Assembly (NCBI RefSeq): GCF_004010195.1
Contig: NC_057755.1
Coordinates: 11,879,660 to 11,943,659 of the forward strand
Source of the DNA: Chiloscyllium plagiosum
Taxonomy: Eukaryota
Length of the DNA stretch: 64,000 nucleotides
Direction of reading: 5' to 3'
Shown: one piece after another, positions 1-64,000 of the stretch
Layout: each line of letters begins with the position of its first letter
Position numbering within the stretch: the first letter of the stretch is position 1
Made by a program: the position numbers and the translations under genes
Notes under the pieces: generated by a model
Databases searched by the model: none
Told to the model about the DNA's origin: nothing
What the model saw: the letters and a program-made list of their open reading frames with translations, nothing else

Positions 1-530
1 GACTTTGGTTCGGCCACATTTGGAATACTGCGTATGGTTCTGGTCACCACATTACCAAAAGGAAGTGGATGCTTTGGAGAGGGTGCAGAGAAGATTTACC
101 AGGATGTTGCCTGGAATGGAGAGGGAGTCGTACGAGGATAGGTTGAGAGTTCTCGGCCTTTTCTCGTTGGAACGGCGAAGGATGAGGGGTGACTTGATAG
201 GGGTTTATAAGATGATCAGAGGAATAGATAGAGTAGACAGTCAGAAACTTTTTCCCTGGGTACAACAGAGTGTTACAAGGGGACATAAATTTAAGGTGAA
301 GGGTGGAAGGTATAGGGGAGATGTCAGGGGTGGGTTCTTTACCCAGAGAGTGGTGGGGGCATGGAATGCGCTGCCCGTGGGAGTGGTAGAGTCGGAATCA
401 TTGGCGACCTTTAAGCGGCATTTGGATAGGTACATGGATGGGTACTTAATCTAGGTTAGAAGTTCGGCACAACATCGTGGGCCGAAGGGCCTGTTCTGTG
501 CTGTATTGTTCTATGTTCTATGTTCTATGT
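1..530 (+). mobile_element. CR1-clade LINE, 3' end of ORF2 plus 3' UTR and (TTCTATG)n tail (young family)
   Basis: ORF 5..454 has the CR1 ORF2 C-terminal motifs VRPHLEYCV.FWSP and LERVQRRFTRMLPG; ends in gttctatgttctatgttctatg. Confidence 0.9.
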
Positions 531-1925
531 AATTTTGCTTACTAATCTCTTGTGTGAGACTTTGTAAAAAGCCTTTGAAAGTTCAGATATACAAAAGTCC
601 ATTGATTCGCGCTTGTCCACTCTACCAGTTACATCTCAAAGAATTCCAGAAAGTTTTTCAAGCATGATTGCCTTTTAGTGAATCCATGATGATTTGGAAT
701 GATCCTGTTAACTGCTTTCCAAATACTCAGTTGTTATATCCTTAATAATTGACTATAGCATTTTTCCCAACACCAATGTCAGGCTAACTGGCCTATAATT
801 CCCTGTTTTCTCTCATGCTACTTTTTTAAAAAGGGGAGTTACATTAGCTACCCTCCCAGCCATTTGAACTTTTCAAGAGTCTATAGTTTGCTGGAAGATA
901 ATCACCAAAGTTTCCACTGTTTCTAGGGCCACGGTCCTGAAGTGCTCTGAGACGTAGATCATCAGACCCTGGGGACTCATCGGGTTTTAATTGCATCAAT
1001 TTCCCCAATACCATTTCCTGACTCATGAGAATTACTTTCAGTTCCCCCTCCATGCTTGATCCTCTGTCCCCAGAGGCTATTTGTGGCAGATCCACAAAAG
1101 TGAAGACAGATCCAAAGTATTTGTTCAACTTGTCTGCCATCTCTTTATTGTCTATTATGAATTCACCTGATTCTAACTGTAAGGGACCTACATTTGTCTT
1201 CACCACTTTTTCTGTCAGTTTTTATGCTTTCCACAAGCTTGCTCATATATTCTACTTTTCCTTTCCGAATTAAACCCTTTGTCCTCCTCTGCTGAATTTC
1301 AATTTTCTCCCAGTCCTCAGATTTGCTGCTTTTTCTGACCAATTTATATGCCTTCTCTTTGGCTTTAACATGATCCCTGATTTCCCTTGTTGGTCATGGT
1401 TGAGCTACCTTCCCTGTTTTGCTGTTGTGCCAGACGGTGATATACAATTATTGAAGTTTATCCATATGTTCTTTAAATGTCTAGCATTGCTTTTCCATCA
1501 TCAACCCCTTAAGTATCATTGATCAGCTTATTCAAGTCAATGCATGTCTCATACCATCAAAGTTAGCTTTCTTCAAGTTCAGGACCATAGTCTCAGATTT
1601 AACTGTGTCAGTCTCCATATTAATGAAGAATTCTACCATATTATGCTCACTCGTCCTCAAGAATCTTGCACCGCAGTGTTGCTAATTAATCCTCTCTTAT
1701 TACATAATACCGAGTTTAGGATGGCCTGCTGTCTAGTTGGTTTCTCAACATACTCGTTGAGATGCCCATCCCGCATACATTCTGGAGAATCCTCCTCCAT
1801 CACATTGCTGTCAGTTTGGTTAGTCCAATCAATATACAGATTGAAGTCACCCATAATACCTCCTGCATCTTTACTGCACACCTCACAACTACTGTTAGGT
1901 GGTCTGTACACAGCTCCCACTAACC
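531..1925 (-). mobile_element. Degraded CR1 LINE (APE endonuclease to RT fragments)
   Basis: Minus-strand ORF remnants: VYRPPNS, MGDFNL, KPDESPGSD; NYRPVSL-type sequence near 780-810. Confidence 0.75.
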
Positions 1926-2418
1926 CAGGTAAACAAAATTCCAAAGATTAGAAGTCAGCATCAGGAGATGGAAAGTTATTTTCTCTCAGTTATTTTGATT
2001 TTAGCAATAATGGCACAGGCACAGGTTGACAGGCATTGTTCAATTTGATTGTTCAAGGTGGCAGGCAACTGGAAGGTGATAGGCGCATTCCTGTTGCCTA
2101 CCACTTCAACACACTATTATCACTACTGGCCAACATTTCTGTCTCCTGCCGCAGTGCTCCACTGAAGCTTATAGCAAACTGGATGAGCGGCACCTCGTTT
2201 TCAGGCGATAGTGTTGAGTTCAGTAATTTTAGAACCTGAACACCAACTTCTATGTCATTTACCCGCACCCACACTCCAGGTCCTGTCATAATCTCTTTGA
2301 TTCTATATCTGCTGTATGGAAACTGGCCCTTGCCCATGCCACCCATTTTCACAATTAATCTAGTCCCATTTGCCTGCATTTGGTCCCTATCACTCCATAC
2401 CTATCCCATGCATGTAGA

Positions 2419-2530
2419 TAGGAGAAAGTGAGGACTGCAGATGCTGGATATCAGAGTCAAGAGTGTGGTGCTAGAAAAGCACAGCAGGTCAGGCAGCATC
2501 CAAGGAGCAGGAGAGTCAACGTTTCGGGCA
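2419..2530. mobile_element. Penelope-like terminal repeat relic
   Basis: ggagaaagtgaggactgcagatgctgg...acgtttcgggc matches the repeats at 14428-14630, 32836-32965 and 55769-55986. Confidence 0.65.
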
Positions 2531-2834
2531 TATGAGCTGCTTTCAGTAAGCAAACAAATTTTCACCTTCTTACGATCTCTATTATCAGCTTTTCTTTCTC
2601 CTGAGCATACCATCATCCATCCCTTTCTCCCTAACTGTCATTCTCGATCTGGGCTCCATTTTTGCCTAAGAACTCAGTCCTTTCCATCATTTCTAGAGAA
2701 GGATCACTGGACTGGAAGCGTAAACTGTTTTCTCTCCCCTGATCCTCCCAGACCTCCTGACTTTCTCCAGCAATTTCTGCTCTTGTTCATTTCTTCATGA
2801 GAACTGATGTAAAACTTTGCTTTTGTTATTGTAG

Positions 2835-5121
2835 GTATAGCAACACCCTCTCAGGAGATCGTGCACAGTGCCTTGGGCTCCCTGATTCAGGAGAGGAAGA
2901 TTTATCACACTGGTGAAGGCTATTTCATTGTCACTCCACAGACCTACTTCATTGCAGGTAGCATGGGAATGCAGAGACAGCCCTGGGTCCTCCATGAGGA
3001 AAGCGCTGCCTCACCTGATCGTGTTATATATCTTGTGAGTGTGGAGAGCAGTCAGGAGCCATTGCAGAAGGAGAGGGTCCTTCCTGATGGAGCCCCCCAT
3101 TGCAAGTCCTGTCGCTGCTTCAGCCAGCCAATGGAAAAGCAACAGGCTGACCCCCGTTTCTGCAAGAACAGCCCAGGCCAGAGGAGCTGCAAGGAGCACA
3201 AGCCTGCAGTCCAGCACAGGGCCACCTCTACAGCATTTGGGCCACGCAGGGCCAAAGAGAAAGGAATTCCCATCCGAAAATTCAGCCTCAGTCTGTTCCG
3301 ACGCAACAAAAAAAAAGACAGCCCCAAGAGAGCGTATGGGACTTTCTCAGCCCAGTTTCCCCCAGAGGAGTGGCCAGTACGTGATGAGAACAGTGTGGGG
3401 AACATTCCCCGAGACGTGGAGCACCAACTCATCAAACGTATCAATCCTGGACTGACTGTAGAGAACCTGGTCAGGCACACCTTAATGATGAAGAAACTGG
3501 GCAGAGAGAGCACTGCCCAATTTCATGGCAGTGGCTCACTGGATCAGTTGATTGGCAAGCATCATTCTGAAGAAAACCCCCAAAAGACAGCAGCTAAACT
3601 GCAACAACAGCATCGGAAGATGAGGTCCAGCAGGGAGAAGAAAAGGCTTAAGTCCAAGGGATCTCTGCAATTGACTAAGGGTCTCCCCAAGCCTGGGAAT
3701 AGTCAAAATGTTAAGGAACTGGCCAAGCACAGGAGTGAAGGAGAACAAATGCTTTTTGAGGAGCAGCCAACCCAGGCTTGCAGGAGTAGTATCCCAATCA
3801 CACAACTACACCAGAAGAGAATCGATGATCCTTTCACCAAGGGCAAACACTATTTTGCCCAAAATACCATAATCAACAATCCGAGGTTGAGGCAGAGGTC
3901 ACAGTCTGTGGATTCCTCCAGCAGGGGACAGGATGCTGTCTCCGTAAGAGAGATTGCTCCGGAGAAGTTCCACCCCAACACCGCTGCCTATCTCATCAGG
4001 CCAGCTGAAGAAGGTAACAAGGAGCAGCTACAAAGTCATGATGTTAGGACAGAGTGCAGAAATCAGGTTCTCATATACCACAATGTCCCCACTGGCTGTG
4101 AATCCCAGGATCACCTGAATAAAAATCAAACACCTGGCTCTCCCCAAAATATGCAGACTTCAAATCACACCCATAGCTGTGCCCAGCAATCTCTCCAAGA
4201 GCAGGAATCAGAGGAATTTAGCAATGTAACAAGGCCAGAGATCAGCCATGAGTATGAGGATAGTTCTGTCCCTCAATCTTTGTGCGATCGAATTTCCAAG
4301 CAGGGTCAGAACTCTACAACAGTGAAGTGTGCAAGTATGGAGAGTCTATCAAGCCTATCTCCTCTGTCTGATGCACAGCGAATGTCCCCCAACCAAGCAC
4401 AACAGTCTGAGGGTGAAACAGCCAGCCAACCAGAGACCAATGAGGAAAGGAGTGAGGCCTTTACTGATGAGGATCAGGCCTTGTATCAGAGAGAGCTGGA
4501 CGAGGATGATGCCTGCAGTTCACTGTACCTCGATGATGCTGAGCTGCCCGCACCTCTGCCTGGCCTCGACTGTGCCGATGATCCTGGGAGTGAAGGTGAG
4601 CTGTCCAATGAAAGCTGGGTTTTATCCAAGATGCTGCTGCAGGAGGAGCAAACTCCAGAAAGTGAATTTGCTGGACAGCAGGTGGAGAGCTGGTTAAACG
4701 GAACAAGTGACAGCAGCATGGGACACTCCACACCTTGCTATGGGAAGGAGACTCGCAGTCCACTTTGCAGATACCAACCAATATCACCATTGCCATATGA
4801 ACATCTGGAGAAAGAGGAACATCCAAGTGGGTGCAGAGAGCTCATCAGCAATATATTTGATTACTGTAATGTAACAGTTACTGACTCTTCTCCAGAGACT
4901 CTTCACACACTGAATAATGAAGGCATCAGAAACCCAGCCAGTCAGAACCTCTGGGCTGTGCCCAGAATGAAAACTCAGTTGATGGGAAATTTGGAGCACA
5001 ACCAATTTCCTCACCACTCCCACAATACTTCATTATTACAGACCAGCCAAGAAGAGAGTACTCATCTGGAGTTGCTGGAAAACCACAGCATTACTGGAGA
5101 TAGTGGTATTGACTCGCCAAG
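2835..5121 (+). CDS. STOX1: Storkhead-box protein 1, large internal (penultimate) coding exon
   Basis: Acceptor ttgtag at 2829-2834. Reads (G)IATPSQEIVHSALGSLIQERKIYHTGEGYFIVTPQTYFI (end of winged helix, STOX1-type YHTGEG), FSAQFPPEEWPVRDE...IPRDVEHQLIKRINP and HSITGDSGIDSPR. Donor AG|gtgagt at 5121/5122. Confidence 0.93.
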
Positions 5122-5447
5122 GTGAGTGTTCAAGGAACTGAAGGGCTCCACTGGCTCAGGGATGGTAGGGTTTTGCTGGGTTACTGATTGAAAACATCAT
5201 TAACAACAGACAATCTGGTCATTGATGTTTGCGGAAGATTTCTGTGAATAAATTGGCAACCAACTTTCTGACATTGTAGTAGTGATTATAAGAACTAATT
5301 CAGCTGATTGTGTCTGCGCCTACTGTCCAAAGAGTTTTACAGCTTAGTCCATATCCTTGTAAATTGAGATATGAAAGGGAGGAAGGGACTTAAAACAATT
5401 CCAGTTCCCAGGGAAGTACGTTAAGGAAAGTATTAGAATTAATACAC

Positions 5448-5743
5448 GGGCGGCATGGTGGCTCAGTGGTTAGCACTGCTGCCTCACAGTGCCAGAGACC
5501 CGGGTTCGTTCCCACCTCGGGCAACTGTCTGTGTGGAGTATGCACATTCTCCCCATGTCTATGTGGGTTTCCTCCCACAGTCCAAAGATGTACAGGTTGG
5601 GTGAATTGGCCATGTTAAATTGCCCGTAGTGTTAGGTGGATTAGTCAGCAGTAAATGTAGGGGGGTGGGTTGCTCTTCGGAGGGTCAGTGTAGACTTGTT
5701 GGGCCGAAGGACCTGTTTCCACACTAATCTAATCTAATCTAAT
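5448..5743 (+). mobile_element. HE1-like tRNA-derived V-SINE
   Basis: tRNA-like head with A box (tggctcagtgg) and B box (gggttcgttccc), CR1-like 3' end and (ctaat)n tail. Confidence 0.85.
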
Positions 5744-5749
5744 GTCAGA

Positions 5750-6193
5750 AATCAATAGGTCCTAGTGGACTAGAAAGAAAAGGCATATTGATTGAAATTA
5801 TGTAAAAATTTCCAAGATCCTGAAAAGTTCTATCAGACTGGGAAGTCACAAATGTGACTTCTCTATTCAGGAAAGGAATGAGACAGCAAGTAGAAAACTA
5901 CAGGCTAGTTAGCCTAACATTTATCAGAGGGATAAGGCAATTATAATTATTAGAAAATCTGATAAGATTAAGCAAAGTCAAAATGGTTTTGTGAAATCAT
6001 ATTTGGTTATGATTTGGAAGTGCCGGTGTTGGATTCGGCAGTACAAAGTTAAAAATCATACAACATCTGGTTATAGTCCAACAGATTTATTTGGAAGCAC
6101 TAGCACTAGTTCTTTGAGGAAGTAACAAGTAACGTGGATGAGCTGTAAATGTACTAACTTGAATTTCTAAAGACATTTGAGAAGGTGTGTGTG

Positions 6194-6225
<32 letters not shown>

Positions 6226-6835
6226 AAAGATTACTGCACAAACTAAGGGCTTGTGGTGTCAGGGAGAACATACTAGCATGGATAAATCATATATTGGCTA
6301 AAAGAAAGCAGAGTGTAAGCATAGGTGATTTAGAATGACAAGCTGTGACCAGTGGAGTGCCACAGGGATCCGTGCTGGGGCCTCAACTATTTAAAATCTG
6401 CATCAGTGACTTCGATGAAGGGACTGAATGCATTTTTAGGTTTTCTAACAACACAAAGGCACTTGATTCAACAAATAGATTTAGACAGGTTATGTGACTG
6501 GGCAAAAATATATGGGTGAGGTATCACATGGCAAAATGTGAACTTACCCATTTTGTCAGAGAGAATAAAAAAGCAGCATAATATTTAAATTGAGAGAATT
6601 CAAAGCTCTGTGATTCAGAGGAATCATTGTATACTGGTGAATGAACTACAAAGTTAACCAGCACAGTGAGTGATAATGGAAGTGTATGGAATGTTGCGGT
6701 TCATTACAAGGGGCATGGAACATAGGAGTTGGGATGTTTTGCTGGAAGCAGTTCAGAGAAGGTTCACTCACCTGATTCTAAGAATGAAGGGATTATCTTA
6801 TGAGGTAAGGTTGGATAGGCTGGGCCTGTTTTCTT
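5750..6835 (+). mobile_element. Highly degraded CR1 RT region in STOX1 intron, with PLE terminal fragment at ~6012-6108 and (TA)n at ~6195-6223
   Basis: aactacaggctagttagcctaac (NYRxVSL) and agtggagtgccacagggatc (SGVPQGS) remnants. Confidence 0.65.
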
Positions 6836-6839
6836 AAAA

Positions 6840-7334
6840 TGATGTCCCATTTCCTTATCCCCGTATCATCCGAAGCAAAACATCCGAGACACAGTATAGT
6901 TTTACATCCTTATTCTTTATTCTGAGCCCTGGAGGGAGAGAGAATGATCACCCATGTGCACACAGACATGAGTTCTCGGTCTTCTCTTGAACAGCAGGAG
7001 CATCCAGATAAGGCAACATGTTGATTGGGTGACCGTTACAATCAGTGAGTGTCAGTAGTAGAGATTAAGCTATCTGGCGTTATACAATAAATAACTGACT
7101 TCACATAATGAATGCTTTTCACCTTGTTAACTGACTTTATATACCGAATGCTTCTTCATCTTGTTAAATGGCTTTATTAATGAATGCTTTTTCACCTTGT
7201 TAACCCATTACTCTTGCCCCCAGTACCTCATTGTTTACTGCCAGTTCTTATATGATCTGAGTCATGCTTGGCTGAACTTTTGTTTCACAAAACTCAAAAC
7301 TTAACTCTTTCCATACCTGCTCATATCTTATACA
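6840..7334 (-). mobile_element. Possible solo LTR with internal ~35-bp tandem repeats
   Basis: TG...CA bounded insert interrupting a CR1; three aatgaatgcttttcaccttgttaac-like units at ~7105-7205; AATAAA on the minus strand near 6920. Confidence 0.4.
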
Positions 7335-7624
7335 CTTTCTCAAAAAGATTTAAGAAGGCTGATGCTGAAAGGATGTTTCCTATTGTGGGAAAGAGAAGGG
7401 CACAGTTGAAAAATTAAGAAAGAGCGAGAGACTGCTCCTTTATTTTCTTTCACTTCTCTTGATATATATAATGGCTTAACTTTTGAAAAGACTAAGGTAG
7501 CTTTTCCAAAATCCCTGTTTGTAGAAATCAATTTTAAAGTGATTGCAGCAAACTCACTTAGGTGTAGGATTTTATTTTTTCCTCATGTTCAGTCTCAGAA
7601 TGAGTGTTACCCGACCTCTGACCA

Positions 7625-7945
7625 CATGCACACACACGTACACATATAACACGCACATTCACAATATGGATATACACAAAGACAATATATGTGCACAAAC
7701 AAAGTGCTTATGTGCAAAAAGACAGAACATGCATGCACATACAGACACAACACATGCCCCATTACAAAGTGCACACAGACATTCACAACATGTGCACACA
7801 AGACATATATAACAAGCACAAAGCACAGACAACATACATGGAGACATAGCATGTAAACATACACAGGTGTACACAACATATGTGCACATCGAGGCACACA
7901 CACATTCACAAGAAGGTACACATACAAAAGCACAGAAATATACAC
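7625..7945. repeat. Degenerate (CA)n-rich low-complexity repeat
   Basis: cacacac/catacac/gcacaca runs; the overlapping ORFs are compositional artefacts. Confidence 0.85.
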
Positions 7946-8796
7946 AGAGGAGTTTTAAAATTCTGTCAGAATTAGTGATAAGGCAATTCATGTGGAGGTT
8001 ATTAGACCAAGAATCAGTTTGCTTTTCCAAGTGAACCTTCCAAAGCAGCTTTTTAAGGAGGTTTCAGGTTTTAACTCGATTGTTAGTTTGGACAGGCATA
8101 CTGTTAGCCTAGAAGTCTACTACACTTCTCTGTACTGGGGTTGAAAGCAAAATCCTTTAAGAGTTGAGAATATGTAATTAAAGTTTGACAGAACTCTAAA
8201 GGAGTTTCAATTACATGATGCTAGCCATCAACAGCTGGCTGATAATTATTGAGCCAATCACGTTAACAAAGAGTTTCCGCTCCCGTGGCCAAATCCAAAG
8301 TTAGCAACGTCTTTAGGCATGAGACAAGAAACATAGGTTGCTGAAAAGGCTCAGCAGGTCAAGCAGCATCTGTGACGAGAAATCAAAGTTAACGTTAGTG
8401 GTCCGGTGACCATTCAGTTGTTTTGGTTTTTATTTAAGCATGGGGAGTTTGGAGATGTCTTTTTTTTAGTGAGCTAGGCTCTGTGACCAGGGCTCTGAGT
8501 TCTCTTTGTTTTGATTCATCAACACAATAATAAGTGAGAAATTCTGCAATGGTGGCCTGTCTTACTATGTCCCCCTGCAGTGTGCAGCACATCAGCCAAC
8601 TTGTGATCATGGCAGCAGTTTTAAAGTTCCTACAAAGATAATGCTTTAAAAATGAAAAGAAAAATCAGCTTTTGTTTTGCACCGTTCCCTTTGACATCAT
8701 AGGCAGAGATGAAAATTGTTTCTCTTCAAAGGTGTTCTGGGAAAAGTTCTGTGAAATTCTCTTACCTAGAGACTAGTCAAACTTGGATGACTGACT

Positions 8797-8944
8797 CCAA
8801 AAGAGAAAATGCTGGAAAATATCAGCAGGTTTGGCAGCATCTGTAAGGAGAGAAAAGAGCTGACCTTTCGAGTCTAACTGACCCTTTATCAAAGCTTTCT
8901 CTTTTGGTTTCAGATTCCAGCATCTGCAGTAATTTGCTTTTATC
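8797..8944. mobile_element. Short PLE-terminus-derived insertion with 13-bp TSD and a degenerate hammerhead core on the minus strand (8859-8895)
   Basis: tggatgactgact at 8784-8796 and 8945-8957; minus strand reads gct-TTGATAA-a-gggtc-agtta-gactc-GAAA-gg-TC-agc. Confidence 0.65.
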
Positions 8945-9752
8945 TGGATGACTGACTATCTTAATGCTGGTTTAGGTAGTTTCTTGATTGACCAAAAAGT
9001 CAATGTGGAATTGAGGCCACAATTAGATTAGCCATGATTTTCCTCGATAGAAGAGCAGGCTTGTGTGGTTGAAAAACCTACTTCTGTTCCTAATTTATGT
9101 GTACATTGTAGATAGGGAGAATCTGTCTCCACTGACAGGTGAGTTTGTAGTTGAAGGCCACAAATTTAAGATCATTTACAAAAACAAGGCAAGTCAGGGA
9201 AGTGGGAATATGAAAGATTTTTTAAATTGTTTGCCAAACCAGCATTTACTGACCATCCTAATTGCCATTAAAGTGTACCTGAGTGTCTTCTTGACAACCA
9301 GATGTCTTACCAAGCCATTGAAGAGGACAATCAAGAGTCAGCCATATTGCTGAGTGACTGGAGTTGCACATAGTCAAAAAAGGGTATGAATGATAGATTT
9401 CCTTCCAAAAGGACATGAGTGAATCAGATGGTTTTTACAGTAAGTTAGTAATTATGTGGTTACCATTGCTGAGACTAGCTTTTTATTCCTGAAATGCAGT
9501 GCCTGAAAGGATGATGGAAGTAGCTTCAACAGTAACTTTCAGAAAGAAATTGGATAAAAGTATTTATTCACAAGTGTTAAAAGTAAGAAGCACAAATTTC
9601 AGGGCTTAAGAGCAGGGGGAGTGAGACCAAACAGAAAGTTCTTTCAAGGAACTGGAACTGCACAATAGGCTAAATGTCCTGCTGATTTCATAATGTTTCT
9701 CAAGTTAAAGACTACAGAAATGATCATTCCTAAATGTGAGCTTGTTTTCCAG

Positions 9753-9909
9753 GACCCGAGTGAGTTTGGCATCAAATAATTCAATCATTCTGGACAGCTT
9801 GAAGCGGCGGAGTTTGATGCAAAATTATGGAACTTTGAGCAGCACTGGACAGAATGGTGTTTTTTCCCAGCATCCCTTACTGCAGCTCACCCCAGTAATG
9901 AATGTTTGA
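9753..9909 (+). CDS. STOX1: STOX1 terminal coding exon
   Basis: Acceptor cttgttttccag ending at 9752, phase-compatible with the 5121 donor (AG|G = Arg). Translates RTRVSLASNNSIILDSLKRRSLMQ...HPLLQLTPVMNV*, matching the conserved STOX C-terminus. Confidence 0.92.
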
Positions 9910-10004
9910 CTGACCGCTGTGTTGACTGACCCAAGAATGTAAAATGCCAGATTCTTGTGTGTTGTAAATGGTAAATCAATTATGAATTGCACAGCTCTAT
10001 GCAA

Positions 10005-10230
10005 TGAAGACAGAAAAACCAAAAGAACTGTGGATACAGGAAATCCAAAACAAAAGCAGAAATTGCTGTAAAACAAGAATGGCAGAATCTGTGGAGAGAC
10101 ATCAGACTCGATGTTTCCAGTCCAGTGACCCTTAGGACCAGTTCTGAAGAAGGCTCACAGGACCCAAAATATGTCTCCACAGACACTCCCGATCCTGCTG
10201 AAATTTCCAACAATTTCTGTTTGTGTTTAT
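10005..10230. mobile_element. Degenerate inverted-repeat PLE terminal relic in STOX1 3' UTR
   Basis: cagaaattgctg...tctgtggagagac and gtctccacaga...caatttctg are inverted; central ctgaagaagg resembles a hammerhead core. Confidence 0.55.
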
Positions 10231-10535
10231 GAAATCAAATCTTTTATACTAATGGCTTTTGTATTGCTCCCATATACTGACTTTTTTTAGTTAGTTCCTG
10301 GTATATGGGTTTTACTGGTAATGTCAACATTTATTGTCCAATCTTAATTACCCTGATTAGTGGTTTTAGTGTATCTAAGCAATTTGCTGAGCCACTTAAG
10401 GGCAGTAAAGAATCAACCACTTTGTCACGTGTCTGGACCATTCAGTATATTAGTGAAACAAATGGATATTTATGGAAATCCAGTAGCTACATGATCACCG
10501 TTTTGGACTCTGGCTTTTCATTCCAGATTTTATTC

Positions 10536-10699
10536 AATAAATAGAATTTAAATTCCACAGTTGCTAGATTACTGGTCCAGTAATATGTCCACAATGCTTA
10601 TCTCTCCTTTTATATTAGATTTATTTGCAAAACCTATGTATTTTTATATGTTACTAAAAGGGATGTTTGTGCGAAAACATTAAAGCAGATAAAAATAAA
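10536..10699 (+). promoter_or_regulatory. Candidate STOX1 polyadenylation signals
   Basis: AATAAA at 10536-10541 and 10694-10699 downstream of the stop codon. Confidence 0.4.
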
Positions 10700-10856
10700 A
10701 ACACGTTTTTAAAAAGTAGCCTTTTAAACTATGAGTTTGGAAATTGCATTTTCTGGGTGAAGAATAAATGCAAGTAATTTTTACTGAGGATTTGCAGAAA
10801 GATTTCAGGACGTCTAAGTTTGTTTGACTGGTTAGGTATCTTCTAATTGTAGTGAT

Positions 10857-11068
10857 TGTAACAAGGATAGCCAAGTGGACATAAAGTGTGAGTTCCCTGA
10901 TTGGGGCTGTTAATCTGGTCCAATCAGGGAGCCCTGCCTAATGCATATAAACAGGAGTGTCAGAGGTTATGTTCACTCTGAGGAGGCTGCATCACTGTGA
11001 AGAACTCTCCCAAGTCTTAATAAAGGGTTACTTGGTGGTGGGATACCGGTCTCTGTGGAGTTATTTCA
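10857..11068 (+). mobile_element. Short solo LTR-like element
   Basis: TGTAAC...TTTCA termini; inverted CCAAT boxes (ccctgattgg / ccaatcaggg), TATAAA and AATAAA in LTR order; no clear TSD. Confidence 0.5.
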
Positions 11069-11399
11069 CTAATCAACCTGTTCAGTGTATTGCACACTTC
11101 AGGGAGAGATGGGACTTGAATCTGCACTTCCTAGCTCAGACATAATGATTCTACCACAACAAAAGAAACCCCATTTGGTTTGTGAATAGAAAGAGGTGGC
11201 ACACAGAGGATATGGACAGAGGAGATAGTCATTAGAACAGGAATATTTCACAACAAAGTCCTGATTGAAGAAAAAATTATGTAAAATCCTTTTGAAAGGG
11301 TACTGGCTAAGGATTTGTGAAATATAATATGATGGTAGTGTTAAAGATTTAAGTTGACTATGGAAAAAGACAAGGTATGATCCAAGGTAAAATAATTAA

Positions 11400-12210
11400 T
11401 TGCCTGAGATTAATCTGCAGACTTTGTAAAGAAAGTTACAAAGGAAGAAATTGATGCCCAAGAACATAGAGAAAGACGGGGTAGTTGAAATATCACTGAG
11501 CTAAAATACAATGACATTGATTATAAATGCTGTCTGTACTTGAAATGATAAAACGTCCAGACTAGATGAGATGCATCTGAGGATGCTTGGTGCACCTCAT
11601 CACGTGGAAATTGAGGAGGCATTGGCAATAATCTTCCAGTTCTCCTAAGAGGTGCCAGAGAGATGGAGAATTGTAAATGTTATCCCTTGTTCAAAAAGGG
11701 GTATGATAATACACCCCAACAACCAGTCAGTTTAAACTCAGTGATGGGGGAAACTTCATAAAATGAGAATTCAGGGAAAAAATTAACTGTCTTTTGGATT
11801 TGTTAAAATCCAGTGTGGATTTGTTAAAGACAAATAGTGTTTAACTAACCTGTTTGAGTTTTTGATCAGGTAACAGAGAGAGAGTTGATGAAATTAATGC
11901 AGTTGATATAGTGTCCATGGACTTTCAAAAAGTAATTGATAAAGCACCAAACAGTAGTTGATCAAAAAAGTTAGAGCTCAAAGAATAAAAAGGACAGTAG
12001 AAATATTATTACAAAGTTAGCCAAGTGACAGAAAACAGAGTAATGAAAAAAGCCTGTTTTTAAGTTTGGAAGAAGGATTTTTGCATTTCTTAATCTACAT
12101 GAGTGACCTAGTGTACAGAACACAATTTCAAAACTTGTAGGTTACCCAAAACTTAGAAATATTGTGAACTTTCAGGTGCATAATGATAATCTTCAAAAGG
12201 ACATGGAACA
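11400..12210 (+). mobile_element. Degraded CR1 RT region
   Basis: Remnants of WRIVNV.PLFKKG, CLTNLFEF and DFQK. Confidence 0.6.
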
Positions 12211-12269
12211 GTCCTAAGTATGCAAGTGTTATACTTTCATGCAGAAAGGTGGCCTACACTTTGGAAGTA

Positions 12270-14750
12270 AGGCAGTGTCAGTGGGGAGGCACTTTGTAAC
12301 CAGCAACCATAATTCTATTAGTTTTAAAATAGTGATGGAAAAGGATAGACCGGATCTAAAAGTTGAAGTTCTAAACTGGAGGAAGGCCAATTTTGACGGT
12401 ATTGGCCAAGAACTTTCAAAAGTTTATTGGGGGCAGAAACTCACCGGTAAAGTGACAGCTGGAAAATGGGAAGCCTTCAAAAATTAGATAACAAGAGTCC
12501 AGAGATGGTATGTTCCCTTTAGGGTGAAAGGCAAGGGTGGCAGATGCAGGGAATGCAGAATGATGAGAGAAATTGAGATATTGGTTAAGGAAAAGAAGGA
12601 AGCATATGTCAGGTGCATACAGCAAAGATCAAGTGAGTCCTTAAATGAGTATAAAGGCAGTAGGAATATAATTAAAAGGGAAATCAGGAGGGCAAAAAGG
12701 AACCTGAGGTAGCTTTGGCAAATAGGGTTAAGGAGAATCCAAAGGGATTTTATAAATATATTAAGGACAAAAGGGTAACTAGGGAGAGAATAGGGCTCCT
12801 CAAAGATTAGCGAGGTAGCCTTTGTGTGGAACCGCAGGAGATGGGGGAGATACTAAACAATTTTGCATCAGTATTTACTGTGGAGAAGGATATGGAAGAT
12901 ATAGAATGTGGGGAAATAGCTGGTGACATCTTGAAAAATGTCCCTATTACAGAGGAGGAGCTGCTGGATGTCTTAAAACGCATAGAAGTGGATTACTCCC
13001 CAGGATCTGATCAGGTGTACCCCAGAACTCTGTGGCAAGCTAGGGAAGTGATTGCTGGGCCTCTTTATTTGTGTCATCAATAGTCACGGGTGAGGTGCCA
13101 GAAGACTGGAGAATGGCTAACGTGATGCCACTATTAAAGAAAACTGGTAAGGAAAAGCAGGGGAACTATAGACCAGTGAGCCTGATATCAGTAGTGGACA
13201 AGTTGTTGGAGGGAATCCTGAGGGACAGGATTTACATGTATTTGGAAAGGCAAGGACTGATTAGGGATAGTCAGCATGGCTTTGTGCTTGGGAAATCATG
13301 TTTCACAAACTTGATTGAATTTTTTGAAGAAGTAACAAAGAAGATTGATGAGGGCAGAGTGATGGACATGATCCATATGGACTTCAGTAAGGCATTTGAC
13401 AAGGTTCCTTATGGTAGACTGGTTAGCAAGATTAGATCTCATGGAGTACAGAGAGAACTAGCCATTTGGATACAGAACTGGCTCGAAGGTAGAAGAAGAT
13501 GGTGGTGGATGGCTGTTTTTCAGACTGGAAGCCTGTGACCAGTGATATGCCACAAGGATCAGTGCAGGGTCTACAGTTTTTCATCAATTATATAAATGAT
13601 TTGAATGTGAACACAGGAGGTATAGTTAGTAAGTTTGCAGATGACACCAAAATTGGAGGTGCAATGAACAGCGAAGAAGGTTACCTTCGAGTAAAACGAG
13701 ATCTTAATCAGATGGGCCAATCCGCTGAGGAGTAGCAGATGGACTCTAGTTTAGCTAATTGTGAGGTGCTGCAGTTTGGAAAGTTAAATCAGAGCAGGAC
13801 TTATACGCTTAATAGTAAGGTTCTGGGGAGTGTTGCTCAACAAGGAGACCTTGGAGTGCAGGCTCATAGTTCCTTGAAAGTGGAGTTGCATGTAGATAGG
13901 GTAGTGAAGAAGGTGTTTGGTATGCTCTCCTTTATTGAACAGAGCATTGAGTATAGGAGTTGGAAGGTCATATTGCTGCTGTACAGGACATTGGTTAAGC
14001 CATTTTTGGAATATTGTGTGCAATTCTGGTCTTCCTATCGGATGGAGTTGTGAAACTTGAAAGGGTTCAGAAAAGATTTAGGATGTTGCCAGTGTTGAAG
14101 GATTTGAGCTACAGAGAGAGACTGAATGGGCTAGGGCTGTTTTCCCTGGAGCATCGGGGGCTGAGGGGTGACCTTATAGAGGTTTACAAAATCATGAGGG
14201 GCATGGGTAAATAGACAAGCTCTTTTCCTTGGCGTCAGGGAGTCTAGAACTAGACGGCATAGATTTTGAGTGAGAGGGGAAAGATATAAAAGGGACCTAA
14301 GGGGTTACTTTTTCAGGCAGAGGGTGGTGCATGTATGGAATGAGCTGCCAGAGGAGGTTAGTACAATTGCAGCATTTAAAAGGCATCTGGATGGATATAT
14401 AAAGAGGATGGGTTTAGAGGGATATGGCTGAAACTTTATTGCTGGAACAGCACAGCAGGTCAGGCAGCATCCAGGGAACAGGAGATTCGACGTTTCGGGC
14501 ACAGGCCCTTCTGGCCTGTGCCCGAAACGTCGAATCTCCTGTTCCCTGGATGCTGCCTGACCTGCTGTGCTGTTCCAGCAATAAAGTTTCAGCTTTGATC
14601 TCCAGCATCTGCAGACCTCACTTTCTCCCCTTAGAGGGATATGGGCCAAGTGCTGGCAAATGGGACTAGATTAGGTTAGGATGTCTGGTCGGCATGGACT
14701 AGTTGGACCAAAGGTTCTGTTTCTGTGCTGTACATCTGTGTTACTCCATG
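12270..14750 (+). mobile_element. 5'-truncated CR1 LINE (RT and 3' UTR), frameshifted
   Basis: ORFs 12239-14214 contain [31 protein letters not shown] and LEYCVQFWS. Confidence 0.9.
14428..14630. mobile_element. Palindromic PLE-derived mini-element with 14-bp TSD
   Basis: 81-bp inverted arms 14427-14507 and 14513-14593 with loop cttct; TSD ttagagggatatgg at 14414-14427 and 14631-14644. Confidence 0.85.
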
Positions 14751-15628
14751 CGAACTAATACATTTGGATGCAAGAATCAAGACTGGAAATGTGAAATAAG
14801 ACTGTGAATTCTGCAAACGTCACCTCTAGGTGGTGACAGAGTGGCAGAGCATGTTGTGAAAACGGTTATGGAGTCATATAACATGGAAACAGACCGTTAG
14901 GTCCAACTTGTCCGTGCTGACCATGTAAACTTTGTTATGGACCAGACCAAACTCCTCAAAATATTTTAAGAAGGTAGCCTAGACCTAATTTTTCTTTTTT
15001 AAGGCAAATATAAAGTGCCTTGTTCCAGAGGCAATATGATTGATTCATTAAGCAAAAGAAAAATTTATTTAAAGGCAATAATCAAAATACAAATGAAAGG
15101 AAGAACTTAGAATTGCAACTCTATTGAAAAACTAAACTAAAAAATAGATACAGTAACTGTTACTAATTAACTGTTCAAATATAGTAACATCCCACAACCA
15201 CGCCCCTTGGCAAAAAACACAACTTCAGAAAAATAGATTTGTCTCATAGATAACCCAGCAGCTTCTAGCTGTAACTAAAAAAGGAGGAAAATAGCTTCTA
15301 CTTCCTCAAGATCCCAACTGCTCACAGCTAAAACAAAAAAAATTTAAAAACTAGGAAACCTGGTCTGAGAGAGCTGGCCACAGCCAGCCAGGCTGCCTCC
15401 AATGTTCCAACTTTAAACAAAAATTCCAAGGCCTTACAAGTTGTTTGCTTCCTTACTTGAGAGCCTGACAACCCTCATTCAATCTCTCTTTAAGAAAGAA
15501 AAAGGACAAAAGAACCTGTTAAAACCATAGCATTGTCACATCTCTCCCCTTAAAAAAAAGAACTATCAATGTACAAAGATGACTTCATTTTTAAAAACCC
15601 TTAGTCTTACTCTGTCAGTACACTATAA

Positions 15629-15993
15629 AGTTAAAAATCACACAACACCAGGTTATAGTTCAACAGGTTTAATTGGAAGCACACTAGCTTTTGGAGCGCC
15701 GCTCCTTCATCAGGTGATTGTGATGAATGAGCTGCCAGAGGATGTGGTGGAGGTTAGTACAATTGCAGCATTTAAGAGGCATCTAGATGGGTATATAAAG
15801 AGGAAGGGTTTAGAGGGATATGAGCCAAGTGCTGGCAAATGGGACTAGATTAGGTTAGGATATCTGGTCGGCATGGACGAGTTGGACCAAAGGTTCTGTT
15901 TCTGTGCTGTACATCTCTGTTACTCTATGCGAACTAATACATTTGGTTGCAAGAATGAAGACTGGAAATGTGAAATAAGGCAGCTCAATCAGG
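15629..15993. mobile_element. Composite insertion: PLE terminal repeat with hammerhead plus copy of local sequence, 12-bp TSD
   Basis: agtacactataa at 15617-15628 and 15994-16005; 15725-15979 duplicates 14338-14800 without the palindromic insert. Confidence 0.8.
15682..15716 (-). ncRNA. Minimal hammerhead ribozyme, mutated core (GAAA>AAAA)
   Basis: Minus strand: cac-CTGATGA-a-ggagc-ggc-gctcc-aAAA-gc-TA-gtg. Confidence 0.65.
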
Positions 15994-16136
15994 AGTACAC
16001 TATAATACACATACATTATATTGACTCCAAGCATTCACTACCACAGTGTATTCTAGTCCATTTATTCCTGCCACAGAATGCTTCCATCTTTCTTCATCAA
16101 AGTCGCGACAGATCGGCAATTATGTTATCCTGACAA

Positions 16137-16455
16137 GATTAGATTAGATTACTTACAGTGTGGAAACAATCCCTTCAGCCCAACAAGTCCACGCCGACCC
16201 TCCGAAGACCAACTCACCCAGACCCATTCCCCTACATTTACCCCTTCACCTAACATTATGGGCAATTTAGCATAGCCAATTCACCTAGCCTGCACATTTT
16301 TAGACTGTGGGAGGAAACCGGAGCACCCGGAGGAAACCCATGCAGACACGGGGAGAATGTGCAAACTCCACAGAAAGTTACCTGAGATGGGAATTGAACC
16401 TAGGTCTCTGGCACTGTGGGGCAACAGTGCTAATCACTGTGCCACCATGCCGCCC
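16137..16455 (-). mobile_element. HE1-like SINE
   Basis: Reverse complement of the 5448 SINE family, with (gatta)n tail. Confidence 0.85.
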
Positions 16456-18637
16456 ATACACTCTTTCAATTCAATGGCTGCAATAATAAACCGTATGGAT
16501 TTTTCGTACTCAAATTTCTTCAAAAGCTTTAATGGGTTATGATCAGTATACAAAATTGTCTTAGACACATTGCTGGCAATGTAACAGTTGAAACGTAACG
16601 TCATCACCAAGCTCAAGGTCTCCTCAATCATGGAATATTTCTGTTGATGATCATTCCATTTTCTGGAAAAATACCCAAGAGGACTTTCTAGCTTCCTGTC
16701 ATTTTCTTATAAGAGACCAGCACTAGCATTCCCATCACTTGCATTGATCACTATCTTGAATGGCTTTGGTGTGGCTAACTCTGGAGAAGTGGTCGACTTC
16801 AGGCTATCAAATGGTTTCTGACAGTCTGCCATCTACTGACATTTTCTGTATTTCTTCAATAAGTCAGTCAGTAGACCAACTAAACTGCTAAAATGCAGTA
16901 CGAGCCACAGATAAAACCCACACAATTCCCAGGAATTGTATTACAACCCTCTTCATTGATGGCATGGGAAACTCCCCAATAAACATTGTTTTCACATCCT
17001 GTGGAGTCATCTGGCCATGCTTAGGCTTTTGCAAACTCAATCTTAGCCAAGTTTATCATGAAGTCTGCTTCTCAAAGACAACTGAACAATTCAGATAGAT
17101 GGCTGCTCTTATGAACCAGGCCAGACCCCCTCAAACAATTCAAGAAAGTAGCCCAGACCTTAACTTTGCTAGTTATTTTAAGCAGGTGTACGGCAGATAT
17201 TCCAAGAGTGATGCAACTGGTCAAACCATTTAGTTCTAATCAAAACAATTTATTTACAAGATTATCGAATGAAACACAAACAAAACTGTTGTGAAGGTGT
17301 AGGTCTGTACTGTACCTTTAAGAGAGACTGGAAGCTGGCACGGACTTAGAGAGGCACAAAATGTGCTGAAAGAATTTAAAATGTAACATTTGACTGTGAA
17401 ACCAAGTGTGCAGATGTGTTGCCATGATACAAAAACAAATTCAAATTCAGTCAGTCAGTTAAAATCTTTGCCCCAGATAAAAAATTCAAATCAAATTTTA
17501 ATTTAATATTTTGATTACATCAAACCAATGAAATGGCTTGGGGTATAAAGTTGTACATTTTGAACAGTTTGAAGGAGAACTACCAAGAAAACCAACAAGT
17601 ATAGACTGCTAGCTGAAAGGTATCTGTTCATATGAAAGATCTGAGAAGCAGAATACTGAAGAAAAGACAACAGAGGAAAATCTACAGAGAAAGATACAAA
17701 GAAAAGGTACGGTAGCTGGCTGGTTTTGAAATATGAACGTTTTTTGTAAATCTTAATCGGGTTTTTATCGGACCAGTATTATGGAGTGGGAAGGTAAAAA
17801 GAGAAAGGAGTTGTAAATAGAAATAACATTGTTAATTTTTTCTTTAAATAGTGACATTTGGGATAGTTCTTTGCCGCGCGAAATTTAACAGATTATGGCA
17901 TGATATCAACTTTTCTGTGTGTCTGGTTTAAATTAGCAGAAGGGTTACGTGTTGTAACAGTTCAGGGGCTCATCACTGGGATTTGAACAGTTTGGGTCTT
18001 GAATTTGTGGTTTGAACAGGTTTAGATAGATACAGTCTGAGATTTGGACACATTTGATTAGATTTGGAGTACAAAAAAGCCCAGTAGATTTAAACACTTG
18101 CAGGTTAGTGTCCTGGATCTTTAAATAAAATGTAGGTGAGACAATGTGTTTAATTTTGGTGACTTATGGTTGGTTAATTTAAAAATAAGAGAAATGGCTA
18201 TTAAAGTTGCTAAACAGGTTCTGGGGTTTGAAGATGATTCTCAAATTTGCCAAGAAAGTTTAGAAGGAGAGTAAAAAGCCATACTTTTAGAATTAGCAAA
18301 GCAGTTAGGTTTGAGTTTACCGAAGGACAAAAGTAAAGCTGAAATTGTAAGGGAATTACTCAAACACTTTGGTGTGTCAGAGAAACAGGCAAGTGCAGTA
18401 GAGTTAGAAAAACTTAAATTACAATTGAGGAAAATGGAGTTAGAAGATAAACACAGAGAGAAGAAAGAGCAAGAGAGAAAAGAGAGAGAGAGAGGAAAAG
18501 AAAGAGAGAGGTTCTTAGCTGAGCAGAAAAAAATTGAACTTGAGAAATTGTGACTTAGTCAGCAAAGTCAAGTTAACAGGATGGAGATTAAAAGAGAAGG
18601 TAGTGATAAATACAAATATGTCAAAACTCTGCCACAC

Positions 18638-19237
18638 GGTCTTTTTGCAGCAGAGAACAGCGGGTGCTGGGTGGAAGTGAAGTTGGAGCGCAAAGCTGGT
18701 CAGGTAGGTAAGTGATTGTTATTTAAGGCTATTGAGGGAGTGCAGCGTAGATTCACGAGGTCAATTCCTGGAATGGCGGGACTACCTTACTCTGAAAGAC
18801 TGGAGCGACTGGGCTTGTATACCCTTGAGTTTAGAAGACTGAGAGGGGATCTGATTGAGACATATAAGATTATTAAAGGATTGGACACTCTGGAGGCAGG
18901 AAACATGTTTCTGCTGATGGGTGAGTGCCGAACCAGAGGACACAGCTTAAAAATACGGGGTAGACCATTTAGGACAGAGATGAGGAGAAATGTCTTCACC
19001 CAGAGAGTGGTGGCTGTGTGGAATGCTCTGCCCCAGGGGGCAGTGGAGGCCCAGTCTCTGGATTCATTTAAGAAAGAGTTGGATAGAGCTCTTAAGGATA
19101 GTAGAATCAAGGGTTATGGAGATAAGGCAGGAACAGGATACTGATTAAGGATGAATCAGCCATGATCATATTGAATGGTGGTGCAGGCTCGAAGGGCAGA
19201 ATGGCCTACTCCTGCACCTATTGTCTATTATCTATTT
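18638..19237 (+). mobile_element. Short CR1 insertion in Gypsy gag: ~90-bp non-ORF2 head plus ORF2 3' end and (ctattgt) tail
   Basis: ORF 18716-19144 is a CR1 ORF2 C-terminus; gag frame KTLPH / FDEKDVEAFF is interrupted here. Confidence 0.8.
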
Positions 19238-20255
19238 TGATGAGAAAGATGTTGAAGCCTTCTTTATTTCATGTGAAAAATTGGTAAGGCAGATGGAGTA
19301 GTCCGAGGATTTATGGGTAATGCTAGTTCAGACTAAACTGGTAGGCAGAGCTAGTGAGGGATTTGCCGTGCTGTCAGATGTAAAGAGATCAAGAGATTAT
19401 GAAGAGGTCAAACAGGTTATTTTATGAGTGTATGAATTGGTACCAGAAATGTAAAGACAGTGGTTCAGAAACATAAAGAAGGAACCAGGTCAGACTTATG
19501 TGGAGTTTGAAAGAATTAAACATAGTCATTTTGATAGGGTTGCGGGCCTTAAAGATCGAGAAGACCTATGAGGGTTCAAGAGAGATTATTCTGCTGGGGG
19601 AGCTTAAAACCTCACTTCCAGAGATGATAAGAATTCACGTGGAGGAATAGAAAATTCAGAAAGTGAGAAGAGCAGCAGAATTGATACCATGTTGGTGCAT
19701 AAGACAAGCTTCCTGCCAGAATTTCATCCTGTGAGAGAAAGAAGTTGGGAGAAGGGGAGATCCTACACTATGAAACACTGGTAATTGTTTACCACAGGTT
19801 GAAAAAGAAGCCCAAAAGATGAAAAGGAGATGAAAAGCCTCAGGTGTTTCCACTGTGGTAAAGTGGTACACATAAAGTCACAGTGCTTGTCATTAAAGAA
19901 AGGCACTATGGGAAAAGATGTGATAAAATGAGCTAAGTCAGTGGCATTAGTGAAAGTATTAAAGGAAACCCCAAGAAGAGCCGAGGAACTGCAGGAGAGT
20001 GCACAGCTTCATCAGGGGCTGGGTGTAGAGTTAGTACCTGATCTCTATAAGGAATTCACCTCTGTGGGATATGTTTACTCAGAAAGGATGGGGAAGAAAG
20101 ACAAGAAGTTATAATTTTGAGAGATACAGGATCTAACCAGTCTCTAATAGTAAGAGATGAGCGAATTTGCACTCTTTCTGATCTGTTATCCAAGAGTGTG
20201 GTAATTTGTGGGATAGATGAACAGAGGTTTAGCATTCCCCTATATAAGATCAGGT

Positions 20256-22200
20256 GCATGAAAACGTTGCCCCTTAAGTCTCTTTTATATTTTTCCCCTC
20301 TCACCCTAAACCTATCCCCTTTAGTTCTGGACTGCCCCAACCCAGGGAAAAGATCTTGTATATTTACCAACACAAGACCGAGGAAGTAACAGTGGGAGTA
20401 ATTGACAGAGTGTCAGTTCCAGGAATCCAGTTTGTTCTTGGGAATGATTTAGCAGGGTCCAAGGTGGGAGTGATTGTGGAAAAGCTGAAGGAAGATCAAG
20501 AAACTGATCCTTCCTATTGGAAAGTTGTTGTGAAACTTGTAAGGTTTCAGAAAAGATTTACAAGGATGTTGCCAGGGTTGGAGGATTTGAGCAATGGGAA
20601 GAGGTTGAATAGGCTGGGGCTGTTTTCACTGGCATGTCGGAGGCTGAGGGGTGACCTTATAGAGGTTTATAAAATCATGAGGGGCATGGATAGGATAAGT
20701 GGGGTGTCGGAGTCCAGAACTAGAAGGCAAAGGTTTAGGGTGAGAGGGGAAAGATATAAAAGAGTCATAGAGAGGTACAGCATGGAAACAAACTCTTCGG
20801 TCCAACCCGTTCATGCCGTCCAGATATCCCAACCCAATCTAGTCCCACCTGCCAGCACCGGCCCATATCCCTCCAAACCCTTCCTATTCTTACACCCATC
20901 CAGATGCCTTTTAAATGTTGCAGTTGTACTAGCCTCCACCACTTCCTCTGGCAGCTCATTCCATACACGCACCACCCCCTCAGTGAAAACGTTGCTCCTT
21001 AGGTCTCTTTTATACGTCTCCCCTCTCACCCTAAACCTAAACCCTCTAATTCTGGATGCTCCCACTTCAGGGAAAAGACCTTGTCTATTTATCCAATGCA
21101 TGCCCCTCATAATTTTGTAAACTTCTATAAGGTCACCCCTCAGTCTCCAATGCTCCAGGGAAACCAGCCCTTGCCTTTTCAACCTCTCCCTATAGCTCAA
21201 ATCCTCCAATCCTGCAACATGCTCGTAAATGTTTTTTTGAACCCTTTCAAGTCTCACAACATCCTTCTGATAGGAAGGAGACCAGAATTGCATGCAATAT
21301 TCCACAAGTGGCCAAACCAATGCCTTGCACGGCCTCAACATGACCTCCCAACTCTTGTACTCAGTAATCTGACCAATAATGGAAAGCATACCAAACACCA
21401 CCTCCGCTATTCCCATCTACCTGCGATTCTACTTTCAAGGAGCTATGAACATGCACTCCAAGGTCTCTTTATTCAGCAACACTCCCTAGGACCTTACCAT
21501 TAAGTGTATAAGTCCTGCTAAGATTTGCTCTCCCAAAATGCAGCACCTCGCATTTATCTAAATTAAACTCCATCTGCCACTCCTCAGCCCATTGGCCCAT
21601 CTGGTCAAGATTCAGTTATAATTTGAGGTAACCTTCGTTGTCCACTACGCCTCCAATTTTGGCGTCATCTGCAAACTTACTAATTGTACCTCTTATGCTC
21701 ACATCCAAATCATTTACATAAATGACAAAAAGTAGTGGACTCAGCACCGATCCTTATGGCACTCCACTGGTCACAGGCCTCCAGTCTGAAAAACAACCCT
21801 CCACCACAACCCTCTGTCTTTTACCTTTGAGCCAGTTGTGTATCCAAATGGTTAGTTCTCCCTGTATTCTGTGAGACCTAACCTTGTTAACCAGTCTCCA
21901 ATAGGAAATCTTATTGAATGCTTTACTGAAGTCCATATAAATCACATCTACTGCTTTGCCCTCATCAATCCTCTTTGTTACTTCGTCAAAAACCTCAAGC
22001 AAGTTTGTGAGACATGATTTCCCATGCAAAAAGCCATGTTGACTATCCCTAATCAGTCCTTGCCTTTCCAAATACATCTACATCCTGTCCCTCAGGATTC
22101 CCTCCAACAACTTGCCCACCACCGATGTCAGGCTCACTGGTCTATAGTTCCCTGGCTTGTCCTTGCCATCTTTCTTTAATAGTGGCACCACATTAACCAC
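20256..22200. mobile_element. Cluster of CR1 fragments inside the Gypsy pol (minus 20256-20357; plus 20508-20762; minus 20763-22200)
   Basis: ORFs 20811-21416 and 21754-22077 (-) carry CR1 RT motifs DFSKAFNK and LVEYCMQFWSP. Confidence 0.85.
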
Positions 22201-23643
22201 GTTTGATGTAATGGTGCAGGAAAAACATGAACAGGCAGAGGGTCAGACAGAAATGTTTCGTCCTGAAAGGCTAAGGGACCTGCAACAGAAAAACAAGACA
22301 ATTATATATATGTGTATATATAGATGCATACTCTGAAAAGGAGGTAGAGAATATTCCTGAAAGATAGAATCCTAAGACGGAAATGGAAACCACAGCAAGT
22401 TAGTGCAGAGGAGAAATGGGATGAAGTGCACCAGATTGTGTTGCTGGTAGCACATGAACTATGTGTAGGAGGTCACCTAGGGGTACGAAAGACTCAGGCT
22501 AAGGTACAAAAACATTTTTCCTGGCCTGGAATGCACAAGGATGTGGTTAACTTTTTCCATATGTGTCATACGTACCAAATGCACAGGCGGTAATAAACCT
22601 AGTACCTTTGTTGCCAATTCCCACATTCAAAGAACCCTCCATGTAGATTATAATTGATTATGTAGGTTCCCTCCCAAGAACTAAAAGTGGTAACCAGTAC
22701 TTGTTAACCGAATGCATGTGTCTCCCAGATTTCCAGAGGCAATTCCATTATGGAGTATTAAGGCAAAAACGGTGGTAGAGGAGTTAGTAGCTTTCTTTAC
22801 GCAGTAGGGCTACCCAGAGAGATCCAGTTGGACCACAGAACTAATTTTACTGCTAGGCTGTTTAAGGAGGTCATGGGCAACTTAGGTACAGCACTTTAAA
22901 TCAAGTGCGTATCATCCTGAATCCCAGGGAGCTTTAGGAAGGTGGCATCAGACCTTGAAGAACATATTGTTAGGATTATCCGATTGATTGGGATAAAGGT
23001 ATCCCATTCGTATTGTTTGCCATTAGAGATGTCCCAAACGAGTCTACTCAGTTCACTCGCTTCGAGTTAATATTTGGGCACGAAGTAAGAGGCCCTTTGA
23101 AATTAATTAAAGAGAAATTGACAGGACCAAAATCAGATATCTCACACTTGGATTATGTATCAGAGGTGAAGGAGTGATTAAATCGAGTAGGTGAATTAGC
23201 TAAACAGCACTTGAAGAGGGCACAGCATAGAATGAAGCAGGTGGCAGATTAAAAATTCTGAGACTCATACGTTTCCCCAAGGGGATGACGTATTAGTACT
23301 GTTGCCAGTGATAGGAGACCATTTCAAAACCAGGTTTAGTGGTCCCTATCAAATTTAGAAAAAGCTGAGTCAGGTGAACTATCTGGTAAAGATGCCAGAT
23401 AGAAAATAACTGTATCAGGTATGTCATGGACACGTTGAAACAGTATTATACCAGAGAGAAAGAACTGGAGAAACAGGTGTTAGTTACTGCCTTGCAGAGT
23501 GAGGAATCAAATCCAGATGGTGTGGATTTTGATATGCCTCAAAATATGTTAAAAAGTAACATATCTGAGTAAACTATCTGACTCAGGAGCACAGAACATA
23601 GTTGAAAGTTTTGTTACTGTAGTATAAGAATGTATGTATTAGT

Positions 23644-23913
23644 GGGCGGCATGGTGGTTCAGTAGTTAGCACTGCTGCCTCACAGTGCCAGGGACCCGGG
23701 TTTGATTCCAGCCTTGGGCGACTGTCTGTGTGGAGTTTCCTCCCACTGTCCAAAGATGTGCAGGTCAGGTGAATTGGTCTTTCTAAATTGCCCATAATGT
23801 TAGGTGCATTAGTCAGAGGGAAATGGGTCTGGGTGGGTTACTCTTCAGAGGGTCAGTGTGGACTTGTTAGGCTGAAGAGCCTGTTTCCACACTGTAGGGA
23901 ATCTAATCTAATC
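23644..23913 (+). mobile_element. HE1-like SINE
   Basis: gggcggcatggtggttcagtagttagcactgctgcctcacag head and (atcta)n tail. Confidence 0.85.
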
Positions 23914-24997
23914 AGATGGGGAGGACTTATGTTATTGTACATGAAGTAGAAGTAGGGAACATGTTTCAACAAAACAACATCCCTATCAGCTTAATCCTTT
24001 CAAAGCCTTTCAAATATCCAAATGGAGGTTGAGTTCATGCTCAACAAGGATATTATCGAACCGAGCCAGAGTGAGTGGAGTTTGCCAATTGTCTTAGTTC
24101 CCAAACCAGATGGGACTAAAGGATTATCCATGGAGTATCGGAAGGTCAACGCCATTACAAAAATCGGACTCATATCAAATACTGCGATTTGAGGACTATA
24201 TCGAGAAAGTTAGACAAGCCAGTTACATCACCAAGTTGGACTTACTATGTGGTTACTGACAGGTACCTTTATCAGAGAAGGTGAAATAAATTTATATGTT
24301 TGTAACCCTAAATGGGCTATACCAATTCAAAGTGATGTCCTTTGGAATGAAGAATGCACCCGTCACATTCCAAAGAACAGAGTTGTGGCTGGGTTAACAA
24401 ACTGTGCAGTCTATTTGGACGATGTAGTGATCTTTAGTGAGTCCTGGAAAGATCACATGGTACAGTTGGCAGAGCTCTTTGAACGACTACGAGAAGCAAA
24501 ACTGGTAATAAACTTAAACAAAACTGAAATCGCGTAAGCAAAGGTGACATTCTTGGGACATAATATCGCCCATGGAATGCAAAGACAAAGGCCATCGAGG
24601 AATTTCCATGAACAACCTCAAAGAAAGAGGTGCTTCAATTTTTGGGACTAAGCGGAAGTTTTCTCAAAACTTCAGCAGTGTAGTGGCACCATTAACCAAT
24701 TTGCTGACGATGAATACAAAGTTTTGGTACAATGTCAGGAGGCATTTGACCATTTGAAAACAATATTAGCTACTGCACCAGTTTTAGCTACACCAATTTT
24801 TTTTAAACCTTTCAAAGTTGCCATCATAGGAGTTGGAGCTGTACTGCAACAGGAAGATGATGATGCGATTGAATTGCCAGTTGGTTACTTTTCAAAGAAA
24901 CTCAACATCCACCAGAAGAAATAATCCACAATCGAAAAAGAACTATTGAGTTTGGTACTGGTCTTACAACATTTTAATGTGTATGTCTTGAAAAATG

Positions 24998-25152
24998 TGG
25001 AGAAAGTGAGGATTGCAGATGTTGGAGGTCAGAGTTGAGAGTGTGATGCTGGGAAAGTGCTGGAATACTAGTGAACTGCTTATGCCAGAAACGTCAATTC
25101 TCCTGCTCTTATGCTGCCTGACCTGCTTTGCTTTCCTAGCACCACACTCTCA
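24998..25152. mobile_element. Degenerate inverted PLE terminal relic
   Basis: ggagaaagtgagg...gagagtgtgatgctgg and gcaccacactctc inverted arms; gaaacgtc present. Confidence 0.6.
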
Positions 25153-27159
25153 TCACGAACAATGTGTTGGAGACAGTTGTGTACACAGATCACAATCCTC
25201 TGAAATTCTTGAAATGCTTTAAAGACAAGAATATGAGACTATTTCGTTGGAGTCTTGCAGACTTTTAATTTACAAATCGTACATGTTGCAGGTCGTAAGA
25301 ATGTAATCGCAGGGGGGTTATCATGAATTTACCAAATAAAGTATAAATAAGGTTGGTGTCTATTCAGTGTTATGTATATGTAGGAAGAGGTTAATATGAA
25401 CTTGGATTAAAGTCATATGTATGCCATGGTAATATGGTTAAGGAATAGAGAAAGATATGAAGCCATCTTTTCATTATGACGGTTCATTTTTTTACTTAAG
25501 ATGGGAGATTTATGAAGGTATAAGTGTGTATTGTACATTTATGAGAGACTGGAAGCTTGCATGGACTTAGAGAGGCACAGAGTGTGTTGAAAGAATTTAA
25601 AATGTAACATTTGATAGTGAAACCAATTGTGCAGGTGTGTTGCCATAATACAAAAAAAATCAAATTTAGCCAGTCAGTTTAAATTATGCCCCAGATACCA
25701 AAATCCAATCAAATTTGAATTTAGTATTTTGATAACATCAAACCAATGAAATGATCTGATGTTTTGGGTTATAAAGTCAGACATTTTGAACAATTGGAGG
25801 AAGAGTTGCTAAGAAAACCAACAAGTATTGACTGCAAGTCAAATAGCACTCTGAAAGTTACCTGTTCATATGAAAGACCTGTGAAGCAGAATATTGAAGA
25901 CGACAGAGGAACGTCTACAGAGGAGGATACAAAGGGAAGTTTCGACAGCAGCTGATTTTGAAATTTGAATTATTTTTGTAAATCTTAATCAGGGTTTTCA
26001 TTGGACCAGTATTGTAGAGTGGGAAGGTAAAAATATGTTTAAGAGAAATGAGTTGTAAATAGTTGTTAAGAAATACAATTGTTAATTTTTCCTTTAAATA
26101 ATGATAATTGGGATAGTTCTTTGCCACTTGAAATTTAACAAGTTACAGCATGAGGGGAGCTTTTCTGTGTGTCTGGTTTAAATTAACAGAAGGGTTTACC
26201 CTGTGTCGTAACAAACGAGGACAGAATATAGAATAACGTAGCCTATCCGAAAACCCAACAGATTATCCGAAGTTAATGATGCTGTTCCAAATTCCTGCAA
26301 CAATCCCCATAAACACCACTTGGCAAAAAAGATAAAATCAAACACAAGGTCTTACAGGAGAGAGAGAGACAATTGGCAGAGGTATTCAGTATGAAACACC
26401 TTCTTCCATGTAGCTGTTTCTTTGACCAGCTGTCTCACTGCTATAAACCAAACCAAACCAGAGAAAAGGTGAGCAGGGAGAACTGGCCACTCCTCTTTCA
26501 TTGTACAAGTGTTTTTCTTTCATTTGGAAGCCTTTTGCCTGAGGTAGTATCTGTTAGCTTTAATCAAACTGGTCCTAAAATTCTTCAAACCTAGACTTTT
26601 CGGAATTGCTGCTTTTATGACCTCTCTGGAAAATAAAGCCAAGGACAGCATAACCTTGTTAAAGGAGCAGTGCAAATGTTCCTTGCACTAAAAATCACCA
26701 GGTCATTGATGCAAACCACACAATTGGTTAATCTGCAAATGATTTTATTAGTTGGTCCTTGAAATGTGGTTGCCGCATTTTTCATACCAAAGGAAAAATT
26801 AATATTATTCATTTGGTGTCAGAAAAACTGAAACTGTCTTCACTGTTTCTGACGATCCGCCAGTATCGTCTGAGTAAGTCCAACTCAGAAATATAAGTTG
26901 CTTGTCCCACTTTCTCAATACAGTCTACCAAATGTGGAATACGATACGAATCAAATTTTGTAACTGCACTAAATTTGCAATAGTCCACACATAATCGTTT
27001 GGTACCATCTGGTTTTGAAATCATTACTGTGGGTGAGCTCCAGTGGCTGCAACACAATTCAATAATGTTGTCTTTGAGTATATGTTAAATCTCTTTTTGA
27101 ATCTGTGCCAACCTTAGAGGGTCAAGTCTATAAGGTATTGCTTAATTAGAACATTATTA

Positions 27160-27318
27160 GAAAGCAGGAGACAACAGCTTCGCTTCACTTGGAGGTCGCC
27201 ACTGATGATGTTACCTAGCCAGGTAATGAAACGTCTGGATATCAAACCTACAGCTCAGCGAGCAAACCTACATCCTAAACCTCAACCTGAGCTACAAACC
27301 TTCACAAACCCTGCGAAT
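27160..27318 (+). mobile_element. PLE terminal repeat fragment
   Basis: cagctcagcgagcaaacctacatcc matches the end of the PLE at ~46083-46107. Confidence 0.75.
27199..27238 (+). ncRNA. Minimal type I hammerhead ribozyme, intact core
   Basis: cca-CTGATGA-t-gttacct-agcc-aggtaat-GAAA-cg-TC-tgg: stem I cca/tgg, 7-bp stem II, palindromic ACGT stem III; predicted cleavage after C27235. Confidence 0.8.
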
Positions 27319-29062
27319 TTGATACATAGTCCAAATGTGTGGTCTCTAGACTCTGACTCACCAATTTCTCCTTAATTAATTTCAGTGGAACTCTTATGCC
27401 CAAAACTTAATTCAAATGGTCTGAGTTTGGTAGATTCATTTGGTGTATCTCCAATTTCTGAAAGTATAAATGGAATTCCTTTATCCCAATCTCTGGATGA
27501 TCTTGACTATAAGCCCCGAACGTGTTCTTTGAAGTTTGATGCCACCATAATAATTTTGATGTAAACTTTGACCCTCAATCTGATTGTAGCTCTATGTGTA
27601 ATCGTACCTCGTGAAAATTTTGAGAAACTCTTCTATAACTCTTTTAGCCATGATACTGTGAAATGAATAGCCTTTGGAAATCTAGTAGACACATCCAATA
27701 TGGTCAGCAAATATTGATTCCCACTTTTTGTTTTAGGTAGAGCTTCTATGCAATCAAGTAGGATCCTTGTAAAAGTACCCTGAAATGCAGGAATAGGTAT
27801 TAAAGGTGCTGGTTTTATCACTGTTTGAGGTTTTTCAATTACCTGACATGTGTGACATGTCTGGCAAAATTCAACTATATCTTTATGCAGTGCAGGCCAA
27901 TAAAAAATGCTTTTGTATTTTGGCTTGAGTTTTCCTTCAACTCAAATGACCTCCTACTGGTATTTCATGTGTTACCTGCAACATTCCTTTCTATAACCCA
28001 GGGGTAATGGATGATAATAGTTCAACTGGATGAACTGCTGCCCATTTATCATTCCTGAATATGTGATGGTCTCCATTTCCTCATCAAGACATTATTTTTC
28101 AGATTGTAACATTCTGGAATACACCCAGATTCTTCTTCTGTGAGTGCCTTGAGATACAAGTAATTTAGTTTTTCATCCTTCTGTTGTAATTCAGTTCATT
28201 TCTCTGAACTAGGAATATCCATTATCTTCCACCTATTCTTGTTTTCTTCACACATTTGATCAAATATGGTCTACTTCAACTTACTTATCTTTTTTTTATT
28301 TCTCCTCCTGCTTCAACCTATGGCTTTCTGACCTTTTATCACACAGGAAAAATCCCAGAATACATTTCCTGTAATTCCTCAGTTGCCAGATTTTCTATTA
28401 GCTTGTCAACCACAGTAAGCATCACTCCCACCAGACATTACCAAGAACAAACAGTATTCCTGGAGCCAAGATTTTCTCCAGTACTCCAGTACTCCTACCA
28501 CCATTACTCCACTTTTCACCAGACACTCCAACCTCACTTTATAAAATGGAGCTCTTCTCATCCAACCATGAATTCCACATTTTACTACATATTCTGATAA
28601 TAGTCCTTCTGAATAACCTATCTCTTCGTCTCTCACCAATAAAGATTGACATGTTCCCATTTCTCTTAAAATGTTAATTTCTTTTACCTCCTCCTCTTGG
28701 CATGTACGAGTAAACCTTGTCCTCACAAGTAAATTATTTAAGGAGATCTGGCACTTCTTCTCAACAAACCTCTGACCAAGTTGCAGCTTTTAACTTCCAT
28801 TGTGATTTCCTTTACTATTTCAACAAAACTCAATGGCCTATACTGTTTTCCCAGTGATTTTTCTGAACTAGCAGCACTGCAACTTCATTTTTTTTTCTTT
28901 GGTTTACCCCTGACTAATGCACCGAACTTATATATCCCTGAGAACTATGGACAATTTAGCTTGGCCAATTCATCTGATCTGCACATCTTTGGATTGTGGG
29001 AGGAAATCTGAGCACTCAGAGGAAACCGAAGCAGACACAGGGAGAATGTACAAACTTCACAT

Positions 29063-29940
29063 AATTTGGAGATACCGGTGTTGGACTGGGGTGTACAAAG
29101 TTAAAAATCACACAACACCAGGTACTCATGTGACTCAGCCAATGTTGTCTATCTTATACGTTGCAGGCCAGGATGCCCGGAGGCATGGTACATTGGGGAA
29201 ACCGAGCAAAGGCTACGACAACGGATGAATGGGCACCGCACAACAATCAACAGACAGGAGGGTTCCCTCCCAGTTGGGGAACACTTCAGTGGTCCAGGAC
29301 ATTCAGGCTCGGACCTTCGGGTGACCATCCTCCAAGGTGGACTTCGGGACAGGCAGCAGAGGAAAGTGGCCGAGCAGAGGCTGATAGCAAAGTTCGGTAA
29401 CCATAGGGAGGGCCTCAACCGGGACTTTGGGTTCATGCCACATTACAGGTGATCACCATTGCACTACACACACACAGATATTCCTACACACACATTCTCA
29501 CATACACACGGACACAGGTACACACAGACGCGCACACAGACACCCACACTCACACATGCACCCCCTCACAGACTTAAGACACTCTGCACTCAAAAAGGAG
29601 CTGGCAGACAAAGGGATTGTAGATAGTAGGTCAGGAAAGAAAAATAACTTAGGTGGAAATGGGGACTGTGAGTGGGTGAAAATGGGTTGGCTGTGCTAAA
29701 AGCAAAAGGTTTTGTGATTTACACATGAAAGAAGTGAAACTATCACTGTATTCTAACAGATGAAAGGCTTAACAGACAATCAATTTTCAATGTATAATTT
29801 CAGTTCCATCACACTGCAAATTTTTGCTATAAATTCTGTGTTACGATCGAGCCCTCCACTATCACCTGATGAAGGAGCATCGCTCCGAAAGCTAGTGTGC
29901 TTCCAATTAAACCTGTTGGACTATAACCTGGTGTTGTGTC
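29063..29940 (+). mobile_element. 5'-truncated Penelope-like element (GIY-YIG endonuclease and terminal repeat) with inverted 5' terminal piece
   Basis: Reads YSCDSANVVYLIRC...WYIGETEQRLRQRMNGHR (GIY-YIG); acacaacaccagg at ~29110 is inverted at cctggtgttgtgt ~29927. Confidence 0.85.
29863..29897 (+). ncRNA. Minimal type I hammerhead ribozyme, intact core
   Basis: cac-CTGATGA-a-ggagc-atc-gctcc-GAAA-gc-TA-gtg; predicted cleavage after A29894. Confidence 0.8.
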
Positions 29941-30809
29941 ACATAGACGGTCACCTGAGGCAGGAATTGAACTCTGGTGCTGTGAGGCACCAGTGCTAAC
30001 CACTGAGCCACCATGCCACTCATATCACTATCACTTCATGTGGCCCACTTTATTGCAGTGAAAACACCTGAGCGTTTTTACTTCTCTTCCCCCCATGGGT
30101 TTCTACATCAGCCGATTCCTTCACAGATTGAAACTGATGTCAGAAGCCAAACTTTGATTTATGAACCAACTCATAATCAACAGCCTATTCCGCTGTTAAA
30201 CTTGCAGTTTTAACTCTCTGCTCTTCCACATGAGCTTTCATTACTTCAGAAAGTGAATTTTTGAACTCCTCCACGATTCTAAGAGCTTCATGTGTTTGAT
30301 CTACTTCCAATGCCCTTATCCACCTATCAAAATTACTTTGTTTGATCCTTTCAAACTCAATGTACGTTTGACCTTACTTAAATTCCTGAAACATTGTCTG
30401 TTGGCTTCTGGTGCTAGTGCAGAAGCACTTAAGATGACATTTTTCACCTCCTTATACTTCCCAGATACCAGCTATGATGGTGATACTAGCTCTAACTACT
30501 AACTTGGTTTGAATCAACAATACCCACATGGTCACAGTCCACTTCACTGTTTAGCCATTTTCCCAAATGAAATGGAAAAGGCTTCTACATCTTCCTTGTT
30601 GAATTTAAGCAATGTCTGGACATATTTAAATAGAAACCTATCAGGGCTTTGGCTATGATGGGCTTGCTTGTCATCATTATCCTCTTCACTAAGCATACCT
30701 TCTACCTTTACTTTTCAAGTTACTATCTTACAGACAGCTCTGCACCTCTTGTTCAACCTCTCTTAAACAAAAAGGACAAATAACTTCTTAAAGCCACAGA
30801 ATCGTCACA

Positions 30810-32575
30810 ACTGAACTAATACCATATTCTTCTAAACCCTTCCTATTCATGTGCTTTTACAAATGGCTTTTAAATGTTGTAATGATACCTGCCTCTACCA
30901 CTTCCTCTGGTAGCACATTTCACACATCCACCATCCTCTGTGTGAAAAGTTGACCCTTAAATTTTTCCCCTCTCACTTTAAACCTATTCCCTTGAGTTTT
31001 GGATTCCCACACCCTTGGAAAAAGACCTTTGCTATTCACCTTATCTATGCTCCTCATGATTTTATAAACCCCTTTAAGGTCACCCCTCAGTCTCCAACGT
31101 TCCAGGAAAGAAAGTCAAGTACATTTTCTTGAACATACTTAACAAGTTCCTCCCCATCCAAGCTCTTTAAAGTATTGCAGTCCCAGTCTATGTTTGGAAA
31201 GTTAAAATCCCCTGCCATTATTCTTACAGATATCTGAGTTCTCCCTACATGTTTACTGTTCAATTTTCCATTGACAATTGTGGGGTTTTTTGTACAATTC
31301 TATCCTATCCAGGTGATCATCCCCTTCTTATTTCTCAGTTCCACACATAAAACTTCATTAGACTATCCCTCAGGAATATCCTCTCTAAGTACAACAGTAA
31401 TATTGTCCTTTATGAAAAATGCCACACCCTTCCTCTTTCCTTTCTTTTTATTCCTCCTCGGAACGTTTACACCCAGAACATTAAGCTGCCAGTTCTCGCC
31501 CTCCTTCACCACATTCCTGTAACAACAATGCTACCCCAGTCCCTAAGTTTCCATCCATGCCCTGGGTTCATCTGCCTTACCTGTCAGGTCTTTTGCATTG
31601 AAATAAATGCAGTTAATTTGTAAGGCTTACCTCATTTTCTACCATGCTCTTGCCCATCTTGTCCATTTAACTTGCTTCCCTTAACTACGGTACCAGCCTC
31701 AACCTTCTTTCTTTTCTCACCATTGCTTTAGATCCCACACCCATCTGCTCTCTTCCCCACACTAGCTTAAAGCCTCCGGAGGAGCACAAGCAAATCTCCC
31801 CACTAGGATATTGGTCTTGCTTCCAATTCAGGTACAATCCATCCCTCTTGTAAAGGTAATGTTTGCCTCAGGAGAAATCCCAATGATCCAAACATTTGAA
31901 TTCCTACCTCCTGCACCAGCTCCTTCACCACATGTTTAACTGCGCTATCCTCGTATTCCTACTGTTGCAGTCATGTGGCACCAGGAGGAATCCAGAAATC
32001 ACCACCTTTGAGTTCCTGCTTTTAAATATTCATTCTAATTTTGTATATTCTCTTTGTAGATCCTCATCCCTTCATTGGTACCAATGTCTGCAAGACCCTC
32101 TATCTGCTCATTCAATTCTTTAAGAATTTTCTGCAGGCGGCCGAGACGTCCTTGAACTTGACACAGGGGAGGCAACACACCATCTTGATGTCATGCACGC
32201 AGCTACAAGAAATGCCTATCTGTGCCCCTGACTAGTGAGGCCCCAATCACAATTGATCACTTGGATCTTGACAGACCCCTCTTAAGAGCAGAGTCAGTCA
32301 TGGTGTCATCTGCAAACTTACTAACTATACCTCTTATGCTCACATCCAAATCATTCGAGATGTACAGCACGGAAACAGACACTTTGGTCCAACCTGTTCA
32401 TGCCGACCAGATATCCTAAATTAATCTAGTCCTATTTACCAGCACTTGGCCCATATCCCTCTAAACTCTTCTTATTCATATACACATTAGATGTTGTAAT
32501 TGTACCAGCCTCCACCACTTCCTCTGGCAGTTCCTTTCATACATGCACCACCCTCTGCGTGAAAAAGTTGCCCCT
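30810..32575 (-). mobile_element. Degraded CR1 fragments (3' end, endonuclease and ORF1 remnants)
   Basis: Reverse-complement CR1 3' region 30830-31130; GDFNFP remnant ~31200; 3' UTR copy 32355-32575. Confidence 0.65.
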
Positions 32576-32835
32576 CCTGACCAGATGTATCCAAGAACAC
32601 TGTAAGAACTGAGAGAAGAAATTGCAAGGTCCTTGGCTGATATTTTTGCATCGGGTAAGGTCCCGGAAGACTGGAGGGTAGTGAATGTTGTGCCCTTATA
32701 CAACAAGGGCTGCAAAGAAAATCCTGGGAACCAAAGACCAGTAAGCCTAACATCTGTGGAAGGTACGTTACTTGAGAAGATTCTGAGAGATAAGATATAT
32801 ATACATTTGGAAAGATAGGGTTTGATTAGGAGTAG

Positions 32836-33812
32836 GAGAAAGTGAGGACTACAGATGCTGGAGATCAAAGTCAAAGAGAGTGATGCTGGAAAAGCACAGC
32901 CAGTCAGACAGTTCTGAGGAGTAGGAGAATCAACTTTTCAAGCAGAAGCTCTTCATCAGGAATGAGACTTGTAGTCCAACGGGTTTGAGAGATAAATGGG
33001 AGGAGGGTGGGACTGAAGGATGGTAGCTGGCAATGTGATAGGGAGATGAAGGTGGGGGGGTGAAAGCAATAGGTCAGAGAGGAGGGTGGAGCAGATAGGT
33101 GGGAAGGAAGATGAACAGGTAGGACAGGTCATGAGGGCAGTGGCAAATTGGAAAGTTGGCTCTGGATAAGGTGGGTGGAAGGAAATGAAGAAACTAGTGA
33201 AATCCATATTAATCCCGCATGTTGGAGGGTCCCAATGCGGAAGATGAGGTGTTCTTCCTCCAGGCATCAGGTGGTTAGGGTTTGGGGGTGGAGGAGGCCC
33301 AGGACATGTTTGTCCTTGGCGGAGTGGGAGGGGCAGTTAAAACGCTCAGCCACAGGCAGTGGGTTGTTTAGTGCGTGTGTCCCAGAGATGTTCTCTGAAA
33401 TGCTCTGCAAGTTGGTATCTTGTCTCCCCAATGAAGAGGAAACCACATCGGGAGCAATGGATACAGTAGATGATGTGTGAAAGTGCAAGGAAATCTGTGT
33501 CAGATATGGAAGGCTCCTTTGCTCTGTCAGAGATTAACCTGTACTTCCACACACTTCATCTACTGTGTCCGTTGCTCCCGATGTCCCACCTGTCCATCTT
33601 CCTTAACACCTATCTGCTCTATCCGTCTCTCCAACCAATCACCTTCACCCCACCTTTGTCTAACTATCGTATTTCCAGGTACCTTCCCCCCAAACCTACC
33701 CCCTCCCATTTTACTCTCAGCCCCCTTGGCTCACAAGGCTCATTCCTGATGAAGGGCTTATGCTTGAAACATCGATTCTCCTGCTCCTCGGATGTTGTCT
33801 GACTGGCTTTTC
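32836..33812. mobile_element. Inverted PLE fragment (GIY-YIG plus two terminal repeats), 11-bp TSD
   Basis: TSD attaggagtag at 32825-32835 and 33813-33823; minus strand HIIYCIHCSRCGFLFIGETRYQLAEHFREH; hammerhead cores at 32928-32963 (-) and 33743-33776 (+). Confidence 0.85.
33743..33776 (+). ncRNA. Minimal hammerhead-like core, partly decayed
   Basis: ttc-CTGATGA-a-gggc-ttat-gctt-GAAA-ca-TC-gat. Confidence 0.6.
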
Positions 33813-35024
33813 ATTAGGAGTAGTCAGCATGGCTTTGAGCATGGGAGATCCTGCCTCACAAATTTGTTCGAGTTCTTTGATAAAGTGACCAGGAAGATTG
33901 ACAAGGGCAGTAAGGCCTTTGACAAGGTTCCACATGGTGAGCTACTCTGGAAGGCTAGATCGAATCCAGGGGGAGCTGGCAAATTGGATACACAATTGGT
34001 TTGATGATAGGAAGCAGAGGGGAATTGAGTTTTGAGAAGATTGTAGCTCAGGTTAAAGTTCTGGATGTAGGATTGCTTGCTGAGCTGGAATGTTCATTTT
34101 CAAACGTTTCGTCACCATAACATCATCGGTGAGCTTCCAGATGAAGCACTGCTGGTATGGCCTGCTTTCTAATTAAGTGTTTGGGTTTTCTTGGGTTGGT
34201 GATGTCATTCCTTGTGGTGATATCATTTCCTGTTCTTTTTCTCAGGGGTGGTAAATGGGATCCAAGTCAATGTGTTTGTTGATAGAGTTCTGGTTGGAAT
34301 ACCATGCTTATAGGAATTCTTGTGCATATTTCTGTTTGGCTTGTCCTAGGATGGATATGTTGTCCCAGTGAAAGTGGTGTTCTTCTTCATCTCTATGTAA
34401 GGATGCTAGTGAGAGTGGGTCATGTCATTTTGTGGCTAGTTGATGTTCATGTATCCTGGTGGCTAGTTTTCTGTCTATTTGTCCAATGTGTTGTTTTGTC
34501 CAAAATTCACAAACCAGGAGCTCCCCTCAGACCAATAGTCTCACTACCTGGAATACCAACTTTCAGATTGGCCAAAGAACTACACCAAAGACTATAACAC
34601 TTTGTAGAAGCCTCCATGTGTGTGTTTCAGCGGCAGCAGCAACTTGAAGGGTGGGAGCTTGGACCAGGGGCCTGTCGGGAATGGTGAGTCACTGATTTGA
34701 ACCTTTAAAAAATTCCCTGAAGCGCGGGAGTCCTCCATTTCTGTTTTTCAGCAGCAGCAGCAATTTGAAGGGTGGGAGCTTGGACCAGGGGCTTGCCGGG
34801 AGCGGTGAGTCACTGATTTGAGCTTTTATATTTGAAGTCAGAGAGCAGAGGTTTCTGGGAAAGGAGGGACTACTTATTTTTATTTCCATCCAGCTATATA
34901 AGTCAGTGTTTTCTCCACCTGAGACCCTCCCTTTGTAGGGCCTCCAGTCCAACCGCCTCGTCTAACCTCAAAGACCAGGGTCCCATCAGGTAAGCTTTAC
35001 TTTGTGATAAGGGGACTAGCAGGG

Positions 35025-35967
35025 ATGGCAGTGCAGGGAGAGCAATGTTCTTCCTGCATGATGTTTGAGGTGAGGTTAGTGATGTTTGAGGTGAAGGACG
35101 CCATTAGTGTCCCGTCCAAGTACATCTGCAGGAAGTGCACCCAACTCTCACTCCTCCAAGACAGTGTTAGGGAACTGGAGTGGGAGCTTGATGAGCTTTG
35201 GATCATTCGGGAGGCAGAGACTGTGATAGATAAGCGTTACAGGGAAGTAGTTACTCCTAGGCATGAAGAAAGCTGGGTGACTGTTTAAAGGGGAAAAAAC
35301 AGTCAGTGGATGGACCCCTGTGGTCCTTCCCCCTGAAAAACATGTATACCATTTTGGATACTGTTGAGGGGAATGACTTACCAGGGGTATGCATTGGGTC
35401 CAGGTCTCTGGCACAGAGCCTGTCCCTGTTGCACAGAAGGGAAGGAGGGAAAGGAGGAGAGTATTAGTCATTGGGGACTCAATAGTTAGAGGGTCAGATA
35501 GAAGGTTTGTTGGGAACGAACAAGACTCACAGTTGGTGTGTTGCCTCCCAGGTGCCAGGGTCCATGATGTCTCCGATCGTATCTTTGGGGTCCTGAAGGG
35601 AGAGCGTGACCAGCCTCAAGTTGTGGTCCATGTAGGTACCAACGATATAGGTAGAAAGAGGGATAGGGATGTAAGGCAGGATTTCAGGGAGCTAGGGTGG
35701 AAGCTGAGAGCTAGAACAAACAGAGTTGTTACCTTTGCTTTGTTACCCGTGCCACGTGATGACGAGGCAAGGAATAGGGAGAGATATCAGCTAAACACGT
35801 GACTGCAAGGATGGTGCAGGAGGGAGGGTTTCAGGTACTTGGATAATTGAGGCTCATTCTGGGGAAGGTGGGACTTGTACAAACAGGACGGTCTTCACTT
35901 GAACCAGAGGTGTACTAATATCCTGGGTGGGAAATTTGCTGATGCTATTCGGGTGGGTTTAAACTAG
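35025..35967 (+). pseudogene. CR1 ORF1: zinc finger plus SGNH/GDSL esterase-like domain (disrupted)
   Basis: CSSC...CRKC; VIGDSIVRG; VHVGTNDIG; DGLHL; internal stops and frameshift. Confidence 0.8.
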
Positions 35968-38455
35968 CTCAGCAGGGGGATGGGAACCGGAGGTGTAGTT
36001 GCAGTGCACAAGAGGATGAGAGTAGGGAGGACAGGGACAGGATTTCAGGGTGACAGGAATGTGCTGGCAAACAGCGAAGTGGTTTGAAGTGTGTCTACTT
36101 CAACGCCAGAAGTATCCGAAATTAGGTAGGTGAGCTTGCAGCATGGATAGGTACCTGGGACTTCGATCTTGTGGCCATTTCGGAGACATGGATAGAGCAG
36201 GGTGAGGAATGGATGTTGCAGTTCCAGGGTTTAGATCTTTCATTAGGAATAGGCAAGGCGATAAAAGAGGGGGAGGTGTGGCCTTGTTAGTCAAGGATAG
36301 TATAACGGTGGCAGAGAGAATTTTTGACAAGGATTTGAATACTGAGGTAGTGTGGGCTGAGGTTAGAAACAGGAGAGGAGAGGTCACACTTCTTGGAGGT
36401 TTTTATAGGCCTCCGCAGAGTTCCAGGGAGGTGGATGAGAGGATTGGCAAAATTATTCTGGGTAGGAGTGAAAGGAACAGGGTGGTCATTATGGGCGACT
36501 TTAACTTCCCCATTGACGGAAATGCTATAACTCTAGTACATCGGATGGATCAGTTTTTGTCCAATGTGTACAAACAGGAGGGTTTCCTGACACAGTATGT
36601 CGAAAGGCCGACAAGAGGGGAGGCCACATTGGATCTGGTGCTTGGTAATGACCCAGGCCAGGTGTTTGATTTAGTTGTAGGTGAGCACTTTGGAGAGAGT
36701 GACCATAATCCAGTTACGTTTAGTTTAGCAATGGAAAGGGATAAGTACATGCCACAGGTCAAGAGTTATCGATGGGGCAATTATAATGCGATTAGGCAAG
36801 AATTAGGATGCATAGAATGGGATAGCAAAATGCAGGGGATGCAGACAATGGAAATGTGGAGCTGGTTTAAGGAACAGATACTGCGTGTCCTTGATAGGTA
36901 TGTCCCTGTCAGGCAGGGAGGAAGTGATAAGGTAAGGGAACCGTGGTTGCGGAAGAAGGAGGCTTACGTGTTGATGAGGCAAGATAGTTCAGATGAGGCG
37001 ATGGAGAATTATAGATCAGCGAGGAAGGATTTAATGAAAGAGTTAAGAAGAGCAAAGAGAGCAAAAAGAGTTAGTCACCAATGATCAACACGAGCAGTCT
37101 TTAACAAATAGAATAAAGGAGAATCCTAAAGCTTCTATGTGAGGAATAAAAGGATGATTAGGGTAGGAATAAGGCCAGTCAAAGGCAGACGTGGGAGGTT
37201 GAGTGTGGACCCTTTGGAGATCGGAGAGGTGCCAAACAAGCATTTCTTATTGGTTTTCACTCAGGAAAAGGAGAATATTGTCGAGGAGAAGAATGAGGTA
37301 CGAAATATTAGACTAGAAAAGATCGAGGTTAGTTACGAACAGGTGTTATCAGTTCTAGAAGGAGTGAAAGTAGACAGGTCCCCTGGGCCAGATGGGATTT
37401 ATCAGAGGATCCTCTGGGAAGCTAGGGAGGAGATAGCAGAGCCTTTGGCTTTGATATTTGAGTCATCATTGTCTACACGTTTAGTACCAGAGGATGGAGG
37501 ATAGCAAAGTGCCCCTGTTCAAGAAGGGCAGTAGAGATGACCCAGGTAATTATAGACCAGTGAACGTTACTTCTGTTGTAGGAAAGGTTTTGGAAAGGAT
37601 TATAAGAGATAAGATTTATAATCATCTAGCAAGCAACAATTTGATTTCAGATAGTCAACATGGTTTCGTCAAGGGCAAGTCGTGTCTCACAAACCTCATT
37701 GAGCTTTTTGAGAAAGTGACCAAGCATGTAGATGAGGGTAGGGCAGTTGACGTGGACTTCAGTAAAGCCTTTGATAAAGTTCCACATGGTAGGCTGTTGG
37801 AGAAAATGCAAAGGCATGGGATTGAGGGTGATTTAGCAGTTTGGATTAGAAACTGGCTTTCTGAAAGTAGGCAGCGAGTAGTGGTTGATGGAAAATATTC
37901 AGCTTGGAAACCGGTTATTAGTGGTGTGCCACAAGGGTCTGTTTTGGGACCACTGCTGTTTGTCATTTTTATAAATGACATAGACATAGGCATAGATGGA
38001 TGAATTAGTAAATTTGCAGATGACACTAAAGTCAGTGGAGTAGTGGACAGTTTGGAAGAATGTTACAGGTTGCAGGGGGACTTGGATAAACTGCAGAATT
38101 GGGCTGAGAAGTGGCAAATGGAGTTCAATGCAGCTAAATGTGAGGTGGTGCACTTTGGGAAGAATAACAGGAAGGCAGAGTACTGGGTCAATGGAAAGAT
38201 TCTTGGTAGTGTGGATATGCAGAGGGATCTTGGAGTCCATGTACATAGATCCCTGAAAGTTGCCACCCAGATTGATAGTGCTGTTAAGAAGGCATATGGG
38301 GACTCGACAAAATGGCGGCAATTCTGTAGAACTGCTGTGGACAGCTTTGCCTAACAGCAAAGGTATACTGGTGTTTTTTGCCATCCCTGGCCAACTTATG
38401 TGGTGAAATTATTAGTTTAAAACCTTACAGAACACATATTTGTTCATATTTTGGA

Positions 38456-39344
38456 ATGGGAAGGATGCCAAAAGGAAAAGGAACAAGCAAACAGCAGCAG
38501 GGAGGACACTCCCCTGCAGCAGCTACCACACCAGAGACTGCAGCAGCAGCCTCTTCTGAACGACCCGGGGACCTGACAGACTCACAGGAATTGGCTGCGG
38601 TGATGGAGAGACTTACCTTGAAAGTTGGGGCTGCAATTGAGGAGATCCGTGGGGAGATTCGTGTCCAGGTCCAACCTATTGCATCCATGCTGCAGAAGTA
38701 TGATCAGGAGACCCAGGGCCTCGGGGAGTGGCTGGAGGAAGGTGGAGGGTCGAACTAAGGCATCGGAAGCTGCAATGGAGTCCTCATCCAGTCAAATCCA
38801 GGTGCTGGAGCGAGAGGTGCGGGCCTTGCGAGACCATATCAACAACCTCGAAAATCGAGGTCGGAGGATAAATCTCCGAATTGTTGGGCTCCCTGAAGGT
38901 GAGGACGGTGAGCAGCCAGTCAGCTTCTTTGAAAAATGGCAGCCGAAGATTTTGGGCCTTCACATCGAGTCCAGCAGGCTTCAGATTGAAAGAACGTATC
39001 GGGTTACAGTGCACAGGTCAGGGCCAGTGCAGTGCCCCCGCTCGGTCCTAGTGCTCTTCCACTCATGTAAGGATAAGCAAAAAGTGATAGAAGCTTCCAG
39101 ATCCCTGGGAAAAGATCCACAGGCACTGCTGTACAAGGGGTCAAAAATCATGTTTTTCCAGGATTTCTCTGCAGCTTTAATTCGAAAGAGGAAGACCTTC
39201 GATGAAGTTAAAAAGAGGCTGAGGAACCTGGGCATCCAGTACTCCATGAGATACCCCGCAGTGCTCCATTTCAGCCACGAGGACTCAGTTTATACATTTG
39301 ACTCAGCGGATAAAGCTAAGAACTTTGTAGACACTTCAAAATAG
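38456..39344 (+). pseudogene. L1 ORF1 (coiled coil, RRM, CTD), frameshifted
   Basis: LENRGRRINLRIVGLPEGE, IERTYRV, IMFFQDFS, MRYPAVL. Confidence 0.85.
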
Positions 39345-39944
39345 ACAGATTGGCCTGAAGAATATGGTTAATGTTTGTTCTCTTTTCTATCTTTCCCCTT
39401 CCTTTTTTTAAAATTCCTTTCTTTCTCCCTAATAATTTCCTTTTTGGAAAGGGGGGAAAAGACCTTGGAATAAGTTGTTCCTTTTTTTAAAAAACTGGAT
39501 TTTCTGATGGGAAATTTTGTGGATGTTCTTTGTTGTCTCTCCCCTTTTTTTTCTTCTGTTTCTCTTTTAGTCACAAATAGGGGTGACATGAAGCCAGGGA
39601 TGGGTGGAGTGTTCATCCTAACTTGATCTTTTTTCTGTTGATTTAAGGATCATCTTTTTTTTTCTAGCCTAAGGCTGGGGCACAGTCCAGGTTTGAAGGA
39701 GCTGTGAAGGAGGGGATGGGTAGGGTGAGTGCCCCCTATGAGCAGGGGGAAGAGTCTTCCATTTATAGTTTTATAGTTGGTTTTCTTTGTAGTTTTTTTT
39801 GGTAGTAATAGTTGTTTATAGTTATGATAAGAGTAGTTTTTGTATATATATTTCTTCGAATCTATGAGTCTTTATTTACTTATGCTCGGCGCTTTGTATG
39901 CAGGGTTCTCCCCCCCAGGGGTTCAAGGGTCTCTGAAAAGGGAT

Positions 39945-42900
39945 ATGGCTAAGTCTCTTATTAAATGGTGCACCTGGAACATTAAGGGAAGTAATTCGCC
40001 TGTTAAAAGTAAAGAGTGCTTTCTAGCCTTAGGAGGGAAAGGGTTGATATCACTTTGTTGCAGGAAACCCATCTTGATGATGGGGAACACCTGAAATTAC
40101 AACAGGGGGGTTATGACTGGGTATTCTTTTCATCCTTTATTGCTAAAAGTAGGGGAGTAGCGGTATTTATTCAGAAAAATCTTCCGTTCACATTATTAGA
40201 GCAGGCGAAAGATGAGCAGGGACGGTTTATGATACTTAAAGCCCTGATACATGGGGAGGAATATGGCATTTTAAATGTCTACTGTCCCCCGGCGCATCCC
40301 TTCGACTTTTTGATTAGTGCTTTCTCTAAGATGAGTGCTTTTGGAACACGGCACATTATTATGGGGGGGTCGGGGGGGGGGATTTTAATTGTCTTATGGA
40401 TCTGACAGTGGAAAGGATGCCTTGTGGGCCCCCAACTATTTCTTTTCAGGTGCTTGACTTATGCGAGGAATTGTTGCTGGTGGATATTTGGAGATGTCTT
40501 CACCCTACTGGCAGGGACTTTTTTTCAAACCCACATAAATGTCACACGAGGATTGACCTCTTTCTGGCTCCCTCGGCCCTTCTGGATTTGATTATGGGTT
40601 GTAAAATTGGGAATATAGCTGTCTCTGATCATGCAGCTGTGTATTTAGAGGTTAAGGCCAAGAGTGAAGGGCTAAGTTTGTGGCACTGGCATTTGGACTC
40701 TTTTCTCCTTAAAGATTCCAAATTTCTGGAATACTTTTTGAAGGAGTTTCAGGAATTCTTGACTATCAACTCAGGCACGGCTAATAGTCCATCTATGCTA
40801 TGGGAGACTGCTAAGGCCTTTGCTAGGGGATTAGCTATTTTCCTACTCGGCTAGCCAGAAACAACAGGAGGAAGAACAGCAGCGTCTACTTGAGATGTGG
40901 TTGAAAGCTGCCGAGGCAGCACATTTTACACTGTCTTCGGTGACTAAGTTACAGCGGATCATGGCTCTCCGGGCTGCCTTGAATTCAATACTGACACAAA
41001 AAGCAAAGCAAGAACTTGCTTTTGCTAGACAAAGGCTGTTCGAATATGGGGATAGGCCAGGGAAGTATTTAGTGTACCTGACTAGGAAAAAGCGTGCTCC
41101 CCAATCCATTGCTGCAATCAGAGACAGCGCCGGGGTCCTTACATACGATGCTAAAAAGATTAATGAGGCTTTTCGGAGCTTTTACTCTGAATTGTATCAG
41201 TCTGATGGTTGCGAGGACAGGAGGGCTAAAATGGAGATCTTTTTTAAGAACCTCGACCTCCCAGGGGTAACCTTGGAACAGGCCTCTATCCTTAATGTCC
41301 CCTTGACAATTCAGGAAATACAGGAGGCAGCTAGGCAACTTCAGAGTGGGAAAGTGCCTGGCCCTGATGGTCTACCGAGTGAGTTTTATAAGGGATTCTG
41401 TCAGGGCCGATGTTGGAGATGTACAATCACTCCTATATGCATGAATGCCTACCACCATCTTTGAGAGAAGCTAATATTTCCTTAATTCTTAAGAAGCGGA
41501 AGGTTCCTGAGGATTGTGCCTCATACAGGCCCATCTCTCTGTTAAATTCAGATTTCAAGATTCTGTCCAAGATCCCGGTGCTGAGATTGGAAAGGGTGTT
41601 GCCCCATTTAATTAAAGAGGACCAGACAGGTTTTATAAGGGTCTGTAAGTCCTCTAATAATATTAGAAGGTTGCTGAATATGGTCCAAGTTTGTCAGCAA
41701 CGATCGATTCAGGGGTTGGTGATTTCCTTAGATGCAGAGTAAGCATTTGACCGGGTGGAATGGCCGTATCTTTTTTATGTCTTAGAACAGTTTGGGTTGG
41801 GTGGGGCCTTTGCTAGGTGGGTGGAGGTTTTATATTGCCACCCTCTGGCCACAGTCATCACCAATGGGCTGAAGTCTGGGAATTTTAGGATTGGTAGGGG
41901 TAGTCGGCAAGGCTGTCCCCCCTCACCATTGTTGTTTACGTTGGTGATAGAGTCGCTGGCAGAGGCCATTCATCAGAATGTCCACATAACTGGTCCGAAA
42001 GTGGGATCGAGGGTACACAAGATTACACTGTATGCGGATGATGTCCTTCTGTTTTTATCGAACCCGATGACCTCCGTACCCCATTTGATACAATGTATCA
42101 ATTCATTTGGGGCTATTTCAGGATATAAGATTAACTTTGGAAAATCAGAGGCTTTGCCTTTGGGGAACCTTAAGGATGTACCAGAAGTTGAAGGTGCCCT
42201 AAGTTTCCTTTTAAGTGGTCATGGGCAGGGTTCCAATACTTAGGCATTTTTATTACCCCCAGGTTTGATCTGTTATTTCGGACTAACTTTGCTCACATGC
42301 TCGACAATATTAGGCGAGATCTCCAAAGATGGGAAGCTCTTCCAACTTCATGGCTGGGCCGAATATCTCTCATTAAGATGAATGTTATTCCTCATTTGGT
42401 TTATCCCATGTGTATGCTCCCTATAATGTTTCCCAGGTCAACGCTGCAGAAGCTTTGGTTTGGTTCCTTTGTCTGGCATCGTGGGCAGCCCCTCATCAAA
42501 CTTACTAAATTGCAGTTGCCTCAAGGAGGGGGAGGAGTTGATTTCCCAGACATCAGAAGGTATCAATTGAGTTCCCTGCCATCCTTTGTCTGTGATTGGG
42601 AGGTAACAATCCAAACTCAATATGGCTGAATATTGAGGCCTCCCAGGCAAAGTGCCCTCTTATTAACCTGTTGTTCATGGATAAGATGAGGACAGTTATG
42701 GACCATTGCCGGAACCCCATTGTCATTAATACGGTCAAGGCATGGAGGGCGATGCATCAGAGTGAAGGTTGCTTACCCAAGACCTCGCCACTTGCACCTA
42801 TAGTTGGCATGCCAGGGTTCCGACCAGGGATGATGGACTCAGGGTTCAAACAAGGGCAGCGAGAGGAGACTTGTTTGAGGGGGAGGTTATGATGTCTTTT

Positions 42901-43702
42901 GAGCAACTGAGCCGCAAATACGGGTTGCCCAGCAGAGATCTTTTCCATTTTTTTCAGATTAGGGATTTCATCCAGAAGAAGCCCTAAGCTCTATAAACCC
43001 GAGACAGAGAGGCTGCTGCTACACTCCACAAGCACCCTTTTGGTTAGTGCACTCTATCGCCTGCTGGGTGGCAGGGCCTGGCAGGATATTAACTGGTTAT
43101 TCGATGTCTGGGAGCAAGAGCTAGGAGTGGAGATCTCTTCTGAAACATTGGAGAACATATGGGAGAATGTTTGAAAGACCTCAATCTGTAATAGGACATG
43201 CGCTACACAGTTAAAAGTTCTGCACAGGGCTCATCTGGCACCAGACCGTCTGGCGAAGTTTTAAAAAGGGGCATCTTCAGTGTGTCCCAAATGTAAAATA
43301 AGTGTAGGTTCCCTTACCCATTGCTTCTGGACATGCCACAGGCTCCGTGTTTATTGGAACGCGGTGGCGGGAGAGATAAGGAGGGTATTCAGGACTGAAG
43401 TCAAAGTAGACCCGATATCTCTCCTCTTAGGTCCACCGAATTTACCATCTTTAGACGGGCATGGGAAGAAACTGTTTAATATTCTTGCATACTGTGCACA
43501 GAAGAATGTTCTGATGAACTGGGTGTCTGAGAACCCGCCGGGCTTGCTGGGATGGTAGAAATTAATGATAGAGAACATTCCCTTGGACTTTTTTACAAAC
43601 ATGGTGCACCACACAACAGACCATTTTTATAAGACATGGCAGCCCTACTTGAGTTATTTGGATCTAGATTTGTCAGTTATCTTAACTAAGGCATTTATTT
43701 AA
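39945..43702 (+). pseudogene. L1 ORF2 (APE endonuclease, RT, Cys-rich domain), multiple frameshifts
   Basis: TWNIKG, LQETHL, TRIDLF, SDHA, YRPISLLNSDFKI, GSRQGCP, LYADD, CPKC...HCFWTC. Confidence 0.88.
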
Positions 43703-46636
43703 CCAGGATGATTAGATTTGTCAAGCCCTGGGCCCTGGAGGGGGTCTCCCAAGTTAATACAGGTATATATACAATGCTCCCGTTCCTTTGTTTGGGAGCT
43801 TTGCGCCGAGCATAGCTGTTCTGTATTTTGTGCATTTTTTTTTGGTTTGTTTTTTGCTTTTCTTTTTTTTGGTGTTGCTTTGCATAGTGTTAGGGTTTGC
43901 TTTATATTATAGGGTAGGTTAGTAGTTAGTAGATAGTAGTTGTATTGTAATTTGTGTTTTTTTTCTTTTTATTATACTGATATTTGTTATTGTTTTTTTT
44001 TCCATTAATTTTATATGCTTGTAAAGTTAAAAAAAATTGCTAATAAATATAGTTACAAAAATAAAGAAGGCACACGGTGTGTTAGGTTTCATTCAGAGAG
44101 GAATTGAGTTCCGGAGGCGCAATATCATGCTGCCACTATACAAAACGCTAGTGCGGCCACACTTGGAATATGGAGTACAGTTCTGGTCGCCATATTTCGG
44201 GAAGGATGTGGAAGCATTGGAAAAGGTGCAGAGGAGATTTACCAGGATGTTGCCTGGTCTGGAGGGAAGGTCTTATGAGAAAAGGCTGGGAGACTTCGGG
44301 CTGTTCTCATTGGAAAGAAGGCTAAGAGAGGATTTGATAGAGACATATGAGATGATCAGAGGATTAGATAGGGTAGATAGTGAAAGTCTTTTTCCTAGGA
44401 TGATGGCGTCAACTTGTACGAGGGGCCATAACTACAAATTGAGGGGTGATAGATTTAAAACAGATGTCAGAGGCAGGTTCTTTACACAAAGAGTGGTAAG
44501 GGTGTGGAATGCCCTACCTGCCAAAGTAGTCAACTCAGCCACATTAGGGAGATTTAAACAATCCTTAGATAAGCACATGAATGATGATGGGATAGTGTAG
44601 GGGAGGGCGAGCTGAGAATAGTTCACAGGTCAGCGCAACATTGAGGGCCGAAGGGCCTGTTCTGCGCTGTATTGTTCTATGTTCTATGTTCTAAGACTCA
44701 CGCCACTCCATCCACTCCACCCAAGAATTCCTGAAGACCATCAAAGACACCAAAATATAAGAAGATGGAGTAATTGTGTCTTTTGACGTAACAGCCCTAT
44801 TCACATTCATCAATATCAACCTGGCCAAGGAAACACTGACTACATTATTAGAAGAACCAAAGGCACATACACCAAACACCACCAATTGATCAGCAAGGAC
44901 AATGTCTTGAAGCTAGTGGACCTATGCCTTACCACCCACTTCACCTTCAACAACAAAACCTACAGACAAACCAATGGAGCACCAATGGAATCTCCGATAT
45001 CAGGGTTCTTAGCAGACGCAGTAATGCAGAGACTCAAATAACCAGCTCTGCCAACCCTCCAACCCAAACTTTGGATTCCCTATGTGGACGATACCTTTGT
45101 CATCACTAAATGAAACAATTTAGAGGAAACCCTCAAGACCATTAATGGCACAAAATTCACTAAAGAGGATGAAAACAACAGACTGCCATTCCTAGATGTT
45201 GCAGTAGAGCAAACAGCCAATGGGGAACTTCAAACCAGTGTTTACAGGAAAACAACACATACTGACCAAATACAGAAGCAATCATCCCAACACCCACAAA
45301 CAGAGCTGCATCAGAACCTTATTTCAATGAGCCACCACTCACTGCAGCTCAGAGGAAAATCACCTACAGAGTGTATTCAAAAAGAACAGGTACCCAATGA
45401 ACACAGTCCACTGATTCCTCAAGAACAAACCCAAATAAGCAGAAAAAATGCACCCAGAAACTCTAGCCACTCTCCTCTACATCAAAGACATCTTGGAAAT
45501 GACTGCCAGACTACTCTGACCTCTTGGCACCATGGTAGCGCACAAACCCACCAACACATAAAAATAGCAGCTAATGAATTTGAAAGACCCTATACAGATA
45601 ACAAGCAAAACTAATGTCATTTACAAAATACCATACAAGAAATGTAACAAACACTACATTGGACCAACATGCAGAAAACTAGCCTCCAGGATACATGAAC
45701 ATCAACTAGCCACAAAAATACATAACCCATTCTCACCAGTATCCTTACATATAGATGAGGAAGGATACCATTTCTACTGGGACAACACATCCATCCTAGG
45801 ACAAGCCAAACAGAGACATGCACGAGAATTCCTAGAAGCATGGCATTCCAACGGGAACTCTATCAACAAACACATTGACTTGGATCCCATTTGCCATCCC
45901 TGAGAAAAAGAACAGGAAATGACATCACCACAGGAAATGATGCCATCACAGGGAATGACATCACCAACCCAAGAAAACCTAAACACATAAATAGAAAGCA
46001 GGTCATATCAGCAGTGCTTCATCTGGTAGCTCATTGATGATGTTACCTAGAAATTTGGTGAAATGTCTGAAAACGAACCTTCCAGCTCAGTGAGCAAACC
46101 TACATCCATCAGAGGGTAATAGTGGAAGGATACTTGTTGGACTGGAGGCCTGTGATTAGTGGAGTGCCTCAGGGGTCGGTGAGGGGCCCATTACTGTTTG
46201 TTATCGAAATCAATGATTTGGATGAGAGTGTTCAAGGCATGATTATGTTTGCAGATGACACTTTAAAATAAGCGGTATCGTGGACAGTGAGGAAGGTTCT
46301 CAGACCTCGATCAACTGGGGAAGTGAGCTGGGAAATGGCAAATGGAATTTCATATAGATAAGTGTGATGGCTTGCATTTTAGAAAGTCAAATCAAGGTAG
46401 GAGTTTCATGGTGAATGGTAGGGCCTTAAGGAGTGCAGTGGAACAGAGAGACCTTGGAGTTCAGGTAACGGTTCTCTGAAAGTGGAGTCACAGGTAGACA
46501 GGGCAGGGAAGAAGGCTTTTGGCACACTGGCCTTCATCAGCCAGGGCATTGAGTATAAAAGTTGGGAAGTTATGTTGCAGTTATGTAGGATATTGGTAAG
46601 GCTGCACTTGGAGTTCAGTTTTGGTCACTTTTTTTT

Positions 46637-46905
46637 AGATTAGATTACTTTAGTGTGGAAACAGGCCCTTCAGCCCAAGTCCACACCGACCCTCCGAAGA
46701 GCAACCCACCCAGACCAATTCCTCTACATTTACGCCTCCACCTAACACTACAGGCAATTTAGCATAGGCAATTTAGCATGGCCAATTCACCTAACCTGCA
46801 CATTTTTGGACTGTGGGAGGAAACCAGAGCACCCGGAGGAAACCCACGCAAACATGGGGAGAATGTGCAAACTCCACACAGTTTGCCCGAGGTGGGAATT
46901 GACTT
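46637..46905 (-). mobile_element. HE1-like SINE (head truncated)
   Basis: (gatta)n tail and reverse-complement V-SINE body. Confidence 0.8.
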
Positions 46906-46946
46906 TGTTACAGGAAGGATTTTATTAAACTGGAATGAGTGCAGAT

Positions 46947-47270
46947 GAAGCATGGTGGCATGGTGGCTGAATGGTTAGCACTGCTGCCTCACAGCACCAG
47001 GAACCTGGGTTCAATTGCAGCTTCGGGTGACTGTCTGTGTGGAACTTGCACAATTTCCCCATGTCTATGTGGTATTTCCTCCCAGTATCCAAATGTGTGC
47101 AGGTTAAGTGAGTTAGCCATACTAAACAGCCCATAATCTTCAGGGATGTGTAAGTAACATTTGCTTGTCAGGGGTAAATATAGGGGAATGGGTCTGGGTA
47201 GGTTACTCTTCGGAGGGTCGGTGGGCACTTTTTCAACCAAATGCCCATTTCCACACTGTAGGGAATCTAC
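46947..47270 (+). mobile_element. HE1-like SINE
   Basis: ggtggcatggtggctgaatggttagcactgctgcctcacag head. Confidence 0.8.
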
Positions 47271-47332
47271 TATATGAAATTTGCAAGGATGTTGCTAAGA
47301 CTGAAGGGTCTGAGGTTATAGGGAGAGGTTGG

Positions 47333-48470
47333 ACATAGAACACAGAAACAGACCCTTCAGTCCAACTTGTCCATGCCGACCAGACATCCTCATCTAATCT
47401 AGTCCCATTTGCCAGCACTTGACCTATATCCCTCTAAATCTTTCCATTTCATATACCCATCCAGATGTCTTTTAAAGGTTGTAATTGTACTAGCCTCCAT
47501 CACTTTCTCTGGCAGCTCATTCCATACACACACCATCCTCTGCATGAAAATTTGCCCCTTATGTCCCTTTTATATCTTTCCCCTCTCATCCTAAACCTAT
47601 GTCCTCTAGTTCTGGACTCCTCCACCCCAGGAAAAAGACTTTGTCTATTTACTCTATCCATGCCAATCATGAATTTTTAAGCCTCTGTAAAGTCACCTGT
47701 CAGCCTCCGACACTCCAGGGAAAACAGCTCCAGCCTATTAAGCCTCTCCTTATAGCTCAAATCCTCCAACTCTGGCAACATCCTTGTAAATTTTTTCTAA
47801 AACCTTTCAAGTTTCACAACATCCTTCCGATAGGAGAGAGACCAGAATTGCACACAATATTCCAAAAGTGGCCTAATCAGTGTCCTGTACAGCCACAACA
47901 TGACCTCCCAACTCCTGTACTCAATGCTCTGACCAATAAAGAAAAGCATACCAAAAGCCCTCTTCACTATCCTATCTACTTGCGACTCCACTTTCAAAGA
48001 ACTGTGAACCTGCACTCCAAGATCTCTTTGCTCAACAACACTCCCCAAGACCTTATCATTTAGTGTATGAGATTTGCTCTGATTTGCCATTCAAAATGCA
48101 TCATCTCATATTTACCTAAATTAAACTTCATCTGCCACTCCTCAGCCCATTGGTCCATCTGATCAAGATCCCATTGTATTCTGAGGTAACCTTCTTCGCT
48201 GTCAACTACACTGCCAATTTTGTTGGCATCTGCAAATTCACTTACCATACCTCCTATGTTTGCATCCAAATCCTCTAAAGAAATGAGGAAAAGCAGTGGA
48301 CCCAGCATCGATCCTTGTGGCACACCACTGGTCACAGGCCTCCAGTCTGAAAGGCAAACCTCCACCACTACCTTTGAGTCAGTTCTGTGTCCAGATGGCT
48401 AGTTCTCCCTGTATTTCATGTGATCTAATCTTGCTAATCAGTCTCCCATGAGGAAACTTGTTGAACTTGC
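47333..48470 (-). mobile_element. 5'-truncated CR1 LINE
   Basis: ORFs 48060-48368 and 47797-48090: SGVPQGS, LEYCVQFWS. Confidence 0.88.
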
Positions 48471-48765
48471 TCAGGTTTTTTAGAAGAAGGTCAATTTTAA
48501 GATTCCCCAGACAGAGTTTGAGTGGTTGCAAGCACTGGCAATAAATTTTCAGATACATACTTGAAGAATGTTGATTGTAAAAGCTAGAAAAAGGTCAGGA
48601 ATAGGAATCATTATCGCTAACTGAAGCACCATGGCCATAACAATGAAGTTAGTGAAATATTTGTCATTTTGATAATGTGAATGGCAAATTCAAAGTTTAT
48701 TTCAAAATCACAAGCTTTTATCAATTTCATTGATTATAATACAGAAACACTTGAGTAATAGTCAC

Positions 48766-48864
48766 CCATATTGTGAAGGTGCAAGTGTTGCACTGGGGTG
48801 GACAAAGTTAAAAATCGCACAACACCATTTTGGAATATAACTTGGTGTTTGTGTGATTTGTAAC
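48766..48864. mobile_element. Tiny hairpin PLE-terminus insertion with 9-bp TSD
   Basis: aatagtcac at 48757-48765 and 48865-48873; gttaaaaatcgcacaacacca and tggtgtttgtgtgatttgtaac are inverted. Confidence 0.65.
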
Positions 48865-49116
48865 AATAGTCACTTTCTAAACATAGACTGGGTCTGCCAA
48901 AGTGCTAAGGGATCAGATGGGAAGGAATTTGTTAAGTGTGTATAAGACTCTTTCTTATTCAGTATGTGGATGTACCTATGAGAGATGGAGCAAAACTTGA
49001 CTTTCTCTTGGGAAATAAGGCAGGGCAGGTGACTGAGGTGTCTTTGCACTTTGGGGCAAAGTTATCATAATTCTATTAGTTTTAAAATAAGGTCAGAAGT
49101 CACATGGAAGTGACAC

Positions 49117-49154
49117 TTTACCTGATGAAGGAGCAGCACTCCGAAAGCTTGTGA
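49117..49154 (+). ncRNA. Minimal hammerhead ribozyme in a short PLE terminal insertion (~49090-49241)
   Basis: ttac-CTGATGA-a-ggag-cagca-ctcc-GAAA-gc-TT-gtga, enclosed by the inverted repeat aaggtcagaagtcacatg / catgtgacttctgacctt. Confidence 0.7.
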
Positions 49155-50282
49155 CCTCGAATAAACCTGTTGGATTATAAGCTGGCATCATGTGACTTCT
49201 GACCTTGTCTACCCAAGTCTAACACCAGTATCTCCACATTGTAGTTATAAAATAGAAATGGATAAAGATAGACCTGATCTAAAATTTAAAGTTCTAACTC
49301 TAAGGAAGGTCAATTTTGACAGTATTTAGGAAGAACTTTCAAAAGTTGATGGGGGCAGGGGGTGTGGATATTTGCAGATAAAGGGATGGCTGGAAAGTGA
49401 GAAGCTTTTAAAAATGAGATAATGAGAGTCTAGGGACTATATATCAAGCGTAAGATGGGCAGATGTAGGAAACGCTGGATAACTCGAGGAATTGAGGTCC
49501 TGGTCAAAAAAAAGAAGCAAGCATATGTGAGGTATAGACAGCAGGGATTGTGTGAATCCTGCAAGGAGTATAAGGGTAGTAGGAGTATATTAGGAAGGAA
49601 TTCACAAGGGCAAAAAGGGGACATGAGATAGTTTTGGCAAATAGGGTTAAGGAGAATCCAAAGGACTTCTACAAATACATTAAGAAGAAAAGAAAAACTA
49701 GGGAGACAATGAGGCCTCTTAAATGTCACCAAGGCTGACTATGTGTGGAATCACAGGCATTGGTTGAAATATTAATGAGTATTTTGCTGTGAGAGGGATA
49801 CGGAAGCTGGAGAGCTCGGGGAAATAAATTGCAACATTTTGAAAAGAGTCTATATTACAGAGAAGAAGTGTTGGATGTCTTAAAAAGATGGACAAATCTC
49901 TGGGACCAGATCAGGTGTACCCTAGAACTTAATGGGAAACGAGGGAAGTGATTACTGGGACCTTTGCTAGGATATTTGTATCATCGATGGCCACAGGTGG
50001 GGCACCAGAAGACTGCAGGTTGGTTAACGTGGTGTCACTCTTTAAGAAAGGTGGTAAGGAAAAGCCAGAGAACTATAAATCGGTGAGCCCGACATCTATG
50101 GTGGGCAGGTTGTTGAAAGGGATACCAAGGGACAGGGTTTACATTTATTTGGAAAGGCAACAACTGATTAGGGATAGTCAACATTGTTGTGTGTATGGGA
50201 AATCGTGTCTCACTAACTTTATTGAATTTTTTGAAGACATGATGAAGAGGATTAATGAAGGTAGAGCGATGGACATCATCTA

Positions 50283-51742
50283 CATGACGAGAACGAGGGT
50301 AGGTCCGATCAAGGAGAGTAGTGGGAGGCTGTGTATTGAGTCGGAATAGATAGGAGAGGTCTTGAATGAGTACTTTTCTTCAGTATTTACGAATGAGAGG
50401 AACCATATTGTTGAAGAGGAGAGTGTGAAACGGACTGGTAATCTAGAGGAAATACATGTTAGGAAGGAAGATGTGTTGGACATTTTGAACAACTTGAGGA
50501 TAGACAAGTCCCCCAGGCCTGATGGGATATATCCTAGGATTATGTGGGAAGCAAGAGAGGAAATTGCAGTACCGTTGGCAATGATCTTTTCATCTTCACT
50601 GTCAACGGGGGTGGTACCAGGGACTGGAGAGTGGCGAATGTTGTACCCCTGTTCAAAAAAGGGAATAGGGATAACCCCAGGAATTACAGGCCAGTTAGTC
50701 TTACTTCGGTGATAGGTAAAGTAATGGAAAGGGTACTGAGGGATAGGATTTACGAGTATCTGGAAAGACACTGCTTGATTAGGGACAGCCAGCACGGATT
50801 TGTGAAGGGCAGGTCTTGCCTTACAAGTCTTATTGAATTCTTCGAGGAGGTGACCAAGCATGTGGATGAAGGTAGAGCAGTGGATGTAGTGTCAGACTTG
50901 GTCATTGCACGGTGAACCATAGGGCCAAGTTCTTTAGCATGGTGAGGCGGGTAAACTTTTGGAATGATATGAGGTGCTGATTGCTTCCATAGATGAAGAG
51001 ATATTTCCGCCTCCCCTTCTGGACCAATGACATGGGCCAAATTCTGCACAGTTCATTTGGTTCCAATTAAATAAATTTTAAAATTTCAAGAATTTTATCC
51101 TGGTCTGTTCGGACATAAGCAAGAGTATTGTGGTCCCCAGAGTTTTTGGTATTAATATCAAGTGACCACCACTGTGGTTCAGTGGATACATACTGCTGAC
51201 GTTCGTATGAATCAGAATCAAGCTGGACACCATCAGGGGAACATGCAAGTTTTACTTGAAAGGAAGACAGCAAATCTCGTCCCATCAAGTTGCATGATAT
51301 TTTGTTTGTAATTACAAAACGATGAGACAGGGAATAACCTTGAAAATAAACAGCAACAGGTTGAGAAAGTGGATATTTTTTGCTCTCTCTATGTAGACCA
51401 GACAAACTCTTTGTTTGTATTGAAATTGGCAAGTCTTTGTCAGATCTTACAGAAGACATTGAAGCTCCTGTGTCAATTAAAAAAGGATACCATTTGTTGT
51501 TAACTTTGAGTACGACTATAGGTTCCTGCTTAAAAGACGCGACACGTCTACCCAGAGAGTGGTGGGGGCATAGAATGCGCTGTCTTTGGGAGTGGCAGAG
51601 TCAGAATCATTGGCGAACTTTAAGTGGCAATTGGATAGGTACATGGATGGGTGCTTAAGCTAGGACAAATGTTCGGCACAACATCGTGGGCCGAAGGGCC
51701 TGTTCTGTGCTGTATTGTTCTATGTTCTATGTTCTATGTTCT
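50283..51742 (+). mobile_element. Young CR1 whose central RT segment is replaced by a retroviral fragment
   Basis: CR1 at 50283-50892 and 51549-51742 with (ttctatg)n tail; same family as 1-530 and 52900-54325. Confidence 0.85.
50893..51548 (-). pseudogene. Retroviral pol fragment: aspartic protease plus putative 2H-phosphoesterase-like domain
   Basis: Minus strand KQEPIVVLKVNNKWYPFLIDTGASMS (DTG 51466-51474) and NLMGRDLL (GRD 51274-51282), then GDHNTLAY, VIGPEG and SAPHII...AKELGPMV. Confidence 0.8.
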
Positions 51743-52439
51743 ACTAAGATGTTGGACAAGGTTCCTCATGGTATCTAATTGACAAGGTTGGATCACATGG
51801 AGTACAGGGAAAACTAACTATTTGGATACAAAATTGGCTAGAAGGTAGGAGACAAAGAGTGATGGTGGACGGTTATTTTTCAGACTGGAGGCCTATGACC
51901 AGTGGTGTGCCACAAGGTTCAGTGCTGGGTCCACTGCTTTTTGTCATTTATATAAATGATTTTGATGTGAACATAGGAGGTATAGTTACTAAATTTGCAG
52001 ATGACACCAAAATTGGTGGTATATTGGACAGAAAAGAAGATTCCCTTAAAGTACAATGGGACCTTGATCAGATGGAAGGATGAGTGGTAGATGGACTTTG
52101 GGCTAGATAAATGTGAGGTGCTACATTTTGGTTGGGCAAATCAGGGCAGGACTTATAAACTTAATGGTAAGTCCTGGAGAGTGTTGCCGAACAAAGGGAC
52201 CTTGGAGTGCAGGTTCATAGTTCCTTGAAAGTGGAGTCTCAGGTAGATAGGATAATGAAGAAGGTATTTGGTATGCTTGCCTTTATCAGTCAGTTTGGAA
52301 TTGGAAGGTCATGTTGCAGCTCTACAGGACATTAGTTAGGTCATTTTTGGAACACACTGCATTCAATTATGGTCTCATTTTTATGGGAAAGACATTATGA
52401 AACTTGAAAGGGTTCAGAAAAAATTTTATACAATGCCTA

Positions 52440-52765
52440 CAGTGTGGAAACAGGTCATTTGGCCCAACAAATACACACTGATGCTCCAAAGAGTAACCCA
52501 CGCAGACCCATTCCCCTACCCTATTGCTCTACATTTCTCTTGACTAGTGCACCTAAGCTACACATCCCTGAACACTATGGGCAATTTAATATGCCAATTC
52601 ACCTAGTCCACACATGTTTGGATTGTAGGCAGAGCACTTGGAGTAAAGCCATGCAGATACAGGGAGAATGTGCAAACTCAACACAGTCGCGTTGGGCTAG
52701 AATTGAACCCAGGTCCCTGGTTCTGTGAGACAGTAGTGCTAACCACTGAGCCATCATGCTGCCCC
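52440..52765 (-). mobile_element. HE1-like SINE
   Basis: Reverse-complement head gtgctaaccactgagccatcatgctgccc. Confidence 0.8.
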
Positions 52766-52899
52766 AAAACAGTTACATCCATTTACACAGATGTTGCCAG
52801 GATTGGAGGGTTTGAATTATAGGGAGAGTCTAAATAGGCTGGGGCTTTTTTTCTCTGGAGCGTCAGAGACTGAGGGATGACCTTATTGAGCTTTATAAG

Positions 52900-54325
52900 T
52901 ATGAAACGAACTGGTAAGCTAGAGGAGATACTTGTTAGGAAGGAAAATGTATTGGCATTTTGAAAAACTTGAGGATAGACAAGTCCCCCAGGCCTGACGG
53001 GATATATCCTAGGATTATGTGGGAAGCAAAAGAGGAAATTGCAGAACCGTTGGCAATGATCTTTTCGTCTTCACTGTCAACGGAGGTGGTACCAGGGGAC
53101 TGGAGAGTGGCGAATGTTGTGCCCCTGTTCAAAAAAGGGAATAGGGATAACCCCGGGAATTACAGGCCAGTTAGTCTTACTTCGGTGGTAGGCAAAGTAA
53201 TGGAAAGGATACTGAGGGATNNNNNNNNNNNNNNNNNNNNNNNNNNNNNNNNNNNNNNNNNNNGGGAAATTTGGCCGGTTGGATAGAAAACTGGCTAACC
53301 GGTCGAAGTCAGAGAGTGGTGATAGATGGTAAATATTCAGTCTGGAGCCCAGTTACAAGTGGAGTTCCGCAGGGATCAGTTCTGGGTCCTTGCTGTTTGT
53401 AATTTTTATTAATGACTTGGATGAGGGAGTCGAAGGGTGGGTCAGTAAATTTGCAGATGATACGAAGATTGGTGGAGTTGTGGATAGTGAGGAGGGCTGT
53501 TGTCGGCTGCAAAGGCACTTAGATATGATGCAGAGCTGGGCTGAGGAGTGGCAGATGGAGTTCAATCCTGCCAAGTGTGAGGTTGTCCATTTTGGAAGGA
53601 TAAATAAGAATGCGGAATACAGGGTTAACGGTAGGGTTCTTAGTAAGGTGGAGGAGTAGAGGGATCTTGGGGTCTATGTTCATAGATCTTTGAAAGTAGC
53701 CACTCAGGTGGATAAAGCTTGTAAGGAGACCTATGGTGTATTAGCGTTCATTAGCAGAGGGATTGAATTCAAGAGTTGTGAGGTGATGTTGCAGCTGTAC
53801 AGGACCTTGGTTAGGCCACATTTGGAGTACTGTGTGTAGTTCTGGTCGCTTCATTTTAGGAAGGATGTGGAAGCTTTGGAGAGGGTGCAGAGGAGATTTA
53901 CCAGGATATTGCCTGGAATGGAGAATAGGTCGTATGAGGATAGGTTGAGAGTGCTAGGCCTTTTCTCATTGGAACGGAGAAGGATGAGGGGTGACTCGAT
54001 AAAGGTTTATAAGATGATCAGGGGAATAGATAGAGTAGACAGTCAGAGACTTTTTCCCCGGGTACAACAGAGTGTTACAAGGGGACATAAATTTAAGGTG
54101 AAGGGTGGAAGGTATAGGGGGGATGTCAGGGATAGGTTCTTTACCCAGAGAGTGGGGGGGGCATGGAATGCACAGCCTGTGGGAGTGGCAGAGTCAGAAT
54201 CATTGGTGACCTTTAAGCGGTACATGGATAGGTGCTTAAGCTAGGACAAATGTTCGGCACAACATCGTGGGCCGAAGGGCCTGTTCTGTGCTGTATTGTT
54301 CTATGGTCTATGTTCTATGTTCTAT
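52900..54325 (+). mobile_element. Young 5'-truncated CR1 spanning an assembly gap
   Basis: DKSPRPDGIYPR, NYRPVSL, KFADDTK; (ttctatg)n tail. Confidence 0.88.
53221..53263. other. Assembly gap (43 N)
   Basis: Run of N. Confidence 1.
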
Positions 54326-55768
54326 AATCATAAGGGACATGGATAGGGTGAATAGTCAAGGTCTTTTCCCTAGGATGGGGAAGTCTAAATCTAGAGGGCA
54401 TTAATCTAAGGTGAGTAGGTAAAGATTTAATCAGGACCTAAGGGGCAACTTTTTCATGCAGAAACTGGTGCTTGTATTGAATGACCAATCAGAGGAAGTG
54501 CTGGAGGTTTGTACAATTACAACATTTAAAAGGCATTTGGGTGGGTACATGAATAGGTTTAGAGAGATAAGGGCCAAATGCTGTCAAATGGGACTAGAAT
54601 AATTTAGGATACCTGGCTGGCATGGACGAGTTGGACCAAAGAGTCTTTCTTCGTGCTGTACATTCTATTGATTCTAACTGCTGACAGTGACTAGTTTCTT
54701 TGTTAAGCTATTACTTGTCCTGCACTCATTAAGATTTTAACCTGGAGTGCTGCTTCTAACTGTTGTTCCTTGCATGAATTCATGCACACTAACCCTCCGA
54801 AAAGCATCCCACCCAGACCCAAACCCCTACCCTACCCCTGTAACCCTGCATCTAACAATCATATAATTGATTAGTTTTGTATGACATAAGTTTATTTGAC
54901 TTCCTATGTAACACCAATTGTAAACACTCCAGAATGATGTCTAACTTCATCGTTCATGTGACTAACAACTAACTTGGGAGCAAATGAAGATTTTGGACTA
55001 AAGGGGCAGCCCCCTCATGGACATGAAATTTACTGAGTGATAGATTAATAATTAACAGATGTTTTTAAGACTTGAGACAGGTTCACAGTGGAGTTTCCCA
55101 GGGACTGATTTTGGGAGCTCTGATCTTCCTGCTATAATTATTGATCTAAACTTGGTGTGCCAGGCACAATGTCTAAGTTTGCAACTGACACTGAACTTGG
55201 AAATATTGTGAACTGTGAGGAAAATAGTCAAAAATTTCAAAAGGAAGTAGTCACGTTGGTGAACTAGGAGAAAATCGCAGATGCAATTTAATTCAGAGAA
55301 TTGTGAAGTGATTGTTTTGGTAGGAACAGCATGGAGTGACCATATACAATAAAAGATACAATTGTAAAGCAGATTCAGCAGCAGAGGAACATGATTGTAC
55401 ATAAAATCACTGAATGTTAAGGACAAGTTGACAGAGCAATGATTGGAGCATATTGGGCTTAATTGATAAGGATGTATACTACTTTCTTGCCCTCAAAATC
55501 TGAACCTTGTATAATTGGTTTGACCTCCAATCAAAGTATTGCATCCACTCTGGCTGCCATACTTTTGGAATGATATCAAGGCATTGAAGAGAGTACAAAA
55601 CATATTCATGACATTGATTCATGATTGAGGAACTTCAGTTATTGATTGGAGATGTGACAGAGTCCTATAAATTATGAGAAGTCTGGAAAGGGAGAAATTC
55701 TTCCTATTGGTGAAAGATCATTAATGAGAAGACACAGTATTAAGGTAACAGGCAAAAGTGAAACAAAG

Positions 55769-55986
55769 ATGGAAATGTGTTGCTGGAAAAGCGCAGCAGG
55801 TCAGGCAGCATCTAGGGAACAGGAGAATCGACGTTTCGGGCACTAGCCCTTCTTCAGTTCCTGAAGAAGGGCTAATGCCCGAAACGTCGATTCTCCTGTT
55901 CCCTAGATGCTGCCTGACCTGCTGCGCTTTTCCAGCAACACATTTCCATCTCTGATCTCCAGCATCTGCAGACCTCACTTTCTCCT
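55769..55986. mobile_element. Palindromic PLE-derived mini-element with hammerhead cores on both strands, 15-bp TSD
   Basis: 91-bp arms 55767-55857 and 55861-55951 (one mismatch), loop ttc; TSD aaaagtgaaacaaag at 55754-55768 and 55987-56001. Confidence 0.88.
55858..55891 (+). ncRNA. Minimal hammerhead ribozyme core (mirror core on the minus strand at ~55827-55860)
   Basis: ttc-CTGAAGA-a-gggc-taat-gccc-GAAA-cg-TC-gat; stem I is weak (2 bp). Confidence 0.7.
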
Positions 55987-56566
55987 AAAAGTGAAACAAA
56001 GGAAAATGTTATTTGATGTAACAATTTGTTAATGTTTGGAATGCATTCCCTGAAAATCAAGTGCAGGAAGGTTTAAACAAAGCATTTGAAAGAGAATGGG
56101 ATCATTGTCAGAAGAGGAAAAATGCAGAGAGAAAGAAGCAGAATTTGGGGATTGGCAGTAAATAAATTGTTCTTTTGCAAGGCGAACATAGACACAATGG
56201 CTTTCATTTGCACTGTCATTATCTGGTGCTGAGATGTCTCCTGGCTATTGTGAGAAATTTGGATATGCTGAATAAAGTTGTCTCACAGTTATTTTTGCTT
56301 TAACACAGTATTAACACAGTTACAGTACATTCATTTAATGTTTTAATGTAATGTTTCCTGCAGACTTCTGGTGCTGGCTGCATGCACTCAAGATCATTGC
56401 ACCATGCTTACACTTGCACACTCAGTCCTCCTGGCCTTCCTCCTGTTCTTGCCCCAGTCCCTGCCCTCAGTCTTTCTAAATCCCCTGCCCAGGTTCCCAC
56501 TCCCACCCTCCATTTTTACTTTTCTGGTATCCCCAGTCTCCATTTCTCTGTTGAACATGTGCAATA

Positions 56567-56768
56567 CAGATGGTCTCTGATTTACAAAATGCTTGTACTT
56601 AACACTGAGACCCCATACAAGAGTGTATTAATATTAATTTTAAAGGTCCAACATACAAGCATTACCTTGTACTAATGAATGGTCATTTTATATTATCCTG
56701 CATTGAGTTCTAACTTGAATTGACTTGTGAACAGACTCAGTATCTGTTCACAACTCAGGGACTGTCTG
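56567..56768. mobile_element. Possible old Tc1/mariner (pogo/Tigger-like) MITE
   Basis: TA on both sides; imperfect TIRs CAGATGGTCTCTGATTTACAAA versus CAGACAGTCCCTGAGTTGTGAA (reverse complement). Confidence 0.4.
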
Positions 56769-57617
56769 TACTGAAGACCCAGAAGCAAACATTGGTCAGT
56801 GAATGTATTTCTGCCTGTACTTACCAACCTCTACCACCAAAGTGAGGAGGTCGACTGGTAGAGTAAGATGTACTGACACAACAGTTGCAATTGTCACGCA
56901 CATAGGGAGTTAGTATGAACAAGATAACCAAATAAGACCCAATGTTGTGTCAGCAAAAGTAACAAGACCCAGCTATCAAGCAGGGGGTGGGGGGGGGTGG
57001 TGGTTGCACACCAACAGGCAGATGTGGTAAGCTGATTAGATTAGCAGCTGCACAGAGCAATATAACTGTCACATAAAAGGAGAGTAGCGACAGACTCAAC
57101 TGAACTGTATAAATTGTAATGTAACCTCCTGATCGAGGTGCCTACTTTGTGGTCACCCGGGCTTGCAAGAACGTATGAATAAAGATTGCTTCAGAATTTG
57201 ACTCGGACTGAAATATTCAACAGTGAGCTTCGTTTCTCACAACTGGGGGCTTGTATCCGGGATCCTGTCATCATCGGCGGAGTAGGCACTGTCGACGGCT
57301 GGGAAGACGCGACCCGTTCCCTTTTAGAATGGTCCTGTGTTTTTTGACAGTGTGTGCCCCTCCCGGTAGACTGACCAGAATCCTCAGGGAGTCATTCTGA
57401 ACCAGGAGAGAGTTAAGTGGTAATACTTGAACGGTAGGCACAGGGAGACGTTGAGCCAGGCAACTCCATGCATGGACCAAGGTAAGAAAATTTACTTTTT
57501 AGTACTGCCTTGGTGGTTGGGATTGAGTTCTCGTAGTTAAGAATGGACTAACGAAGGAACTCAATATGGGCTGTGCCGAGGGTAAAGAAAAAGCCTCTGG
57601 GGAGAAAAGAAATTGAT

Positions 57618-58015
57618 ATGGAGGTGGGGTCACTGACAACATGCCTCCAGAAGGTCCATTGGGCAGGATGTTGTGGAATTGGAAAAATAGTACTTGTACA
57701 AGGGGAAACATTAGGAAAAAGATGATTAAATATTGTTGCTTTGTATGGACCAAGGAATACATTCTTCGTCCTGCCGTCTTCTGGCCAAAGTACAGGTCGG
57801 ACAAAGACTGGGTTTGTATATATTTGAATTTATATGTCAACGGACAACAGTCAGGAGGAATCAGATTATGCTTCGCATCGGAAGGGCTAGTAGCTGAAGG
57901 GGTACTGAGGGTACACAATTATGGCCAGACATCCAGAAAAATATTCAAAAGATAGAGGGGGTGGAATGAGCAGCCTCTAGAGGAGTTGTTGTGGGAAGCT
58001 CAGAAAGTGTTTGTT
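57618..58015 (+). pseudogene. ERV gag remnant (matrix plus capsid C-terminal piece)
   Basis: PPEGPLGRMLWNW...KKMIKYCCFVW...WPKY; then WPDIQKNIQKIEGWNEQPLEELLWEAQKVF. Confidence 0.75.
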
Positions 58016-58020
58016 GTATG

Positions 58021-58052
<32 letters not shown>

Positions 58053-59199
58053 GAGAGAGAGAAAAATGAGCTGTATAGCTAATAGAAAATTTTACCCTTT
58101 GTGATTTGGTTTGAATGCACATTTGTTTGTTGGTGATTGAATGTTTGTGCTTTGTTCCCTGGAGCTTCAGATCCGGGACTGTTTTGAATCTGATTTCTAT
58201 TATGGAAATTTAACATGATTTCTTTGAAGGTTAAGGATTTTACAGTGATTATGAAATAAGATGTTAACTCCTGTTCTTTTTCCAGGTCATGACTGCCTTA
58301 CTATCAGTTTCTAACTAATCTCTTTTATCCTTACATAAAAGCCAACCTATTCGATTTCAAATCAGCTTAATACAGAGGAAAACAACATCATAACCTTTTT
58401 TTTGTGTTTTAGACTCATTTGTTGCCACTTAATTTTAAGATTGATGTGTTTCATTGGTGATTATGATGTGCCAGATGTAGCTTTATTCAGAAAATCCCCT
58501 CCCTCAATGACAATTGAAGTTTCAGTTTTAAAAAAATCCTATGGTTAAAATCTGTGACCTTAGATTCGGCCATTATTCATGCATTAGAAGTTTTTTTAAA
58601 CTTGAATAGACAAATCCTTTTAAGGCAGCTCCGGTTATTTCATGAACTATAGCATTGTAATTGAGCAATGACTGGTCAGGACTACTTAAGGAAACTAGTT
58701 TTGGATTTAAATTAAAGATTAAAACTGGGTAATTATAGTGAATTTCAAAGTTGGGAACTGTATGCATTTTGCATTTTAAATATTAAATACTGAATAAATC
58801 AATTTATAATATATAAATATATTTACAAGTAAGATTCCAAAATGTATAGTTAGGAACAGGCTTTAAAGTTAGACAAGCATAAATTGATAAATTGGTTAAA
58901 TAAGGTTAAAATGAAAATAAAGGCAAGGAGATCAACTACAGAATGATGCAACAAGAAGGATAACGCAGAAGAGTACAGTTTTTAAAATGTTTTAGTCACT
59001 TGTTGCGTTTCCACCCTGAATTACAGATGATTATTTTATTTATATAATATATAATTAATAATTAATATTTATAATAAATCAGTTGTATTAACCTGAATCA
59101 ATATTAATTGGCAGGATTGCTTCACACTCTCTCAGTGACCTGTCATATTGATTCATAGCAAATTTAAAACATGACAGTATTAATTGATTGTTAATTAAA

Positions 59200-61000
59200 G
59201 AATGGAAAGCTACATTACTGGCCGGAGCATGTGCGGGCAATGGCAGCAACAGCCTTATTGGTATAGGAGAGTCGGAAACTTACTTTTGGGGGAGCCTTAA
59301 TAGTCAGCACCCCACACCGGTATGGACCATACTAAATCAGAAAGCAGGACGATGGCTCACAGACTATAGGATTTTGAAATATGAGGCAACTTTAATAGAG
59401 AAGGATAACCTTGTGTTAGTCACAGACAGTTGCTTAAATCTAGCTGCATTCCTGTGGCGTGGAGAGGGGGAGGCCCCTGGTAATCCAGAACCCTGGTAAT
59501 CCAGCCTTGATATTATTGAATATCAGACGAAAGTGCGGATGGGCTTAAGGGATATCCCGCTGCATGCGGGAGCTCGGTTGTTTATCGACGGGTCCTCCCA
59601 GATGATTGAGGGTAAAAGGCACAATGGATATGCTGTAGTAGACAGGATAGAGGGAAGCGTTATCGAGACTGAAAGACTGCCTAATGTGGTCAGCCCAAAT
59701 TTGTGAACTCTGTGCCCAAGAAAGAGCTCTCAGAGCCTTAGAAGACAAGGAAGGAACAGTGTACACAGACTCCAAATATGCATTTGTAGTGGTACACACC
59801 TTCGGAAAATTTGGTAAGAAAGAGGACTAATAAGTAGTCGAGGAAAAGAACTAGCACATGAGGAATTGATAGAACGAGTACTAGAATCCCTGTTACTCCC
59901 GAGGGAAATAGCGATAGTTTATATAAATGGACATCAAAAGGGGAATGATCCGGAAGTAAGAGGAAATAGACTGGCCGATGAGGTAGCTAAAGAAGCGGCG
60001 CTGAATCCACAAGGAGCCGCAATATACTCCCTAATACCTGTAATTCCGGATCCTCAGGGTACCCCGATGTTTACTGCAAAGGAGGAAAAGGAACTAAAAG
60101 ACTTAAGGGTCGCAAAGACAGTGGTTGGGTGCTGGACATTACCCGACGGGAGGGAGATGTTGAATAAAATAATGATGCGAGAGATTATGGCTGTCCTACA
60201 TCAGGGGAGTCACTGGGGAATGCAAGTAATGTGTGATTTAGTCTTAAGGAAATATAGTTACAAAGGGATGTATATGGTAGCCAAACAGATATGTGAGGGA
60301 TGTATAAAATGCAGGAAAGTAAACAAGAAGGTGCTAAGGAAACAAGTCCCAGGAGGGAGAGAACCTGGGCTAAGACCATTCCACAGCATCCAGGTAGATT
60401 ATACCAAATTACCCAGAGTGGGAAGACTGAGATAAATGTTGGTAATAGTTGATCATTTATCTGGATGGGTGCAGGCATATTGTCTGGCCACTGCAACCAC
60501 AAGTGGGGTGTCCAAGATAATACTTGAACACATAGTTCCTAGATACGGGATAGTGGAGTGTATAGATTCAAATCAGGGAACTCTCTTTACTTCCAAGGTA
60601 CTCCAGGGATCAATGAATGGGTTGGGGATCTCCTGGGAGTTCCACACCCCTTGGCACCCACCCTCATCAGGAAAGATTGAGAGAATGAGCCAGATACTCA
60701 AGAGGCAGTTATCTAAATTAATAATAGAAACCAGATTCCCTTGGACTACGTGATTACCTATAGCCCTCTTGTGAGTACAGACGGCCCCAAGGAAAGATAT
60801 GGGGCTGTCCCCTTATGAGATATTGTTTGGCCTGCCCTACTTGGGAACAAATGGGGAATTGCCAATCCCAGAAACTAGAGATTTGTTCTTAAAGAAGTAT
60901 ATACAGGGCTTGTCCTCCTCTTTGTCTTTCCTCAGGAAACAAGGTTTATTGGTGCAGACTCCGTCCTTGAATTCACCGTTCATCCCAACCGGCCGGAAGT
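59200..61000 (+). pseudogene. ERV pol remnant: tether, RNase H and integrase (PR and RT absent)
   Basis: LFIDGSS, YTDSKYAF, GHQKG..GNRLADEVAKEAA; HQGSH..CEGCIKC, QVDY, DSNQG, HPPSSGKIERM. Confidence 0.88.
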
Positions 61001-61009
61001 GAGACAGGA

Positions 61010-61660
61010 AGGGCATGAAATGTATGATAGCCCTGTACCAGGATGAGACTGCATGGAATGATAGGAACTGTACCTCCCTATCTCTGATGTTCCCTCCCTT
61101 TGAGAAGAAAGACTTAAAAGCCGCAGTCGGAAATTACACGTCGTGTGTATGTAGACAAGGTACAAATCGGTCCAGAGACTTGGGGAAGCTGAAATTATGT
61201 ATAGAAATTGAGAATGTCACCGAAATGGACAAGGGAGGGAACTATTCAGCACTGAAGGTTCCCCGAGCGGATCTGTGGTGGTACTGTGGAGGCAAAATAT
61301 TGAGACCCACCCTGCCTCCAGATTGGAGAGGGATATGTGCAATTGTACAATAAGCAATCCCATTCACCTTGGCATTTGAAAAGGAGAAGATAGCAACAAA
61401 AAGGGGGAGGAGTAGAAAATCATTATTAGACTCCTCTTTTATCTAGACTCTATAGGAGTTCCTAGAGGGTTGCCGGATGAGTACAAGGCTCGTAACCAGA
61501 TTGCAGCAGGTTTTGAATCGGCTCTATTCTGGTGGGTAACAGTCAACAAGAATGTGGACTGGATAAACTATATTTTCTATAATCAGCAAAGATTCATCAA
61601 TTACACTAGGAATGCAGTCAAAGGCATAGCAGAACAGCTTGGGGCAACATATGAGAGAAA
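61010..61660 (+). pseudogene. ERV env remnant (SU end, cleavage site, TM N-terminus)
   Basis: DLWWYCGGKILRPTLPPDWRGICAIVQ; basic RSRK site; IGVPRGLPDEYKARNQIAAGFES...NVDWINYIFYNQQRFINYT. Confidence 0.82.
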
Positions 61661-62309
61661 TGCAGAAAACAATAATTATTAAAAAAAAGGGGGGGATTGT
61701 GAGAGGTGCTTGCGAAGGTTGTTGTTTCTGCAAAAATCACAAGGCTGAGTAATGAGGGGGAGTTGTATGTTAAGCTAGATATGCATGAACAAGTAGCTGC
61801 ATCTTGCTTCTGCAAAAATTGCAAGGCGGAATCACGAGGGTGTAGACCAAGAAATAACTAACCGAAAAGGGAGGTGGTCGACTGGTAGGGACAGATGTAT
61901 TGACATGACAGTTGCAATTGTCATGCACATAGGGAGTTAGTATGAACAAGATAACCAAATAAGACCCAGTGTTGTGTCAGCCAAAGTAATAAGACCCAGC
62001 TATCGGGGGTGGTTGCACACCAACAACAGGCCACAGACAGATGTGGTAAGCCAATTAGATTAGCAGCTGCACAGAGCAATACACCTATCAGATATGAAGT
62101 AAAAGGGGAGTGCTGAGAGACTCAACTGAACTGTATAAATTGTAATGTAACCGCCTGACCGAGGTGCCTACGTTGTGGTCACCCGGGCTTGCAAGAATGT
62201 ACAAATAAAGACTGCTTCAGAATTTGACTCAGACTGAAATTATTGAACAGTGAGCTTCGTTTCTCACAGTAGAGGTTACCTTATTTGTTAATGAATTATC
62301 CCGAAGAGT

Positions 62310-63345
62310 TATTCAGCATGGAAACAGACCCTTTGATCCAACTCATCTGCTCCAACCGAACATCCCAATCTGACCTAGTCACATTTGCCAGCACGTGGCC
62401 CATATCCCTCTAAACCCTTCCTATTTATATATCCACCTAGATGCCTTTCAAAAGTTGTAATTGTACCTACCTCCACCACTTCTTCTGAAAGCTTGTTCTG
62501 CATGAAAAAAATACTCCCAGGTCCTTTCTTTTTTTATTTTATTTTGTTAATCCCCACACTACCGCCTAAGTGCGGTAGTGCTTATTTTATATCTCCTGTT
62601 TATTTTTTTAATATATTATTTTTTTTAACCCCCACACTACCACCTAAGTGCGGTGGTGCTTATTTTCTCCCCAGCACCCATGGTGTGTGTGTGCAGGTGT
62701 GAGACACAGTGAGAGACACAAAGTGCACAAATCTTTATTCAAATTCCACCACCAGGAAGATAGAAAAACACCTGGGTGGCCAGTGACAAACACTGCCCTT
62801 CACATCAAAGGGCAGTGCTGTGTGATCAAAACAGTGAAGGGGAGGGTAGGGACTAAATCAAAATAGAGTTGGAGGGAGAAATGATGCACTCCATTCCCTG
62901 CGGTGCCCACCTCTCCCTGAACAACTCCAGGGTGTTGGTCGACACCGTGCGCTCCTTCTCCAAGGACCCCAGGTCCTTTCTAACTCATTTGCCTCTTAAC
63001 TTAAATTGATGCCCACTCATTTGGACTGCCCCACCCTCGAAAAAAGACTTTGGCTATTCACCCTAGCCATGCCCCTCATGATTTTATGAATCTCTGTAAG
63101 GTCACCTCTCAGCCTCCGATGCTCCAGGAAAAAAGCTCCAGCCTATTCGGCCCCTCCCTATAACTCAAACCGTCCAATCCCAGCAACATTCTTCTAAGTC
63201 TTTTGTGCACCCTCTCAAGTTTAACGAATTGTTTCCTATAGAAGGGTAACCAGAATTGTACACTAAATTCCAAAAGTGGATTCACCGATGTCTTGTACAG
63301 CAGCAAAATGACATCCCAACTCAGTGTTCTGACTAATTAAGGCAA
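62310..63345 (-). mobile_element. CR1 3' fragment
   Basis: ORF 63109-63306 LLEFSVQFW; reverse-complement 3' UTR at 62310-62500. Confidence 0.8.
62530..62967 (-). mobile_element. Tx1-clade LINE 3' end with 14-bp TSD
   Basis: Minus strand SLEKERTVSTNTLELFRERWAPQGMECII resembles a Tx1 ORF2 C-terminus; TSD cccaggtcctttct at 62516-62529 and 62968-62981; A-rich tail. Confidence 0.7.
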
Positions 63346-63769
63346 GACTGTTCAGTGTTTCGTTTGTACCTAATAGCTTTTGTATCTAGGGGTAATCTCC
63401 TTGTGTACATTTAAGGCTGAAATAGATTTTCGATCAGTAAGTGTATCAAGGGTTACTGGGAAAGAGCAACGGAATGGACGTGAGGAAGATGGATCGGATC
63501 AGACATAATCCTATTGAATGGTGGAGTAGGCTCAAGACTTATCCTGTTCCTATTTCTTATAGTGATTTATTTTGTTTTGTGACTTATTTCAGCTAAGAAT
63601 ACAGTATTACATATGTTCTGTACAATGTTTAACTATACATGGCTTTTTTCAATCAAAAACAATCTAGAAAAACCCAATTCAGGCTATTCACCCCATTTAT
63701 TTATATGGGAAATAATGGTGCGCTTAATGTTGAAATTTTACGAATTGCAACCCCAACTATTAAAGCGAG

Positions 63770-63951
63770 GACTTAAATGGGCTGAGGGATTGGAGCGAGC
63801 CTGCAGTACTGGAGTAAGCAGGAGAGGCGCTGTCTCTGGAGGCCTCCGCCTCGACGCCATATGTTGACGCTGCCACCGCCGCCCCCTCTTTCCGGCCGGT
63901 GCCGCTCCGCACGGTCACTGGGAGCCGCGTGTCCTGTTGTAGGTTCGAGAA
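63770..63951 (+). promoter_or_regulatory. CpG-rich promoter / 5' UTR of the next gene
   Basis: Abrupt rise in GC and CpG; cgccatatg (YY1-like), cctctttccgg (TCT/ETS-like). Confidence 0.6.
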
Positions 63952-64000
63952 ATGCCGGCTCGACTCAGCCCTCAGCCCGAGGACCCGGAGCCCACGATGG
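63952..64000 (+). CDS. Probable first coding exon (MPARLSPQPEDPEPTM...), possibly a DDX21/DDX50-type helicase; runs off the window
   Basis: gaaATG in CpG-rich context, open to the window end; identity rests only on mammalian STOX1-DDX50-DDX21 order and an MP- start. Confidence 0.35.
   Translation, partial: MPARLSPQPEDPEPTM

Follow-up and report, generated by a model that had tools for sequence, protein, structure and literature searches.

The 64,000-nucleotide stretch of Chiloscyllium plagiosum DNA analysed here (the window; contig NC_057755.1, positions 11,879,660 to 11,943,659) very probably carries minimal hammerhead motifs in the terminal repeats of four families of Penelope-like elements (PLEs), present as scattered, 5'-truncated insertions, likely without catalytic activity in place. 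The class is already known: the motifs are the minimal hammerheads (min-HHRs) of metazoan PLE terminal repeats (pLTRs) described in 2014 by Cervera and de la Pena (PMC4209133). As in the available sections of that account, the motifs have a type I fold, CUGANGA with one extra base, G10.1 opening stem II, palindromic 15.2/16.2 positions (ACGU, AGCU) and a stem I of 2-4 bp; a genome carries several families, chiefly as solo copies of truncated elements, and some opposite-strand pairs lie 100-700 bp apart. The host differs in being a shark, cartilaginous fish being absent from the chordate alignment rows in those sections. The assignment of minimal type I hammerheads to PLE terminal repeats, made earlier in a sequence-only reading of the window, is supported.

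All ten motifs listed in that reading were recovered as described, with the right coordinates and strands, and its cut-site predictions, C27235 and A29894, are correct. The type I order CUGANGA...GAAA...UH is present in the listed motifs, and all ten have an additional base separating positions 9 and 10.1 as well as G10.1, whose partner is C in six and U in four. Helix III is not a real helix; the palindromic 15.2/16.2 sequence (ACGU or AGCU) is kept in six of the ten and broken in four decayed copies. The core is perfect in six (27199, 29863, 49118, 55858, 33743 and 32928) and has 1-2 changes in the other four. When a strict descriptor was applied to the whole window (perfect CUGANGA/GAAA/UH, stems I and II of at least 3 bp), three matches were obtained, 27199, 29863 and 49118, which upholds three of the four motifs that had been called intact. 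The fourth, 55858, has a perfect core and a 4-bp stem II, but its stem I consists of 2 bp plus a U-U mismatch, it forms the right arm of a 191-bp palindrome, and with 30 nt of flank its stem II has a predicted probability of 0; because of the short stem I and the fold-back that hides the motif, "intact" is too strong a word. Altogether, 7 of the 10 listed motifs are either damaged (in the core, in stem III or in stem I) or buried in a fold-back, and 32928(-) and 33743(+) form a single two-armed insertion, so that the ten motifs represent nine insertions. A reading as ten independent intact ribozymes was rejected. The earlier list lacked a full core at 55857(-) as well as partial remnants in the vicinity of 14510(+/-), 25072(+), 2549(-), 6104(-), 2699(+) and 8390(-). 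An Rfam search of the window returned 7 matches at E<=10 with no hammerhead among them, which says only that such minimal forms lie outside the Rfam models.

PLE coding remnants lie directly upstream of the hammerheads in families A, B and C, with profile E-values of 1e-53, 3e-31, 6e-23 and 3e-4. The GIY-YIG remnants in the window were not recognised by Pfam but were recognised by a homologue-built profile (21 of 24 chosen homologues). Six insertions show duplications of 6-15 bp and an inverted arm, with tails of 30-45 bp on one arm; duplications, inverted arms and one-sided tails are the PLE signature and thus support a PLE origin. Endonuclease-positive PLE insertion units, in the accessible part of Craig et al. 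2021 (PMC8557442), likewise show 5' truncation, an adjacent inverted truncated copy, a 30-40 bp tail at one end and target-site duplications of variable length, whereas the partial tandem arrangement of such units (pLTR-ORF-pLTR) is absent from the window. At least three families had been proposed, and four (A, B, C and D) were found.

Family A is assigned to the Neptune/Nematis type, a clade name taken from motifs rather than from a tree, the published definition of these PLEs being DKG together with a CX2-5CxxC linker before GIY-YIG. Its homologues are shark proteins (best match from Chiloscyllium punctatum, 93% identical over the whole query) that carry DKG, a reverse transcriptase, a CX4CxxC linker and, at the C terminus, GIY-YIG with CCHH; the close homologues P0001 and P0003 are 93% and 80% identical, and the copy in the window is cut off after the linker. 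The intact minimal hammerhead at 29863..29897 (+), which has a stem I of 3 bp, a stem II of 5 bp and an AGCU palindrome, with cutting predicted after A29894, belongs to an insertion at 29064..29939 (+) that interrupts a SINE, is flanked by a CACATA duplication (29058-29063 and 29940-29945) and consists, 5' to 3', of an inverted 60-bp tail arm (29064-29123, -), a GIY-YIG endonuclease remnant (29123-29449, +), a 3' UTR and the hammerhead. A short insertion at 49090..49241 (+; 17-bp inverted arm, hammerhead and tail, with a 13-bp duplication containing one mismatch) carries a hammerhead at 49118-49154 (+) whose core is perfect, whose cut position (49150) is U and whose stems I and II are 4 bp each, and a short copy at 15621..15722 (-) carries one at 15682-15716 in which GAAA has become AAAA (G12 lost). 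The family A DNA pattern gave 0 matches in viral contigs, and a metagenome scan gave 2 weak loci at 39% identity among 376 stretches.

Family B appears to be of Penelope/Poseidon type, again named from motifs and not from a tree: the cysteine linker between the reverse transcriptase (RT) and GIY-YIG is absent from its window remnant and from the homologues P0047, P0049 and P0054. Its intact minimal hammerhead (27199..27238, +) combines a stem I of 3 bp and a stem II of 7 bp with an ACGU palindrome, and cutting is predicted after C27235. This hammerhead is part of a solo repeat end at about 27150-27308, and an ATG at 27208, where stem II starts, opens a 41-codon open frame. The remnant at 44694..46108 (+; start approximate) retains a broken reverse transcriptase (about 44892-45296, +), a GIY-YIG endonuclease (45601-45897, +) and a decayed hammerhead (46031-46070, +; C3 changed to U, palindrome lost), and that at 34031..34496 (-) has a broken endonuclease (34493-34245) and a hammerhead at 34100-34132 (-) with U4 changed to C and a shortened stem II. 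The Poseidon element PAc of Anolis carolinensis, as presented in the available text of Frangieh et al. 2024 (PMC11167929), resembles family B in a frame that begins at stem II, in copies with two end points some 30-40 nt from each other (the tail) and in an uncut RNA as template, with a cut-to-ATG distance of 26 nt against 28 nt in family B. Unlike PAc in that text, the window holds no full-length active copy, and the stem II frames of families A and C contain stops.

The family C fold-back insertion at 55769..55986 is flanked by a 15-bp duplication (55754-55768 and 55987-56001); its left arm (55769-55857, -) begins at C3 of the full core and has no stem I, its right arm (from 55858, +) begins 3 nt before C3 with the cut position at 55888, and a 33-bp tail is found on the right arm only. 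An inverted two-arm insertion at 32836..33812 (11-bp duplication, 32825-32835 and 33813-33823) contains an endonuclease remnant (33480-33367, -) and hammerheads at 32929-32962(-) and 33743-33776(+), the stem III palindrome being broken in each. Both arms of a fold-back at 14428..14630 (14-bp duplication), which had not been listed, begin inside the hammerhead, and a remnant at 2419..2549 (-) has a badly decayed one; further remnants lie at 2699-2787(+), 8337-8390(-), 6012-6104(-), 24999-25154 (two arms) and 48767-48856. The coding part of family C in the window is a short endonuclease remnant (profile E 3e-4), for which a homologue search, itself weak, found none. The motif 8859(-) represents the fourth family, D, which is related to family C in its 3' flank; the insertion (8797..8944, -; 13-bp duplication) consists of an inverted tail arm followed by a decayed hammerhead (8859-8895, -) with two core changes. 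Family D has no coding remnant in the window, and its link to PLEs is through the C-like flank. It lies antisense in the last intron of a Storkhead-box gene, presumably STOX1-like, whose last two exons (2835-5121 and 9753-9909, spanning 2835..9909, +) provide context only. Four of the five remnants in the introns of this gene are antisense, too few to interpret.

The earlier density of one motif per 6 kb holds when all motifs are counted, and strictly intact motifs amount to one per 21 kb. Extrapolation from this single window, selected for its motifs, gives about 47 intact motifs per Mb (10-137), or about 2e5 in total (4.5e4-6.4e5), a density that exceeds the counts for coelacanth (about 4,000) and Xenopus (about 9,000) in the available sections of PMC4209133. 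Summed contig depth, which allows bins to be compared and gives no copy number, was 1.4-3.4 million in hammerhead bins, 2.1-2.3 million in SINE bins and 80-420 in quiet bins. A very large genomic hammerhead count, as had been suggested, is plausible on the basis of one selected window; that these are working ribozymes is unsupported, since 7 of the 10 are defective or hidden, no same-family tandem partner is present and RNA ends do not pile up (a weak test). PLE hammerheads may be far more numerous in shark genomes than in those for which counts exist, and such a number would make shark genomes good ground for a statistical test of in vivo cutting.

The copies in the window are probably relics and likely inert, as judged from their spacing and predicted folding. 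The nearest same-family, same-strand partner is 18.8-22.9 kb away or absent, so no cis dimer is expected. By nearest-neighbour energies, which leave tertiary contacts and any assistance from protein out of account, the palindrome duplexes are worth only -1.7 or -2.5 kcal/mol, and two folded monomers come out more stable than the active-like dimer in 4 of 4 cases. When 30 nt of flank are added, stems I and II are retained by 27199 alone among the four motifs (P 0.5-1.0). In a published case a single min-HHR did not cleave and dimers cleaved poorly; in the portion of a review that cites Lunse et al., such motifs are said to cleave as dimers, and in the available text of PMC11167929 the PAc hammerhead depends on protein, and insertion in vitro can proceed without the hammerhead. 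Going by what is accessible of PMC4209133 and PMC11167929, parent-element RNA would be cut only as a palindrome dimer or with element protein. Reverse transcription would begin close to the repeat's 3' end and mostly halt early, so that the hammerhead region would be copied most often, and the sequence of whole-motif copies suggests a template RNA uncut at that motif. Once inserted, copies have decayed, presumably neutrally and largely by CpG change.

The family A poly(A) site is used: 978 reads from a single poly(A) RNA run terminate in poly(A) some 30 nt past the cut site, which demonstrates use at the family level, the reads coming from a shark carrying family A, maybe not the species of the window, and from many genomic copies. 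Of 24 listed runs, four were mapped; run X23 yielded 0 reads, which is no test, and the RNA nature of run X15 is presumed. In the window copy, the hexamer ATTAAA lies at 29906-29911 (+; region 29906..29926), with poly(A) added after 29923 and 29926 (+) ahead of GU/U-rich DNA, and AATAAA or ATTAAA is found in all four family A copies that cover this position. As the motif precedes a used poly(A) site by some 30 nt, cleavage is predicted to remove the tail. No change in poly(A)-primed read depth is seen across A29894 (882 versus 873), and a 3'-tag library loses a cut product of about 30 nt, so read depths yield no cleaved fraction; likewise, no pile-up of RNA ends was seen at 27235 or 29894 in the one read-giving run, whose 3'-tag library is blind to them. 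Loose ends at 29897 in the contigs most likely stem from a 2-nt indel subfamily rather than from cleavage. The arrangement shares the geometry of the rodent Clec2 3' UTR hammerhead, which, in the available part of a review (PMC6765202), cuts between the stop codon and the polyadenylation signal, where cleavage would also strip the tail; the Clec2 ribozyme is described there as split, single-copy, domesticated and active, whereas family A has a minimal motif of putative activity in a mobile repeat. A used poly(A) site 30 nt past the cut is absent from the available sections of PMC4209133, and no report of a PLE hammerhead before a used poly(A) site was found in a literature search that fell short of most subscription papers. 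It is an unlikely reading that the family A repeat in sharks is a mobile "hammerhead + poly(A) site" cassette, a tail-stripping, Clec2-like switch, in a genome with intact hammerheads on the order of 1e5. Element or host-gene transcripts ending in family A copies would then be polyadenylated 30 nt past the cut, protein-assisted or dimer cleavage would strip the tail as a transposon-spread RNA-stability switch, and the genome would possibly be the densest in hammerheads among vertebrates. The geometry suggests a testable role in tail removal or in the balance of polyadenylated message and longer read-through RNA, and read-through RNA must template the family A copies that end at 29939 or beyond.

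That many solo copies are cut in the cell, as trans dimers or with element protein, and act on host RNA, with tail removal in family A, is judged quite improbable. Poly(A) RNA contains both of the families examined, and favours the hammerhead strand 4.5- to 12-fold, so dimer partners exist, and the high copy number may allow dimers between separate transcripts; the family A poly(A) site, the retention of both stems by 27199 and cleavage of the PAc hammerhead once protein is added (available text of PMC11167929) point the same way. The weak 4-bp palindrome duplexes, the damaged or hidden state of most listed copies and the lack of piled-up ends in the weak test above argue against it, and in the same text Anolis too is without reads ending at the site.

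Non-LTR retrozymes, in the accessible parts of PMC7229834 and bioRxiv 10.64898/2026.07.22.740005, share with the window motifs a type I hammerhead needing a dimer, a link to PLE repeats and very large numbers of copies (126,247 motifs in the axolotl), but are tandem units of 170-400 nt with canonical hammerheads and RNA circles, and the window has no tandem units. Most copies here are 100-220 bp long with no coding part, and non-LTR retrozymes, which derive from PLE repeats, are reported from one chondrichthyan; even so, a separate non-autonomous retrozyme or SINE-like family spreading via a hammerhead-cut RNA circle is very unlikely and was rejected. None of 11 tandem-array rows holds a hammerhead, the nearest same-family, same-strand copy is at least 18.8 kb away, and the short copies share sequence with copies joined to endonuclease remnants, have variable starts, inverted arms and tails, and in 0 of the 6 cases with a recognisable core begin at the cut site.

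The suspected stem covariation between families is borne out, with 74 of 80 cells paired against a shuffle mean of 43 and 0 of 10,000 shuffles as high, counts that are not probabilities since the families are related. MAFFT placed family A one column out of register in the ten-motif alignment, and pairs were therefore counted anchored on the core and on the seven B/C/D rows. Six of the seven stem I/II positions show three or four distinct Watson-Crick pairs, 89% are paired in the true register versus 21-45% in slid-register controls, and a model trained without family A recovers all three family A copies. Such covariation indicates that the motif is maintained by selection in the parent elements. 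A chance match, or a coding or promoter by-product resembling a hammerhead, is largely refuted by these results, by the fit to the published consensus and by three strict matches against 0.033 expected (2 in total in 60 dinucleotide shuffles, maximum 1), even though the motif is short, escapes Rfam, overlaps a reading frame in family B and has folding z-scores (0.01, -1.09 and -2.32) that are unremarkable in two of three copies. Within families, change is mostly decay, with pair-keeping double changes only at stem I.3 in family B and stem II.2 in family C.

All ten hammerheads listed in the sequence-only reading could be read as described in the window, with a perfect core in 6 of 10 and an ACGU or AGCU palindrome retained in 6 of 10 by structural parse. 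Of the four listed as intact, 27199, 29863 and 49118 (named by start position) satisfied a strict descriptor, which gave 2 matches in total across 60 shuffled windows, whereas 55858 has a short stem I and folds back. Its stem I comprises two pairs and then a U-U mismatch; a 191-bp palindrome is centred on the motif, with 55858 as the right arm, and RNA across it is predicted to fold as a single long hairpin, with a predicted probability of 0 for stem II. Searching the window with each copy recovered further, overlooked remnants, and an Rfam search of the window gave no match to any of the ten motifs. Judged by sequence, these are minimal hammerheads of Penelope-like elements (PLEs), showing every defining sequence feature given in PMC4209133; they belong to a known kind, the copies being mostly relics. 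A retrozyme reading was rejected, as the tandem feature is absent from the window. The chordate rows examined of the 2014 alignment (PMC4209133) contain no shark, although supplement file 1 may bear on this, and one chondrichthyan appears in the available part of a 2026 retrozyme survey (bioRxiv 10.64898/2026.07.22.740005). Nothing relevant on sharks, on which the supplements of the 2014 paper and the preprint may bear, or on polyadenylation was found in searches of the PLE hammerhead literature.

At least three families had been proposed, and four were found. The family A hammerhead (29863; stem II GGAGC/GCUCC, palindrome AGCU) sits 3' of a GIY-YIG endonuclease remnant (29123–29449) with 93% identity, over its full length, to a Chiloscyllium punctatum protein, the named matches being mostly from sharks, which marks the window as elasmobranch. 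Close homologues of this remnant carry a reverse transcriptase, a DKG motif and a CX4CxxC linker, likening family A to the Neptune/Nematis pattern as given in the part of PMC8557442 consulted. Family B (27199; GUUAC stem, ACGU) is preceded by reverse transcriptase and endonuclease remnants and resembles Penelope/Poseidon in having no cysteine linker. In 27199 a 41-codon frame begins at an ATG where stem II starts, and 46031 has the same frame as far as a stop; a frame opening at stem II is also a feature of the Anolis Poseidon element in the available part of PMC11167929. Family C (55858; GGGC/GCCC, ACGU) lies 3' of a short endonuclease remnant that had no match in a database search and an E of 3e-4 against a profile of the family A and B homologues, and 8859 (minus strand) represents a fourth family, kin to C. 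Six insertions show 6–15 bp duplications and an inverted arm, most with a 30–45 bp tail on one arm only, as is known of Penelope-like insertions. Because one duplication is common to 32928 and 33743, the ten motifs correspond to nine insertions. Pieces of these PLE endonucleases also form alternative ends in shark gene models for ordinary genes, among them PPP1R12A-like, XRCC5, septin 5 and MAP3K7 (proteins P0002, P0018, P0019, P0050, P0055, P0056, P0058, P0060 and P0061); they are either exonised repeats or annotation artefacts.

The proposed covariation of stems between families was borne out. With copies anchored on the core and 10,000 shuffles as control, 74 of 80 stem cells are paired (shuffle mean 43.3, maximum 57), as are 30 of 32 with a single copy per family (mean 18.0, maximum 28); because the copies are related, these figures are not probabilities. 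Three or four distinct Watson-Crick pairs occur at 6 of the 7 stem I and II positions, and G10.1 is invariant. In the seven family B, C and D rows 89% of cells are paired versus 21–45% in slid controls, and a model built from them also found the three family A motifs that had been kept out of it, ranked 9, 11 and 13 among 25 (E 0.007, 0.05 and 0.71), a recovery aided by the common core. Within families only two double changes preserve a pair, and differences are mainly transitions, many at CpG. Covariation between families with few paired changes within them suggests that the stems were under selection in the parent lineages, the window copies apparently decaying neutrally.

Prospects for cleavage at these loci appear poor. 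Helix III cannot be closed by a 2-nt loop, which makes a partner necessary, and the distance between same-family, same-strand copies is 18.8–22.9 kb where the window has such a partner at all; opposite-strand arms cannot pair as an active dimer within one RNA. The palindrome duplex is predicted at -1.7 or -2.5 kcal/mol. In all 4 cases two monomers are predicted to be more stable than the active-like dimer, by energies that omit tertiary contacts and proteins. With 30 nt of flank added, only 27199 is predicted to keep both stems I and II. These predictions agree with published tests, in the parts of the sources available: a single minimal hammerhead did not cleave and dimers cleaved at a low level (PMC4209133), and cleavage of the Anolis Poseidon hammerhead was protein-assisted and dispensable for insertion, with no in vivo RNA ends at the site (PMC11167929). 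Dimer cleavage is reported by a review. A core is recognisable in six short copies. Five of them begin at most 15 nt before C3 or within the motif, and the sixth about 50 nt before C3; none starts at the cut site, which argues that their templates were uncut there.

RNA reads point to a polyadenylation site in family A. Reads from 4 of 24 listed runs were aligned to 27100–29960 at 85% likeness, a threshold at which they derive from many genomic copies. X22, a poly(A) single-cell run of which about 2% was read and whose species (organism C) may differ from that of the window, yielded 4,477 reads (its sister X23 gave 0 and carries no weight). Both hammerhead regions were covered with the hammerhead strand favoured, at 882 versus 118 and 873 versus 194 in family A and 101 versus 21 in family B; a minus-strand first mate was taken as plus-strand RNA, as confirmed by poly(A) tails. 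Poly(A) begins after 29923 in 441 reads and after 29926 in 537, and 249 reads extend into the family tail at 29939. An ATTAAA (29906–29911) lies 12–15 nt before these sites, the DNA 3' of them is GU/U-rich rather than A-rich, and the hexamer reads AATAAA or ATTAAA in all 4 family A copies that cover it. The site thus appears to be one of genuine polyadenylation, about 30 nt past the predicted cut at A29894, seen in one run and over many copies. Possibly, the poly(A) reads are skewed to few loci and some copies carry genomic A-runs; an insertion at 29749 is present in 19% of RNA reads versus 0.1% of DNA depth, the organisms differing. About 100 bp of non-family sequence within the family A 3' UTR (29596–29700) has hardly any family reads. 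Family-level X22 reads show neither a depth step at the cut nor a pile-up of read ends, which shows that part of the RNA is uncut; since most of any 30-nt cleavage product would go missing from the reads, they give no cleaved share. Since the signal and sites lie upstream of both element genomic ends, the polyadenylated RNA could not serve as template for copies ending at or beyond 29939. This geometry is worth following, as is the likely high density of the motifs.

Three intact motifs in 64 kb correspond to 47 per Mb (95% interval 10–137), which for a bamboo shark C-value of 4.83–4.96 pg (about 4.7 Gb) extrapolates to about 2.2e5 (4.5e4–6.4e5), an estimate biased upward by the choice of a window on account of its motifs. 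Counts in the parts of the sources consulted are about 4,000 in coelacanth and 9,000 in Xenopus (PMC4209133), and for axolotl 126,247 motifs of the canonical form. Summed contig depth at hammerhead bins in X1, a DNA run, is of the same order as at a neighbouring SINE and, although not a count, fits a very common repeat. Of the very large genomic population suggested earlier, a high density is thus likely, but its size comes from one selected window in which copies are mostly relics.

A Storkhead-box gene has its last two exons in the window, the remainder of which is crowded with fragments of LINEs and other repeats. One long LINE remnant (34923–38354) is CR1/L2-like, its first frame resembling a GDSL esterase, and is directly followed by one of another type (38330–42629), which we take from its motifs to be L1/Tx1-like. 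Direct repeats of about 400 bp (56839–57241 and 61866–62268, 83% alike) enclose broken RNase H/integrase frames and a frame at 61003–61353, an arrangement that suggests a degenerate LTR retroelement or provirus. An open frame on the minus strand (51070–51600) encodes an aspartyl protease domain of retroviral type (E 2e-10) amid LINE fragments. Further repeats comprise a direct pair of about 700 bp (17289–17959 and 25510–26213, 80%) and an older inverted pair (22439–23162 and 27320–27983, 68%). An assembly gap of 43 N (53221–53263) separates near-identical LINE pieces (50422–50744 and 52898–53220, 94%).

Follow-up and report, generated by a model that had tools for sequence, protein, structure and literature searches.

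What is the hairpin-forming insert at 55754-56001 of our 64-kb window (the whole stretch of DNA that was analysed), and could its back-to-back hammerhead cores belong to a small element that spreads through the genome? The original prediction offered two readings side by side, namely a propagating unit of retrozyme or MITE type and a recurrent abortive product of Penelope-like elements (PLEs). We find that the insert is an ordinary example of the published PLE insertion pattern, a young, dead-on-arrival mini-insertion and not a propagating retrozyme or MITE. Very probably, the last ~125 nt of a PLE are present in it as two copies placed head to head, which likely arrived in one insertion event and are likely incapable of moving again.

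The predicted outline, a hairpin of ~220 bp with a 15-bp target-site duplication (TSD), proved accurate. Indeed, an identical direct repeat (15 of 15 bp, 55754-55768 and 55987-56001) bounds a 218-bp insert, which is made up of two 89-bp arms, a 3-nt loop (TTC) and a 37-nt tail on one side only:

55754 to 55768, no strand: left copy of the TSD, the last 2 nt of which also match the register of the inverted arm (microhomology)
55769 to 55857, minus strand: inverted arm of 89 bp, a 5'-truncated PLE 3' end that stops 37 nt before the full end is reached (short class of RT start)
55858 to 55860, plus strand: loop TTC, native letters found upstream of the core and retained by the main arm alone, at a blunt junction
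55861 to 55949, plus strand: main arm of 89 bp, a PLE 3' end (pseudo-LTR region)
55950 to 55986, plus strand: one-sided tail of 37 nt, unpaired, reaching the full 3' end of the element
55987 to 56001, no strand: right copy of the TSD, an exact 15-bp repeat

The arms had been described as near-perfect and 91 bp long. They differ at a single position pair (55843/55875), but inside the repeats they measure 89 bp, the figure of 91 counting 2 nt that are shared by the left repeat and the tail; an inverted-repeat search extends them to 94 nt at the cost of a second mismatch. Moreover, the hairpin is not the whole insert, since the unpaired tail at 55950-55986 was absent from the original prediction. 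The loop was taken as native by comparison with the native context in a copy at 33 kb. No ORF and no direct pLTR pair is present in the insert (~125 + 89 nt), and no host exon was recognised near the element by eye among 120 listed frames. The hairpin is real and chance is excluded: ~3e-6 such TSDs would be expected over 41x41 placements, the DNA fold has a z of -29 with 0 of 200 shuffles equally stable, and 200 Markov resamples of 1.8 kb yielded no exact inverted repeat longer than 18 nt.

To which kind of element do the arms belong? A BLAST search of the insert against the window returned related pieces at 2.4, 8.3, 8.8, 14.4, 25.0, 32.8 and 33.7 kb, and the following features of the 33-kb region bear on the origin of the arm:

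32836 to 33811, minus strand: old, long inverted copy, with its junction inside the endonuclease coding region, a TSD of 11-15 bp and an overhang of 59 nt
33213 to 33477, minus strand: relic of a GIY-YIG endonuclease, with a broken frame; 67-75% identity (E 1e-27) to P0001, a protein with RT and GIY-YIG

In this copy the hammerhead and the 3' end are located ~230 nt downstream of the GIY-YIG relic. P0001 itself carries a YIDD RT motif as well as a GIY-YIG domain at its C terminus, and because the 33-kb copy has the same sequence as the arm after a GIY-YIG frame related to P0001, the arm is, as judged from sequence comparison, the 3' terminal region of an endonuclease-bearing (GIY-YIG/RT) PLE. 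Pfam matches to GIY-YIG (E 0.054 and 0.0046) fall below the curated cut-off, and the one protein relative that a search gave for the relic bears the label Chiloscyllium punctatum, which suggests a shark-like host. Membership of the Neptune clade is likely; of the Neptune linker CX2-5CxxC (a zinc finger between RT and EN), P0001 shows the CxxC only, upstream of GIY-YIG, and the window relic begins past the linker. Altogether, an RT/GIY-YIG parent, a truncated inverted copy, a one-sided tail, a TSD and a hammerhead motif in the terminal repeat, all features of endonuclease-bearing (EN+) PLE insertions, are present.

The architecture had also been said to recur in five relics, at 2419, 8797, 25000, 48766 and 49090. 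Four of these do combine an inverted arm with a tail (48766 and 49090 partly by eye), but the one at 2419 has no inverted arm, and the best comparators, 14428-14630 and 32836-33811, had not been listed. Besides the 33-kb copy, the window holds:

2419 to 2550, minus strand: simple 5'-truncated copy of the same family as the insert, with no inverted arm
8797 to 8944, plus strand: inverted copy of a related subfamily; overlap 12 bp, spacer 87, tail 37 nt, TSD 13 bp
14428 to 14630, plus strand: sister hairpin with perfect 80-bp arms, a 5-nt loop in the helix II region, a 38-nt tail and a 14-bp TSD
24999 to 25152, minus strand: older inverted copy; overlap 22 bp, spacer 73, tail 36 nt, decayed TSD of ~14 bp
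48766 to 48864, minus strand: inverted stub of another PLE family; overlap ~17, spacer 26, tail ~41 nt, TSD 9 bp, register partly by eye
49090 to 49241, plus strand: inverted stub of that same other family; overlap ~17-18, spacer 82, tail 36 nt, TSD 13 bp (1 mismatch), values adjusted by eye

The stub at 49090 contains one minimal hammerhead core, the copy at 8797 has its hammerhead-like part on the inverted arm only, and the sister hairpin, which folds back inside the helix II region, has no CUGA core on either strand. This sister hairpin sits in the 3' end of another repeat, which we take to be CR1-like. A TSD search at 2419, 27.2 kb and 29.9 kb gave nothing convincing.

Expressed as arm overlap, spacer and tail, the insert reads 89/3/37 and the 14428 copy 80/5/38. 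The tail measures 36-41 nt in six of the seven inverted copies (37, 38, 36, 37, ~41 and 36), which represent at least two families; the outlier is the 32836 copy, with a long, decayed overlap and an overhang of 59. TSDs of the inverted copies span 9-15 bp, and the inverted arms end in the same alignment column, within one position, in four of the five aligned copies. The junction is distinct in all seven when centres are compared within the 64-kb window, where no second copy with the centre of the 55754-56001 hairpin was found. A shared palindrome centre had been set beforehand as the test of propagation, and the seven differing junctions speak against it; they bear out the other reading, that of a recurrent abortive PLE product. 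The two hairpins illustrate the point at finer scale. They show 12 differences over 80 shared positions, and at 11 of the 12 both arms of each hairpin carry the letter of their own locus; therefore the two do not descend from one hairpin, and each was symmetrised from its own template.

How might such inserts form? By analogy with a lizard PLE we lean, on balance, towards a mechanism of two nicks and two start sites. [quoted passage not shown] At our locus, a PLE RT-endonuclease acting in trans would nick both target strands, 15 nt apart, and each nick would prime reverse transcription on uncleaved element RNA. One cDNA would begin at the full-end start site and the other ~37 nt upstream, both would terminate prematurely, in this insert at the core's 5' edge, and the two cDNA ends would be joined bluntly by host repair. 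Several observations fit this scheme. The tails of 36-41 nt and the constant end column of the inverted arms match the two RT start sites of PMC11167929, and none of the 11 truncation points in the window lies at the predicted cut (55889), as expected if the template RNA is uncleaved. The 59-nt overhang of the 33-kb copy counts against a constant tail.

Another route to the same structure, possible in our view though less likely, is that one cDNA (or an antisense RNA) folds back, self-primes and copies its own arm, with the copy then joining the second nick. In favour of this route, the two youngest copies have near-identical arms and loops of just 3 and 5 nt; the near-symmetric stops of these copies (3 and 5 nt apart) fit fold-back and self-priming equally well as two start sites, and self-priming has been proposed for palindromes at inverted junctions (PMC3846280). 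However, neither junction has 3' self-complementarity beyond the arms, and a fixed offset of 36-38 nt requires a second defined start site in any case. Relative to the main arm, the upstream reach of the inverted arm is 3 nt shorter at 55754-56001 and longer at 14428, 8797 and 25000. At 8797 and 25000 upstream sequence is found on the inverted arm only, reaching beyond the main arm, so that a simple fold-back of the main cDNA cannot give these copies. The single arm mismatch (55843/55875) falls in hammerhead loop II, at the site of a common A>G family variant in public contigs, and could reflect two templates rather than a later mutation.

Seven of the 11 truncation points fall within 55858-55876, a stretch of ~20 nt in the core's 5' half (by eye, in a small sample). 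A further, improbable reading is that PLE reverse transcription has a programmed stop and joining point in the fold of the uncleaved hammerhead. Were it true, PLEs would routinely write near-perfect hairpins that bury their own ribozyme and seed dsRNA directed at the family, a built-in brake, and the very many stubs of the genome would amount to a natural library for the formation of PLE inverted junctions.

Could the hairpin instead be transcribed and re-inserted whole by PLE proteins, as a non-autonomous family of retrozyme or MITE type? Four of 24 public runs (three DNA, one RNA) were aligned to one arm, the tail and the right flank. In the three DNA runs 66,108, 54,454 and 47,976 contigs fell on this stretch, with a summed depth of millions on the arm versus 5-127 on the flank, a depth that is not a copy number. 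The joint of the hairpin centre, 55858 to 55861, was absent from the best 15 of 50 joints in all three DNA runs. Opposite-strand joints among these best 15 of 50 were scattered, with depths of at most 233, and connected 55858-69 to 55905-16 or to 55950-56, and 55945 to 55985. A family with a fixed centre would be expected to head the list of joints. The missing centre joint is supporting rather than decisive evidence, because the counts for run X2 are too low and hairpin junctions may be lost in assembly. Two sites, 55942-45 and 55986-87, are followed by loose ends that carry long AT-rich flanks; they define two classes of 3' end ~40 nt apart, although part of those at 55942-55950 may be alignment breaks because the region varies between subfamilies. 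In run X2 one contig passes from the tail into the flank. Head-to-tail joints from 55986 to 55858 also occur in the three DNA runs (28, 8 and 8 contigs) and point to tandem family copies elsewhere in the genome, and a single row of run X5 joins ~55945 (plus 6 letters) to 55889, the first base past the predicted hammerhead cut.

The RNA run, one raw poly(A) single-cell run of which ~2% was read, placed 3,316 reads on the arm, from both strands, and none on the unique flank. In that portion 998 reads cross the ends of the stretch and none supports any opposite-strand joint among the best 15 of 50. Reads do not pile up at any beginning or end, and a run of this type is uninformative on cleavage. 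We discarded A-to-I editing as a candidate, since the excess of A>G and T>C in RNA over DNA is matched by a rise of C>T, A>C, A>T and T>G at the listed sites.

A propagating family does have points in its favour: both RT start sites are kept and are likely a cis signal, the insert is young with a clean TSD, and non-autonomous PLE derivatives exist (PMC8557442; bioRxiv 10.64898/2026.07.22.740005). We nevertheless consider it very unlikely. The centre is not repeated in 64 kb and its joint is missing from the best 15 of 50 in three DNA runs, the RNA run has no reads on the opposite-strand joints among those best 15 of 50, no promoter-bearing or tandem unit is seen, and an 89-bp duplex would presumably be a poor RT template. 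The suggested retrozyme- or MITE-like unit thus finds no footing at this locus, where the copies stand head-to-head, the inverted repeat falls short of one terminus and the best 15 of 50 joints include no high-depth centre joint.

The hammerhead letters at the centre of the hairpin call for separate consideration. Both strands carry the conserved core, helix II and the palindromic helix III remnant typical of minimal hammerheads, in the order CUGAAGA-A-GGGC-(4 nt)-GCCC-GAAA-CG-UC:

55861 to 55888, plus strand: minimal type I hammerhead motif, with CUGAAGA at 55861-67, an extra A, GAAA at 55881-84 and a palindromic ACGU; predicted cut after 55888
55869-72 paired with 55877-80, plus strand: helix II of the plus core, 4 bp
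55830 to 55857, minus strand: minimal hammerhead core letters, with no helix I (A-G and A-A beside the core)

Helix I of the plus core consists of 2 bp (C-G and U-A) followed by a U-U mismatch and a G-U wobble, and the minus core lacks this helix because the junction replaced its upstream letters. The claim of hammerheads on both strands therefore stands for the core letters, but not for a complete minus-strand motif, and the two cores are never sense in one RNA: any transcript would contain one sense core, made after its antisense arm. An Rfam scan of the window gave three matches at E<=1, none of them a hammerhead and all below gathering scores. The RNA of the hairpin folds at -185 or -195 kcal/mol with a modelled probability below 0.01 that the core is unpaired, which upholds the idea that long dsRNA sequesters the ribozyme, and forcing the core open would cost 41-45 kcal/mol in the hairpin versus 6 in the right half alone. 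From these models we predict that the hairpin has no ribozyme activity.

A functional two-strand ribozyme device, whether a double hammerhead or a bidirectional cleaver, is accordingly hard to credit. Core letters are intact on either strand, yet cores on opposite strands cannot form a dimer in cis, with no second sense copy in any transcript of 55754-56001. Minimal PLE hammerheads do not cleave as monomers and cleave at a low level as dimers (PMC4209133). Furthermore, helix I is missing from the minus strand, both cores lie buried in duplex, and the sister hairpin is altogether coreless. The hammerhead letters are very probably passengers: whichever strand is transcribed, the antisense arm comes first and the sense core is predicted to be buried in the 89-bp duplex, and RNA of the hairpin would likely end as a dsRNA substrate rather than as a ribozyme. 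Should the locus be transcribed, this outcome is plausible, since inverted Penelope copies yield siRNA in Drosophila (PMC3681739).

The insertion was predicted to be young, and two findings agree. One is the arm mismatch of 1 in 89; the other comes from a related species, in which a 1,626-nt contig meets the reference only from 55988 and has 972 other letters before that point. The orthologous site thus appears empty, as seen from the right side of the contig. This contig shows 11 differences and 2 gap letters in 290 against the reference, and because the orthologous site looks empty the insertion is likely younger than a split of ~4% divergence. Perfect palindromes can be sequencing artefacts and the fold-back junction was not seen in aligned contigs, but a fold-back chimera of the assembly is scarcely believable. 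The TSD is exact, the one-sided tail has the length known from published insertions, the arms differ at one position, older copies share the build, in a related species an apparently empty site starts at the TSD, and 93% of sampled words of the 2-kb region occur in public runs (which may be the source sample).

The rest of the window is that of a vertebrate genome, with a Storkhead-box exon, RT relics and retrovirus-like fragments. For example, a 770-codon open frame at 2813-5125 has a Storkhead-box domain at its start and is likely a large exon of the STOX family. At least two further PLE families have left minimal hammerhead cores, at 27202-27240, 29866-29900 and 49122-49155, and the 29866 core has a GIY-YIG relic upstream of it (29120-29413). 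A more distant PLE lineage is represented at 45000-45800 by a broken relic of RT and GIY-YIG, 28-33% identical to P0001, in which Pfam recognised no PLE family; four of the eight window ORFs examined had no Pfam match. Broken retrovirus-like pieces with stops and frameshifts lie at 51067-51600 (minus) and 59100-61700 (plus), their frames resembling a protease, RNase H, an integrase zinc-finger and an envelope-like protein. Opposed older repeat pairs at 20275-21279 and 46677-47230 give imperfect inverted repeats of 60-126 nt.

As a single locus the insert matters little, and its value as a marker and as mechanistic evidence is modest. Because the orthologous site of a related species appears to lack it, it is a presence/absence marker. 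With a tail that stays constant across families, the two-start-site result, obtained on a lizard Poseidon element, is extended to another PLE lineage, and a census of PLE stubs could test how inverted junctions form.

How, finally, does the insert compare with known systems? MITEs are short, non-coding, hairpin-forming and TSD-flanked, with terminal inverted repeats at both ends and many uniform copies. The insert shares the first four of these properties, but it has a 37-nt unpaired tail at one end and a retroelement origin, TSDs vary from 9 to 15 bp, and the window copies are unequal in length and centre (all seven differ). Non-LTR retrozymes are closer, being likewise short, non-coding, PLE-derived and related to type I hammerheads. 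In PMC7229834 and bioRxiv 10.64898/2026.07.22.740005, retrozymes are described as tandems of head-to-tail units that carry canonical hammerheads and release circular RNA, whereas the insert is a head-to-head single unit with a minimal motif and one sense core per transcript; it has no tandem units, and no canonical type I hammerhead was found (Rfam gave none at E<=1 anywhere in the window).

With the minimal hammerheads of metazoan PLEs (PMC4209133) the motif shares CUGANGA, an extra nucleotide before helix II, a G-C first pair, GAAA, the palindromic helix III remnant and UH. Helix II is shorter, at 4 bp against 7-8 bp in Schistosoma, as is helix I, at 2 bp (plus) or none (minus) against 4-5 bp. 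The same source already describes minimal hammerhead pairs on opposite strands and ascribes them to truncated PLEs, at spacings of ~100-700 bp compared with the 3 nt between cores here.

It is the insertions of EN+ PLEs that the insert resembles most. PMC8557442 gives an adjacent inverted, 5'-truncated copy with a one-sided tail of 30-40 bp as typical of PLEs; PMC3846280 likewise reports an inverted pLTR plus tail, and the inverted truncated copy with tail is listed in a curation guide (PMC8969392). How these inverted junctions form is still called undefined in PMC8557442. A literature search, outside of which most subscription papers fell, returned no description of such PLE stubs in sharks. 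Differences from the published cases are a TSD of 15 bp versus 8-10 bp in the rotifer examples, an insert of only ~125 + 89 nt that lacks an ORF as well as a direct pLTR pair, a near-symmetric junction at the edge of the hammerhead core, and a vertebrate host that is probably shark-like. Shared with them (PMC8557442, PMC3846280 and PMC11167929) are the head-to-head truncated copy, the one-sided tail, the TSD and the palindromic inverted junction, together with an AT-rich target, a hammerhead motif in the terminal repeat and, in the longer copy, a contiguous GIY-YIG ORF.
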